Shown here in pieces: positions 1-41,045 of a stretch of DNA of 41,045 bases (positions within the stretch are counted from its first letter, which is position 1; every line of letters begins with the position of its first letter). The stretch spans positions 1-41,045 of the forward strand of contig JAYRVN010000330.1 of assembly GCA_041918535.1 (NCBI GenBank), given 5' to 3'. The notes beneath the pieces are model-generated. The model saw only the letters and a list, made by a program, of their open reading frames with translations. It was not told the DNA's origin and did not search any database. Origin of the DNA: Chloroflexota bacterium. GTDB taxonomy: Bacteria > Chloroflexota > Anaerolineae > Promineifilales > Promineifilaceae. Made by a program: the position numbers and the translations under genes.

Positions 1-118
1 AAGTCCGCCAGCGCCGGCCCGCGCCCGGCTGGAATTGCTGCGCAACCTGACCGCTATGGCGCAGATAGCCCCGATTCGGCCGATCCGTAACTTTAGCGCG
101 CCGGCTATGGCAACCCAC

Positions 119-2827
119 TCAACGCGTCTCTAGCCCATAGCCATAAGGAAACAGCGGCCCCGCTTCCCCCTCGCCTAAATTGGCGAAGTCAAAGGGGAGT
201 TGGGCGGCAGTGCGCGGCCAGGTGTAGGAAAGTCGGCCGGTGAAAGGCCTATCGCCAAACAGAACATCCGCCACCCCCTGCCCTTCTGTGCCCGGCAGCC
301 ACGCCGCCACCAGCGCATCCCAGTTGCCGATGTCATCCGTGATGATTAGCGGCCGGCCTGAGATTAAGACCACAATCAACTGATCGCACACTTCTTCCAT
401 CCGCGCCAACACCCGCCGATCATTCACCGGCAACCTCAGGTCGGCGCTGTCGCCCAGCCCTTCCGCATACGGCATCTCGCCCACCACACCCAGGCACACG
501 ATGGGTTGGTCGGAGGGCAGGTTTTCAAATCGGCCGAATTTGTCATAGACCACCACGGTATCGGCCGAAACCGTTTTCTGGATAGCCGCTAAAATCGTCG
601 TGCCGGGGGTAATCGCACCGGCCCGACCCTGCCATTCAATCGTCCAGCCTCCCGACTGAATGCCAATATCATCTGCGGCCGCGCCACCCACAAACAACAT
701 CGGCGCATCTTTCCTCAGCGGCAAGATGTCGCCTTCATTCTTCAGCAACACCTGCGATTTCGCCACCGCTTCCCGCGCCACCGCCCGGTGTGCCTCTGAC
801 CCCACCAGCGCCAACTGCGCCGGATCGGAATAAGGCCGCTCAAACAAGCCCATCTCGAACTTCACGGCGAGAATGTTGCCTACCGCCGCATCAATACGTT
901 CCATCGACACATCCCCGGCTTCCACCGCCCGCGTCAGCACGCCAATAAAGCGGTTATAGTCGTAAGGAACCATGTTCATATCTACGCCCGCATTCACAGA
1001 TGTGACCACGGCGACGTAATAGTCGTTGTCAATCTGATCCATCCCAGCCCAGTCGGAGACAATAAAGCCGGTAAAGCCAAGTTCGCCGCGCAACACATCG
1101 GTGAGCAGGTATTGCTGGGCGTGCATTTTCATGCCGCCCCAACTGGAATAGGAAACCATGATACTCCGGGCGCCGGCATCAATAACGGCCGCATACGGCG
1201 GCAAATGCACCGCCCGCAGCGTCGCCTCATCCACCTCAGTCACACCTTGATCCAGCCGGTAACTGCCCGTGGTGGAGCTATCCCAGGCCGTGCCGCCATC
1301 GCCCACAAAGTGCTTGGGGGTCGCCAGCACCGCGCCCGGCGCGGCCAGGTCATCCCCTTGCAAGCCTTGCAAAAAGGCCGTCGCTAACGCGCTCACCAAC
1401 GCCGTGTTTTCGCCATACCCTTCGTAGGTGCGTCCCCAACGAATATCTTGCGGCACGGCCACTACCGGCGCGTAATCCCAGTAGATGCCGGTGGCGATCA
1501 TCTCTGCGGCCGTCACCCGGCCAATTTGCTGCATCAAAGCGGGATCATTGGCCATGCCCAGGCCAATATTCTGCGGGAAAATGACCGCGCCGGCGACGTT
1601 GTTGTGTCCATGCACGGCATCTACGCCATAAATCAACGGGATGCCCAGCCGTGTCTCCAGCGCATTCGCCTGGAAGCCGTCAACCATCTCAGCCCACTTC
1701 TCCGGTGTGTTGGGATTGGGATAGCCGCCGCCGCCGCTCAGCAGTCCGCCGATGTAACGCGCCCCAATGTCGTCGGGATTGATGCTGCCTTTTTCTACCA
1801 GCGTCATCTGTCCGATTTTTTCCGCCAGGGTCATCCGCGCCAACAAATCGCTAACGCGCTCGGCTACCGGCAAAGCGGGGTTTTTGTAGGGCGCATCGGA
1901 CGGCGCCGGGACATAGGTGGGGGCGGGTGTTGGTTGTGGCGCGTTAGGCACCACCGCCGTCTGCCCAATTTCAAAGAAAACAAGCTGCCCAAAAACACTG
2001 GGGTTTTGGTAAGAACTGTCAGATTTGTCGAAGATAGACCAGATCACTTTCAGATCGCGATCCTTTTGAGAGGCGCTGTTCAGGTGGACCTGGAAGCCGA
2101 TAACGTTGCCGTGTTCGCGCTGGATATTCCAGACGCGATTTTTAAGCGGGACGGCCACTTCCAGCGCATATCCCTGGTCGGTATCCACAACCACGGCGCG
2201 CGCATCGGTGGTGTCAACTTGCACGCCGCCTAACACCACTTCTTCCGGCGGTCGTCCGGCATTCAAGGCGGGCACGGTGATTTGGGCGACGCCTTCCTTG
2301 TAAGACGAGAGCTGCAAATCGCCGGTACCATTGATATAAAATTCGGCCGAATCTTCATTCCAATAATTCTCGCCATGCTGCCCGGTGATAATGTTGGCGT
2401 CACTCACATCTGCCATAAAGTAAAGAAACTCATCGTCGGCTGCCGCGGCAAAGGTGATGAACGTTGCGCCCCGCACTTTCGTGGCCGTCGCCGGAACAAC
2501 AACCCGGGGCACACCCGCCCAATCGCCCAAATCCCCATCCAGCGTGATAGCCACAGGGAAAGGCGCATTGTAGGTTTCGCCGGGTATGCCTGGCAGGGCG
2601 AGCAAATTCTCGGCAGGAGCCGCCGCCAATTCCGCCGTTGCTTCTCCCGCTTGTGGCGCCGCTGTTGTCGCGACAACAGCAGCGGCGGTCGTTTCCGGCG
2701 CCGCCGATTGCGGCGTCGCCGTCACTTGCGACCCATTCTGCGCGCCGCCGCAAGCAACCAATGCAATGACTAGTAGTAAAAACGCCAGGGTACAGTCGTT
2801 ACGTTTCAATCTATCCCACATTTTCAT
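119..2827 (-). CDS. Secreted lipoprotein: CBM9-like sugar-binding module fused to a GH3 beta-glucosidase / exo-beta-glucanase
   Basis: 902-aa ORF. The N-terminus ends in a lipobox (LLLVIALVACGG), followed by an Ala/Thr/Pro linker. Residues ~80-285 resemble a CBM9/DOMON-like module (DGDLGDWAGVP, WNEDSAEFYI, GYALEVAVP). GH3 hallmarks: LAEKIGQM, KHFVGDGG, nucleophile context GFIVSDWAGM. Confidence 0.85.
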   Translation of the reverse strand: MKMWDRLKRNDCTLAFLLLVIALVACGGAQNGSQVTATPQSAAPETTAAAVVATTAAPQAGEATAELAAAPAENLLALPGIPGETYNAPFPVAITLDGDLGDWAGVPRVVVPATATKVRGATFITFAAAADDEFLYFMADVSDANIITGQHGENYWNEDSAEFYINGTGDLQLSSYKEGVAQITVPALNAGRPPEEVVLGGVQVDTTDARAVVVDTDQGYALEVAVPLKNRVWNIQREHGNVIGFQVHLNSASQKDRDLKVIWSIFDKSDSSYQNPSVFGQLVFFEIGQTAVVPNAPQPTPAPTYVPAPSDAPYKNPALPVAERVSDLLARMTLAEKIGQMTLVEKGSINPDDIGARYIGGLLSGGGGYPNPNTPEKWAEMVDGFQANALETRLGIPLIYGVDAVHGHNNVAGAVIFPQNIGLGMANDPALMQQIGRVTAAEMIATGIYWDYAPVVAVPQDIRWGRTYEGYGENTALVSALATAFLQGLQGDDLAAPGAVLATPKHFVGDGGTAWDSSTTGSYRLDQGVTEVDEATLRAVHLPPYAAVIDAGARSIMVSYSSWGGMKMHAQQYLLTDVLRGELGFTGFIVSDWAGMDQIDNDYYVAVVTSVNAGVDMNMVPYDYNRFIGVLTRAVEAGDVSMERIDAAVGNILAVKFEMGLFERPYSDPAQLALVGSEAHRAVAREAVAKSQVLLKNEGDILPLRKDAPMLFVGGAAADDIGIQSGGWTIEWQGRAGAITPGTTILAAIQKTVSADTVVVYDKFGRFENLPSDQPIVCLGVVGEMPYAEGLGDSADLRLPVNDRRVLARMEEVCDQLIVVLISGRPLIITDDIGNWDALVAAWLPGTEGQGVADVLFGDRPFTGRLSYTWPRTAAQLPFDFANLGEGEAGPLFPYGYGLETR

Positions 2828-2910
2828 TCTCCCGCGCTAATGTGACGCAGTTTTCTCAGCCGTCCGGCGCTGGCAGATGCCGGGCGATCAAGAAAATCGT
2901 CTCACACAGG

Positions 2911-5574
2911 CTAATTCTTCGCCGCAGCAGCCAATGCATCATTAATAGCCGCCATTTTTACCTCTGTTAGCAATTCCGGCGCAAACGCCGCAATTTGATT
3001 CAGCGTCATACTCAACGCCATGCTTGCTTGTGGATGGTGCAACAAATCGCCTAAATGCGCCTGCAAGACCGCTGCGCCGCGGTCATCGGCCAACAAGGCG
3101 GCCAACGTCAAGCCGGTATGCAAGGCGTCACGTTCTCCACCCCAGGTAAAGCCGACGCGCAGGCAAATGTCCCGCGATGAACGTCCGACCAGGACTTCAA
3201 ATTCACCCGGCTCTGTAACCCATCCAGGCGCGGCCGGATCGTAAAAAGCCAATGATTGCTGGTTCAGATGGAGTGTGACGGTCTTTGTCTCGCCCGGTTC
3301 CAGCGCGACTTTGGCAAAGGCTTTCAGCTCTTGTAATGGTCGCGCCAGCCGCGCTTCCACATCCCGCACATAAACCTGCACCACTTCCTGCCCCATCCGC
3401 GCGCCCGTATTCGTCACATCAACGCTTACAACAATCTCATCGCCTGGAGAAAACCTGTCACTATTCAAACGCAAATGGTCATAAGCAAACGTCGTGTAAG
3501 ATAGCCCGTGTCCAAATGGGAACAACGGCGCAATTCCCTTCTTGTCATAGTAGCGATAACCGACAAAAATGCCTTCGCCATACTGCACTTTGCCGTTTTC
3601 GCCAGGGTAGTTGATGTAAGCCGGGTTGTCTTGCATCCGCTGCGGGAAGGTGGTTGGCAGCTTCCCCGATGGATTGACATCGCCAAACAACACATCGGCC
3701 AGCGCATTGCCCGCCTCCTGCCCACCGTACCACTGTTGCAGCGCCGCCGGAACCGTCTCCAGCCAGGGCATCACCACGGGCGATCCCACGTTGAGCACAA
3801 CCACGGTGCGGGGATTGACTGCAGCGACACGGGCGATCAATTCGTCTTGTCGGCCGACCAGATGCAAATCGGGCCGGTCAAAACCTTCGCTTTCCCACTC
3901 CTTTGTTAACCCGGCCACGACAATGGCTACATCAGCCTGCGCCGCCAAGTCTACGGCCACTTGAATGGGATCGGCGGGCAATTCGGGCAGACAGCTCAAC
4001 TGGAGCATCCGCCAGCGGGCTTGTGGGAGGGTGGCGTATTCGACGACCAGTTGATACGGCCGTTCCGCTTCCAACAACAAACTCACCTGCTGCATAGACT
4101 GACCATCGTTCACGTTGGCCTGCTCCTCACTGTCAAGCTGCACCACGCCATCCAACAGCAGGCGGCTGTGTCCAATGCTCGCCAGGTGCAGTTCATATAC
4201 CCGGCTCTCCGGCACAGTCAACGTGCCGCTCAAGCGCAGCGAGAAATTCGCCGGATCCACATAAGGATTCACCATACCAAACCAGGAAAGCGCGCTCTTC
4301 TGCACCACCGCAGTGTGCGTAGGCATCCCAGACAACGTCAAATTATCAAAATAGGTTAATGTCAATCCCCGACTTGTCCCATCGGCCGCCGTTAACCAGG
4401 CGGGGTCCAACAGTGGCGGCATTTGGTGAATGGGACATCCAATGGCATAAACAACCTGCGCGGCTTCACCCACCCGCGCTTGAATGCCTGCTAACGGCGA
4501 CACAACATAGTGCGGATTGATAGCAGCGCTGCCGCCGCCCATAATTTGCGCCCATTTCGCGTTTTCCCCAATGACAGCAATGGTTTTCACTTCTGTCAGG
4601 TTAATGGGCAGGAGTTGCTGCTCGTTTTTCAACAGCACAATCGCTTCAGCCGCCACGGCGCGGGCCAATTGACGATCTTCTGGCCGGTCCACAGCCTGAA
4701 CTGCGGGTTGTGCTGGCGCAAATGCGCCTACGCGCTCCATCAGGCGCAGTAAACGGCGCACTTTGTCATCAATCACTGTCTCATCCAGCCGACCTAACGC
4801 CACCAGGGCGATGATCTTTTCCGGGTTCATCCAGCGCGCCGGGCCGGGCATCTCCAAATCAAGGCCGCCCGCGGGCACAGCCTCGGTGTACGTGCCGTAC
4901 CAATCCGATATGACCAACCCATCATAATTCCACTCCCCCTTCAAGATATCCCGCAGAGTGATATCGTTCTCGCTGGCAAATACGCCGTTCACGCGATTGT
5001 AGGCGCTCATGATGCTCCACGGATTTGCCCTCTGGACGGCGATGCGGAACGGCTCCAGGTAAATCTCTCGCAATGGCCGTTCTGTTACCTCCGCGCTAAT
5101 GGACTGGCGCTCAAACTCCTGGTCATTGCACACAAAATGTTTGATGCACGCAGCCACGCCCTGGCTTTGCAAGCCATTGATGTATGCGGCGGCCGTCACG
5201 CCGCTGAGATAGGGGTCTTCGGCAAAACATTCAAAATTGCGGCCGGCGTTGGGTGTGCGGTGAATATTGACCGTAGGCGCCAGCAGCACATGTCCACCTT
5301 TCGCTCGCGCCTCCGCGGCCAGCTTCATGCCGACCCGCCGGATCAGGTCAGGGTTCCAGGTCGCGCCCATAGCCACGCCCACGGGAAAGCACATGGAGGT
5401 CGAGCCCAAATTGTCATCAGCGCCGCGCGCACCGTTGGGGCCGTCAGTTACTCTGATGGCAGGGATACCCAGGCGGGGGACCGGACGGGTAGACCACATA
5501 TCCACCCCGGCCAACAAGGAAACCTTCTCGACCAGGCTGAGTTGGGCGATGAGTGTGTTGATTGTGTGTTCCAT
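2911..5574 (-). CDS. Cytoplasmic GH3 beta-glucosidase with PA14 insertion and C-terminal Fn3-like domain
   Basis: ORF 2911..5613. I moved the start to ATG 5574 (MEHTINTLIAQLSLVEKV) because AAGGAAG lies just upstream. GH3 motifs KHFVCNDQE and VISDWYG. PA14-like segment (LTYFDNLTLSG...LHLASIGHSRLLLDG). Fn3-like segment (VSVDVTNTGARMGQEVVQVYV). No signal peptide. Confidence 0.85.
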   Translation of the reverse strand: MEHTINTLIAQLSLVEKVSLLAGVDMWSTRPVPRLGIPAIRVTDGPNGARGADDNLGSTSMCFPVGVAMGATWNPDLIRRVGMKLAAEARAKGGHVLLAPTVNIHRTPNAGRNFECFAEDPYLSGVTAAAYINGLQSQGVAACIKHFVCNDQEFERQSISAEVTERPLREIYLEPFRIAVQRANPWSIMSAYNRVNGVFASENDITLRDILKGEWNYDGLVISDWYGTYTEAVPAGGLDLEMPGPARWMNPEKIIALVALGRLDETVIDDKVRRLLRLMERVGAFAPAQPAVQAVDRPEDRQLARAVAAEAIVLLKNEQQLLPINLTEVKTIAVIGENAKWAQIMGGGSAAINPHYVVSPLAGIQARVGEAAQVVYAIGCPIHQMPPLLDPAWLTAADGTSRGLTLTYFDNLTLSGMPTHTAVVQKSALSWFGMVNPYVDPANFSLRLSGTLTVPESRVYELHLASIGHSRLLLDGVVQLDSEEQANVNDGQSMQQVSLLLEAERPYQLVVEYATLPQARWRMLQLSCLPELPADPIQVAVDLAAQADVAIVVAGLTKEWESEGFDRPDLHLVGRQDELIARVAAVNPRTVVVLNVGSPVVMPWLETVPAALQQWYGGQEAGNALADVLFGDVNPSGKLPTTFPQRMQDNPAYINYPGENGKVQYGEGIFVGYRYYDKKGIAPLFPFGHGLSYTTFAYDHLRLNSDRFSPGDEIVVSVDVTNTGARMGQEVVQVYVRDVEARLARPLQELKAFAKVALEPGETKTVTLHLNQQSLAFYDPAAPGWVTEPGEFEVLVGRSSRDICLRVGFTWGGERDALHTGLTLAALLADDRGAAVLQAHLGDLLHHPQASMALSMTLNQIAAFAPELLTEVKMAAINDALAAAAKN

Positions 5575-5681
5575 ATTCTTCCTTATCAATACGAATGGGC
5601 AAAGTGAAGCCAAACGCCAGGCGCGCCTGGATTCGGGGCTGTAGCGCTCTATGGGCAGCTTTGTCGCTATCGCCGATCTTG

Positions 5682-8600
5682 CTAAATGGCCGTGACGACG
5701 CGCACCAACCGAATTAGCCCGTCGCGGTCGAAAATGTGCCGGGCGGTAGGGGCATCCAAATATGTCCCGGCAATGCGTTGCGATAGGCCATCGGCATAAA
5801 CCACCTCAACGCTCGGTCTGTTGCCGCGAGTGTAGATGATGGGCGTCTGGCAAAGGGTGAAGGCCAGCGAACGGCTGGGCAACGGCGCTGTTTGGTGACT
5901 ACCGGTTGTGTCAATATAGGTAAAAGTGCTCGTCTCGGACAAGAACTCGTCGCTTCGCAGCAGATGCGGCGCGAAATGTAACGCTCCCTGGCGCACAGCC
6001 ACGCCCAATTCTCCCCAGCGTGTGAGGATTTCCTCTTTTACCTGGCCGGTCATGCCCGGCTGGCGCGCGCCGCCGCCCGCGGGGGTGTGAGAATAGGGAT
6101 CGGTGGGGAATGCACCATACACAGCGGGCGGTTTGTTAAAACCCAGGCCCTGGCGAATATCGTGATAGGCAGTCGCCAGAGCCGCCGTAAGGGCTGTGTC
6201 TGCGCCGCAACTGACTGCCGCCGTGTAACATTCCTGGGTAGCCAGGAGCAGTTTTGCCACCATGTGCCAGTAAACGCTGCCCAACCCCTCGTAGGCAAAA
6301 AAGGCGCCAGAACGGCCGGTAAACTGGTGATGATTAAACACCCTTTCAAACAACTCAAGAATGAAGGCGCGCTCGGCGGCTACCAGGTCGGCATAGATGG
6401 GTTCTTGCGCCAGGGCGGCCAGCACACGCATGACATCATGGATATTGCGGAAGGTCCCGTTGAAATGATAAACGCCTGCGTCGTCTTGGCTGAGCAGGCG
6501 CGTGTCGCCGCCCGCGGTCAGCGCGGCCACCCAGGGTGAGCCGGCGACCAGGCCGGCGGTCACCTTGTTCTTTTGGCGGAAGCCCGGCAACACGCGATTG
6601 GGATAGAGCATGTAGGTATGTTGGTCGGCGCGGTATAGGTCGCTGCGGCGCAAGCTGTGTAGCAGTGTCAGCGCGTCGTTGGCTGTTAACATTCCGGAGG
6701 AAAGCACGGCGACCTGGCCCTCTAACATCAGGTAGAGATTCTCGACGGTTGCGCCATTCTCATCTAAGCGCAGGGTGTTATAGGCATGGTAAAGACCATC
6801 GGAGCGTCGGTTGGCCCGCAGCGTTTGCTCAATGTAAGCCTGCGCCAATGTCAGAAAGTCGCGCAATGTCTGCCCGGTAATTTGAGCTTGCGCCTGCGGG
6901 AATCTAGCCTGGTAAATTGTTGTCCGGTAGGCAGTGGCAACAGCCCCCAGATTGTCTAGCATAGCCCGCCGCGCTTGGGCATTGAAGCCGGTTTCCAGGT
7001 AAGCTTGGTGCTCAGCAAAAATGGTTTGCACGGCGTCGAAAAGGGTGGCTACCGCCGTGTTCACTGCAAATGTCACGGCTTCAGCCCCGGTCAACTGCGC
7101 CTGCCAAAAAGCGATGAAGCGGCGCAGGTAAGCCACAGTCACCACAGACAGCCCTTTCCCCACCAACGCATTGTTGGCGTCGTTCCATTCCGGGCGCTGC
7201 GTGTTCATCCAAATGCCCCCCTCCGGCGCCAGATTGACGAGCTTGGCCAGCAGCAGCATCAGAAGCTTTTCTAGCATGGTGACGTGGATAACGTTGCCGT
7301 TGGCGTCGCGCAGCAAACGACCGTCAGCGCCCATGTCGGCAACGGCTTCTCCCGTCACCTGTTCACTCTCCCAATCAAAATCAATGGTGTTAGACCAGTC
7401 GGCCAGCATTTCTTGGTAGGGGTGCTGCCGGTAAGGCACGTTGGCATAGGAAAAGATGGCGGAGTTCCAGAGACGCGAGAGTGCGCCCGGATACACCTGA
7501 TCGGCGATTTCCAGCAGTTTTTGCAGGTAAATGATCTGGTGGTCGCTCCAATAGCCAATGTTTGCCCACAAATTGTTTGGGTCTGGCACTTCCCATTCGA
7601 CACCGTCGCGGGTGACCCGATAAGGATTGTAGCCATCGGCGGTAGTCGCGTTCAGGAATTTGGCGATCAGCCCTTCGATATAGGCCGGAAAGGATTGCAC
7701 CAGCGGTTCCCAATTCTGGAAGATGTCGCGCCAGTTGCCCTGGTAATCAAGCCGGGGGGAGCCATCCGGATGTTTGAGGTTGATGGTAAAGCGATTCCAG
7801 GGGCGGCTGGGGTCGCCATGACGGCGGCTGAAGGTAAGGGGCAGATATTCGTAGCAGAGACGAATCAGGTCGGGCACGTGGGTGGCGGCGGCGCGCGCAT
7901 ACAGGTCGCCGATAGTAAGCTGATCGGGCAGGGCGGCGAACCAGTCGGCAAAGGTATTGAGTACATGGCGGTTGCGCGCCTGTATGAAGGCCAGCAGGTC
8001 GCTTCGGTCTAGTGTGTAACCTTCGGCAAAGACTCCGCCGCGCATGATATTGAAGAGTACGTTGGCGAAGTGGTGGGTGGTGATGGATTTATCGGCCGAA
8101 ATTTGTAATCCATCCGCCGCCGCCACATAATTAATCAGGTCGGCCGTTCCCTGCGCAATATCATCTTCAAGCTGCCGATCAATCGCGGCACGATCCTCGC
8201 CGAGCAAACATATCAGACGTGTAATGGCTGCGCTATCCTGGTTAACGTCGGCCACAATATGCCAGGCACGGGTCTGACCCGCGGACAGCGTGAAGGCCGA
8301 GCTAACCAGGTAAGCACCCGCTTTGCCCCGCACATCATATTCCGGCGTCAATGGTAGGCCGCGGCGAAAGACATCAAGCTGGTCTGAGGAAAGCAAAAAA
8401 GAGCTATTGTCTAGCCCCACTTGCCAGGCGACAGTCGCCTGAAGGGATTCGCTCGGTTCGGCCCGGTCGGTGGGAGTTGCGCTCAGGGTGAAAATGCCCA
8501 GACCAGTAGCGGGGTCCAATTCATTGCGCTTATAGGCGTGAAGTAAATTACTGAGCGACGTTTGCATGGCCGAAGTGACGCCATAAGGCAGCAGGTTTTG

Positions 8601-9149
8601 TAAGCCGTCAAGCAAAGTGATCTGGCAGGCAGCGTCGCCGTCGTTTTGTAACCAACCACTCTTGATAAACCCGAAACGATCGCCCGTGCGCCAGGCATAA
8701 CGCATGGTAAGCTGTAAGTCGTGGTTGACTTCCTCAAACACAAGCTTGTTGCCGTAGGCATTCTTGTAGAGGCTGCGCTCGCAATCATAAATGCCGGCAT
8801 ACCGCGGCGAAAATGGTTCCCATAGATGGGTATGGTCGTCTCGTGTTACCCGAATGATGGTCTTGCTGCCGGTGTGTTCACTGCCGGCGGTGATCTTGTC
8901 ATCCGTTTCGTAGGGGAAGAGCGCCGAATCGGCGTTTGCGCGACCGGCCGTCAGGCCGCCGGTGCTGGCGATGAAAAGCCAATGGTCAGCACTACTAACC
9001 ACACTCATGAAGAAGGGCGGCATCTGATCGGAGTGACGAAGGCGATAGTAACTCTCGCCGAAGATGCGGACAAATTCACCGGTAGTGTGAGAAACATTCA
9101 CCGAGATGGGCGTGTGGCCCAGGTAGATGGCGTTGTGGGGGTGAGTCAT
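5682..9149 (-). CDS. Large cytoplasmic glycoside phosphorylase candidate (GH94-clan-like; possibly GH149/GH161-type beta-1,3-glucan phosphorylase)
   Basis: 1155-aa ORF, no signal peptide. GNWRDIFQNWE (aa 471-481), RRHGDPSRPWNRF (442-454) and RPEWNDANN (652-660; Asp657 codon at 7179..7181) resemble the RD..Q, phosphate-site and catalytic xWND signatures of (alpha/alpha)6 inverting phosphorylases. Size and beta-1,3-glucan context fit. The coding call is confident; the family call is inference. Confidence 0.6.
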   Translation of the reverse strand: MTHPHNAIYLGHTPISVNVSHTTGEFVRIFGESYYRLRHSDQMPPFFMSVVSSADHWLFIASTGGLTAGRANADSALFPYETDDKITAGSEHTGSKTIIRVTRDDHTHLWEPFSPRYAGIYDCERSLYKNAYGNKLVFEEVNHDLQLTMRYAWRTGDRFGFIKSGWLQNDGDAACQITLLDGLQNLLPYGVTSAMQTSLSNLLHAYKRNELDPATGLGIFTLSATPTDRAEPSESLQATVAWQVGLDNSSFLLSSDQLDVFRRGLPLTPEYDVRGKAGAYLVSSAFTLSAGQTRAWHIVADVNQDSAAITRLICLLGEDRAAIDRQLEDDIAQGTADLINYVAAADGLQISADKSITTHHFANVLFNIMRGGVFAEGYTLDRSDLLAFIQARNRHVLNTFADWFAALPDQLTIGDLYARAAATHVPDLIRLCYEYLPLTFSRRHGDPSRPWNRFTINLKHPDGSPRLDYQGNWRDIFQNWEPLVQSFPAYIEGLIAKFLNATTADGYNPYRVTRDGVEWEVPDPNNLWANIGYWSDHQIIYLQKLLEIADQVYPGALSRLWNSAIFSYANVPYRQHPYQEMLADWSNTIDFDWESEQVTGEAVADMGADGRLLRDANGNVIHVTMLEKLLMLLLAKLVNLAPEGGIWMNTQRPEWNDANNALVGKGLSVVTVAYLRRFIAFWQAQLTGAEAVTFAVNTAVATLFDAVQTIFAEHQAYLETGFNAQARRAMLDNLGAVATAYRTTIYQARFPQAQAQITGQTLRDFLTLAQAYIEQTLRANRRSDGLYHAYNTLRLDENGATVENLYLMLEGQVAVLSSGMLTANDALTLLHSLRRSDLYRADQHTYMLYPNRVLPGFRQKNKVTAGLVAGSPWVAALTAGGDTRLLSQDDAGVYHFNGTFRNIHDVMRVLAALAQEPIYADLVAAERAFILELFERVFNHHQFTGRSGAFFAYEGLGSVYWHMVAKLLLATQECYTAAVSCGADTALTAALATAYHDIRQGLGFNKPPAVYGAFPTDPYSHTPAGGGARQPGMTGQVKEEILTRWGELGVAVRQGALHFAPHLLRSDEFLSETSTFTYIDTTGSHQTAPLPSRSLAFTLCQTPIIYTRGNRPSVEVVYADGLSQRIAGTYLDAPTARHIFDRDGLIRLVRVVTAI

Positions 9150-9292
9150 CGGGCGTATCTCTTGGAATTATCTTAGCGGCGTAGAGTAGAGAATGGCATC
9201 CTTCCAACCCTGGCCGCCCAACTCCGGCGTCAGGGAGTGCAGAGGTTGGCCCATCCGCCTGGCCTGTCGAGTGCGAACGGTAACCGGATTAC

Positions 9293-10120
9293 TTACGGCC
9301 GTTCATACACGCGGACATAGTCCACCAACATCCTCTGTGGGAATACCGTTGTGTCATCGGGAGAACCCGGCCAGTAACCACCCACGGCCACATTGAGCAG
9401 AATAAAGACGGGGTGGTCGTAGACCCACTTGCCAGGCACGTCATCGGTGGTGATCGTGTTGGTGAGTATGTCATCAACATACCACCGAATGGCTGTTGAT
9501 TCCCATTCAATGGCGTAAATATGGAAATCGTCGGTAAAAGAACGACCATCCGGCAAACTATAGGCGGCGCCTACACCATTCGCGCCGGAGTAGCCAGGCC
9601 CGTGAACCGTGCCGTGGACAATAGCCGGCTCGCTGCCAATGTTTTCCATGATGTCAATTTCGCCGCACTGCGGCCAGCCAACCTCGTCTATATCGCCGCC
9701 CAATGTCCAAAATGCGGGCCAGACACCCTGCCCGTGGGGGATTTTCAGGCGCGCTTCGAAGCGACCGTATGCCTGCTCAAACTTTTCTTTGGTGATCATG
9801 CGGGCGGACGTGAACTTACGACCCTGATGATTCTGCTGCAAGGCCTGAATCACGAGGTGTCCATCTTCGATGAACGCGTTATCCGGCTTATTTGTGTAGA
9901 ACTGCAATTCGGCGTTGCCCCAGCCATTCCCGCCCGTTTCCTGCGTCCAATTAGCGGCGTCAATCTCTGGGCCATCGAATTCGTCATGCCAGCTCAGTTG
10001 CCAACCGGCGCGATAGCCGATAGGTGTCGGCGTGGCGGGAGCAAGTACAGCCGTTTCTCCCCCACAGGCCGCCAAAGCCAGCCCCGACACAAGCAATAGC
10101 CACCCGACGCCTCTTTTCAT
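9293..10120 (-). CDS. GH16 endo-beta-1,3-glucanase (laminarinase-type) lipoprotein
   Basis: ORF 9293..10147. The start is probably ATG 10120 (MKRGVGWLLLVSGLALAACGG, lipobox LAAC), because a perfect hairpin occupies 10133..10166. GH16 catalytic motif GEIDIMEN (first Glu codon at 9659..9661). WPAFW and DYVRVY are typical of GH16 laminarinases. Confidence 0.85.
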   Translation of the reverse strand: MKRGVGWLLLVSGLALAACGGETAVLAPATPTPIGYRAGWQLSWHDEFDGPEIDAANWTQETGGNGWGNAELQFYTNKPDNAFIEDGHLVIQALQQNHQGRKFTSARMITKEKFEQAYGRFEARLKIPHGQGVWPAFWTLGGDIDEVGWPQCGEIDIMENIGSEPAIVHGTVHGPGYSGANGVGAAYSLPDGRSFTDDFHIYAIEWESTAIRWYVDDILTNTITTDDVPGKWVYDHPVFILLNVAVGGYWPGSPDDTTVFPQRMLVDYVRVYERP

Positions 10121-10132
10121 CGCACAACCTCG

Positions 10133-10166
10133 GTTTGTAGCGCCCACTCAGGTGGGCGCTACAAAC
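10133..10166 (-). promoter_or_regulatory. Intercistronic stem-loop between the two GH16 genes (attenuator, processing or stabiliser element)
   Basis: Perfect 15-bp inverted repeat GTTTGTAGCGCCCAC / GTGGGCGCTACAAAC with a 4-nt loop. It sits 22 nt after the stop of the 1467-aa gene and 13 nt before ATG 10120. No U-tract follows, so it is not a classic intrinsic terminator. Confidence 0.45.
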
Positions 10167-10187
10167 CTGCACATTGAGACTGTTAGA

Positions 10188-13100
10188 TTATGGCCTCACG
10201 GCAACCGGTACGTAGAGCATGTACACCGGCATGGGAATTGTCGTTTCCAGATAGATGCGATCCATATGGAACATGCCGCTTGTCTCATCGGGCAGTTTCA
10301 CGCCATATCCCCACACATCGGTCAGGGTCAAGCCATCATCCGGCGCGTCAGCCGGCTGGTCGTCGCTGCGCACCATGTCCGCAAACGGAATGGTTACTTG
10401 CTGCCAGCCGGTGAAGTTATCCACGAAAGAGGCCTCAAAGCGTTCGGAGGTGTTGTCGGCTTGGTAGACGCGCACATAATCAACCAGCATCTGCTGCGGG
10501 AAAGTCAGATTGGGGTCTATGCTACCGCCAAAGTTACCGCCAATCGCCAGATTGAGAATCATGTAGAAAGTGTGATTGTACACCCACTCATTAGGCGCTA
10601 CATCTGACGGGGTCGCGTTGTGGTAATTGATGCCGTCCACATACCAATGAATCTCATCCGGCCCCCACTCGATAGTGAAGACATGGTAAGTTTGCGAAAC
10701 GGGAACGCCAAGGTCATACGTACCACCAAAGGAATTCCCACCAGAGTAGCCAGGGCCATGCAGGGTGCCAAACACTTCCGTCGGGATACGGCTGACGTAT
10801 TCCATGATGTCGATTTCGCCGCTTTGCGGCCAGCCAACCTCGTCAATGTTGGCGCCCAACATCCAGAAAGCGGGCCACAAACCATCGCCGCCGGTGGGGA
10901 CTTGCACACGCGCTTCGATACGGCCGTATTTATATTCCATCCGATCGGCCGAAATCAGGCGCGCCGATGTATATTCACAAGGACCATACCAACAAGCCAG
11001 GTCCGTTGTAGACGTCACCACCTGTTGCAGCTTAATGGCCAGGCTGCCGCTGCCATCCAGAGCTGCGTTATCCGTGCTGTCGCTGTAATACTCCGATTCG
11101 CTGTTGCCCCAACCAGGGATGCCATTCAGTGTGCCATCGCCAATTTCGTGCCGCCAGATGTTAGGATTGGGAGGTGTACCCGCCGCGCCCGTGAATTCAT
11201 CCTGCCACACCAGCGTCCAATCGGACGGCGGCGTGGTGGCTGTGGTGTCAATCTGATTGTCCAGCAGTTGAATGGTCACCGTATCGCCGGCGCCACTGCC
11301 GTAATACCAGAAGCTCAAGCCTTCATAACCGCTCCAATCCTGGCCTTCTGCAAAGGTTTGTGTGAATTGAGCCGGGCCGCCGGTGGTGTCATAATCCACC
11401 GTAAGCACCTGCTCGTAATTGCCCTGACCAGGCAGCGCCAGCGCGGTGCCGGTCATCAGTTCGGTGATGGACAAATCAACCGCACCGGTAGTCATAAAGG
11501 AGTGATACCCCTCAAAGTCGTGCACCAGAGCCGGGTCGGCGATTTCGTTATCCACAATGTTGAGAATGGCACGGTACTGGAAGCCCAGCGCAACGTTGAC
11601 GGGGTCGGACAGCACCAGCATCAGGTTCTCATCGCCTTCGTGCTTGGCGTCATCCAGGGTCGGTACGGCGAAGGTTTGCGTCAATGCGCCAGCCGGGATG
11701 GTTAGCGTGCCGCTGACCGGGGTGTAATCCCGATGCGGTATGGCATACCCCTCGGCTGAGGCATAATGAACCATAACCGGGTCGGTAGCGGTCATATTGA
11801 GGGTGATGGTGAGAACGGCTGTTTCCCCTTCGGCCACAGCATAACGCGCCGCTGCAAACGCCACTTTGAGTTCTTGCTCGCCGCCGGCATTGCCATAGAT
11901 ACTGAAATCGTCCACGTAACGATTTTCCGTATTGCCGCCGGTGCCGACCGTGCCCAACGCCCAGCCATACACTTGTTCACCCGTCCAACCGTCGTTGGGA
12001 GCGCCATTGCCGATGTCCTTGCGGTGCAAATCGGTAAAGGGAATCTGGATGAACTGCCAACCAGCCATGTCATCAGTCCATTCATAGCTCCAACGCTCGG
12101 CGTCGTCGCTGGTGGAGCCGGGGTTTCGGTTTTCGGCAATATCCACAAACACCGTCGTGCCCGTGCCCGTGCCGTAATACCAGAAACAGACCCCCTCGTA
12201 ACTGCTCCAATCCTGGCTAACCCAGGTGTCAACAGCCCCGTTTTCAAAGGCGTGTGTGAAACCACCCCAGCCTACAACCATAGATTCCAGATTGATAACC
12301 TGGTTCGTATCTGGTTGGCCGGGAACGGCCGGAATGCCCGCCGACACGGTGCTGGTGGTGGTGATAGCCACGGTGGTGCCATTCCAGAAGTCGCCCCAAA
12401 CAACAAAGCCGATCGCCAGCCCATTGCCGTCTTGCCCGTGCGGCAGGCCGGCCTCAAAGTTATCTACCGTAGTCACGCGCACCAGCAGGCCGAAATCATC
12501 AACATAGCGATTCTCTGTATTGCCGCCGGTACCGACCGTGCCTAACGCCCAGCCATACACTTCTTCGCCTGCCCAACCGTCGTTAGGGGCGCCATTGCCA
12601 ATATCTTTGCGGTGCAAATCGGTAAAGGGAATCTGGATAAACTGCCAGCCGGCCGTGTTGTCTGTCCATTCATAACTCCAACGCTCGGCGTCATCGCTGA
12701 TGGAGCCGGGGTTGCGGTTTTCGGCAATATCCACAAACACCGTCGTGCCTGTGCCCGTGCCATAGTACCAGAAGGCAATGCCGGCGTAACTACTCCAATC
12801 CTGGCTAACCCAGGTGTCAACGGCCCCGTTTTCAAAGGCGTGGCTGAAACCGCCCCAGCCTACAACCCTGGATTCGAGATTGATCACCTGGTTGGTGTCT
12901 GGCTTGCCGGGAACAGCGGGCAAACCGGCGGAAATGGTGCTGGTGGTCGTGATAGCCACGGTGGTGCCATTCCAGAAGTCGCCCCAGACAACGAAGCCAA
13001 TGGCTAACCCATTGCCATCTTGTCCGTGCGGCAGGCCAGTTTCAAAATTGTCAATAACGACCATCTTGCTGGGATTGGGCGCGGGGGCTTCCTCATCATC

Positions 13101-14591
13101 CAAGATGGTCACCTCTGCAACATACGGATTGTGCAGGGCCGCGCCAACCGGATCAGAGAGTTGTACGGTGAAGGGCTCATTGCCTTCGTATAGGTTGTCA
13201 TCAAGCGTGGTCACTGCCAGCGTTTGCTGGGTTGTGTTCGGGGGGAAAACGAGTGTGCCGGATACGGCCGTGTAGTCTTCTCCATCCAGGGCCAGACCAT
13301 CGGCAGTGGCATACGTCACTGTGACGGGGTAGGTGGCCGTCATATTGAGTGTGGCGGTGAGAACGGCCGTTCCTCCTTCTGCCACGTTATAATCTGCTGC
13401 CGCAAAGGAAATGGCCAACGGGACCTGACCGTCGCCGAAAATGGCGACATTGTCTACGTCGGTCATGCGCTGTCCAAGGGGCAGGGCAAACGCATACGCC
13501 TGCATTTCCGTCAGTGTCAAGCCATCATTCGGCGCGCCGGGCGGTTGGTAGGCGTAGTCGCGGAAGAATTCGGCCCAGGGAATAGTGACGTGACGCCAGC
13601 CGCTGAAATCATCGGGGAATTCGTAAGCAAAGCGTTCGGCCGAATCGCCGGGAATCGCCGGGTTCATATTGTCACTGAGAATAACCCGATAAGTTGCGCC
13701 GCTATTGCTGCCATAAAACCAGAAGCTAAACCCGTCGTAAGCGCTCCAATCAGGCCCGCCTAGATTGCGACCAGTGCCGGCGCCCCAGCCGGCGCTGACG
13801 TAATCAATGGATAGGACCGTATTGACGGGGAGTCCAGGGATAGTATCAGTGGTGACCAACGTTGTGGCAATGGTTGTGCCGCTCCCATAATCACCGTACT
13901 GGAACCAATTGGCGGGAAATCCGCTCTCGAAATCATCCACGATGGCATACTGCACAAGCTGCACCTGATCCAGATAGGTGACGCGGGCGCCCAACGGCAG
14001 CGCTATGGCATACGCTTGTGTATCGGTCAGCGTTAATCCATCATTCGGCGCGCCCGGCGGCTGATAGGCATAATCACGGAAAAAAGCGTGCCAGGGGATG
14101 TTGATGGATTGCCAGCCGGTAAACGCGTCGTAAAATTCAAACGCAAAGCGTTCGGCCGAATCGCCAGGTACAGCCGGATTCGGGTTGTCGCTGAGAATAA
14201 CCCGATACATCGCGCCGCTATCACTCCCGTAAAACCAAAAACTCAGGCCGGCATACTGACTCCAATCTTCACCGCCCAAGTTACGACCGGTGCCTGCCCC
14301 CCAGCCGGCGCTAACGTAATCAATGGACATCACGGTATTCGTGATCAATCCAGGCACACTGTTTGTTACCACCAAAGTCGTTGCGATGGCTGTGCCACTG
14401 CCATAATCACCATATTGAAACCAGTTGGCGGGGAACCCACCCTCAAAATCGTCAATGATTGGCGTCTGCGTAACGGAACGGATAGCTTGATCCGTTTCCA
14501 CGCGCCCATACACCGGCGACAAGAATTGCAGGGCAAAAAAAAGAGCTAGTCCGGCCAAAGCGCTGACCGCGAAGATATACTTGAGCTTCAT
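10188..14591 (-). CDS. Secreted multidomain GH16 beta-1,3-glucanase: five CBM11/CIA30-like beta-sandwich modules, two Calx-beta domains, one GH16 catalytic domain
   Basis: 1467-aa ORF with GGGGAG upstream of the ATG. N-terminal signal/anchor (aa 1-29). Modules A1 (aa 45-215) and A2 (217-385). Calx-beta 1 (393-500, VAEGGTAVLTATLNMTA...DGEDY...FTVQLSDP). Modules B1 (511-703) and B2 (706-898). Calx-beta 2 (908-1015). A fifth module is split by the GH16 domain (aa ~1120-1378, GEIDIMEY). Confidence 0.85.
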   Translation of the reverse strand: MKLKYIFAVSALAGLALFFALQFLSPVYGRVETDQAIRSVTQTPIIDDFEGGFPANWFQYGDYGSGTAIATTLVVTNSVPGLITNTVMSIDYVSAGWGAGTGRNLGGEDWSQYAGLSFWFYGSDSGAMYRVILSDNPNPAVPGDSAERFAFEFYDAFTGWQSINIPWHAFFRDYAYQPPGAPNDGLTLTDTQAYAIALPLGARVTYLDQVQLVQYAIVDDFESGFPANWFQYGDYGSGTTIATTLVTTDTIPGLPVNTVLSIDYVSAGWGAGTGRNLGGPDWSAYDGFSFWFYGSNSGATYRVILSDNMNPAIPGDSAERFAYEFPDDFSGWRHVTIPWAEFFRDYAYQPPGAPNDGLTLTEMQAYAFALPLGQRMTDVDNVAIFGDGQVPLAISFAAADYNVAEGGTAVLTATLNMTATYPVTVTYATADGLALDGEDYTAVSGTLVFPPNTTQQTLAVTTLDDNLYEGNEPFTVQLSDPVGAALHNPYVAEVTILDDEEAPAPNPSKMVVIDNFETGLPHGQDGNGLAIGFVVWGDFWNGTTVAITTTSTISAGLPAVPGKPDTNQVINLESRVVGWGGFSHAFENGAVDTWVSQDWSSYAGIAFWYYGTGTGTTVFVDIAENRNPGSISDDAERWSYEWTDNTAGWQFIQIPFTDLHRKDIGNGAPNDGWAGEEVYGWALGTVGTGGNTENRYVDDFGLLVRVTTVDNFEAGLPHGQDGNGLAIGFVVWGDFWNGTTVAITTTSTVSAGIPAVPGQPDTNQVINLESMVVGWGGFTHAFENGAVDTWVSQDWSSYEGVCFWYYGTGTGTTVFVDIAENRNPGSTSDDAERWSYEWTDDMAGWQFIQIPFTDLHRKDIGNGAPNDGWTGEQVYGWALGTVGTGGNTENRYVDDFSIYGNAGGEQELKVAFAAARYAVAEGETAVLTITLNMTATDPVMVHYASAEGYAIPHRDYTPVSGTLTIPAGALTQTFAVPTLDDAKHEGDENLMLVLSDPVNVALGFQYRAILNIVDNEIADPALVHDFEGYHSFMTTGAVDLSITELMTGTALALPGQGNYEQVLTVDYDTTGGPAQFTQTFAEGQDWSGYEGLSFWYYGSGAGDTVTIQLLDNQIDTTATTPPSDWTLVWQDEFTGAAGTPPNPNIWRHEIGDGTLNGIPGWGNSESEYYSDSTDNAALDGSGSLAIKLQQVVTSTTDLACWYGPCEYTSARLISADRMEYKYGRIEARVQVPTGGDGLWPAFWMLGANIDEVGWPQSGEIDIMEYVSRIPTEVFGTLHGPGYSGGNSFGGTYDLGVPVSQTYHVFTIEWGPDEIHWYVDGINYHNATPSDVAPNEWVYNHTFYMILNLAIGGNFGGSIDPNLTFPQQMLVDYVRVYQADNTSERFEASFVDNFTGWQQVTIPFADMVRSDDQPADAPDDGLTLTDVWGYGVKLPDETSGMFHMDRIYLETTIPMPVYMLYVPVAVRP
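10458..11234 (-). other. GH16 catalytic domain nested inside a CBM-like module of the 1467-aa protein
   Basis: aa ~1120-1378: WQDEF..., WPAFWMLG, GEIDIMEY (first Glu codon 10815..10817), LVDYVRVYQ. It is flanked by the N-half (11256..11528) and C-half (10242..10454) of one beta-sandwich module. Confidence 0.7.
11898..13061 (-). repeat. In-frame tandem duplication of a ~585-bp (195-aa) module (B1/B2) inside the GH16 gene
   Basis: aa 511-703 and aa 706-898 differ at about 21 of 193 positions (~90% aa identity by manual alignment). The DNA is clearly alignable along the full length. Confidence 0.9.
13437..14459 (-). repeat. In-frame tandem duplication of a ~516-bp (172-aa) module (A1/A2) inside the GH16 gene
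   Basis: aa 45-215 and aa 217-385 share long identical runs (FPANWFQYGDYGSGT, SIDYVSAGWGAGTGRNLGG, YRVILSDN, PGDSAERFA, FFRDYAYQPPGAPNDGLTLT). Confidence 0.9.
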
Positions 14592-14658
14592 ATTATACGA
14601 CTCCCCTCTTGTAGAGACTTATTAGCCGAACACGCATGACGACCCCTCAAACTCTCCG

Positions 14659-15720
14659 TTACTTGTCAATGCCGGTGAAGACAATTCCCTGCATGAAAAT
14701 GCGCTGCGCCACGAAGAAAATGACCACAGGCAACACCAGGGTAATCAACGCTCCCGCCTGGATCAGGTTCGGCTGCCGCCCGTAGAGCGCATTGAACTTC
14801 TGCAACCCCACCGACAACGGCCACAACTCCGGTTTCGAGACCAGATAGATCAATGGGGTAAAAAAGTCGTTCCAGGCAAAGAAAAAGTGGAAGAGAGACA
14901 CAGCTGTCAACGCTGGTATGGATTGCGGCAATATTACTGAAAACAGTATCCGTAGCGGGCCCGCCCCATCTATCATCGCTGCCTCATCCAGGGCCCGCGG
15001 TATCTGCATAAAATACTGCCGCATCAGAAAGACATTGTAAGCATTGGCAAAAAAGTGGGGCACAATCAGCGGCAGAAAGGTGTTTGTCCACCCTATCCGC
15101 GAAAACAGAATGAATGTGGGAATCAATGTCGCCTGTACCGGCAAGATGATCGTCCCGATCAAAACCATGAACAACACATTCTTGCCCTTGAACTCGAACC
15201 GGGCAAAGCCATAGGCCACAAATACGGAGGAAATCACCGCCCCCAATGTCCCTAACCCGGCAATGATCAAAGTATTCCTAAATAGGCGCGGGAATTTCAA
15301 ATCGTCCCACGCCTGGCGGAAATTCTGCCACTGCGGATCAGACCCGTACACCGGTTCCAGTGTGCGCCAGTTCCCCTCCCACCGAATCTCTCCCGCCTCC
15401 GGATTTGCCGGATCAATGAATGAACTCTCGGTGCGCAGTCTGGTCAGCAGCGCCAGTTCACGCGTCCCTTCTGGCAGCGGCACTTGCATTATTTCCAGCT
15501 CTTTCCCCTCATAGGTGAAGGTTTTCTTGGAATTGGGCCAGAGTACCGGCGCCTGCGGGTCGCTCATCTGCTCATCGCTTTTGATGCCGGTGGTGAACAT
15601 GTACCCCAATGGCGCAAGAAAAGTGAACAAGAGGAAAACAGCGACGCTCGTCACCAAAATTTTGTTCAATAAGAGTTGCTGACTTTGCGATCCCCCTCGC
15701 CGGGCTACATTTTGTGTCAT
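14659..15720 (-). CDS. Carbohydrate ABC transporter permease (MalG/UgpE-like) with a large extracytoplasmic loop after TM1
   Basis: ORF 14659..15816. The likely start is ATG 15720 (MTQNVARRGG), 2 nt after the upstream gene's stop. EAA-loop motif LDEAAMIDGAGPLRILFSVILPQS. Multiple hydrophobic TM segments. Confidence 0.85.
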   Translation of the reverse strand: MTQNVARRGGSQSQQLLLNKILVTSVAVFLLFTFLAPLGYMFTTGIKSDEQMSDPQAPVLWPNSKKTFTYEGKELEIMQVPLPEGTRELALLTRLRTESSFIDPANPEAGEIRWEGNWRTLEPVYGSDPQWQNFRQAWDDLKFPRLFRNTLIIAGLGTLGAVISSVFVAYGFARFEFKGKNVLFMVLIGTIILPVQATLIPTFILFSRIGWTNTFLPLIVPHFFANAYNVFLMRQYFMQIPRALDEAAMIDGAGPLRILFSVILPQSIPALTAVSLFHFFFAWNDFFTPLIYLVSKPELWPLSVGLQKFNALYGRQPNLIQAGALITLVLPVVIFFVAQRIFMQGIVFTGIDK

Positions 15721-15722
15721 CG

Positions 15723-16703
15723 CTATTTCCTCCCGTCTCCTGCGTAATACACCCACCGCCCAGATGTGGCAAACAAAACTACGGTTAAGGCCATCACAAT
15801 GAGAAACAGCACCCAAGCTAAGGCAGAACCGTACCCCATCAGGTTGTATTCAAAGGAGTTCTTATAGAAGTTGAGGGCATAAAACAATGTGGCGTCTTGC
15901 GGTCCGCCCGTGCCATTCTTTAGCACGTAGGCCAGGTCGAAATACTTGAAGACGCCGATTAAGGCCAGCGTCAAATTATAAAAAATGACCGGCGAGATCA
16001 TGGGCAGGGTGATGCGCGAGAATTTTTGCCAGCCGTTGGCCCCATCTATCGTGGCGGCCTCATAGATTTCACTGGGCACGCCCTGCATCCCGGCCATCAA
16101 GGTCAACATCAAGTTGCCCGTCCCCCACAGTCCTATGAGTACCAGGAGTGGATAAATCCAAAGGGTGGAGTTGAGCCAGTCCGGCCCCTTTAGCCCCAAA
16201 GCGCCAAGGGCTAGATTCAACCACCCGGTTTGTGTATTCGCCACGCCCGCCCAAATCACGCCGCCGGCTACCACCGGAATCATGGAGGGCATGTAGAATA
16301 AGGTGCGGAAGACGGTCTTCCCGGCCAGATTCTCCGCGTTCACCAGTGAGGCCAGCAGCAACCCAAAGGCAAAGCTGATGGGGAGCGCCAGAACCGCATA
16401 GCGAACGGTTACGAGCAGGGATTCACCCACTTTGGCATCGCGGGTCATGTTCAGGAAGTTGCGCACCCCGATGAATTGCATGTTCTCCGGCTGCACCGGA
16501 TTGTAGTCGGTGAAGGCAAATATCAGGGTGGCGATGACTGGCAGCAGCGTGAAAAGCAAAAACCCGATTAGCCACGGGGCGATAAAGATATATCCCCACC
16601 GCTGCTGATCGAGGGGTCGGGAAGGCTTGGGCTGCTTTTTGGAGGTCGTCTGAGCGATGGTTGGCGCTGCCGTTTGGTTTGCCATGTTTCTCTCCTCTGA
16701 CAA
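15723..16703 (-). CDS. Carbohydrate ABC transporter permease (MalF/UgpA-like)
   Basis: 326-aa ORF with six hydrophobic segments. EAA-loop motif IYEAATIDGANGWQKFSRITLPMI. Confidence 0.88.
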   Translation of the reverse strand: MSEERNMANQTAAPTIAQTTSKKQPKPSRPLDQQRWGYIFIAPWLIGFLLFTLLPVIATLIFAFTDYNPVQPENMQFIGVRNFLNMTRDAKVGESLLVTVRYAVLALPISFAFGLLLASLVNAENLAGKTVFRTLFYMPSMIPVVAGGVIWAGVANTQTGWLNLALGALGLKGPDWLNSTLWIYPLLVLIGLWGTGNLMLTLMAGMQGVPSEIYEAATIDGANGWQKFSRITLPMISPVIFYNLTLALIGVFKYFDLAYVLKNGTGGPQDATLFYALNFYKNSFEYNLMGYGSALAWVLFLIVMALTVVLFATSGRWVYYAGDGRK

Positions 16704-16760
16704 CTAGGCGTAGGGTGGTGAAAGAAAGCGTTTCGGCCGATACGAGTGGAACCTCTCATT

Positions 16761-16822
16761 GATCCGCAGATTACCCAGAGCCTGTCCAAAAGACCTGCAT
16801 TAACCTGAGTAATCTGCGGATC
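16761..16822 (-). promoter_or_regulatory. Intercistronic long-stem hairpin between the binding-protein and permease genes
   Basis: Perfect 14-bp inverted repeat GATCCGCAGATTAC (16761..16774) / GTAATCTGCGGATC (16809..16822) with a 34-nt spacer, inside the 137-nt gap between the two genes. Confidence 0.45.
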
Positions 16823-16840
16823 CGAAAGTCTCTTAAGACC

Positions 16841-18286
16841 CTATTTCACTTCGTCAAAAACGGTTTGCAGGTCTTTGAGAAACGCGTCAATCTCCGCATT
16901 CAGGTCCAAATCGGGGGTGCTCTGAACTTTGGCGGCGAACGCGCTGTACACGTCGGTCGCTTTCAGGAAGTTGGGCATCCCAGATTCGTGGTTGGGAATG
17001 TCGGGGTAATTCAAGGCATTAACGAACACTTGCACATCGGCATTGGGGAAGTTTTCCTGGAACTTAGCCAGGGCATCTACTTGCAAGCTCGCCCGTCCGG
17101 GGAACGCCCCATATACCTGCAACAGGTCTGGCGCGAATTCGCCCAGCATCAGCATGTAGACCTCGAAAGCAGCGTCCGGGTTCTTGCTGGCTTTCAAAAT
17201 GCCGAACGTGTCGGCGTGCAGTTTCGCCGTGATATTGCCATCGTAGGAAGGTATGGCAGCCACGTCCCAGTTCACGCCCTCAAAGCAACAAGTGTACCAG
17301 GTGTGAATAGGGTTCATGGCAACCTTGCCGGAGCCAAAGGTGTTCCCCTGTGAGAGCAAGTCACTGTTCACGTAGTTGTCGTTGGGCCAAAAGTGGTCTT
17401 GCCACATGGCGTTGTAGACCCACGCCAACCCATCGCGCCACACCTGGGGCATCGTAGCGTTGCCCTCGGCATCCGCAAAGCTGCCCGCGCCAAAGAAGGT
17501 CAAATAGCCACGTATGTCGGTCCACATGGGATGGTAGCCAAACTGGGTGATATTGTCTGGGTCAAATCCGTCCATGGTAGCATCGTTGCCGTTGGCATCC
17601 ACGGTGAGGAATTTGGCCAATTCTTGCAGCTTGTCAAAAGTCCAGGCGTCGCCATCGGCGTAGGGCGCGCCCCACTCGTGCGGCGGGTAGGCCAAACCAG
17701 CTTCGTCAAACAAGTCTTTGTTGTACCAGAGGGCGGAAGGATAGACGGCAAAGGGAATGCCAACCTGTCCCTGACCTTCAAATTGATAGAAATCAATCAG
17801 GGCGGGATTGAAATCGCTCAGGTCTACGTTGTATTTCTCAATGTAGGGGGCCATATCCAGCCAGGCGCCTTCAAAACTGAACATACCGCGCACACCCACA
17901 GGCCCTACGATGTCGGGCGCATCGCCCGAAGCGATTTGGGTTTTGAGGACATCGAAGGCGGTTGCATTCTGGACGATATCCAAAACGAGTTTGTAACGAT
18001 CGCCGTATTTGGCGTTGAAGGCGGCAACGAAGGCCTCTTCTTTGGCGATTTCTTCGGGGTTACCGCCGGCGCCCAGGCCGACAAACCAACGAACTTCAAC
18101 CGGTCCGGCCGCAACGGGTTCGGCCACAGTGGGTTCCGCCGCAACGGGTTCCGCCACAGTGGGTTCCGCCGCAGCCGGTTCGGCCACAGTGGGTTCCGCG
18201 CTGCTATCGCTGCCACCGCAACCGACTATCAGTATGCCGGCTAGAGCCAGCAACACGATAAACAAAAAAATCCTTGACTGCTTCAT
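16841..18286 (-). CDS. ABC transporter extracellular sugar-binding lipoprotein (family 1 SBP)
   Basis: 481-aa ORF. Lipobox LIVGCGG, then a repetitive AEPTVAEPxA linker, then an SBP_bac_1-like body. First gene of the importer operon. Confidence 0.88.
   Translation of the reverse strand: MKQSRIFLFIVLLALAGILIVGCGGSDSSAEPTVAEPAAAEPTVAEPVAAEPTVAEPVAAGPVEVRWFVGLGAGGNPEEIAKEEAFVAAFNAKYGDRYKLVLDIVQNATAFDVLKTQIASGDAPDIVGPVGVRGMFSFEGAWLDMAPYIEKYNVDLSDFNPALIDFYQFEGQGQVGIPFAVYPSALWYNKDLFDEAGLAYPPHEWGAPYADGDAWTFDKLQELAKFLTVDANGNDATMDGFDPDNITQFGYHPMWTDIRGYLTFFGAGSFADAEGNATMPQVWRDGLAWVYNAMWQDHFWPNDNYVNSDLLSQGNTFGSGKVAMNPIHTWYTCCFEGVNWDVAAIPSYDGNITAKLHADTFGILKASKNPDAAFEVYMLMLGEFAPDLLQVYGAFPGRASLQVDALAKFQENFPNADVQVFVNALNYPDIPNHESGMPNFLKATDVYSAFAAKVQSTPDLDLNAEIDAFLKDLQTVFDEVK
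18107..18199 (-). repeat. About three tandem 30-nt coding repeats (AEPTVAEPxA linker of the binding protein)
   Basis: aa 30-60 read AEPTVAEPAA AEPTVAEPVA AEPTVAEPVA. The DNA shows repeated ggttc(g/c)gccacagtgggttccgccgca units, contiguous and in frame. Confidence 0.85.
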
Positions 18287-18336
18287 GTTTCATCTCCTCA
18301 TTCTCGTCTGAAATCCTTATCAAACTACCCCATAAT

Positions 18337-18351
18337 AGAAAACGCTGTCAT
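18337..18351. promoter_or_regulatory. LacI-family operator-like site 1
   Basis: AGAAAACGCTGTCAT; its reverse complement ATGACAGCGTTTTCT resembles the generic LacI/GalR operator TGnAAnCGnTTnCA. It lies in the divergent intergenic region between the importer operon and the LacI gene. Confidence 0.5.
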
Positions 18352-18377
18352 AAATTGCGGTCAAATCATGGACTTTT

Positions 18378-18392
18378 ATGATAGCGTTTTCA
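18378..18392. promoter_or_regulatory. LacI-family operator-like site 2
   Basis: ATGATAGCGTTTTCA matches the reverse complement of site 1 at 13 of 15 positions and lies 41 bp away. TATAAT at 18397..18402 follows directly. Confidence 0.5.
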
Positions 18393-18488
18393 AGAGTATA
18401 ATCCTTACATTCTGGTTTGTCAACAAGTATCTAGTGGATCAACCGAGAAGTGTCACGAGCTTTTGAATGCATGACAAAAAGGCAGATC

Positions 18489-19511
18489 ATGGCAAACAGC
18501 GAACAAAAAGTAACCATTTTGGATATTGCGCAAAGGGCCAATGTATCCCCTAGCACCGTGTCACGCGTGCTGCGGGATTCCGCCGGTGTGTCTGCGGACA
18601 AGCACGCAGCTGTCATCAAGGCCGTGGCCGAGCTAAACTATCGCCCCAATGTTTTTGCACAGAGTTTGGCCAGTGGGCAATCCATGACAATTGGTGTCTT
18701 AACCCAGAACTTTGGCACACCTTTTTATGATGGCATCCTGGCGGGCATTCTGCTGAGATTGGAACATACCAACTATTCGGCCTTGTTTGTGGATGGACGC
18801 TGGCAAGTAGCTTTGGAGCAGCGAGCCATTCAGACATTGCTTGATCGGCGAGTTGATGGATTGATTATGATTGGCGGGCAGATTCCGGAACACGTTCTGA
18901 AATCTATTGCGGCCAAAACACCTCTGATTGTCGTTGCCAGAAGGCTGCGCACTATGCCCGATCATTGTATTTATGTTGACAATGAAGAGGGCGCCTATCA
19001 GGCTACGCGCCACTTAATAGATATGGGACATCGAGATATTGCCCATATTGCCGCAACGATGCCTTATCAGGATACGGTCAACGACATTTTGGATCGCCGT
19101 TATGGATATAGCCGGGCATTACAAGAAGTCGGTTTTGCCGGCGCGGCGGAGCTTATCGTCGAAGGTAACTTACAGCGGCAATCCGGTGTGTTGGCGGTGG
19201 AAACATTGCTGATGCGGAAGAGGCCGTTTAGCGCGATTTTCGCGGCCAATGACCAGATGGCATTTGGGGCCAGATTGGCCCTGTTTCGCAAAGGGATTCG
19301 CGTCCCGGAAGATGTGTCCTTAATCGGGTTTGACGACGAATCAGCCGCCGCTTTCATGATCCCCCCTCTGACAACTGTCCAACAGCCGGCGCACGAGTTG
19401 GGCCAGGCCGTAGCCGCCGCCATACTCAATTTGGTGAATGGCGAACCGGCAGAGATGCCGATCTTTCAAGCCAAACTAATCATTCGAGAATCTGTCAGGC
19501 GACTGCTTTAA
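18489..19511 (+). CDS. LacI-family transcriptional regulator
   Basis: ORF 18450..19511. The likely start is ATG 18489 (MANSEQKVTILDIAQRANVSPSTVSRVLRD, an HTH_LacI motif); ATG 18471 is an alternative. The C-terminal part is a periplasmic-binding-fold sugar sensor domain. Confidence 0.88.
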   Translation: MANSEQKVTILDIAQRANVSPSTVSRVLRDSAGVSADKHAAVIKAVAELNYRPNVFAQSLASGQSMTIGVLTQNFGTPFYDGILAGILLRLEHTNYSALFVDGRWQVALEQRAIQTLLDRRVDGLIMIGGQIPEHVLKSIAAKTPLIVVARRLRTMPDHCIYVDNEEGAYQATRHLIDMGHRDIAHIAATMPYQDTVNDILDRRYGYSRALQEVGFAGAAELIVEGNLQRQSGVLAVETLLMRKRPFSAIFAANDQMAFGARLALFRKGIRVPEDVSLIGFDDESAAAFMIPPLTTVQQPAHELGQAVAAAILNLVNGEPAEMPIFQAKLIIRESVRRLL

Positions 19512-19600
19512 GCCTGTTTGCACGCCGTCGCTTGTCCTATTCACACCCAACCAACCCATCGGCCGAATTTTCTGCGGGGTGTCTTGGCGATGGGCGTTTT

Positions 19601-19626
19601 GGCGCGGATTCGGCCGAATCCACGCC
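19601..19626. repeat. 26-nt near-perfect palindrome centred on TCGGCCGA, between the convergent lacI-type and MFS genes
   Basis: GGCGCGGATTCGGCCGAATCCACGCC has 12 of 13 paired positions. It lies 10 nt beyond the MFS stop codon. It could act as a bidirectional stem-loop, but no U-tract is present. Confidence 0.5.
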
Positions 19627-19635
19627 AATCATTCC

Positions 19636-20847
19636 TCAAGCACGCGCGTCCTCCCTGAGTCTTGTGCCCAAGAGCAGGCCTAAAACCATCAGCCCGATGA
19701 GGACAATCAATGGCAAGGTCATAGAACCTGTTGCCGAGGATTTGAAACTGTCCATTCCCAAGATGAAAACGATCCCTGAGATTTGGCCCATGAGCAAAAG
19801 CAAGCCGTTGGACGTGCCTTCGGGGGTTGGATGGGTAATTTCGGCCCCATATTGGAATCCGACCGGGCCGGCGCTCAGCAAGAAGAAACCAAAGATAAAC
19901 GCTGAGACGAGCAAGAGCCAATAGCCGGGGGCAAAGGTCAAGCCGACAAGCCCCAGGGTTGCCCCGAACACAGCCAATAACAAATAGGGCGTTCTGCGGC
20001 GATAATGGTCAGAGAGCATGGGGATGACGACAGCGCCGAGAATACCCCCCACGATCATCAGACCTCCCGTGTTGCCCGCCTGGATGCTGGAGAAACCTCT
20101 CGGCCTGACGATATCCTCGATCCAGGTTGTTACCGCATTGAACACGCCCAATCCCACAAAGAAGATAACCAGCAGCAGTACAAAATCCCGCCGGCGCAGA
20201 GATTCCTTGAGACCATCAAAAACCAGGGAACGCGCGGCCTGATCCGGGGGGCAAGGCGGCGTGGGAGGGCGTTCTTTAACAACGGCAAAAAAGATACCCG
20301 CAGCGATTACGGAAATGATCCCGTAAACCAGAAGCATCCCGTTGACCTGCGCCCGGAGCGTTAGATAAGGGGTTAGCGCCAGAGCCACAACGATGCCCAG
20401 GTAGATGGCCAATGATCCACGGCCGGCCGCGGTGGCGCGCTCCCGGACCGGGAACCAGCGCGCCGCCACGGTGGTCACGGCATTCAGGATGAAGGGTTGC
20501 CCGATGGCGATGCCTATTTGCGCCAGCAGCACGAAGGTGTAATCGGGCGCCAGGAGGCCCCGCAGCAAGCCAAAAACACCTGTCAGGGCAGCGCCTATCC
20601 CTACAGCCACGCGGATGCCATAGGTGTCAATCATCCAGGAGGCGGGGAGCGAGATGACAAGGTAGACGAGCATGAAGCTCAAGGACAAGAAGCCGATGCT
20701 GAGGTCCGAAACCCCATAATAAGCGGCGGCGCTGCCCGTGATGGGGGCAAAGGTTATCCACAAGAGCTGATTGGCGGCGGCGACCAACATGAACGCCAGC
20801 AGGACGACCCAGCGATAACGGTAGATTTTGAAGTCAGTTTGTTCCAT
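19636..20847 (-). CDS. MFS transporter
   Basis: 403-aa ORF, about 12 hydrophobic segments with a central cytoplasmic loop (VVKERPPTPPCPPDQAARS). Substrate unknown. Confidence 0.8.
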   Translation of the reverse strand: MEQTDFKIYRYRWVVLLAFMLVAAANQLLWITFAPITGSAAAYYGVSDLSIGFLSLSFMLVYLVISLPASWMIDTYGIRVAVGIGAALTGVFGLLRGLLAPDYTFVLLAQIGIAIGQPFILNAVTTVAARWFPVRERATAAGRGSLAIYLGIVVALALTPYLTLRAQVNGMLLVYGIISVIAAGIFFAVVKERPPTPPCPPDQAARSLVFDGLKESLRRRDFVLLLVIFFVGLGVFNAVTTWIEDIVRPRGFSSIQAGNTGGLMIVGGILGAVVIPMLSDHYRRRTPYLLLAVFGATLGLVGLTFAPGYWLLLVSAFIFGFFLLSAGPVGFQYGAEITHPTPEGTSNGLLLLMGQISGIVFILGMDSFKSSATGSMTLPLIVLIGLMVLGLLLGTRLREDARA

Positions 20848-21025
20848 CGGAGCGAACCGCCTATTATGAAGATAATCGGGGAAGGGTCAGCCTTTTGACT
20901 GAGCGGCCGAATCCATGCCCGGCTCCCACACTGGGGGCTTCACCGTGGCGACCCTTCGTGGCCGCAACGTATTACGCCTGCGACCTGATGCGTCTACCCC
21001 TGCCCGTTTTCTGCCTAAAACACAC

Positions 21026-21056
21026 CGCCGCCTCCGGCATGCTACCGGAGGCGGCG
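21026..21056 (-). terminator. GC-rich hairpin in the long MFS/DLH spacer, terminator-like on the minus strand
   Basis: 12-bp perfect stem CGCCGCCTCCGG / CCGGAGGCGGCG with a 7-nt loop. On the minus strand it is followed by GTGTGTTTTAGG. No upstream minus-strand gene is evident, so its role is unclear. Confidence 0.3.
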
Positions 21057-21293
21057 TCCACACATGAGTCTTCGGCCCGTCCCAGGCGAGGCGTGGGGGG
21101 CGGGAGCGGGCCTGAGCCTGGAGAGGGTTCCAGTCGCGTTTCTCTCGTGCCAGTTTTAGGGGGGAGGGGAGGGTCGCCTCGCCTTTCCCGCCAGACCTTC
21201 CATCATTTAAGCACAAAACACGGCGCTTGTCACGCCTCAGGCCAATTTTGTTGGAAAATGGCCGGCGCGCCCATCCCTCTGCTCCCCTCCTGT

Positions 21294-21322
21294 TTGACAG
21301 CCCGCCGGCGAACACGCATAAT
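21294..21322 (+). promoter_or_regulatory. Sigma70-type promoter candidate for the dienelactone hydrolase operon
   Basis: TTGACA (21294..21299), a 17-nt spacer, then CATAAT (21317..21322). AAGGAG follows at 21342..21347 and the ATG at 21354. Confidence 0.45.
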
Positions 21323-21353
21323 CCAGCCTAATCCGACGCACAAGGAGACCGTC

Positions 21354-22127
21354 ATGCTCACCACGGATATGTATGAAGGGATGCTCGCCGAGACCGTCAG
21401 CCTGCCCGGCGCGAACGGCGATCTGATCAACGCCTACCTGGCCCGCCCGCTTGGCCCCGGCCCTTACCCCGGCATGGTCATCGTGCACCACATGCCCGGC
21501 TGGGATGAATGGTATCGTGAGACGACGCGCAAATTCGCCCAGCATGGCTATATCGCCCTCTCGCCCAACCTTTACTTCCGCGCCGGTCACGGATCGGCCG
21601 AAGATGTCGCCGCCCATGTGCGCGCTCAGGGCGGCATCGCCGACGAACAGGCCGTGGGCGACATAGCCGGCGCGCTGCGCCTGCTGCGCTCGCTGCCCAC
21701 CCTCAACGGCAAAGTCGGCGTCTTTGGCACCTGTTCCGGCGGCCGCCATGCTTATTTGGCCGCCTGCCGCGCGCCCGGCTTCGACGCCGTGGTGGATTGC
21801 TGGGGCGGGCGGGTGGTGATGCCGCCGGAGGCGCTGTCGGCCAATACGCCGGTCGCCCCTATTGACTATACGCAGGATTTGACCTGCCCCCTCCTGGGCC
21901 TGTTTGGCGCCGAAGACCGCAGCCCCACCCGCGAGCAGGTGGCCCAACACGAGGCCGCGCTCCAGCAATACGGGAAACCGTACGAGTTTCATGTGTACGA
22001 GGGCGCGGGACACGGCTTTTTCTATTATGAATGGCCGAGCTACCGGCAGGCGCAAGCCATGGACGGCTGGGGCAAGATTTGGCGCTTTCTGGCCCACCAC
22101 CTGCACACCCCCGCCCCCTTTGCTTGA
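21354..22127 (+). CDS. Dienelactone hydrolase family protein
   Basis: This is the in-frame part of ORF 20895..22127, starting at ATG 21354 behind AAGGAG. MLTTDMYEGMLAETVSLPG..., HHMPGWDEW, nucleophile elbow GVFGTCSGG (Cys type), C-terminal GAGHGF. Confidence 0.8.
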   Translation: MLTTDMYEGMLAETVSLPGANGDLINAYLARPLGPGPYPGMVIVHHMPGWDEWYRETTRKFAQHGYIALSPNLYFRAGHGSAEDVAAHVRAQGGIADEQAVGDIAGALRLLRSLPTLNGKVGVFGTCSGGRHAYLAACRAPGFDAVVDCWGGRVVMPPEALSANTPVAPIDYTQDLTCPLLGLFGAEDRSPTREQVAQHEAALQQYGKPYEFHVYEGAGHGFFYYEWPSYRQAQAMDGWGKIWRFLAHHLHTPAPFA

Positions 22128-22164
22128 TACGCCCAGCCCATCTTACTATAGGAGGAGTGTCGCT

Positions 22165-22443
22165 ATGTGTACCATGATTACCCGCAGCGTGCCCATCGAA
22201 GGCAGCGGCAAAGGGGCAGCCGGCTGGTTTGCCCTGAACCAGGCCCACGTCTCGTATGAGCATCCCTTTGGCGCCACGCTGGAATATGCGCTGAATATGG
22301 ACTTTGTCAATCCGGCGCAAGGCTTGGGGGCGCGCGTGGCCGTCGAGTTGAGCGCCGACGCCGCCCGCGCCCTGGTGGAGACCATCCTGGCGGTGCTGGC
22401 CCAGGCCGAACGGGAAGGCCACCTGGCCCCCAGGTCGGGTTAG
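22165..22443 (+). CDS. Small conserved hypothetical protein (92 aa)
   Basis: ATG 22165 with GGAGGAG 7 nt upstream. The N-terminus MCTMITRSVPIEGSGKGAAGWF resembles, from memory only, a small DUF-type family seen in high-GC Gram-positive bacteria and Chloroflexi. It is the in-frame tail of track ORF 21904..22443. Confidence 0.6.
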   Translation: MCTMITRSVPIEGSGKGAAGWFALNQAHVSYEHPFGATLEYALNMDFVNPAQGLGARVAVELSADAARALVETILAVLAQAEREGHLAPRSG

Positions 22444-22501
22444 CGCCTTCGCGCCGGAAGCGCTATCCTCGCCGCGCCACATCCAGTTGGGAGAAATCGT
22501 T

Positions 22502-23473
22502 ATGCATTATCGTCGTTTTGGACGCACAGGCTGGCAAGTCTCTGAGATCGGTTATGGCATGTGGGGCATGGGCGGCTGGAGCGGGGCCGACGACCAGACC
22601 TCCCTGCAAGCCCTCCAGCGCGCCGTCGAGCTGGGCTGCAACTTCTTCGACACCGCCTGGGGCTATGGCGCGGGCCATAGCGAAGGCTTGCTCGGCCAAT
22701 TGGTGCGGGCTAATCCCGAGCGCAAGCTGTATACCGCCACCAAGATTCCGCCCAAGAATTTTCAATGGCCCAGCCGCCGCGAATTCAGCCTGGATGATTG
22801 CTTCCCGCCCGACCACATCCAGGCCTACGTCCACCAAAGTCTGGCTAACGCCGGGCTGCCCGCCTTCGATCTGATCCAGTTCCACACCTGGGAAGACGGC
22901 TGGCTGCGCGACGAGCGCTGGGTTCACGCCGTCAGCGACCTGCGCGCCCAGGGTTTGTTCCAGGCTGTGGGCATCAGCCTGAACCGGTGGGAGCCGTGGA
23001 ACGGCATTCAGGCGGTGCGCAGCGGCTTGATTGACGCCGTGCAAGTGATCTACAACATTTTCGACCAGAACCCGGAGGATGAACTGTTCCCGGCCTGCCT
23101 GGCGCACGACGTGGCCGTGATCGCCCGCGTGCCCTTCGATGAAGGCACATTGACGGGGACGCTGACGCCGGCTAGCCGTTGGCCGGACGGGGATTGGCGC
23201 AACAGCTACTTTGTGCCGGAAAACCTGGCCGCCAGCGTGGCCCGCGCCGAGGCGCTGCGCCCGCTCATCCCGCCCGGCCTGACCATGCCGGAGCTGGCTC
23301 TGCGTTTTATTTTGAACCACCGCGCCGTCAGTACGATTATTCCGGGCATGCGCACGCCCGGCCATGTTGCAGCTAACCTGGCGTGCAGCGACCAGGGGCC
23401 GCTGCCGGCCGAGCTGCAGGACCAACTGCGCGCCCACCGCTGGGAACGCCAACCCACGGCCTGGTCACAGTAA
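22502..23473 (+). CDS. Aldo/keto reductase
   Basis: ORF 22487..23473, likely start ATG 22502 (MHYRRFGRTGWQVSEIGYGMWGMGGW). FDTAWGYGAGHSE and a C-terminal IPGMRTPGHVAANL motif are typical of AKR proteins. Confidence 0.85.
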   Translation: MHYRRFGRTGWQVSEIGYGMWGMGGWSGADDQTSLQALQRAVELGCNFFDTAWGYGAGHSEGLLGQLVRANPERKLYTATKIPPKNFQWPSRREFSLDDCFPPDHIQAYVHQSLANAGLPAFDLIQFHTWEDGWLRDERWVHAVSDLRAQGLFQAVGISLNRWEPWNGIQAVRSGLIDAVQVIYNIFDQNPEDELFPACLAHDVAVIARVPFDEGTLTGTLTPASRWPDGDWRNSYFVPENLAASVARAEALRPLIPPGLTMPELALRFILNHRAVSTIIPGMRTPGHVAANLACSDQGPLPAELQDQLRAHRWERQPTAWSQ

Positions 23474-23612
23474 CCTGGACGCGCCGGGGCGATTGGGTGA
23501 ATCGCGCGGCGGGCGGGTGTGGGGGGCGGGGGCGATTTGCAAAATCGCCCTACAGACTGCGCGGGCTTGATTTTGGAGGGGTTGGGGGAAGAAGTGTGCC
23601 GGCGTGGCGAGC

Positions 23613-26600
23613 TTAATGGCCGGCGGCCAGCCGCTCCAGCAGGAGCAGCAGTTCAGTGGCTAGCTGGTAATGTAAGGCCGGATCGTCAGCTTGCGGCAGG
23701 GCGCGGCTGCCGGCCAGAATTGCCTCCAGCCCCGCAACAAATAGAGGCGGCCAGCCGGCCTGTTTGCCACCGGCGACGAGCGCACGGGCCGCCGCGTGAT
23801 CGTTCCGGCGTAGGTGGGTGAGCAATTGATCCGCCACTTCGCCGGCGCCGCCCCGCGCGTAGCCGCCGTCGCGGCGGTAGGCCAGATAGGCGTCGCGGGC
23901 TTGCCGCCAGGCCGCCCCCGCCGCCGCCGCGTTCCCGCCCGCCGCCTCGATGTTGTGCAGAATGGCGAACGTCTTCCACGGCTCGGCCGCGTGGCCGAAG
24001 GGCCGAGCGCATTCAATCGCCCGCTCAATCTCGCGCCGCGCCTCGTCCAGCCGCCCCAGCTTCACTAGCGTGCCCGCGATGTTGCTGCGCCGCAGCCCTT
24101 CCTTGGCCTGGTCACCCAACCGGACCGCAATATCGGCGGCCTGCCGATAAAACGTCACCGCCTCCTCCAGCCGCCCCGCCCCGGCGTACAGATTGCCCAG
24201 CTCGCCCAAACTGCTGGCCTGCCCCGCCGCGTTGCCCTGCTGCACCTCGATCGCCAGCGACTGCCGGTAGGCCCGCTCCGCCGCCTCAAACTGCCCGGCC
24301 TGGCGGTGCACCCTGCCGATCTGGTGCCACAGCGTCGCCACGCCCGCCGGCTCGCCCAGCCGCTCAAACACGTCGCGCGCCGCCGCATACGCCGCCAGCG
24401 CCTCGGCGTAGCGCCGCTGGTACTGCCGCACCGTTCCCAACTGTGTGCGCCCCACCGCCACGTCGCGTGCGTCGCCGCGCGCCTCGTCCAGCGCGATGGC
24501 CCGCTCATACAGCGCCGCCGCGTCGTCCAGCCGCCCCAGAGCCGTCAGGCAATCCGCCTGCTCCGTCAGCGCTGCCGACGCCATGCCCGCCGCGTCCTTA
24601 TCTCCCTGCGCCGCCAGCGCCTCAAAGCGCCGCTGCGCTTCGCCCAGCGGCTCCAGCGCCGCCCCCGCCTGCCCGCCCGTCCGCAGCACCCGCCCCAGCA
24701 AGATATGCGCCACGCCGATGTCATAGGCCGCGCCGGGGTAAGCCGCCTCGCCCGCCGCCAGCGCCCGCTGCCGCAGCGCCTCGGCTGCCGCCAGCGCCCC
24801 GCGCCCGTCACCCTGCCCCAGCCTGCGCTCAAGCGCCAGCCGCTCATGCTCAAACCGGGCATGCCCCCACTCGCCCAGCTTCCCGCTCGCCTCTTCCCGC
24901 GCCGCGGCCGCCCGCGCCAGCGCCGCCGGCCGCCCCAGCTCGGCCAGCAGTTGCTCGATGCGGCCCGCCACAGCCACCACGTCCTCCGGCGCGGCGCGAT
25001 CCGGCAGCCACTCCAGCAGCGCCAGCAGGTTGGGCAGCTCCAGCAGTGTCAACTGCCGCGCCATCTGCGCATCCTGGAACAGCTGCTGGGACAGGAAGTC
25101 CACCAGTTGCCGCATGGCCGCCGCCCAGCGCTCCGTCAGCGCCGCCAGCGCCGCCGCGTCCAGGCCCCGCCGCAGGTACGCCCCCAGCGCCGGGTCCACC
25201 CGCAGATGGGCATAGGGCATTTCTTCAGCCAAGCCCACATCAATCAATCGGATTGCCAGCGCACGCGCTACTTCGACATCCACCTCCATGACCATCGCCA
25301 AGATCGACAGTTGCGCCCCACCCTGAAAAACCGCCAGCGCTTTGACCTGCTCACGCATTTCTGTGGTCAGCCGCTGCAGCGACAGCTCCAGGCTGGCGTA
25401 GAGCGAATTCTCGCGGTCGCCGGGGTGGGCCGCGTCCTGCGCCGCCATGATGGCCGTCAGGTTGGCCGTCGTCGCCCTCACGCCCAGCCGCGCCACGTCG
25501 CGCGCCAGCAGCACCAGCGCCCGCGCGTGCCGGTTGACGGCGTTCACCAGCTCCAGCACCTCCTGCGGCGTGGCCCCCGGGTCGGTCGGGGCGGGCTGCC
25601 AGCCGGCGTTGGCCATCACCCGCTCCACCAGCGCCACGGCGTCGCGCTCGCTCAGCGCCCCCAGTTCCACCCGCTGCCGCCCGCCGTCAAAGGGGGCCGG
25701 CAGCGCCTCGCGGCTGGTGAACACAATCCGCGCCCGCCCGTCCGCATCCAGCAGCGCCCGGCACAGATCGAACAGTTCGGCCGTCGGGGCGGGTTTGAAA
25801 CCCGCCCCTACATCTGCGCCTGGGGCCGGCAGGGCTGACTCCACATGGTCCAACACGATCAGCGTGGCGTCATCGCGCAAGGCGCGGGCCACCGGCTGCA
25901 AGGCCGCCGCCAGCGTCGGGTAGTGCGCCACGCTGTACTTGTCTCCGTCCGGCAGCAGTTGATGCCCCAGACTGTCCAGCACGGCGCGGGCGTCGGCCAC
26001 ATTCTCCAGCGAGACAAAGGCCGCCCGCCCGAAGCGGCCGCTGCGCGCCAGCCAGCGCGCCAGCTCCACCGCCAGCGTCGTCTTGCCCGCCCCGCCCGTC
26101 CCGCGCACCACCGCGTAGCGCTCTTGCGCCAGCAGCCGCTCCAGATACAGCAGTTCGCGGCTGCGGCCGATGAAGGTGTGCGGCGGCGTCTCCGGCAGCG
26201 CCCCCAGCGCCAGTTTGCGCCGTTCTTTTTGCAGGTCGCGCACGCGCCCCGGCAGCAAGCGGCTGAACAACCGGGGGTCGGCCGCATCCTGATACAGCAC
26301 CGGCACAAACCAGTCGCGCAGATGCAACTCGCCCGCCCCCATCACCTTGCCGCGGAAACTGTCCCCGGCCAGCGCCTGCTGGCCCGCCAGATGGGCCGCG
26401 CCCACGCGCCCGCCTGCCGCCAGCGCCCCGTAAAACGCCTCCACATAGCGGCGCGCCGTCTCCACCAGCACGCTGTAGCTCATGGCCGCCACCGAACTGA
26501 CCCCCTCTTGCAGCAGGCGCGTGGCTACCGAGTTCAGGTCGTCCTCGGTCAGCGAACTCTGGCACGCCTCCAGAAAGACCAGCGGGATGCCGTAATCGCG

Positions 26601-27977
26601 CATAATCGCGGCCAGCCGGTCGGCGTGGACGAGCCGGCTGCGTCGCGGGCCGGGCTTGTCGGCGTCTTGCGGCGCTTCAAACAGCAGCGCGCCCAGCCCC
26701 TGACGCCGGTCATAGACGCCGTGGCCGTCGAAATGCACCACGTCAAAGGGGTCGCCCGCCTGGTTGGCCTGTTGCAACGCTTGTTCCAGGGCGGGCAGCG
26801 TCGGCGGGTGCAGCACCGTCAGCGCGGCCAGGCTGCCGAGATTCTCCACGGCGCTGACCAGCGGCAGGGCGCTGGCGCGGTGGTCTATGTAGCCCACGGG
26901 CGTCTGGCCGTCCTCAGCCAGTTCAGGGCGCGGGCTGAGCAGCAAAATACGGATGGGCGGCTCAGCCGGCGCTACCGGCCGCGGCTGGCGGTTGGGCAGG
27001 CGGCGGCGGAGGCTGACGGGGTTAGCGCCGTGCAGCAGGTAGCCGCCCTCGTCGCCCAGCAGTTCCCAGGGCAGCGCCAGCAGCTCGGTGGCGGCGCGAT
27101 GCACGGCGGTCTGCGCGGCGGCGTCGGCCCCGTCGGGGGCGTCGGGGTCTACCTGCACGGAGAAGCGGCGGGCGTGGCCGGCGGGGCTGCCCTGCCAGGC
27201 GGTCAGCGCCGCGCGCGCGGCGGGCGCGCCCAGCGCCGCCTCGAACAGCGCCCGGCCCCAGGCCGGCAACTGCGCCTCGGCGCGGCGGGCGCGCTGGGCA
27301 AAGACGCCCACCGGCCACAGGGCGAACTCTTCCAAATACCAGCGAATGTCCTCCAGCTCAATCGGCCCCAGCGGCGCGGTGACCGTGTAGCGTTTGCTCT
27401 CGACCTGCCGCGCCGCCGAGTCAGCCGGTTGGTAGATGAGCGTGGCGGTGGCCTGGGCGCGCTGCGCGCCGTTCAGTTCCACCAGGCGCGGGTCGCGCAG
27501 TTCCAGGATCAGATCGTCAACGGGCGCGGCGGGCGGCTCCGGGGCGGGCGCGGCGTCTTCCGGCAGTTGCTCGCCCAGAGCGGCCAAAAGCGCGGGCAAG
27601 GCTTCATCCAGCCGGGCCGGGTCCACCCGGACGGCCAGCGGCTCTTTGTCCTCGTCGAAGTAAATCCACAGGGCGGACGGCTCGACGCCGGGCAGCAGCA
27701 GCGGGATAAGGCGGAAATCGGCGCGCTGCTGTTCAACCACCGCCGCGCGGCGGATTTCGTCGCGCACCCATTTGGAGTTGAAGGTCTGCGGGCCGAGGAC
27801 GGCAATGACGGCGCGGGCCGCGTCTATGGCGGCTTCGATTTCCGGCTTGAGATGGTCGCCGCCGCGCAGGTTGCGCGAGTCGGCCCAGACGCTCAGGCCG
27901 TGGCCTTCGAGGGCGCGGCGCAACTGCATGACAAAGGCATCATCGGCGGTGGCGTGGGAGATGAAAATAGGGGCCAT
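23613..27977 (-). CDS. TIR - CHAT (caspase-like protease) - STAND P-loop NTPase (NB-ARC-like) - TPR multidomain protein, 1454 aa
   Basis: Track ORF 23613..28241. The start is trimmed to ATG 27977 (MAPIFISHATADD), because the 88-aa extension overlaps the upstream gene and is low complexity. Domain motifs are listed in the four sub-features below. Confidence 0.85.
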   Translation of the reverse strand: MAPIFISHATADDAFVMQLRRALEGHGLSVWADSRNLRGGDHLKPEIEAAIDAARAVIAVLGPQTFNSKWVRDEIRRAAVVEQQRADFRLIPLLLPGVEPSALWIYFDEDKEPLAVRVDPARLDEALPALLAALGEQLPEDAAPAPEPPAAPVDDLILELRDPRLVELNGAQRAQATATLIYQPADSAARQVESKRYTVTAPLGPIELEDIRWYLEEFALWPVGVFAQRARRAEAQLPAWGRALFEAALGAPAARAALTAWQGSPAGHARRFSVQVDPDAPDGADAAAQTAVHRAATELLALPWELLGDEGGYLLHGANPVSLRRRLPNRQPRPVAPAEPPIRILLLSPRPELAEDGQTPVGYIDHRASALPLVSAVENLGSLAALTVLHPPTLPALEQALQQANQAGDPFDVVHFDGHGVYDRRQGLGALLFEAPQDADKPGPRRSRLVHADRLAAIMRDYGIPLVFLEACQSSLTEDDLNSVATRLLQEGVSSVAAMSYSVLVETARRYVEAFYGALAAGGRVGAAHLAGQQALAGDSFRGKVMGAGELHLRDWFVPVLYQDAADPRLFSRLLPGRVRDLQKERRKLALGALPETPPHTFIGRSRELLYLERLLAQERYAVVRGTGGAGKTTLAVELARWLARSGRFGRAAFVSLENVADARAVLDSLGHQLLPDGDKYSVAHYPTLAAALQPVARALRDDATLIVLDHVESALPAPGADVGAGFKPAPTAELFDLCRALLDADGRARIVFTSREALPAPFDGGRQRVELGALSERDAVALVERVMANAGWQPAPTDPGATPQEVLELVNAVNRHARALVLLARDVARLGVRATTANLTAIMAAQDAAHPGDRENSLYASLELSLQRLTTEMREQVKALAVFQGGAQLSILAMVMEVDVEVARALAIRLIDVGLAEEMPYAHLRVDPALGAYLRRGLDAAALAALTERWAAAMRQLVDFLSQQLFQDAQMARQLTLLELPNLLALLEWLPDRAAPEDVVAVAGRIEQLLAELGRPAALARAAAAREEASGKLGEWGHARFEHERLALERRLGQGDGRGALAAAEALRQRALAAGEAAYPGAAYDIGVAHILLGRVLRTGGQAGAALEPLGEAQRRFEALAAQGDKDAAGMASAALTEQADCLTALGRLDDAAALYERAIALDEARGDARDVAVGRTQLGTVRQYQRRYAEALAAYAAARDVFERLGEPAGVATLWHQIGRVHRQAGQFEAAERAYRQSLAIEVQQGNAAGQASSLGELGNLYAGAGRLEEAVTFYRQAADIAVRLGDQAKEGLRRSNIAGTLVKLGRLDEARREIERAIECARPFGHAAEPWKTFAILHNIEAAGGNAAAAGAAWRQARDAYLAYRRDGGYARGGAGEVADQLLTHLRRNDHAAARALVAGGKQAGWPPLFVAGLEAILAGSRALPQADDPALHYQLATELLLLLERLAAGH
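23862..24884 (-). other. TPR repeat array (putative sensor) of the 1454-aa protein
   Basis: Repeated ~34-40-aa units with the A..Y..AL pattern, e.g. LGRLDDAAALYERAIAL, QRRYAEALAAYAAARDVFERLG, AGQFEAAERAYRQSLAI, AGRLEEAVTFYRQAADIAVRLG, LGRLDEARREIERAIEC. Confidence 0.75.
25242..26180 (-). other. STAND / NB-ARC-like NTPase module of the 1454-aa protein
   Basis: Walker A GTGGAGKTT (Lys codon 26082..26084), Walker B TLIVLDHVE, followed by a helical/winged-helix-like region. Confidence 0.75.
26292..26960 (-). other. CHAT protease core of the 1454-aa protein
   Basis: VVHFDGHGVY (His codon 26721..26723) and PLVFLEACQS (Cys codon 26562..26564) form a caspase-like His/Cys dyad. An upstream ALPWELLGDEGGYLL segment is typical of CHAT N-terminal regions. 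Confidence 0.75.
27567..27977 (-). other. TIR domain of the 1454-aa protein
   Basis: IFISHATADDAF...LSVWADSRNLRGGDHLKPEIEAAIDAARAVIAVLGPQTFNSKWVRDEI. The Glu of the S.W(V/C)..E motif is present (mature E74, codon 27756..27758, GAA). Confidence 0.8.
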
Positions 27978-28074
27978 GGCAACATCCAACGACAAAACGG
28001 ATAACGGCGCGCCTGTATTATCGCATACAATCTGGGGAAGGAAAGCGAAATACAACGTTGCGCGGCGGGGGATG

Positions 28075-28992
28075 CTATTCGGGTAGACGGCCTTTGGCGC
28101 GCAGGGTGTGGAGGAGGCTGGGGAAACCGACGCGCTCGACCAGGTGGTGGAGATGGCGGAAGCCGTCGCCATAGATGGGATCGCTGTTGACGGCGATGCG
28201 CCGGGCGTAGAAGAGCGTCTCATGTGTGGCGCGCTCGACATAATAACGGTGGGCGAGAAGTTCGCAGAAGCCCTCTTCCTCTTTTTCCGGCAGGCCGAGA
28301 AGCGTTTGCTGGGCTAACCAGACGTGGGCCAGTTCGTGCAAGCCGACGCCTTCAAAGAGGGGGCGCGGCAAGCCGGACAGGATAGCCACTTGTTGCACGA
28401 CGGCGCGAATCGGCCGATCCCGGTGTGTCGTCCGCGCGCTGAGGGTCAGGCCGAGGCGGCCCGGTCGGCGGCCGGCCAGACGAGCAAAGGCGGCGCGCTC
28501 CGGCAAGGTCAGCTTGAAACGCCAATGGCTAAGGGCTACTCCCTGCCCGGCCGCCCATTGCGCCAACTCTTCCAGGATCGGCCGGGCCTGCTCGACAGCA
28601 TCTATGGCCTGCGCCAGACAGTTCTCGCAGGTCACGCTGCCGGCGCGCCGGCGGCTACGGCCGGGCGGCGGCGCGGTCAGACGGCCGCAATATTCGCAGT
28701 GGGGATATTGGCGGGCGTGCTCGACACAGGTGGTCACGCCCCAATAGTCTATATGGTAGGTTGCCAGCAGCGGGCGGCCGCACAGGGCGCAGGTAGGGGG
28801 AGTGGGATCGAGCATTAGTCGCTGGGGGTTGCGTGGAGGGGAGCGTTTTTCGGCCGAATCACCCTTATTCCCTGCCCACGCGCCGCCGCCCAGGCCCGCG
28901 TTGACATGGTAGTGCGGAGTGTACCCGATACGGGCGACGTCTTCAAACTCCGATCGCGCCGCTGGCGCGACAAGGCTTGTACTGCGGAACAT
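28075..28992 (-). CDS. DA1-like zinc metallopeptidase with N-terminal LIM-like double zinc finger
   Basis: CxxC/CxxH/CxxC/CxxC pattern (CALCG...CVEH...CEYCG...CENC), then GVGLHELAHVWLAQQTLLGLPEKEEEGFCELLAHRYYVE. This parallels the plant DA1 peptidase signature HEMMHAWL...EEGICQVLAH. The start is uncertain: ATG 28992 (leaderless-type context) or ATG 28815 (MLDPTPPTCALCG). Confidence 0.7.
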   Translation of the reverse strand: MFRSTSLVAPAARSEFEDVARIGYTPHYHVNAGLGGGAWAGNKGDSAEKRSPPRNPQRLMLDPTPPTCALCGRPLLATYHIDYWGVTTCVEHARQYPHCEYCGRLTAPPPGRSRRRAGSVTCENCLAQAIDAVEQARPILEELAQWAAGQGVALSHWRFKLTLPERAAFARLAGRRPGRLGLTLSARTTHRDRPIRAVVQQVAILSGLPRPLFEGVGLHELAHVWLAQQTLLGLPEKEEEGFCELLAHRYYVERATHETLFYARRIAVNSDPIYGDGFRHLHHLVERVGFPSLLHTLRAKGRLPE

Positions 28993-29055
28993 TCGTGCTA
29001 TACTATCAATTACCCTCTAACAAATAACCCCATATAAGCGTAAGGAGAGAAAGCA

Positions 29056-29376
29056 ATGGCAAATTATGTTTTACTGTATAGCGGCGGTGGAATGCCCGAA
29101 ACTGAAGCGCAGCAGGCGGCCGTCATGCAAGCGTGGGGAATGTGGTATGGTCAGCTTGGCGAGGCGCTGGTGGACGGCGGCAATCCGTTCACGCCCATGG
29201 CTAAGACCGTCGCCAGCGACGGCTCGGTCAGCGATGGCTCCGCCGGCATGATGGCGACCGGGTATACGATTATTAAGGCTGATTCGCTCGACGCCGCCGC
29301 CGGCCTGTCTCAGGGCTGCCCCATCCTGGCGGCCGGCGGACAGATCACCATTTTTGAAACGTTTGACGTGATGTAG
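29056..29376 (+). CDS. YCII/DGPF-like small protein
   Basis: 106-aa ORF with AAGGAGAG upstream of the ATG. MANYVLLYSGG..., GGNPF, GYTIIKADSLDAAAGL and a C-terminal ITIFETF pattern resemble YCII-related domain proteins. Confidence 0.6.
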   Translation: MANYVLLYSGGGMPETEAQQAAVMQAWGMWYGQLGEALVDGGNPFTPMAKTVASDGSVSDGSAGMMATGYTIIKADSLDAAAGLSQGCPILAAGGQITIFETFDVM

Positions 29377-29449
29377 GCTGGAGAGTTCTCCCGCCGGCCG
29401 GGTCGTTTGACCACGCCGACCGGAGAACCGGTGGCCCATCCCGCCTGTC

Positions 29450-29483
29450 ACACAACCGCCCCGGCCAACCGGGGCGGTTGTGT
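29450..29483. terminator. Strong GC hairpin between convergent genes (bidirectional terminator candidate)
   Basis: Perfect 15-bp stem ACACAACCGCCCCGG / CCGGGGCGGTTGTGT with loop CCAA, between the YCII-like stop (29376) and the ABC gene stop (29527). No clear U-tract. Confidence 0.5.
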
Positions 29484-29526
29484 CCAGGCCGGCCCAAGCG
29501 CGAGCGATCCGCGGCGCCCGTCACGT

Positions 29527-31356
29527 TCACGCCTGGTCGGCGCCGGATTCCCCGGTCCACAACGCCCGCATCTCTGGATGGCGCGCCAACAGCGCCTCTA
29601 ATGACCCGCTATCAAGCACGCGGCCATCGGCCAACAACACAATCCGGTCGGCGCGCCGCAACACCGGTTGGCGGTGGCTGACTACCAAAAAGGCCGCTGC
29701 CGGCTGCCAGGCGGCCAGATTGGCCCACAGGCGCAGTTCCGTTTCCACATCCAGGGCGCTGGAAAGATCGTCAAAAACGTACAGAGCCGGCCGCCGCGCC
29801 AGGGCGCGCGCCGCCGCCGCGCGCTGCGTTTGCCCGCCCGACAGGCGCGTGCCCCTGGCCCCCACCTGCGTAGCCAAACCCGCCGGCATAGCGGCTATAT
29901 CGGGGCTTAACTCGACGGCGGCGACGGCTGCCGACAAGGCGGCCGGCGGGGCATTGACGCCGAGCAAAATGTTTTCGGCCAGGCTTTGGCTGAAGAGGCG
30001 GGGCGTCTGGGGGGTGTAGGCGGCGCGGGGCGGGGTAAAAAAATCGGCCGAATCCAGCACCATTTCCCCATTCCAGGTGATCGCCTCCGCCTCGGCCGGC
30101 AACAAACCCAGCAGCGCCCGCAGCAACGTTGTCTTGCCCGCGCCGATACGCCCCGTAATCACCACAAATTCGCCGCCGCGCACGCTTAGATTCACCCCGC
30201 TGATGCCCTGCGCCGCGCCGGGATAGTGATAAGTCAGGCCGCGCACATCCAGCGCAACCAGGGGAGCGGGTGATGGGGGGATTGAGAGATCGGGCAGCGG
30301 CGCTTCTTCAAATAGATACACCGCTTGCCGATTCACCAGTTCGGACGGCGGCGCGCCCGCCATCAAGGTTTGCAGACGCGCCAACGACACGCCCGACTGC
30401 TTCCAGCCCACCAGCCGCCCGGACACCTGGCGCAGCAGTTCGGCGATGGGCCACAAATAGGTGGTAAAAAGGGCGAAATCGCCCACCGTAAACGCGCCAG
30501 CGCGCACGGCGCGCGCGCTGGCGAGCAGGATCGCGCCGGCACCGACCGCCAGCATATTGGAAGAAAAGGCGCCGAGCAGCGCCGTCAACACCTGGTCACG
30601 CACCGCCGTTGCCCCGCGCACCGCGTTCAGGCGGCGAAAGTGTTCAATCACGCGGGATTCGGCGTGGGCGGCTTGGATGGCCTGCGCCGCGCCAAATATC
30701 TCGCCAATGGCCCCGGTCACCGCGCTGGTGGCTTCGCGGTTGAGCTGGCGATAGCGCGTGATGCAATCCTGCGCTTGCTTGACCAGCAGCACAATGGCGG
30801 CAATCGGCGCGACCGTGGCCAACGTCACCCACGGGTCAATCCGCAGCATGATGGTCAACGCGGCGATATTGGTCAACAGCAAGCCCCAAAAATCGTTGAA
30901 ACTCAGCGCATTCTCCACGATTTCGGTGCCGTCGTCGCGGAAAATGCTGACCACCGCGCCGGCGCTGTAGGGCGCGCCGTCGGCGTCGTCGGGCAGCGGC
31001 AGGGCGGCAGGCCGCTGCAAGAGGCGGAGAAACAGGTTGCGAAAGAGGACGGCCCGGAAGCGGTTGAGGTAATGCGGCGTGGCGTAGATGGCGGCGCTGA
31101 GCGCGGTGACGGCTAAGATGCTGCGCAGCAAGATGAGGACAGCTAACACCCAAACGGGCCAGGGCGCAGCGACGCGCCCGCTGAGGGTGTCGAAGAAGCG
31201 CTGGTGGAGCAGGCCGGCCAAGACGATCAGGCCGTAGAAAATTACGACGCTGAACAGGTCAAGGGCATACCAGCCGGGCACGGCGCGGATCAAGGCCAGG
31301 TAGGCGCGCAGCAGGGAGAGAGATTTCGGCCGATCCGCCATTCTCACACCCCCCAT
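29527..31356 (-). CDS. ABC exporter fused TMD-NBD subunit (degenerate Walker B partner of a heterodimer)
   Basis: 609-aa ORF; ATG 31341 (MADRPKS) is an alternative start. Walker A GRIGAGKTT and canonical signature LSGGQTQR. Walker B is LYVFDDLSS, with Asp in place of the catalytic Glu. Confidence 0.85.
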   Translation of the reverse strand: MGGVRMADRPKSLSLLRAYLALIRAVPGWYALDLFSVVIFYGLIVLAGLLHQRFFDTLSGRVAAPWPVWVLAVLILLRSILAVTALSAAIYATPHYLNRFRAVLFRNLFLRLLQRPAALPLPDDADGAPYSAGAVVSIFRDDGTEIVENALSFNDFWGLLLTNIAALTIMLRIDPWVTLATVAPIAAIVLLVKQAQDCITRYRQLNREATSAVTGAIGEIFGAAQAIQAAHAESRVIEHFRRLNAVRGATAVRDQVLTALLGAFSSNMLAVGAGAILLASARAVRAGAFTVGDFALFTTYLWPIAELLRQVSGRLVGWKQSGVSLARLQTLMAGAPPSELVNRQAVYLFEEAPLPDLSIPPSPAPLVALDVRGLTYHYPGAAQGISGVNLSVRGGEFVVITGRIGAGKTTLLRALLGLLPAEAEAITWNGEMVLDSADFFTPPRAAYTPQTPRLFSQSLAENILLGVNAPPAALSAAVAAVELSPDIAAMPAGLATQVGARGTRLSGGQTQRAAAARALARRPALYVFDDLSSALDVETELRLWANLAAWQPAAAFLVVSHRQPVLRRADRIVLLADGRVLDSGSLEALLARHPEMRALWTGESGADQA

Positions 31357-31407
31357 CTCCCCGCCTCACCCGCCAAGAGAGGGGCCGAAAGATGCGTATC
31401 GGCCGAT

Positions 31408-33180
31408 TCAAACATCGCTCAACTCCCATTCCGGGGCTGCGCCGCGCTGCAACAATTGGGCATAGGCAGAGGTTGGATCGGCAGCCAAGGCCACCCGCTC
31501 CCCTTGTTCCAGGATACGCCCCTGATCCAGCACCAGAATGCGGTCGGCGCGCTCGACGGTCGCCAGCCGATGGGCGATGATCACGGCCGTGCGCCCGGCC
31601 AGCAGGCGCGTCACGGCGCGCTCTAGCAATTGCTCGGTGGCCGGGTCCAGGCGCGACGACGCCTCATCCAGAATGACCAGGTCGGGATCGCGCAGAAAGA
31701 CGCGCGCAAAGGCGATCAGTTGCGCCTGTCCGGCCGAGAGGCCGCTGCCGCCGGCCTGCAACAGCGTGTCCAGCCCGGCCGGCTGGCTATCGAACCAGTC
31801 GCCCAGACCCAGGTCGCGCAGCGCGGCGATCAGACGCGCATCGGACAGCGCGGGGTCAAAAAAGGTGAGATTATCGCGCAGGCTGGCGCGGAAGAGCTGC
31901 ACTTGCTGGGTCACAATGCCGATGCGTTGGCGCAAAGCGCCGAGCGGCGCGTCGCGCACGTCCTGTCCGCCCAGGCGCACCGCGCCGAGGTCGGCGTCGT
32001 AGAGGCGGTAGATCAGGCTGATGAGGGTGCTTTTGCCGCTGCCGGTGCGGCCAAGCAGGCCGAGCACCTGGCGCGGGGCCAGGGTAAAAGTGACATCGCG
32101 CAAAACGGGCGTGGGGTCGTCCTCATAGTGAAATGTGACCTGGTCGAACTCAAGCGCCAGCGGGCCGGCGGGCAATTCGGCCGATCCGTCATCCACCAGC
32201 CGGCTCTGGATGTCCAACAACTCGCGCACCCGCCCAATGCCCGCCTGCGACTGCTGCAAGCGGTGAATCTGGTCAATCAAACGCCAGGTGCGGTCATTGA
32301 TCAAGTCAATGTAGCTAAACACCAGGTAGAGCGTGCCAATGGTGACGGCGCTGCGGGCAAACAGGGTTCCGCCCAGGGTATAGGCGGCGGCTACGGCCAG
32401 GCCGAAGCTCAGGCTAGGCGTGGCGACGAGGGCCGCGCTCGACACCTGGGCCGAACGTTCGGTTAGAAAAACCTGGCGCAGGCGGCGCTGCATCAAGGCA
32501 ACGGTGTAGGCGACGGCGCCATTCGGCCGAATATCCTCCCGCCCGCTCAGGCGCTCCTCCAAAAAGCCGTAAAAGTCGGCGTCGGCCGCCCGCGCCCGCG
32601 CCCAGCGTTGGGTGGAGATAGGGCGCAGCCATTGGATATAGACGGCCGACAACAACGCCACCAACGTCACAGCCAAGCCAAAGCGCCACTCTTCCAGCCA
32701 TAAGATGACGATGATGCCGATCACCAGCAGGAGATTGCTGCACAGTTGGATGAAAAACTCGGACAGAAATCGGCCGATTGCGTTCACATCCCCATCAATG
32801 CGCTCAATCAACTCGCCCGGCGTGCGCTGCTTATGAAAACTCATGTCCAGTTTCAGACAATGCAGCGCCAGGTCGGCCCGCAGCGCATTCGTCGCCTGCC
32901 AGCTCACCCGCTCGCCTATCCAGGCCGTCAATACAGTCAACGCCTGCTGCGCCAACGCCAGCCCCAAATAAAGGCCGGCCGCGCCCAGCAGGGCTGTCAT
33001 CGGCTGCTGCGCCTGCGCCCGATCAATAAACAGGCGGATAATCTGCGGATTGATCAGATAAACGGCAATTCCGCCCGCCACCGACAAGGTTAGCCACGCC
33101 ACGCGCCCGCGTTGCGCGCGCAGGTAGGGCGCGAGAACTTGCCACAAGTCGGTCAGGGTATTTTGCGGACGGTCGGTCAT
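31408..33180 (-). CDS. ABC exporter fused TMD-NBD subunit (canonical Walker B partner)
   Basis: ORF 31408..33261, likely start ATG 33180 (MTDRPQNTL). Walker A GRTGSGKST and Walker B LVILDEASS with the catalytic Glu. The signature is non-canonical: LSAGQAQ. Confidence 0.85.
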   Translation of the reverse strand: MTDRPQNTLTDLWQVLAPYLRAQRGRVAWLTLSVAGGIAVYLINPQIIRLFIDRAQAQQPMTALLGAAGLYLGLALAQQALTVLTAWIGERVSWQATNALRADLALHCLKLDMSFHKQRTPGELIERIDGDVNAIGRFLSEFFIQLCSNLLLVIGIIVILWLEEWRFGLAVTLVALLSAVYIQWLRPISTQRWARARAADADFYGFLEERLSGREDIRPNGAVAYTVALMQRRLRQVFLTERSAQVSSAALVATPSLSFGLAVAAAYTLGGTLFARSAVTIGTLYLVFSYIDLINDRTWRLIDQIHRLQQSQAGIGRVRELLDIQSRLVDDGSAELPAGPLALEFDQVTFHYEDDPTPVLRDVTFTLAPRQVLGLLGRTGSGKSTLISLIYRLYDADLGAVRLGGQDVRDAPLGALRQRIGIVTQQVQLFRASLRDNLTFFDPALSDARLIAALRDLGLGDWFDSQPAGLDTLLQAGGSGLSAGQAQLIAFARVFLRDPDLVILDEASSRLDPATEQLLERAVTRLLAGRTAVIIAHRLATVERADRILVLDQGRILEQGERVALAADPTSAYAQLLQRGAAPEWELSDV

Positions 33181-33324
33181 CGCATGAATCCACGTCAAGT
33201 GTACCACAGCCGCGCGACCAGGCCGCAAAGCAGCAGCGTGGGGTGGGGCAATACGGTACAATCAGTCTTCTAATAATAATCTTCCCGGACGCCGCCGACC
33301 GGCGCGCGGCGCAACACGAACCGT

Positions 33325-35832
33325 ATGCAAGCATTGACCGGCCTAACCCAACAGGAAGTTGAAGAGCGACGGCAGCGCGGTCAGGGCAACCACGTGCGCC
33401 TCGGCGCGAGCCGCTCGTATTGGAGCATTGCGCGGGCCAATCTCTTCACCTTCTTCAATAATATTTTGTTCCTCATCGGCCTCGCCCTGATTGCTATGGG
33501 CCAGGTCTTGGATGCCGTCACCAGCGTGGGGCTGGGACTGGTTATTGCCATCATCGGCACGCTGCAAGAAATTTGGGCCAAGCGCAAGCTGGATCAGATC
33601 GCGCTGCTCAACCGTCCCACCATCACCGTACGACGTGACGGGCGCGAACACACCCTTGATCCGGCCGAACTGGTACAAGGGGATGTAGTGCGCGTGCGCG
33701 CGGGGGACCAGATCGTGGTGGACGGCCAATTGGTGGGGGACGGCCGGCTGGAGATGGACGAATCGCTGCTCACCGGCGAGGCGGATTTGATTAGCAAGCA
33801 GGCCGGCGACGCCTTGTTATCAGGCAGCGTGTGCGTCACCGGCGATGCCTATATGCTGGCGGAGCGGGTCGGCCTGAACAGTTACGCCAATCAGTTGACG
33901 GCCGCCGCGCGCACATTTCAAGTGGTCGCCACCCCATTGCAGCGCAAGATCAACTTTATTGTGCGCGTGGTGATGTTGGCGGTGGCGCTGATGAGCGTCA
34001 TCATCTTTCTGACGGCGCTGCTGGAAGATTTGCCCCTCATCCGGTTGGTGCAATTGGCGGCGGTCTTGACCGGCCAGGTGCCGTATGGCCTCTTTCTGAC
34101 AGTGGTGATCGCTTATTCGATTGGGGCTTCGTTTTTGTCGCAACGCGGCGCGCTGGTGCAACAGGTTAACGCCATTGAGTCGTTGAGCCATGTGAATGTG
34201 CTGTGTATGGACAAGACGGGCACGCTGACGGCCAACCGCATCCGCTATGCTGAAATGCAAGTTTTCGGCCGATTGTCACAAGCCGTCGTTGAAGCCCATC
34301 TGGGCGCTTTTGTCGCCAGCGCCTCAACCACCAATCGCACCGGCGAAGCGATTGCCGCGGCCCTGCCCAGCCCGCGCTTCACATCGGTAGATGAGGTGCT
34401 ATTCGCCTCGGCGCGCAAGTGGAGCGCGCTGGCGTTTGACACCCCGGAGATACGCGGCGTCTATGTGTTGGGGGCGCTGGAGATGTTGCAGCTCTATTTG
34501 CCGGCCGAGTGGCTGGAGCCGACCGGTCCGCTACACGCCCAGGTGCGCCAGTGGTCGGAAGCCGGCTTGCGCGTGCTGCTGCTGGCCCATAACCCGGGCG
34601 TGACCAGTCTGCATGACGCCGCCGGACAACCTTGCTTGCCGGATTTGGAGCCGTTGGCGCTGGTCTCTTTGCGCGATGAGTTGCGCCCGCAAGCGGCGGA
34701 GACCATCGCCGCTTTTACCCGGTTGGGCATTCGGATCAAGCTGATCTCGGGCGACAATCCCCAGGCGGTGGCGGCGTTGGCGCGCCAGGTGGGGATGGCG
34801 GGCGAATTGCAGTTGGTGTCGGGGCCGGAGTTGGCGCAGATGGATTCGGCCGAATTTGATCGCGCCGCCGACGAAGCCACCATTTTCGGCCGAATTTCGC
34901 CCGAACAAAAAGAGCAACTGGTCATGGCCCTGGCCGATCAAGGCTATTATGTCGCCATGATGGGCGACGGCGTCAATGATGTGCTGTCGGTCAAAAAGGC
35001 CCGGCTGGGCATTGCCATGCAGAGCGGCAGTATGGCTACGCGCAACGTGGCCGACATGGTGCTCTTGGATGACTCCTTTGCGGCGCTGCGGCCCGCCTTT
35101 GACGAGAGCGCCCGCATCGTCAACGGCATGTCGGCGGCGCTGCACCTGTATATCGCGCGGGTCGCCACCACCATGCTGCTGATCATGGCCATCACCATGG
35201 TGGGACTTAGCTTCCCCTTCGAGCCGGCGCAAGTGGCCCTAACGCTGTTCACCGTGGGCATTCCATCGCTCTTCACAACCTGGCTGGCCCATACGCCCGT
35301 GGCCGACAAGGATTTGCTGCGCTCGCTGGCGCGTTTTGTGCTGCCGGTAGCCACCGTGACGATGTTGCTGGGGGTGGTACTCTACACAGGGTTATATACC
35401 AGGCTGCTCAACGACATCACATCGGCCGATATTCCGCCGCGTGTGCTGCACAGTTTTGAAGAATACACCGGTCTGACTTACACCGTAGACGACGCCTTCG
35501 GCAGCGCAGCGGCCACCATTGTGGCTCAGACCGGCCTTTCGATCTTCATTTCTTATACCGCCTTTCTGCTGATCGTCTTTTTGGAGCCGCCCCATCCCTT
35601 CTTCACCGGTTGGGCAGTGGTAAGCCAAGACCGCCGGCCGACGTGGTTGGCGGCGGGATTGGCGCTGGCCTTCACCGGCGTGATTAGCGCGCCCAACCTG
35701 GGGGCTTATTTTGGGCTGTTCCGGCCCGGTCCGCTATTGGTGCTCGGCATTGGGGTGTTGCTGCCGGTGTGGTTCTTCACCGTGCGCGCGATCTGGCGTT
35801 CACATCTGTTCGATCGGATTTTCAGTTGGTGA
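33325..35832 (+). CDS. P-type ATPase (cation-transporting type, substrate unassigned)
   Basis: 835-aa ORF. Actuator motif LLTGEAD, phosphorylation motif CMDKTGTLT (34210..34224), hinge MMGDGVNDVLSVKKARLGIAM. The M4 motif reads VPYGLF (34081..34092) instead of PEGL or CPC. No N-terminal metal-binding domain. Confidence 0.85.
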   Translation: MQALTGLTQQEVEERRQRGQGNHVRLGASRSYWSIARANLFTFFNNILFLIGLALIAMGQVLDAVTSVGLGLVIAIIGTLQEIWAKRKLDQIALLNRPTITVRRDGREHTLDPAELVQGDVVRVRAGDQIVVDGQLVGDGRLEMDESLLTGEADLISKQAGDALLSGSVCVTGDAYMLAERVGLNSYANQLTAAARTFQVVATPLQRKINFIVRVVMLAVALMSVIIFLTALLEDLPLIRLVQLAAVLTGQVPYGLFLTVVIAYSIGASFLSQRGALVQQVNAIESLSHVNVLCMDKTGTLTANRIRYAEMQVFGRLSQAVVEAHLGAFVASASTTNRTGEAIAAALPSPRFTSVDEVLFASARKWSALAFDTPEIRGVYVLGALEMLQLYLPAEWLEPTGPLHAQVRQWSEAGLRVLLLAHNPGVTSLHDAAGQPCLPDLEPLALVSLRDELRPQAAETIAAFTRLGIRIKLISGDNPQAVAALARQVGMAGELQLVSGPELAQMDSAEFDRAADEATIFGRISPEQKEQLVMALADQGYYVAMMGDGVNDVLSVKKARLGIAMQSGSMATRNVADMVLLDDSFAALRPAFDESARIVNGMSAALHLYIARVATTMLLIMAITMVGLSFPFEPAQVALTLFTVGIPSLFTTWLAHTPVADKDLLRSLARFVLPVATVTMLLGVVLYTGLYTRLLNDITSADIPPRVLHSFEEYTGLTYTVDDAFGSAAATIVAQTGLSIFISYTAFLLIVFLEPPHPFFTGWAVVSQDRRPTWLAAGLALAFTGVISAPNLGAYFGLFRPGPLLVLGIGVLLPVWFFTVRAIWRSHLFDRIFSW

Positions 35833-35937
35833 GGTGGATCGGCTGCCGGAAGGGGGCGGCGATGGGGCAAGTTTTCGGCCGAATCCTCCCCGCCCTGCCC
35901 CGACCATTCACCCCGAATCTGGTATACTGGATATGCC

Positions 35938-37749
35938 ATGAGCAGTTCCGAGGCCGTCGTTCCCGCCCCCATTCGCTTCGACCAACCGAATACCCCGCGC
36001 ATCCTGTGGCGCGCCATGACCTACCTCAGCCCTTACCGGCGCATCGTCGGCGGGGCCTACCTGGCTACACTGGGCATCAATGCCCTGGCGCTGCTCATCC
36101 CCCAGCTCATCCGCCAGGGCGTAGATGTGGGTATTCGCCAGGATAATGGGGCGGTCTTAGGCCGGTCGGTGCTGGCGCTGCTAGGGCTGACGCTGCTCAA
36201 AGGGGGTCTGAACTACTGGCAAGGGCTCTGGACGGAGGTCGCGTCGCAGGGGGTGGCCTATGACCTGCGCAACGCCATCCATCGCAAGCTGGCCGGCCTT
36301 TCCTTTTCTTATCATGATCACGCCGAGACGGGGCAACTACTCTCGCGCTCGGTGCAGGATGTGGAGCGCATCCGCTTTCTGACGGGGCGGGCGTCGCTGC
36401 GGCTAATCGAAGGCAGTGTGCTGCTGCTGGGCACGGCCGTGGTGTTGCTAGTAATGAATCCGCGCCTGGCGCTGCTGACGCTGCTGGCGATGCCTTTTCT
36501 GACACAGCGCGCGTATGCATTCGGCCGATTATTTCGGCCGCTTTCCTTGGCCATCCAGCAGCAGTTGGCCTTCCTGACCACAACGCTGGAGCAAAACCTG
36601 CGTGGGGCGCGTATCGTCAAGGCGTTTGCGCAGGAGGAAGAGGAGATAGAGCGATTCGGCCGAAAAAATCGCATCTGGTTTGACCTCTCCGCCCGTTCCA
36701 TCCGCCTGCAAGCCCTCAATGTCCCCCTGCTCGACTTCATCGCCAATCTGTCCGTCGTCGTTGTCATCTGGTATGGCGGCTTGCTTGTCATCCGGGATCA
36801 ACTCACCCTGGGCGAACTCGTCGCCTTCTCCACTTACCTGGGGCAGCTCGTCCAGCCCGTGCGCCGCCTGGGCATGATCACCCCCGCCATCGCCATGGCC
36901 GCCGCCGCCGGCGAGCGCATCTTTGAAATCCTCGACGCCGGCTCCGAAGTCGTCGAAAGGCCCGACGCCTACCCCCTTCCCCCCGTGCAAGGCGCCGTGC
37001 GCTTCGAGAACGTTTCCTTCGGCTATGTGCGCGGCCACCCCGTCTTGCGCGACGTCAGCTTCGAAGCGCAGCCGGGCCAGATCATCGCCCTGCTGGGTGC
37101 CACCGGCTCCGGCAAATCCTCCATCATCAACCTCATCCCCCGCTTCTACGACCCCACCGCCGGGCGCATCACCCTCGACGACCACGACCTGTGCGATGTG
37201 ACGCTGGCCTCGCTGCGCGGACAGATCGGCATTGTGCTGCAAGAAAGCACCCTCTTCGTCGCCAGCATCCGCGAGAATATCGCCTTTGGCCGCCCTGAAG
37301 CGGAAGAGGCTGACATTGTGGCGGCGGCGCAAGCCGCCCAGGCTCACGACTTCATCATGGCGCTGCCACAAGGCTACAACACGCCGGTCGGTGAGCGCGG
37401 CATCACTCTCTCCGGCGGCCAGCGGCAGCGCATCGCCATCGCCCGCGCCCTGCTCAAAGACCCGCGCATTCTCATCCTCGACGACGCCACCGCCAGCGTG
37501 GACACCGAAACCGAGCGCCTGATCCAGTTAGCCCTGGCGCGCCTGATGCAGGGCCGCACCGCCTTTGTCATCGCCCAACGGCTCAGCACTGTGCGCCAGG
37601 CCGACCTGATCCTGGTGCTGGATCAGGGACGCATCGCCGCCGGCGGCGCACATCCCGATCTGTTGCAGACATCCCCTATCTATGCCGACATTTTTCATCG
37701 GCAGCTCCGACCGGCCGCCCAGCCCCAAGCGGCGGAGCGTGCGCCATGA
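35938..37749 (+). CDS. ABC exporter fused TMD-NBD subunit (degenerate Walker B partner)
   Basis: 603-aa ORF. Walker A GATGSGKSS and signature LSGGQRQR. Walker B is ILILDDATASVD, with Asp in place of the catalytic Glu. The stop overlaps the next gene's start (ATGA at 37746..37749). Confidence 0.88.
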   Translation: MSSSEAVVPAPIRFDQPNTPRILWRAMTYLSPYRRIVGGAYLATLGINALALLIPQLIRQGVDVGIRQDNGAVLGRSVLALLGLTLLKGGLNYWQGLWTEVASQGVAYDLRNAIHRKLAGLSFSYHDHAETGQLLSRSVQDVERIRFLTGRASLRLIEGSVLLLGTAVVLLVMNPRLALLTLLAMPFLTQRAYAFGRLFRPLSLAIQQQLAFLTTTLEQNLRGARIVKAFAQEEEEIERFGRKNRIWFDLSARSIRLQALNVPLLDFIANLSVVVVIWYGGLLVIRDQLTLGELVAFSTYLGQLVQPVRRLGMITPAIAMAAAAGERIFEILDAGSEVVERPDAYPLPPVQGAVRFENVSFGYVRGHPVLRDVSFEAQPGQIIALLGATGSGKSSIINLIPRFYDPTAGRITLDDHDLCDVTLASLRGQIGIVLQESTLFVASIRENIAFGRPEAEEADIVAAAQAAQAHDFIMALPQGYNTPVGERGITLSGGQRQRIAIARALLKDPRILILDDATASVDTETERLIQLALARLMQGRTAFVIAQRLSTVRQADLILVLDQGRIAAGGAHPDLLQTSPIYADIFHRQLRPAAQPQAAERAP

Positions 37750-39590
37750 GCTTCTCCATCGGTTCGGCCGGCATCAACGTCGGGCCGCGCGGCGCCCTGG
37801 AAAGCTTCGGCGAAGAGGCGGAAACGCGCCCCCTGGATGCGCGCATCTTGTGGCGCTTGCTGGCCTTTGTGCGCCCGCATTGGCAACGCATGGCGCTGGC
37901 CCTGATCCTGACGTTGGCCGGCTCGGCCCTGACCCTGCTGACCCCCTACCTGCTGAAGGTGGCGATTGATCAGCATATCGTCAACGGCGATGCGCGCGGG
38001 CTGGCGCGCACGGCGGGGCAACTGCTGGCGGCCTTTGCCGGCATCTACCTGACCGCAGCCGGACAGCAGTACCTGCTCGGCTGGGTGGGGCAGCAGGTGC
38101 TGGCGACGCTGCGCGCGCAGTTGTTTGAGCATTTGCAGCGCCTATCCCTGGGCTATCACGATACCCACATCGTCGGCGTGACCATTTCGCGGGTGATCAA
38201 CGATGTGGCCGTCATCAATGAACTGCTCTCGCAAGGGGTGGTGCAACTGGTGGGGGACAGCCTGGTGTTGATGGGCATCGTGGGCATCATGCTGAGCATG
38301 AGTCCGCGCCTGGCGCTGCTGACCTTCCTCACCCTGCCGCTGATGGCGCTGGCAACGATTCTGTTCGCGCGGCGGGCGCAGGTAGCCTTTCGCCAAACGC
38401 GTCGGCGCATCGCCGAAGTGGTAGGCGACCTGGCGGAAAATATCGCCGGCATCCGCGTCATCCAGGCCTTCGCCCAGGAAGCGGCGGCGCGGGAGCGTTT
38501 TGACGAGGTGAATCGGGCTAACCGCGACGCCTATGTCGAGGCAATGTCCTTGTCGTTCATCTTTTTGCCCTCGGTGGAGTTTCTGGGCATGTTGGCGACG
38601 GCGATTGTGTTGTGGTTTGGCGGGCGCTGGGTGGCGCAGGGGGAATTGACACTGGGGGTGATGGTGGCCTTTTTGGCCTATGTCAGCCGCTTCTTCGGGC
38701 CGATCCAGGAACTAAGCCAGCTTTATACCACCTTGCAGGCGGCAGTGGCGGGCGGCGAGCAGGTGTTGCGCCTGTTGGACACGCCGCCGGAAGTGCAGGA
38801 CGCGCCTGAGGCAGGCGCTATGCCGCCGATTCAAGGGCGCATTGACTTGCAAGGGGTGTCGTTCGCCTACCGCGACGGCGACCCGGTGTTGCGCAACGTG
38901 GAGCTGACGATTGAGCCGGGCCAAATGGTGGCGTTAGTGGGGCCGACAGGGGCGGGCAAGACATCCATTGCCAATCTGGTGGCGCGTTTTTATGATGTGA
39001 CGGCGGGGGCGGTGTTAATTGACGGGGTGGATGTGCGAACGGTGCGACAGCGTTCGTTGCGGGCGCAGATGGGGTTGGTGCCGCAAGAGCCATTTCTGTT
39101 TGCGGGGACGGTGGCGGAGAATATCGGATTCGGCCGAATCCACGCCTCCGACGCCGAACTCACCCAGGCCGCCCAGGTTGCCAACGCCGACGCCTTCATC
39201 CGCGCCCTCCCCGACGGCTACCAGACCGCCGTCCTCGAAGGCGGCGTCAACCTCTCCCTCGGCCAGCGCCAGCTCATCTGCATCGCCCGCGCCGTCCTGG
39301 CCGACCCGCGCATCCTCATCCTCGACGAAGCCACTGCCAGTGTAGACACTCTGACCGAAGCGCTCATTCAAGCCGCCCTGGAGCGCCTGTTAGCGCAGCG
39401 CACCTCGCTGGTCATCGCCCACCGCCTCAGCACCGTGCGCCACGCCGACCTGATTTGCGTGCTGCAAGACGGCCAGATTGTAGCCCGCGGCCGCCATGAC
39501 GACCTCCTGGCCCAGGGCGGCCTCTACCGCCAACTCTACGAGCAACAATTCCTCCAGCGCGAAGAGCCAACCGCCAGGCCCCTTGATTGA
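37746..39590 (+). CDS. ABC exporter fused TMD-NBD subunit (canonical Walker B partner)
   Basis: 614-aa ORF. Walker A GPTGAGKTS and Walker B ILILDEATASVD. The signature is non-canonical: LSLGQRQL. Confidence 0.88.
   Translation: MSFSIGSAGINVGPRGALESFGEEAETRPLDARILWRLLAFVRPHWQRMALALILTLAGSALTLLTPYLLKVAIDQHIVNGDARGLARTAGQLLAAFAGIYLTAAGQQYLLGWVGQQVLATLRAQLFEHLQRLSLGYHDTHIVGVTISRVINDVAVINELLSQGVVQLVGDSLVLMGIVGIMLSMSPRLALLTFLTLPLMALATILFARRAQVAFRQTRRRIAEVVGDLAENIAGIRVIQAFAQEAAARERFDEVNRANRDAYVEAMSLSFIFLPSVEFLGMLATAIVLWFGGRWVAQGELTLGVMVAFLAYVSRFFGPIQELSQLYTTLQAAVAGGEQVLRLLDTPPEVQDAPEAGAMPPIQGRIDLQGVSFAYRDGDPVLRNVELTIEPGQMVALVGPTGAGKTSIANLVARFYDVTAGAVLIDGVDVRTVRQRSLRAQMGLVPQEPFLFAGTVAENIGFGRIHASDAELTQAAQVANADAFIRALPDGYQTAVLEGGVNLSLGQRQLICIARAVLADPRILILDEATASVDTLTEALIQAALERLLAQRTSLVIAHRLSTVRHADLICVLQDGQIVARGRHDDLLAQGGLYRQLYEQQFLQREEPTARPLD
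39526..39582 (+). repeat. Direct repeat, left copy (3' end of the ABC exporter gene)
   Basis: accgccaactctacgagcaacaattcctccagcgcgaagagcc... matches 40032..40086. The first 43 nt match at 40 of 43 positions by manual alignment. Confidence 0.75.
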
Positions 39591-39641
39591 TCACCTGGGC
39601 CGGGCAGCATCCGGCTTACGGGGATTCTTCCCCTCTCACGC

Positions 39642-39757
39642 CTACGCGCCGACAATTTCGATGATTCTGGCGACGACCTCTCCGGTTTTATCCGGCGACA
39701 ACTGGGCGGCGCGATATAAGGAACAACGACCACATCACCTTTCACAAACTTGCCCAT
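39642..39757 (-). pseudogene. MazF/PemK-type toxin remnant (internal deletion plus frameshift)
   Basis: ATG 39757 opens MGKFVKGDVVVVPY, a MazF/PemK-like N-terminus. After 14 codons the sense continues in another frame as RAAQLSPDKTGEVVARIIEIVGA*, a MazF-like C-terminus (TAG at 39642..39644). About 70 central codons are missing. Confidence 0.55.
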
Positions 39758-39966
39758 GCCGCGTCCTCCTCAGGCCGGTTCCAATCTCGACCCAGCACGG
39801 CTTCGGAAGCGAACATAAACTCGGCGGTTCCGACCCCCGTATCGCGCAAAACCTCGCTTAACTCTCGTTCTGACAGGTAAGAGACAAAATCAAAGACGAC
39901 AACCAGTTTGTCAACGGGCAACTTACGCAGCCGCTCGGTTATGTCGGCAATCGTCACCGTTTGCAT
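39742..39966 (-). CDS. Type II antitoxin-like protein (DUF2281-like N-terminus)
   Basis: ATG 39966 with AAGGAG upstream; 74 aa. MQTVTIADITERLRKLPVDKLVVVFDFVSYLSERE... and C-terminal RDWNRPEEDAAWASL are typical of small antitoxins. Its 3' end overlaps the toxin remnant's start by 16 nt. The longer track ORF (to 40119) is an unsupported extension. Confidence 0.65.
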   Translation of the reverse strand: MQTVTIADITERLRKLPVDKLVVVFDFVSYLSERELSEVLRDTGVGTAEFMFASEAVLGRDWNRPEEDAAWASL

Positions 39967-40031
39967 GTTTATTACTCCTTGACGGCAATTTTGCGCCAAA
40001 TCACAAGTTGCGTTCGCCCCGACCGCCAGCT

Positions 40032-40086
40032 CTACGAGCAACAACTCCTCCAACGCGAAGAGCCGGCCAGGCTCCCCTACTGCTCT
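40032..40086 (+). repeat. Direct repeat, right copy (orphan duplicate of the ABC gene 3' end)
   Basis: accgccagctctacgagcaacaactcctccaacgcgaagagcc... would encode RQLYEQQLLQREEP, against YRQLYEQQFLQREEP at the true C-terminus of the ABC gene. Confidence 0.75.
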
Positions 40087-40403
40087 TGCAGGGCAGCCTG
40101 GATGACTTCCGTCACCCAACCGTTCAGGCTTTTGTCGGCCAGTTTGGCCTGAATGTAGGCTTTTCGATGCAAATCGGCCGGCAGACGGATCACAAACTTG
40201 CCGGAAAATGGCTTTTCCGGGCTTTCACCCCGCTCAGCGCAAAAGGCCAAGTAATCGTCAACCGATTCACGAAAGGCTCTTTGTGCCTCCTCAACACTTT
40301 GGCCCTCAAATGTGATCACATCGCGGATATTGATGATTTCGCCGTACAAAATGCCCGCTTCTTCATCCACCTCAATCTTACCGATATAGCCTTTATATTC
40401 CAT
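40077..40403 (-). CDS. hicB: HicB-family antitoxin with C-terminal ribbon-helix-helix
   Basis: MEYKGYIGKIEVDEEAGILYGEIINIRDVITFEGQSVEEAQRAFRESVDDYLAFC is a HicB fold. GKFVIRLPADLHRKAYIQAKLADKSLNGWVTEVI is RHH-like. The start is ATG 40403; the track uses GTG 40406. Confidence 0.75.
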   Translation of the reverse strand: MEYKGYIGKIEVDEEAGILYGEIINIRDVITFEGQSVEEAQRAFRESVDDYLAFCAERGESPEKPFSGKFVIRLPADLHRKAYIQAKLADKSLNGWVTEVIQAALQEQ

Positions 40404-40486
40404 CACGGCATCACTCCTGCCGCTTCCAGAAACCTGCGCACGGCTTTGACCGCACCCTTATTCGCTTCTTTACGTGGATAGGGGTG
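40403..40486 (-). pseudogene. hicA: HicA-type toxin remnant (only the C-terminal ~27 codons remain)
   Basis: The frame ending in TGA (40403..40405), overlapping the hicB ATG by 1 nt, reads ...HPYPRKEANKGAVKAVRRFLEAAGVMP*, a HicA-like C-terminus. An in-frame TAG at 40505..40507 leaves no room for the N-terminal half. Confidence 0.5.
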
Positions 40487-40568
40487 AGGGAGGCAGCCCA
40501 ACCCCTAGAGCAAACCTGCACCCATGAAGTCACGGCTTCACCCGCTGCGGACAGAACCCACCACGTGG

Positions 40569-41045
40569 CTAATCTCGATCCCCAAAAACCGCCTCCCGTC
40601 GTTCCTTTGCAAGTTCTCTATCTCGTTGAATAATGGCGTAAGCCCTCCCAATTTCACCAACCTCACGTATGCCAGGGTGCTCATGAGTGCACAGTCTATC
40701 GTATTGGTTGATCCGCTTTTGCCAAATGCCGGAGGTGTCGCCTGACCACCATTCTATGTCCATTCCGCTTGTTTTCCATATTGCAGTGGACACTCTTTCC
40801 GGCGAAATGTTGTGGCGAAGCGCAAGTATGGCCTTCTGCACCCACACAGCATCAATCTCTTCGCACGATAACGGCGCTAAACGATGGCTATCAAGCTGTC
40901 CTAGTTGAAGGAGATGTTCATACAGACCCAGATCGTCCCCGACGAGCAACTTAATCAATTCGGGAGAATTAAAGCTATGCCGAACCTTCTCTAGAAGGTT
41001 CTTGCGGGTATTTGCATCGACAACATTGACAGCAAAACTAACAAC
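40569..41045 (-). CDS. Hypothetical protein, 5'-partial (runs off the window edge)
   Basis: The frame stays open from 40569 to the window end; my translation upstream of the track's TTG start continues without a stop (VVSFAVNVVDANTRKNLLEKVRHSFNSPELIKLL...). GC content is visibly lower than in the rest of the window. No recognisable motif. Confidence 0.5.
   Translation of the reverse strand, partial: VVSFAVNVVDANTRKNLLEKVRHSFNSPELIKLLVGDDLGLYEHLLQLGQLDSHRLAPLSCEEIDAVWVQKAILALRHNISPERVSTAIWKTSGMDIEWWSGDTSGIWQKRINQYDRLCTHEHPGIREVGEIGRAYAIIQRDRELAKERREAVFGDRD

Follow-up and report, generated by a model that had tools for sequence, protein, structure and literature searches.

A HIP1-like, highly iterated CGGCCG-core palindrome in a Chloroflexota contig and its relatives

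Introduction

Why should a single palindromic octamer, TCGGCCGA, recur throughout a 41-kb contig of a Chloroflexota bacterium, probably one of the Anaerolineae, in spacers as well as within genes? The stretch analyzed here, termed the window, is the entire 41,045-nt contig JAYRVN010000330.1. A preliminary description, made from its letters alone, had likened the octamer to HIP1 (GCGATCGC), the highly iterated palindrome (HIP) of cyanobacteria, and had proposed a DNA-level genome signature. What HIP1 does has remained a puzzle for three decades (PMC5861425; 10.64898/2026.06.24.733823; for background, see also PMC4390886 and PMC6105098), partly because the signature looked peculiar to a single phylum; a second HIP family in another phylum turns HIP function into a comparative question. 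Our data base comprised the 41-kb window and about 20 related loci of 5–23 kb each, with cyanobacterial loci as positive control (HIP1 at 1–3 copies/kb). The loci L068, L020, L044, and L069 were picked via one extended motif copy, their further copies being independent of this choice. Named homologues all belong to Chloroflexota.

Results

Abundance of the octamer

An exact recount reproduced the 29 copies reported initially (707 per Mb; Table 1) and 28 of their start coordinates; the copy assigned to 8091 in fact starts at 8092. The window has a GC content of 60.7% (local range 52 to 73%), and the preliminary estimate of about 1–2 copies expected from base composition held up: dinucleotide-preserving shuffles of the window yielded 1.32 copies (sd 1.24, maximum 5), and Markov models of orders 0–3 predicted 1.2–2.3 (O/E 13–22 for expectations of 1.3–2.3). 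The maximal-order (order 6) Markov model suggested for verification predicted 16.7 copies versus the 29 observed, an expectation that is so high only because TCGGCCGA itself raises the counts of the 7-mers that overlap in it. With the codon-shuffled null, likewise suggested, the excess remained, as synonymous-codon shuffling within genes gave 2.46 ± 1.49 copies (maximum 8 in 1000 runs) versus 23 coding copies. Among the 256 palindromic octamers, TCGGCCGA was the sole outlier in 85 kb of pooled related DNA (75 copies versus 3.3 expected, O/E ~20; runner-up palindrome O/E 2.7); in the window alone, the second-commonest palindromic octamer reached 17 copies. When CGGCCG hexamers of the window were sorted by their outer bases, T..A accounted for 29 and each of the remaining combinations for at most 8. 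HIP1 proper (GCGATCGC) did not rank among the window's 15 most frequent palindromic octamers.

Table 1. Positions of the octamer TCGGCCGA, its sister word, and a motif-free gene in the window. L133 and L142, close relatives; L195–L198, loci discussed in the text.
Feature	Position	Context	Frame, peptide	Remarks
TCGGCCGA	76..83	intergenic, downstream of GH3-CBM9 gene
TCGGCCGA	530..537	GH3-CBM9 gene (- strand)	1, F-G-R
TCGGCCGA	561..568	GH3-CBM9 gene	0, S-A-D
TCGGCCGA	2343..2350	GH3-CBM9 gene	0, S-A-E
TCGGCCGA	3850..3857	GH3-PA14 gene	1, V-G-R	sole copy with G/C flanks
TCGGCCGA	8092..8099	GH149 beta-1,3-glucan phosphorylase gene	0, S-A-D	L195–L198 without the word here
TCGGCCGA	10945..10952	CBM11-Calx-GH16 gene	0, S-A-D
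TCGGCCGA	13636..13643	CBM11 domain repeat	0, S-A-E
TCGGCCGA	14152..14159	paralogous CBM11 repeat		516 bp from 13636 and not independent of it
TCGGCCGA	16733..16740	intergenic, between ABC permease and solute-binding protein genes
TCGGCCGA	19559..19566	intergenic, between convergent LacI and MFS genes
TCGGCCGA	19610..19617	between convergent genes		apex of 28-bp imperfect palindrome (hairpin); full GGATTCGGCCGAATCC
TCGGCCGA	21594..21601	dienelactone hydrolase gene (+)	0, S-A-E
TCGGCCGA	28410..28417	DA1-like gene (-)	2, R-P
TCGGCCGA	28850..28857	DA1-like gene	0, S-A-E
TCGGCCGA	30044..30051	ABC-A gene (-)	0, S-A-D	kept in L133
TCGGCCGA	31326..31333	ABC-A gene, N-terminus	2, R-P	L133 not alignable here
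TCGGCCGA	31399..31406	intergenic, ABC-A/ABC-B
TCGGCCGA	32177..32184	ABC-B gene	0, S-A-E	kept in L133 and L142
TCGGCCGA	32523..32530	ABC-B gene	2, R-P	kept in L133 and L142
TCGGCCGA	32770..32777	ABC-B gene	1, I-G-R	word in L142; TCGGCCGC in L133
TCGGCCGA	34265..34272	P-type ATPase gene (+)	1, F-G-R	word in L142; TCGGCCGC in L133
TCGGCCGA	34846..34853	P-type ATPase gene	0, S-A-E	word in L142; GCGGCTGA (A-A-E) in L133
TCGGCCGA	34886..34893	P-type ATPase gene	1, F-G-R	word in L133; TCGGACGC in L142
TCGGCCGA	35422..35429	P-type ATPase gene	0, S-A-D	window only; relatives ACGGCCCA (T-A-Q/H), so the gain altered amino acids
TCGGCCGA	35875..35882	intergenic, P-type ATPase/ABC-C
TCGGCCGA	36521..36528	ABC-C gene (+)	1, F-G-R	TCGGCCGT in L133
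TCGGCCGA	36656..36663	ABC-C gene	1, F-G-R	kept in L133
TCGGCCGA	39130..39137	ABC-D gene (+)	1, F-G-R	kept in L133; full GGATTCGGCCGAATCC
ACGGCCGT	4056..4063			further starts 9295, 10920, 13264, 13363, 31583, 36433
TIR-CHAT-STAND-TPR gene	23613..28241 (-)	within motif-free stretch 21602–28409		72% GC, GC3 0.86

Placement, flanks, and near-matches

The copies are distributed over 14 unrelated genes and six intergenic sites and use all three reading frames, encoding S-A-E/D (12 copies), x-G-R (8), or R-P (3), in agreement with the initial account and its peptide examples. The word occupies 23 of the 56–59 positions compatible with the encoded peptide (~40–48% of permitted places filled), and 12 of the 18 S-A-E/D tripeptides of the window are spelled with it. 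TCGGCCGA uses CGA and A/T flanks despite a CGA share of only 6% among Arg codons and a GC3 of 0.72. The CBM11 domain repeats that hold the copies at 13636 and 14152 are paralogous, which leaves 28 independent copies. In the TIR-CHAT-STAND-TPR gene, none of 8 peptide-compatible positions carries the word versus 23 of 48 elsewhere (P ~0.005); this gene is probably recently acquired DNA.

A or T was found on both sides of 28 of the 29 copies, the same number as before, the exception being the copy at 3850 (gTCGGCCGAc). GAT or ATC half-flanks are frequent, and the extended consensus reads GATTCGGCCGAATC, although the complete 14-mer is present in the window at 19610 and 39130 only. Flank information stops at position −3, and the similarity between copies is gone about 3 bp beyond the core. 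The many 7-of-8 variants described earlier exist as a count (32 one-off variants in the window) but not as an excess, since in pooled related DNA such variants were at or below expectation, with O/E 0.45–0.54 at inner positions. C-to-T variants were depleted no more than other one-off variants, so that an origin by deamination or by very-short-patch repair receives no support.

Repeat families around the sites spanned only 20–34 nt at 74–85% identity, and 79% of the copies in the window reside inside genes with the reading frame intact. The preliminary description had named an excess confined to one repeated mobile sequence as the outcome that would speak against its proposal; instead, the copies share no sequence past about 3 bp from the core. 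A few copies are embedded in longer palindromes (at 19610 in the window; GGGAGGATTCGGCCGAATCCTCCC in L068). Separately, in an unrelated Planctomycetota MAG, two contigs share one identical palindrome of 24 bp.

Turnover and conservation at orthologous sites

Codon alignments with L133 and L142, close relatives at 82–84% ATPase identity, revealed no indels at TCGGCCGA sites and 1–4 substitutions at orthologous positions lacking the motif. Gain and loss thus occur by point substitution, in part with amino acid changes (LSQAV/LSHAE to LSAEE, TTAQI to TSADI). Orthologous positions carry either the intact word or a widely different sequence, one-off states being few. TCGGCCGA was kept at 6 of 11 orthologous sites versus a background of 21% (P=0.014), and at 5 of 8 sites with identical peptide versus 33%; this test covers 11 sites, and the stronger result comes from the sister word ACGGCCGT in other lineages. 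There, 43–78% of orthologous positions were kept versus 6–13.5% background (P 1e-6 to 1e-9), and where the peptide was identical all sites were kept (7/7, 9/9, and 13/13, i.e. 29/29) versus 20–28%. Conservation therefore exceeds what the coding constraint explains, which had been posed as a check on the proposal.

Lineage distribution, sister word, and phages

TCGGCCGA is limited to certain lineages. It occurs 17 times per 22.5 kb in L133 and 8 times per 5.4 kb in L142, while the Anaerolineae MAG loci L068 and L020, which harbor unrelated housekeeping-type genes, contain 13 and 8 copies in 8 kb; overall, the density is 0.7–1.6 copies/kb in close relatives and in further MAGs of Anaerolineae (those named being JAUIAP01 and JAMLHW01), and density was similar in all loci sampled from motif-bearing lineages. 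Relatives at 61–65% identity have 0–2 copies per 14–22 kb.

The syntenic loci L195, L197, and L198, derived from Ca. Leptofilum, an Ardenticatenaceae MAG, and another Chloroflexi MAG (named relatives: GCA_017988735.1, GCA_020634245.1, and a 6.36-Mb Ca. Leptofilum contig), carry 43, 27, and 34 copies of ACGGCCGT per 23 kb (1.2–1.8/kb), at positions differing from those of TCGGCCGA in the window. The window itself has 7 copies of ACGGCCGT versus 1.4 expected. Beyond what the preliminary description had noted, TCGGCCGA is one variant of a CGGCCG-core family, replaced by ACGGCCGT in neighboring lineages and their phages. In IMG/VR, 38 loci have ACGGCCGT at ≥1/kb, some of these contigs possibly including host flanks, and one of these loci, a genuine phage fragment that encodes a portal protein and a large terminase, has 42 copies in 13.8 kb; phage loci reach 2–3.7/kb, exceeding the host level. 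In the integrative element L166, WCGGCCGW appears 29 times in 9.2 kb. Members of the family are built alike, with the CGGCCG core followed outward by 2–3 A/T and then G: the extended form is GATT-CGGCCG-AATC in the lineage of the window and GGAAA-CGGCCG-TTTCC in Ca. Leptofilum, Ardenticatenaceae relatives, and many of their phages.

Discussion

The findings favor the HIP1-like, DNA-level signature put forward initially: the excess survives the codon null, is specific to one octamer, is linked to no mobile unit, turns over by substitution, and is conserved at orthologous sites. We consider it very probable that TCGGCCGA is a true HIP, accumulated by base substitution and then kept, whatever the DNA encodes. 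Its assignment to the HIP class is made with high confidence, as it is the top palindromic octamer, hyper-abundant, dispersed, spread by substitution, and conserved between orthologues. As in the case of HIP1, the word is perfectly palindromic over its 8 bp and leads the palindromic octamers as their only outlier; it uses all frames and spacers, has an extended consensus that is also palindromic, shows a patchy lineage distribution, and shares the inner hexamer pattern CGRYCG (CGGCCG versus CGATCG). Its density of 0.7–1.6/kb, at O/E ~18–40, compares with 0.3–2.7/kb for HIP1 (PMC4390886). Spread by substitution rather than insertion is attributed to HIP1 in the literature (cited in PMC6105098, ref 45), and orthologous HIP1 sites are kept above controls, synonymous positions included (PMC5861425); HIP1-dense viral contigs exist as well. 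Differences lie in the sequence, which is distinct from GCGATCGC and lacks the internal GATC, in the flanks (A/T-rich versus G..C in HIP1), and in the phylum, Chloroflexota instead of Cyanobacteria.

Related cyanobacteria swap palindromes while keeping the core (Elhai 2015, PMC4390886; 10.64898/2026.06.24.733823). The alternative HIPs TCGATCGA, GGGATCCC, and CAGGCCTG, the last with a GGCC core, resemble in this respect TCGGCCGA and ACGGCCGT with their common CGGCCG; moreover, CAGGCCTG of Synechococcus PCC 6312 likewise contains GGCC, and TCGATCGA has the outer T-CG...CG-A in common with TCGGCCGA. However, all those described are cyanobacterial and none equals TCGGCCGA or ACGGCCGT, which moreover occupy different orthologous positions. 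We found no earlier report of this CGGCCG-core family with its lineage-specific variants; the HIP signature has so far been described only in cyanobacteria (HIP1). On balance, we lean toward a second, independently evolved HIP family in Chloroflexota (Anaerolineae, including Ardenticatenaceae-/Leptofilum-type lineages) that comprises TCGGCCGA, ACGGCCGT, and WCGGCCGW variants, with synonymously frozen sites and denser representation in phages.

Such a family would provide a natural experiment, as related Chloroflexota have TCGGCCGA, ACGGCCGT, or neither (T..A, A..T, none), and a methyltransferase, repair enzyme, uptake factor, or nucleoid protein tracking these three states would be a prime candidate; comparative genomics might in this way find the recogniser and hence HIP function. 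A function confined to mismatch repair in the host or to the uptake of DNA would not lead one to expect denser words in phages than in hosts, nor would guidance of repair obviously do so. The words may also be used as lineage marks in metagenome binning and phage–host assignment, flag recently acquired DNA, and matter for restriction-enzyme choice and DNA construct design for Anaerolineae, a common group in activated sludge and sediments.

The HIP1 core CGATCG is methylated by M.Ssp6803I/DmtC, and DmtA and DmtC are cognate methyltransferases of HIP1. For the Chloroflexota word, the twofold symmetric consensus of 10–14 bp, along with an outer base pair that changes between related lineages, suggests that a DNA-recognition protein binds it as a dimer, being lineage-specific and drifting in its specificity. 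By analogy with HIP1, a CGGCCG-context DNA methyltransferase would be the likeliest candidate, to which we give roughly even chances; our confidence in a methyltransferase mechanism for TCGGCCGA is low to moderate. Either the methylation mark or the site as such might then serve a genome-wide role in self-DNA marking, repair guidance, or recombination, with selection or biased conversion keeping the sites perfect. The only published methylomes of Anaerolineae that we found, those of CL500-11, list GANTC, TTAA, and GCWGC, not CGGCCG, SMRT being poor for m5C (PMC6329791). No gene for a DNA methyltransferase, Vsr, or a restriction enzyme was detected in the window, L133, L068, L020, or L195–L198. 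An N4-cytosine methyltransferase of a phage was followed up as a lead and rejected, as it was MvaI/BcnI-associated.

A methyltransferase-linked bias can raise its own target word, as known for Dcm and Vsr-dependent very-short-patch repair in E. coli (CCWGG-related). The sites might accordingly be functionless, a neutral by-product of biased repair or conversion that turns near-matches into perfect sites in whatever DNA replicates in these cells, and repair-linked HIP origins have been discussed (Elhai 2015, PMC4390886). The under-representation of inner one-off variants and the scarcity of one-off states at orthologous positions would be in line with such a process, as would the occurrence of the word in phages and the integrative element and its lack in a compositionally foreign gene. 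We nevertheless regard this as unlikely: the depletion is not specific to C-to-T/G-to-A variants, contrary to the T/G-derived depletion that a Vsr-type process predicts, the E. coli effect is few-fold compared with 20–40-fold for TCGGCCGA, and density in phages exceeds that in the host. The lack of a Vsr or methyltransferase gene in host loci also points away from it, although weakly because little DNA was surveyed.

About equally unlikely, in our estimation, is that the word is a site for an abundant chromosome-organizing protein or a Chi-like stop for a host helicase-nuclease that shields the DNA, which phages would gain from carrying. The Chi and chromosome-architecture octamers that are known lack symmetry, show strand bias, and have a much lower O/E, whereas a palindrome cannot be strand-biased, and no candidate protein was identified. 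Yet the symmetric 12–14-bp consensus with its A/T-rich shoulders resembles a dimeric-protein site, phage fragments carry 2–3.7 copies/kb, and Chi is likewise known to vary in sequence by lineage. A structural, nucleoid-related role has been proposed for HIP1 (PMC5861425).

Slightly less probable still is a role of the word as a self-recognition mark in DNA exchange, favored by uptake or recombination within the same lineage. The resemblance is to the USS of Pasteurellaceae and the DUS of Neisseriaceae, which occur at about 1/kb in all frames, are built up by substitution, and form core-sharing lineage variants, with A/T-rich flanks in the case of USS; TCGGCCGA has all these features and is conserved at orthologous sites. 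Uptake sequences, however, are asymmetric words of 9–12 nt tied to the competence machinery and as a rule scarce in phages and in DNA of recent acquisition, while TCGGCCGA is a perfect palindrome and phages are the densest carriers of the family. Recent preprints suggest such a role for HIP1: according to one, HIP1 makes transformation more efficient, an effect that depends on homology and on methylation (10.1101/2024.09.10.611283), and another correlates HIP1 with a DNA-transfer system (10.64898/2026.06.24.733823).

An origin as a by-product of coding, through a favored peptide, a bias in codons or codon pairs, or the duplication of genes and domains, is refuted by the use of three frames and 6 spacers, the unrelated host genes, the codon shuffle (2.5 expected versus 23), the rare CGA codon and A/T flanks at a GC3 of 0.72, and the synonymous positions frozen between species, and is scarcely credible even though 12 copies spell S-A-E/D, 8 spell x-G-R, and two lie in paralogous CBM11 repeats. 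Cores or footprints of a small mobile repeat are just as improbable, and are refuted for the window: REP/MITE-like elements, also palindromic, highly repeated, and dispersed, are conserved intergenic units of 20–300 nt spread by insertion, whereas TCGGCCGA spans 8–14 nt, is mostly genic with the frame kept, lacks an extended repeat unit (similarity ends ~3 bp from the core), and arises by substitution without insertions, with the longer palindromes at 19610 and in L068 (GGGAGGATTCGGCCGAATCCTCCC) and that of the Planctomycetota MAG as the observations on the other side.

Abundance of the palindrome and its independence from coding

An exact search of the 41,045-base window returned 29 copies of TCGGCCGA, as against 1.32 expected from dinucleotide-preserving shuffles of the window (maximum 5) and 1.2–2.3 predicted by Markov models of orders 0 to 3. 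The count and the excess reported in the preliminary description are thereby confirmed, and so are its coordinates, save that the copy placed at 8091 starts at 8092. The maximal-order (order-6) Markov null was discarded, as its high expectation of 16.7 arises because the conditioning 7-mers are mostly fragments of TCGGCCGA itself; the lower Markov orders and the codon shuffles are the informative nulls. Tabulation of the bases around CGGCCG in the window, the G+C content of which is 60.7% with a span of 52–73%, gave T...A 29 times and any other pair at most 8 times, which identifies the octamer as the repeated unit. As already described, A or T stands on both sides of the octamer (28 of 29 copies), and the symmetrised flanks read G-A-T-TCGGCCGA-A-T-C, with no information past position -3. 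When the window was pooled with loci of its two closest relatives (L133, L142) and of two Anaerolineae MAGs (L068, L020), the resulting 85 kb contained 75 copies versus 3.3 expected, and TCGGCCGA was the sole outlier among the 256 palindromic octamers, the second-highest observed/expected ratio (O/E) being 2.7. The copies are not significantly clustered (4 gaps below 100 bp versus about 1.9 expected, from the coordinates).

The excess is not a coding effect. Sites are spread over 14 genes and six spacers of the window, whose gene content begins with a beta-1,3-glucan utilisation locus (see the table), and all three reading frames are used, in agreement with the initial claim: frame 0 accounts for 12 sites (S-A-E/D), frame 1 for 8 (x-G-R) and frame 2 for 3 (R-P). 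A codon-shuffled null, which had been put forward as a check, left the excess in place, with 23 copies in coding DNA compared with 2.46 ± 1.49 (maximum 8, 1000 runs) upon synonymous-codon shuffling within each gene. Twelve of the 18 S-A-E/D tripeptides in the window are written as TCGGCCGA, frame-1 sites require CGA, which makes up 6% of Arg codons, and third positions flanking the motif are A/T despite a GC3 of 0.72; altogether, 23 of the 56–59 peptide-compatible positions are occupied. Intergenic enrichment is weak at best, with 6 of the 29 window copies falling in about 5% of the DNA and 1 of 17 copies in L133 being intergenic.

Neither is TCGGCCGA a mobile repeat. The preliminary description had considered confinement of the excess to one repeated mobile sequence; we found shared similarity to end with the extended consensus, as repeat families including copies of the motif are only 20–34 nt long at 74–85% identity, and the remaining window repeats are protein-domain paralogues. 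Two copies (13636 and 14152) sit in paralogous CBM11 repeats, and the number of independent copies is therefore 28. A hairpin between convergent genes has the copy at 19610 at its apex, and longer palindromes are absent around most intergenic copies in the window. Searching the window against Rfam and for tRNAs gave no matches.

Genes and gene blocks of the window, and loci syntenic with its GH149 region
Feature	Position	Description
Complete beta-1,3-glucan (laminarin-type) locus	119–18286	two GH3, GH149 phosphorylase, two GH16, ABC sugar importer, LacI regulator
GH149 phosphorylase	within 119–18286	NF058639 match, 1582 bits
CBM11 x6–Calx-beta–GH16 protein	within 119–18286	1467 aa, one of the two GH16 enzymes
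Second block		MFS transporter, dienelactone hydrolase, aldo-keto reductase, TIR-CHAT-STAND-TPR protein, DA1-like protein
TIR-CHAT-STAND(NACHT/AAA)-TPR protein	23613–28241, − strand	1542 aa, 72% G+C, in motif-free stretch 21602–28409
Third block		P-type ATPase with four ABC exporters on its flanks
L195	1–23480	Chloroflexi MAG GCA_017988735.1, 43 ACGGCCGT per 23 kb
L197	1–23468	Ca. Leptofilum sp., 6.36-Mb contig in ERZ25072999, 27 ACGGCCGT per 23 kb
L198	1–23381	Ardenticatenaceae MAG GCA_020634245.1, 34 ACGGCCGT per 23 kb

Lineage distribution and the sister word

The evidence comes from the 41-kb window and individual related loci of 5–23 kb. Every named homologue, whether of the ATPase or of the GH149 enzyme, belongs to Chloroflexota (Anaerolineae, Anaerolineaceae, Ardenticatenaceae, Ca. 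Leptofilum, Caldilineaceae, Roseiflexaceae, Herpetosiphonaceae), and the right-hand part of the window has a match in L001, a metagenome contig from ENA with an identical ATPase and the same gene order. The closest relatives, which have an ATPase identity of 82–84% and share the ABC-ATPase-ABC order, carry 17 TCGGCCGA copies in 22.5 kb (L133) and 8 in 5.4 kb (L142); relatives with an ATPase identity of 61–65% have 0–2 per 14–22 kb, which is chance level. A genome scan with the 16-mer GGATTCGGCCGAATCC (one genome per species) yielded, among the matches listed, chiefly single chance hits along with at least 4–5 informative Chloroflexota loci. Among these listed matches, the Anaerolineae MAG loci L068 and L020 hold 13 and 8 copies in 8 kb, amid host genes for a two-component system, a gamma-glutamyltranspeptidase and an oxidoreductase, one Ardenticatenaceae locus holds 4 and one Promineifilaceae locus 3; four supporting loci were thus picked up via the motif itself. 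A metagenome scan by the P-type ATPase retrieved only relatives of 40–51% identity, chiefly cyanobacterial, which are unusable for orthology; as a positive control, the cyanobacterial contigs with such distant ATPase homologues (L101–L124) contained HIP1, GCGATCGC, at 1–3 per kb.

In three loci that keep the gene order around GH149 (L195, L197, L198), TCGGCCGA is nearly absent and the sister word ACGGCCGT, with outer A..T, reaches an O/E of 33–40; a fourth locus (L196) has neither word. Among assemblies, JAUIAP01 and JAMLHW01 represent the TCGGCCGA type, and GCA_016860845.1 and GCA_020634935.1 the state with neither word. The flanks of ACGGCCGT read GGAAA-CGGCCG-TTTCC, the same architecture as GATT-CGGCCG-AATC. 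At orthologous positions, 43–78% of ACGGCCGT sites are identical versus 6–13.5% of other 8-mers (P 1e-6 to 1e-9), at a nucleotide identity of only 63–72%, and where the peptides are identical all sites are unchanged (7/7, 9/9 and 13/13, versus a background of 20–28%). Non-conserved positions are mostly 2–5 changes off, so that a site is intact or else well removed from the word.

The TCGGCCGA sites of the window never fall at ACGGCCGT positions of L195–L198, and the sites of one word are therefore independent of those of the other; at conserved ACGGCCGT positions, the distance of the window sequence from the word is that of ordinary divergence, which is neutral as to decay from former ACGGCCGT sites. 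The window also holds 7 copies of ACGGCCGT versus 1.4 expected (4056, 9295, 10920, 13264, 13363, 31583 and 36433), three of them with the GAT flank typical of TCGGCCGA sites, whereas ACGGCCGT does not occur in L133 or L142, the close relatives. These seven copies may reflect relaxed specificity or may be a relic of an earlier state.

Gain, loss and conservation of sites

Five orthologous genes were codon-aligned with L133 and two with L142. The alignments have zero indels at TCGGCCGA sites, and orthologous positions lacking the motif are 1–4 substitutions away from it. Some gains altered the protein, as in the change from LSQAV/LSHAE to LSAEE in L142 and from TTAQ/HI to TSADI in the window. 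Conservation among orthologues, likewise proposed at the outset as a check, was indeed elevated: 6 of the 11 alignable window sites, a small sample, are identical in L133 versus 21% of other 8-mers (P=0.014), and 5 of 8 versus 33% when only identical peptides are considered. In 110 kb of motif-bearing DNA, inner one-off variants are depleted (O/E 0.45–0.54) with no extra deficit of the C-to-T class, and a deamination or very-short-patch footprint was dropped on this ground. Two one-off decay states were found, too few to type.

The TIR-CHAT-STAND-TPR gene, which adjoins the gene for the DA1-like peptidase, carries the motif at none of its 8 peptide-compatible positions, whereas the remaining genes use 23 of 48 (P ~0.005), and such site use in a gene of 72% G+C is the pattern expected of recently acquired DNA. 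Its product matches defence-system models through the TIR domain only. The gene looks horizontally acquired and is possibly defensive.

Phages, mobile DNA and methyltransferases

The integrative element L166 (IMGVR_UViG_3300048592_000813, 1–9218), which encodes an integrase and a fused polymerase-primase, contains WCGGCCGW 29 times in 9.2 kb, in all four outer-base combinations. Its positions 9024–9218 hold 5 tandem copies of a 45-bp unit, each of them containing ACGGCCGT; this array may consist of iterons or serve for attachment. Scanning viral sequences with GAAACGGCCGTTTC returned 113 stretches, 38 of which carry ACGGCCGT at 1 or more per kb (up to 3.7 per kb); one of these (L286), with portal protein and large terminase genes, has 42 copies in 13.8 kb. 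The word is denser in viral contigs (L199, L202, L286, L282, L308 and about 35 more from IMG/VR, at 1–3.7 per kb) than in host loci, with the caveat that some IMG/VR contigs may include host DNA. The viral scan for pairs of TCGGCCGA gave chance hits in GC-rich phages only and no TCGGCCGA-type phage besides L166. HIP1 reaches at least 1 per kb in at least 22 IMG/VR loci (among L433–L520), and HIP1 therefore has in common with these words that viral or prophage DNA shares it.

Neither the window nor any host locus read contains a DNA methyltransferase or Vsr gene. The motif-dense viral loci encode five DNA methyltransferases in 414 kb (5 of 44 loci), which is not unusual for phages. The best candidate among them, the N4-cytosine-type enzyme of L308, was rejected as the motif enzyme, since it is a member of a very large family partnered with an MvaI/BcnI-type endonuclease. 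This widespread phage family is probably CCNGG-specific, judging from a relative of 76% identity (L432, 10001–11537) whose neighbour is an endonuclease of the MvaI/BcnI family; the contig is unrelated, has 44% G+C and lacks the motif.

Possible reader of the word and relation to HIP1

The constraint described here acts at the DNA level on a symmetric word of 10–14 bp that is made by substitution, kept perfect, lineage-specific, switched between related lineages and common to their phages. Such a word would be read by a dimeric sequence-specific protein, and by analogy with HIP1, whose core CGATCG M.Ssp6803I/DmtC methylates (PMC6105098, PMC4390886), a CGGCCG-context methyltransferase would be the leading candidate, with a role in marking self DNA, in repair or in recombination. 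Possible alternatives are a repair drive that acts neutrally, a self signal of the uptake type, a site for a nucleoid protein, or a protective site resembling Chi. That phages carry the word so densely fits better with a benefit to any resident DNA than with a purely host-repair role.

Every sequence-based property of the HIP class that could be assessed is found in TCGGCCGA; sequence and phylum differ from those of HIP1, making it a member of the class but not HIP1 itself. In the HIP1 literature consulted such palindromes are described in cyanobacteria only, where the variants GGGATCCC, TCGATCGA and CAGGCCTG are on record (PMC4390886; 10.64898/2026.06.24.733823), and HIP1-level abundance has been stated as not seen elsewhere (PMC5861425). 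A full-text literature search, with most subscription journals outside its reach, returned no report that describes TCGGCCGA or ACGGCCGT as iterated and, within the same reach, nothing on Chloroflexi or Anaerolineae combined with HIP terms.

Other repeats

A five-fold 15-bp tandem repeat at 18102–18199 of the window lies inside the gene for the solute-binding protein, in its 5' part, and probably encodes a Gly/Ala/Thr-rich linker behind the signal peptide. A 49-nt direct repeat of 90% identity connects the 3' end of ABC-D (39520–39568) with the start of the next ORF (40016–40064; 157 aa), which suggests a partial duplication or gene remnant. In the 'Planctomycetota' MAG LakeFargette MAG_58_8, the 24-bp perfect palindrome CGAGGGATTCGGCCGAATCCCTCG is identical on two contigs (L056, 546–553; L082, 4904–4911) and looks like a separate repeated hairpin element rather than a dispersed octamer.

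Follow-up and report, generated by a model that had tools for sequence, protein, structure and literature searches.

A predicted bacterial NLR-like protein carrying TIR and CHAT domains on one STAND-TPR chain represents a large, patchily distributed family

The gene described here is read on the minus strand at 23613..27977 of a 41,045-nucleotide stretch of Chloroflexota DNA (the window), and its complete coding sequence specifies 1454 amino acids and a stop codon. A TIR domain, a CHAT caspase-fold domain, a STAND NTPase and a TPR array follow one another along the protein. Judged from its sequence, it would be a bacterial relative of the NOD-like immune receptors of animals and plants, with two predicted cell-killing enzymes on a single chain. 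The reading that we favour, with moderate confidence, is that of a single-chain NLR-like (STAND) conflict sensor of the Avs/NLR type, activated by oligomerisation, with two parallel outputs, and belonging to a large family that has spread horizontally.

The open reading frame spans 23613..28241 at its longest in the ORF listing. The start given in the original prediction, the ATG at 27977 (MAPIFISH...), is the correct one, as the N-termini of all the homologues agree with it (20 homologues aligned); it lies 97 nt past the stop of the upstream gene (28075-28992). A start at 28241 was rejected, since it would overlap that gene and all homologues begin at the MxxxIFISH position, and plus-strand shadow frames (e.g. 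25845-28004) were set aside as artefacts of the high GC content. Direct reading of the sequence revealed a hairpin, GGGCGATTT-TGC-AAATCGCCC, at 23530..23550, 63 nt 3' of the stop codon, which is possibly the end of the transcript; no T-run comes after it and the terminator scan did not call it. The hairpin and the domains described below lie on the minus strand.

The TIR domain occupies aa 1-135 (27573..27977), as delimited by Pfam TIR_2, phmmer and Foldseek. The TIR_2 profile scored 82.7 bits at aa 4-105, far over its cut-off of 28, and the predicted catalytic glutamate, E74, is encoded at 27756-27758, in agreement with the residue initially proposed. In the phmmer alignments E74 coincides with the W-x-x-x-E glutamate of PdTIR, AbTIR, Cat1 and BtpA/TcpB, which we take to be the catalytic residue in those proteins. 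The flavodoxin-like fold of the AlphaFold model matched AbTir (7uxu, TM 0.74), the SARM1 TIR (TM 0.76) and also SPARTA TIRs in Foldseek; sequence and model together point to a TIR of the NADase/cyclase type. The domain is followed at aa 136-152 (27522..27572; pLDDT and alignment) by a proline-rich linker modelled with low confidence (pLDDT <50 at aa 139-144), which contains a conserved 'LPxD' motif whose aspartate, D141, shows no variation in the 20 homologues though the surrounding stretch varies.

Between linker and protease lies a beta-meander and helical module, aa 153-296 (27090..27521), defined by secondary structure and a pLDDT of 73-96. This module has no Pfam match of its own and is kept in the TIR-less relatives, which begin just upstream of a 'PVEELxLxL' motif. 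The CHAT caspase-fold domain extends over aa 297-570 (26268..27089; Pfam and Foldseek), with a Pfam score of 70.6 bits at aa 297-536 (cut-off 24); the NCBIfam EACC1-type caspase model reached 15.7 bits against a cut-off of 140. Its fold matches in Foldseek were SAVED-CHAT 8tl0 (the top one, E = 4e-8), DdvA 8rot, separase and Csx29 7y84. The putative dyad assigned earlier to this domain, H419 (HFDGHG; codon 26721-26723) and C472 (EACQS; codon 26562-26564), lies at the positions given, is invariant in the 20 homologues and sits in motifs that resemble the H-G and A-C motifs of the CHAT family. In the model H419 comes after strand 413-417 and C472 closes strand 466-473, so that each is found at the C-terminal end of a beta-strand, as the caspase fold predicts. 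A profile search of the PDB for a solved CHAT on which to map both residues gave no match. The domain is predicted from sequence and model to be a cysteine protease.

The STAND NOD module, aa 600-1000 (24978..26180), was recognised by motifs read directly, by Pfam and by Foldseek. Three features distinguish STAND NTPases: an hhGRExE motif before the P-loop, a sensor-1 arginine and, within the helical domain, a GxP-type motif. Their counterparts here are the hhGRExE-type motif FIGRSRELLYLE at aa 602-613, ahead of the P-loop, the invariant R756 of a sensor-1-like FTSRE, and the GxP-type site VNRHARAL (GHPRAL in relatives); helical and winged-helix parts come after the sensor-1-like motif. The P-loop switch that had been anticipated was found where expected, with Walker A GGAGKTT (K632, codon 26082-26084), Walker B LIVLDHVE (D710, codon 25848-25850) and matches to STAND folds. 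In Pfam the P-loop region (aa 611-790) scored 32.0 bits with AAA_25 (cut-off 27) and also matched nSTAND3; NACHT (24.8 bits) and NB-ARC (22.8 bits) fell slightly under their cut-offs, and at the level of the modelled fold the NOD appears AP-ATPase/NB-ARC-like. The model shows an NBD-helical-winged-helix fold followed by a repeat sensor (pLDDT 84.6), and the C-terminal half matched first 6mfv (PH0952 STAND-TPR, E = 2e-12) and then Apaf-1, CED-4 and the NRC/ZAR1 resistosomes in Foldseek.

The remainder of the protein, aa 1001-1454 (23616..24977), is a helical region and TPR superhelix according to Pfam, PDB matches and the model, and is the presumed sensor. The long TPR array of the original prediction is supported by TPR_12, 1, 2, 8, 7 and 10, all of them over their cut-offs at aa ~1114-1330 (TPR_12, 74.2 bits). 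The region resembles LGN/Pins-type TPRs in its PDB matches, is all-helical in the model with a pLDDT mostly >85, and contains the DNA repeats at multiples of 120 nt, which would fit a repeat unit of ~40 aa. That the whole could be an ordinary signalling or scaffolding STAND of the MalT/AfsR type, in which TIR and CHAT merely mediate protein interactions, is extremely improbable: a Pfam scan of the protein detected no DNA-binding or other output domain, its catalytic Glu, His and Cys are under strong purifying selection across phyla, and its phyletic distribution is patchy. Such a role would agree with the housekeeping neighbours of the gene and with PH0952, the closest solved match to the whole module, being a STAND-TPR protein of unknown role. 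A recent survey of STAND proteins treats a clade as defence-associated when it has immune effector domains, and has non-defence clades interspersed with the defence ones (PMC13581612).

The architecture, regarded at the outset as unusual, is not an oddity. Full-length relatives, about 1450 aa long and 46-63% identical, are present in at least 542 of 185,579 species-representative genomes from >15 phyla (~0.3%, a lower bound), and the CHAT-NOD core alone gave 976 clusters at 50% identity with E <= 1e-30. Of the 119 closest cluster representatives, 118 share the four modules and retain all four residues, and E74, H419, C472, K632 and D710 are invariant in the 20 homologues, which come from different phyla. 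The family occurs in Acidobacteriota, Chloroflexota, Cyanobacteria, Actinomycetota, Firmicutes, several classes of Proteobacteria, Planctomycetota, Verrucomicrobiota, Myxococcota, KSB1 and others, its hosts being mostly soil Acidobacteriota MAGs of unknown morphology. The presence of the gene is patchy and cross-phylum, as is typical of conflict genes. The profiles score, no misalignment of the predicted catalytic residues came to light, and the gene is not a core gene kept in synteny by all relatives; the opposite of each had been named at the outset as grounds for refuting the prediction.

The effectors proved to be modular when 70 representatives at 50% identity were compared. The NTPase is universal in the family (K632 in 70/70, D710 in 69/70). 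The TIR is absent in 21 representatives (~30%, an upper bound); of the 49 that have one, 47 retain its Glu. Thirteen of the 70 (~19%) have lost the CHAT dyad, and five of these are also TIR-less; the dyad is intact in 15 of the 21 TIR-less representatives, and eight TIR-bearing ones with a dead dyad keep the TIR Glu. One TIR-less member, P0222, carries instead a C-terminal PNP_UDP_1 domain (85.9 bits), of the phosphorylase superfamily that is counted among the effector domains of bacterial NLR and conflict systems (PMC8195603; 10.1101/2020.01.06.895854). Dyad loss is scattered over the tree with 10 inferred changes, and TIR and dyad were lost independently and repeatedly within the family. Because of losses at these frequencies, TIR and CHAT look separable, add-ons to a CHAT-NOD-TPR chassis and not an obligate pair, as far as sequence comparison goes. 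Therefore, not every member needs proteolysis, and the role of the CHAT domain may in part be structural. The dual output of the original prediction is plausible, but the pairing of both effectors is not obligate.

These counts bear on whether the two enzymes could act in series. In a cascade in cis resembling type IV Thoeris, an ADPR-derived signal, made by the TIR after the STAND switch had fired, would bind the aa 153-296 module or the CHAT and turn on the protease, which would be the sole killer. The idea draws on type IV Thoeris itself, where the partner of a TIR making N7-cADPR is a caspase-like protease with many protein substrates (10.1101/2024.10.24.620036), on SAVED-CHAT, the top structural match, which shows that a CHAT can be nucleotide-activated, and on the aa 153-296 module, conserved and confidently folded with no assigned function. 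We consider it unlikely, given that the TIR-less representatives with an intact dyad and the TIR-bearing ones with a dead dyad show that either enzyme persists where its partner is missing or dead, and so speak against an obligate relay. Moreover, Pfam and PADLOC scans of the protein gave no match to a known nucleotide-sensor domain, be it SAVED, SLOG, Macro or another, and its protease is a CHAT, not one of the Thoeris IV type.

Alternatively, the CHAT would be a regulatory or self-processing protease, cutting for example the LPxD linker to license the TIR, or an oligomerisation platform, and the output would be NAD+ cleavage by the TIR. An Asp that does not vary within a variable, disordered linker suits self-processing, and a CHAT protease of type III-B CRISPR systems does carry out specific processing within a cascade (10.1101/2023.06.23.546230); yet the cleavage site is purely hypothetical, and TIR-less members with an intact dyad are common (15/70), so that the CHAT must target something besides the TIR linker. 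A structural CHAT is suggested by the retention of the fold where the dyad is lost, in scattered events, and is countered by the intact dyad of 118/119 closest relatives. The TIR Glu, which is almost never lost when a TIR is present, speaks for the TIR as the real output. On balance we find such an arrangement quite unlikely.

The gene stands alone in its neighbourhood. The upstream gene, DA1-like, had been considered as a part of the system and was rejected as a partner: a tblastn search found no homologue of it at 85 related loci, and none of 80 DA1-like metagenome loci carries the TIR-CHAT-STAND-TPR family. All-against-all clustering of flanking ORFs brought together nothing except families that are promiscuous (histidine kinases, ABC ATPases) and cases of synteny inside a lineage, and no vWA-MoxR, NPCBM or other partner genes, nor EAD adaptor domains, are associated with the family. 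With no conserved neighbour, this is therefore a single-gene system. At the related loci the adjacent gene on either side was scanned, 114 ORFs in total; these are mostly metabolic or housekeeping and show no defence enrichment, PADLOC and Pfam retrieving from them only generic kinase matches (PD-T4-6 models) and housekeeping families. Within the window there are no tRNA genes, CRISPR-like arrays, bounding repeats or cas genes. Phage carriage is essentially nil, with one distant IMG/VR match, and plasmids gave only matches of <32% identity, none over 80% of the protein. A metagenome scan with the DA1-like neighbour for an empty insertion site retrieved no relative closer than 44% identity.

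The GC content of the gene is 72.1%, and 74.9% in the 24-25 kb bin, so that the earlier spot value of ~75% was roughly right; its GC3 of 0.865 is the top one among the 19 genes of the window. The octamer TCGGCCGA, over-represented in the window with 29 copies against 1.3 expected, does not occur inside the gene, as had been pointed out. The highest GC3 and the missing octamer are weak evidence of recent horizontal transfer into the Chloroflexota host genome, because the 6.8 kb gap free of TCGGCCGA loses significance when every gap is taken into account (P = 0.14), Ala, Arg and Gly are abundant in the protein, and its closest relatives are from Chloroflexota.

Mean pairwise column identity is 0.60 in the TPR region and 0.66-0.69 in the catalytic domains. 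A presumed sensor as conserved as the enzymes does not resemble a fast-evolving arms-race receptor and could fit an endogenous ligand. The protein could then be not antiviral but a switch for regulated cell death, development or kin conflict in environmentally complex bacteria, often of filamentous or social habit, and would respond to an endogenous stress or damage signal, in line with predictions of a 'bacterial apoptosis machinery'. Its hosts include Thiothrix, Leucothrix, Ca. Parabeggiatoa, Nodosilinea, Paractinoplanes, Caldilineaceae/Anaerolineae and Myxococcales, and STAND, caspase and TIR proteins have been tied to a multicellular habit (PMC7159879, PMC8195603); against this, most hosts are the soil MAGs whose morphology is unknown. 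Across phyla the sensor is evenly and highly conserved, the housekeeping flanks carry no defence-island signal, and eight acidobacterial loci have the same neighbour gene, a hint of vertical retention in that lineage. Nevertheless, a scattered presence in only ~0.3% of species genomes (a lower bound) is not that of a lineage-defining developmental gene, and effector swapping (TIR, none, PNP_UDP) is a hallmark of immune STANDs. We regard a non-antiviral switch as an improbable reading, which differs from the favoured one in trigger and purpose, not in mechanism.

In the favoured reading, that of a conflict sensor, the AP-ATPase/NB-ARC-like NOD would rest closed and nucleotide-bound, holding the N-terminal enzymes apart. 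A ligand, most likely a conserved protein of an invader (phage) or a conserved component of the host that infection has altered, would bind the TPR superhelix and allow the NOD to exchange its nucleotide and oligomerise, in the manner of Apaf-1, plant resistosomes and Avs proteins. Oligomerisation induced by the target is the accepted model of Avs activation. The oligomer would gather the TIR domains into composite NAD+-cleaving sites and the CHAT domains into a proximity that permits proteolysis, and the parallel outputs, NAD+ loss or ADPR-type products together with proteolysis, would arrest or kill the cell, presumably as abortive infection. Parallel rather than serial outputs are preferred because TIR and dyad have each been lost independently and repeatedly. 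A more speculative proposal, to which we give limited credence, is that one STAND switch drives two independent death enzymes, which would make this the first bacterial NLR to do so, and that the conserved TPR, instead of detecting a variable phage protein, guards a universal cellular component. In a variant of this guard proposal the TIR product would activate the fused CHAT in cis, combining the logic of Thoeris IV with an apoptosome-like switch.

No system model of PADLOC (2023) or NCBIfam matches the protein beyond its TIR and TPR parts. The literature searched gives no description of TIR plus CHAT on one STAND chain, only general statements; the architecture family is not described there, though its building blocks and logic are known. 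TIR (TIR2) and CHAT are frequent N-terminal domains of NLRs in multicellular bacteria (10.1101/2020.01.06.895854), and AP-ATPases have been described with an N-terminal TIR (PMC7159879, PMC8195603) and fused to TPRs and caspases (PMC8195603). The proteins grouped under bacterial apoptosis or NTP-dependent conflict share these building blocks and the predicted logic (PMC7159879, PMC8195603), but are described with one effector per chain, and the EAD adaptor domains and vWA-MoxR/NPCBM partners of the bacterial apoptosis systems are absent from the present family.

The Avs-type logic of a STAND with TPRs, part of the original prediction, is supported by architecture and folds: as in Avs and other immune STANDs, one large chain has its effector at the N-terminus and a TPR-like sensor at the C-terminus, with the STAND NTPase in between. 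TIR domains are among the known effectors of Avs, and their occurrence in AVAST/Avs proteins is mentioned (10.64898/2025.12.03.692087). Membership in a described Avs family was not sustained, no Avs model of PADLOC (2023), a library that lacks newer Avs families (PMC13581612), matching at E <= 0.1. The family differs from Avs in its two tandem enzymatic effectors instead of one, its lack of defence-island context and a sensor unusually conserved across phyla.

Type IV Thoeris (TIR + ThsE) likewise unites a TIR of catalytic type and a caspase-fold protease in one immune unit. There, however, two genes of one operon are joined by diffusible N7-cADPR, and ThsE is described as caspase-like, not CHAT, with neither STAND switch nor TPR sensor, whereas here the domains are fused and independently lost. 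The type III CRISPR CHATs (Csx29/TPR-CHAT 'Craspase', SAVED-CHAT) share the CHAT fold and a protease controlled by an upstream sensor; in the present protein control is predicted to come from the STAND NTPase and not from gRAMP or cyclic oligoadenylate, the window lacks CRISPR/cas, and no conserved substrate gene adjoins the family's loci. In the type III-E protein Csx29, which is associated with gRAMP/Cas7-11 and a CRISPR array, the TPR is N-terminal to the CHAT and there is no NTPase, so that both the order and the STAND NTPase set the two apart. The nearest NOD folds appear to be those of Apaf-1/CED-4 and plant NLRs, the modelled homology being at domain level only. The order TIR-NOD-repeats is that of plant TNLs, and an Apaf-1-like switch coupled to a caspase-fold protease recalls the Apaf-1/CED-4 apoptosome, where the protease is recruited by a CARD domain instead of being fused. 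Unlike apoptosome and resistosomes, the sensor is a TPR and not WD40 or LRR, and TIR and protease are on one chain.

Bacterial STAND/NLR-like proteins are recognised ancestors or analogues of the innate immune receptors of animals and plants, and no enzyme classes have closer ties to regulated cell death across kingdoms than TIR NADases and caspase-like proteases. The family joins a TIR and a caspase-fold protease on one ATP-switch chain, and since it is missing from PADLOC 2023, annotation with that library would overlook it. It is abundant and diverse, and offers natural variants in which the TIR is missing, the CHAT dyad is dead or PNP_UDP replaces the TIR. Therefore, it is a ready-made system in which to ask how two effectors are coordinated by a single sensor, whether signalling from TIR products to caspase-fold proteases exists beyond Thoeris IV, and what is recognised by a sensor so highly conserved across phyla.

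The minus strand of the window contains an open reading frame at 23613-28241, for which the biologically sensible start is read as ATG 27977 (product beginning MAPIFISHATADD), since this codon lies 97 nt after the stop of the preceding gene (28075-28992) and homologues across many phyla have their N-termini at the corresponding position. The gene so delimited (23613-27977) encodes 1454 amino acids; the plus-strand ORFs overlapping it are high-GC shadows. Pfam profiles place a TIR_2 domain at aa 4-105 (82.7 bits, cut-off 28), a CHAT domain at aa 297-536 (70.6 bits, cut-off 24) and a P-loop region at aa 611-790, where AAA_25 scores 32 bits, above its cut-off, NACHT (24.8 bits) and NB-ARC (22.8 bits) fall slightly under theirs, and nSTAND3 is weaker. 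Several TPR models match aa ~1114-1330, TPR_12 reaching 74.2 bits. The four-module TIR, CHAT, STAND and TPR protein of the original prediction is confirmed, and E74, H419 (HFDGHG), C472 (EACQS), K632 (GGAGKTT) and D710 (LIVLDHVE) all lie where they had been placed. A hairpin of 9 perfectly paired bp and a 3-nt loop (GGGCGATTT-TGC-AAATCGCCC), with no T-run after it, occurs on the minus strand at 23530-23550, 63 nt past the stop codon, within the 139-bp convergent intergenic region that separates the gene from an aldo-keto reductase gene.

In phmmer alignments against PDB sequences E74 falls on the W-x-x-x-E Glu of PdTIR, AbTIR, Cat1 and BtpA/TcpB, the catalytic residue of these TIR NADases. The AlphaFold2 model of aa 1-600 (pLDDT 75.6) matches SAVED-CHAT (8tl0), the CHAT-containing anti-sigma factor DdvA, separase and Csx29, and its TIR part separately matches the TIR domains of AbTir, SARM1 and SPARTA. 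H419 and C472 are each located in this model at the C-terminal end of a core β-strand, as in caspase-fold enzymes; the sequence-profile search gave no residue-level alignment of the two to a solved CHAT. The two are probable caspase-fold catalytic positions. For the model of aa 583-1454 (pLDDT 84.6) the best structural match is the STAND-TPR protein PH0952 (6mfv), followed by Apaf-1, CED-4 and the plant NRC/ZAR1 resistosomes, and its C-terminal part matches TPRs of the LGN/Pins type. Direct reading of the sequence places the STAND motif FIGRSRELLYLE ahead of the P-loop and also reveals the FTSRE motif, whose R756 is invariant among the homologues compared; the GxP-type motif reads NRHARAL here, versus GHPRAL in relatives. 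The linker joining the TIR to the rest of the protein (aa 136-152) is disordered and, apart from a conserved LPxD motif, variable; D141 of this motif (codon 27555-27557, minus strand) is invariant and might serve for processing or as a structural cap.

The architecture had been regarded as unusual, and the searches do not bear this out. When 185,579 species were scanned, each through a single genome, at least 542 genomes proved to encode a relative, and a search of 5.8 billion proteins returned 1680 matches. The best 120 of these are all of ~1450 aa, with 54-63% identity and, in all but one, 94-100% query coverage; nearly all share the TIR, CHAT, NTPase and TPR Pfam set, the protein P0057 being without TIR models, and the only names they carry are 'tetratricopeptide repeat protein', 'TIR domain-containing protein' or 'CHAT domain-containing protein'. 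Among the best 80 genomes the relatives are full-length (46-62% identity), and the hosts comprise many Acidobacteriota, Chloroflexota (Caldilineaceae, Anaerolineae), Cyanobacteria (Nodosilinea), Actinomycetota (Paractinoplanes), Firmicutes (Heliomicrobium), Gamma-, Alpha- and 'Delta'-proteobacteria (Thiothrix, Leucothrix, Ca. Parabeggiatoa, Methylococcaceae, Accumulibacter, Beijerinckiaceae, Myxococcales), as well as Planctomycetota, Verrucomicrobiota, Bacteroidota, KSB1, Nitrospirota, Gemmatimonadota and others. With the CHAT-NOD core (aa 140-1060; NOD, the STAND P-loop NTPase module) an exhaustive HMMER search of 1.84 billion 50%-identity representatives recovered 976 proteins at E <= 1e-30. 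The chain is conserved to a remarkably even degree over its length (mean pairwise column identity 0.66 for TIR, 0.69 for CHAT, 0.66 for the nucleotide-binding domain and 0.60 for TPR), the lone drop being to 0.3-0.45 at aa ~1361-1420. Two full-length paralogues occur on two contigs (loci L039 and L041) of one bin, the Ca. Aminicenantes MAG LacPavin_0920_SED2_MAG_46_26.

Modularity was scored at key positions in 70 near-full-length 50%-identity representatives. The Walker A Lys (K632) is present in all 70 and the Walker B Asp (D710) in 69. The TIR domain is present in 49, of which 47 keep the Glu, and absent from 21, an upper bound because a few may be truncated gene calls; several TIR-less proteins clearly begin immediately ahead of a PVEELxLxL motif. 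The CHAT His-Cys dyad is intact in 57 of the 70, and has been lost in eight representatives with a TIR and five without. On a rough neighbour-joining tree both TIR absence and dyad loss are scattered, requiring 17 and 10 Fitch changes respectively, counts that are indicative only because the tree is star-like. Among the 119 closest relatives, 118 keep all four scored residues. Other modules occur at the ends: the TIR-less P0222 (1662 aa) carries a C-terminal PNP_UDP_1 phosphorylase-superfamily domain (85.9 bits), a class that published accounts list as an effector in bacterial NLRs and conflict systems (PMC8195603; 10.1101/2020.01.06.895854), and P0229 (1624 aa) has a CHAT dyad inactivated by H-to-R and C-to-G changes and an unrelated 320-aa N-terminus, in which the Pfam scan gave no match, nor did it in the C-terminal extension of P0172 (1712 aa; 210 residues scanned). 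The picture obtained from these sequences is that of a constant CHAT-NOD-TPR chassis with a predicted always-active NTPase, to which a nucleotide-processing effector, usually a TIR, would be added or removed, and whose CHAT protease can apparently be inactivated with the fold retained.

The best-supported reading of such a protein is that of a putative NLR/Avs-type switch. The TPR superhelix would take up a ligand, nucleotide exchange in the NOD would be followed by oligomerisation, and the TIR, through a composite NAD+ site, and the CHAT protease would be switched on by proximity, leading to cell arrest or death. Since each enzyme has been lost independently within the family, TIR and CHAT would preferentially be two parallel outputs. 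The same losses count against an obligate TIR-to-CHAT relay of the kind of type IV Thoeris, in which TIR-to-caspase coupling runs via two genes (10.1101/2024.10.24.620036), and against a CHAT present solely for processing the TIR, both being possible in the majority that carries the two enzymes.

The gene is a stand-alone unit, flanked by the convergent aldo-keto reductase gene and by the gene of a 305-aa DA1-like zinc metallopeptidase (28075-28992, minus strand; Pfam 51.3 bits); beyond these come ABC exporters and a P-type ATPase in one direction and a beta-glucan utilisation cluster in the other. The role suggested for the DA1-like gene in the original prediction was rejected: no homologue of it exists in the 85 family loci searched, and the family is found in 0 of 80 DA1-like metagenome loci. 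The peptidase itself, with a HELAH motif that fits HExxH preceded by LIM-like CxxC zinc-finger repeats, resembles the plant DA1 peptidase and has 91 relatives confirmed in a metagenome scan (best 44% identity). The beta-glucan cluster comprises two GH3 and two GH16 enzymes, a sugar ABC transporter, six CBM11 repeats with Calx-beta and a LacI regulator, and encloses a 1155-aa ORF without Pfam match (5682-9149, minus strand). A 30-nt unit is repeated in tandem (3.1 copies, 93% matches) at 18108-18199, near the 5' end of a solute-binding-protein gene (16841-18286, minus strand), where it probably forms a repetitive linker. Clustering of all flanking ORFs from the family loci gave nothing common except promiscuous kinases, ABC ATPases and some within-Acidobacteria synteny; the 114 nearest ORFs are metabolic or housekeeping and, generic Ser/Thr kinases excepted, without defence-system signal. 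This lack of defence-island context, together with a sensor conserved to an evenly high level from phylum to phylum, is consistent with a trigger that may be an endogenous or guarded host component instead of a phage protein, and the role may be one in non-viral cell death.

Phage contigs virtually do not carry the family, the only relative on a virus-labelled contig being a distant CHAT-NOD protein (L086:8001-10325, IMGVR_UViG_3300035659_003157; 27% identity over aa 209-950). Plasmid matches are all below 32% identity and none spans 80% of the protein, and the window was found to contain neither tRNA genes nor CRISPR-like arrays nor bounding repeats. The gene has the highest GC (72.1%) and GC3 (0.865) among the window's 19 genes. 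As had been noticed, it contains no copy of TCGGCCGA. The window has 29 copies of this palindromic octamer (76-83, 19559-19566, 28410-28417 and 39130-39137 among others) versus 1.3 expected from shuffles, 0 of 100 shuffles exceeding 5, and the octamer resembles a highly iterated palindrome of genome-wide extent. The longest interval between copies (21601-28410, 6.8 kb) covers the gene and the aldo-keto reductase gene and has P = 0.14 once account is taken of every gap. Because of this value, the protein composition (19% Ala, 10% Arg) and nearest relatives that are Chloroflexota, recent horizontal transfer into the host genome is no more than weakly suggested by the GC and the missing octamer.

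Computational work has described bacterial STAND/NLR-like proteins whose N-terminal effectors are TIR or caspase/CHAT and whose sensors are TPRs (PMC7159879, PMC8195603, 10.1101/2020.01.06.895854); for the Avs families there are experimental descriptions as well (PMC13581612), and CHAT proteases are at work in type III CRISPR systems (10.1101/2023.06.23.546230). The literature search found no published description of TIR and CHAT on one STAND chain, related papers giving general statements only; PADLOC matches are confined to the TIR and TPR parts, and NCBIfam has no model for the family. Hence the protein is not placed in any named Avs, Thoeris or Craspase family. The term 'Avs-type' holds for the STAND/TPR switch logic but not for membership of a described Avs family; of the original interpretation, the reading of the domain logic stands, as does the immune role as a candidate, whereas the rarity, the upstream gene and the Avs membership fell away. 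The kind of protein is already known, and the pairing of TIR and CHAT on one STAND chain is the new part. Another effector combination on a STAND will not astonish the specialist, but this one belongs to a large and strongly conserved family that lacks annotation and has many natural variants, through which the coordination of TIR and caspase-fold effectors by one NLR-like switch can be addressed directly.
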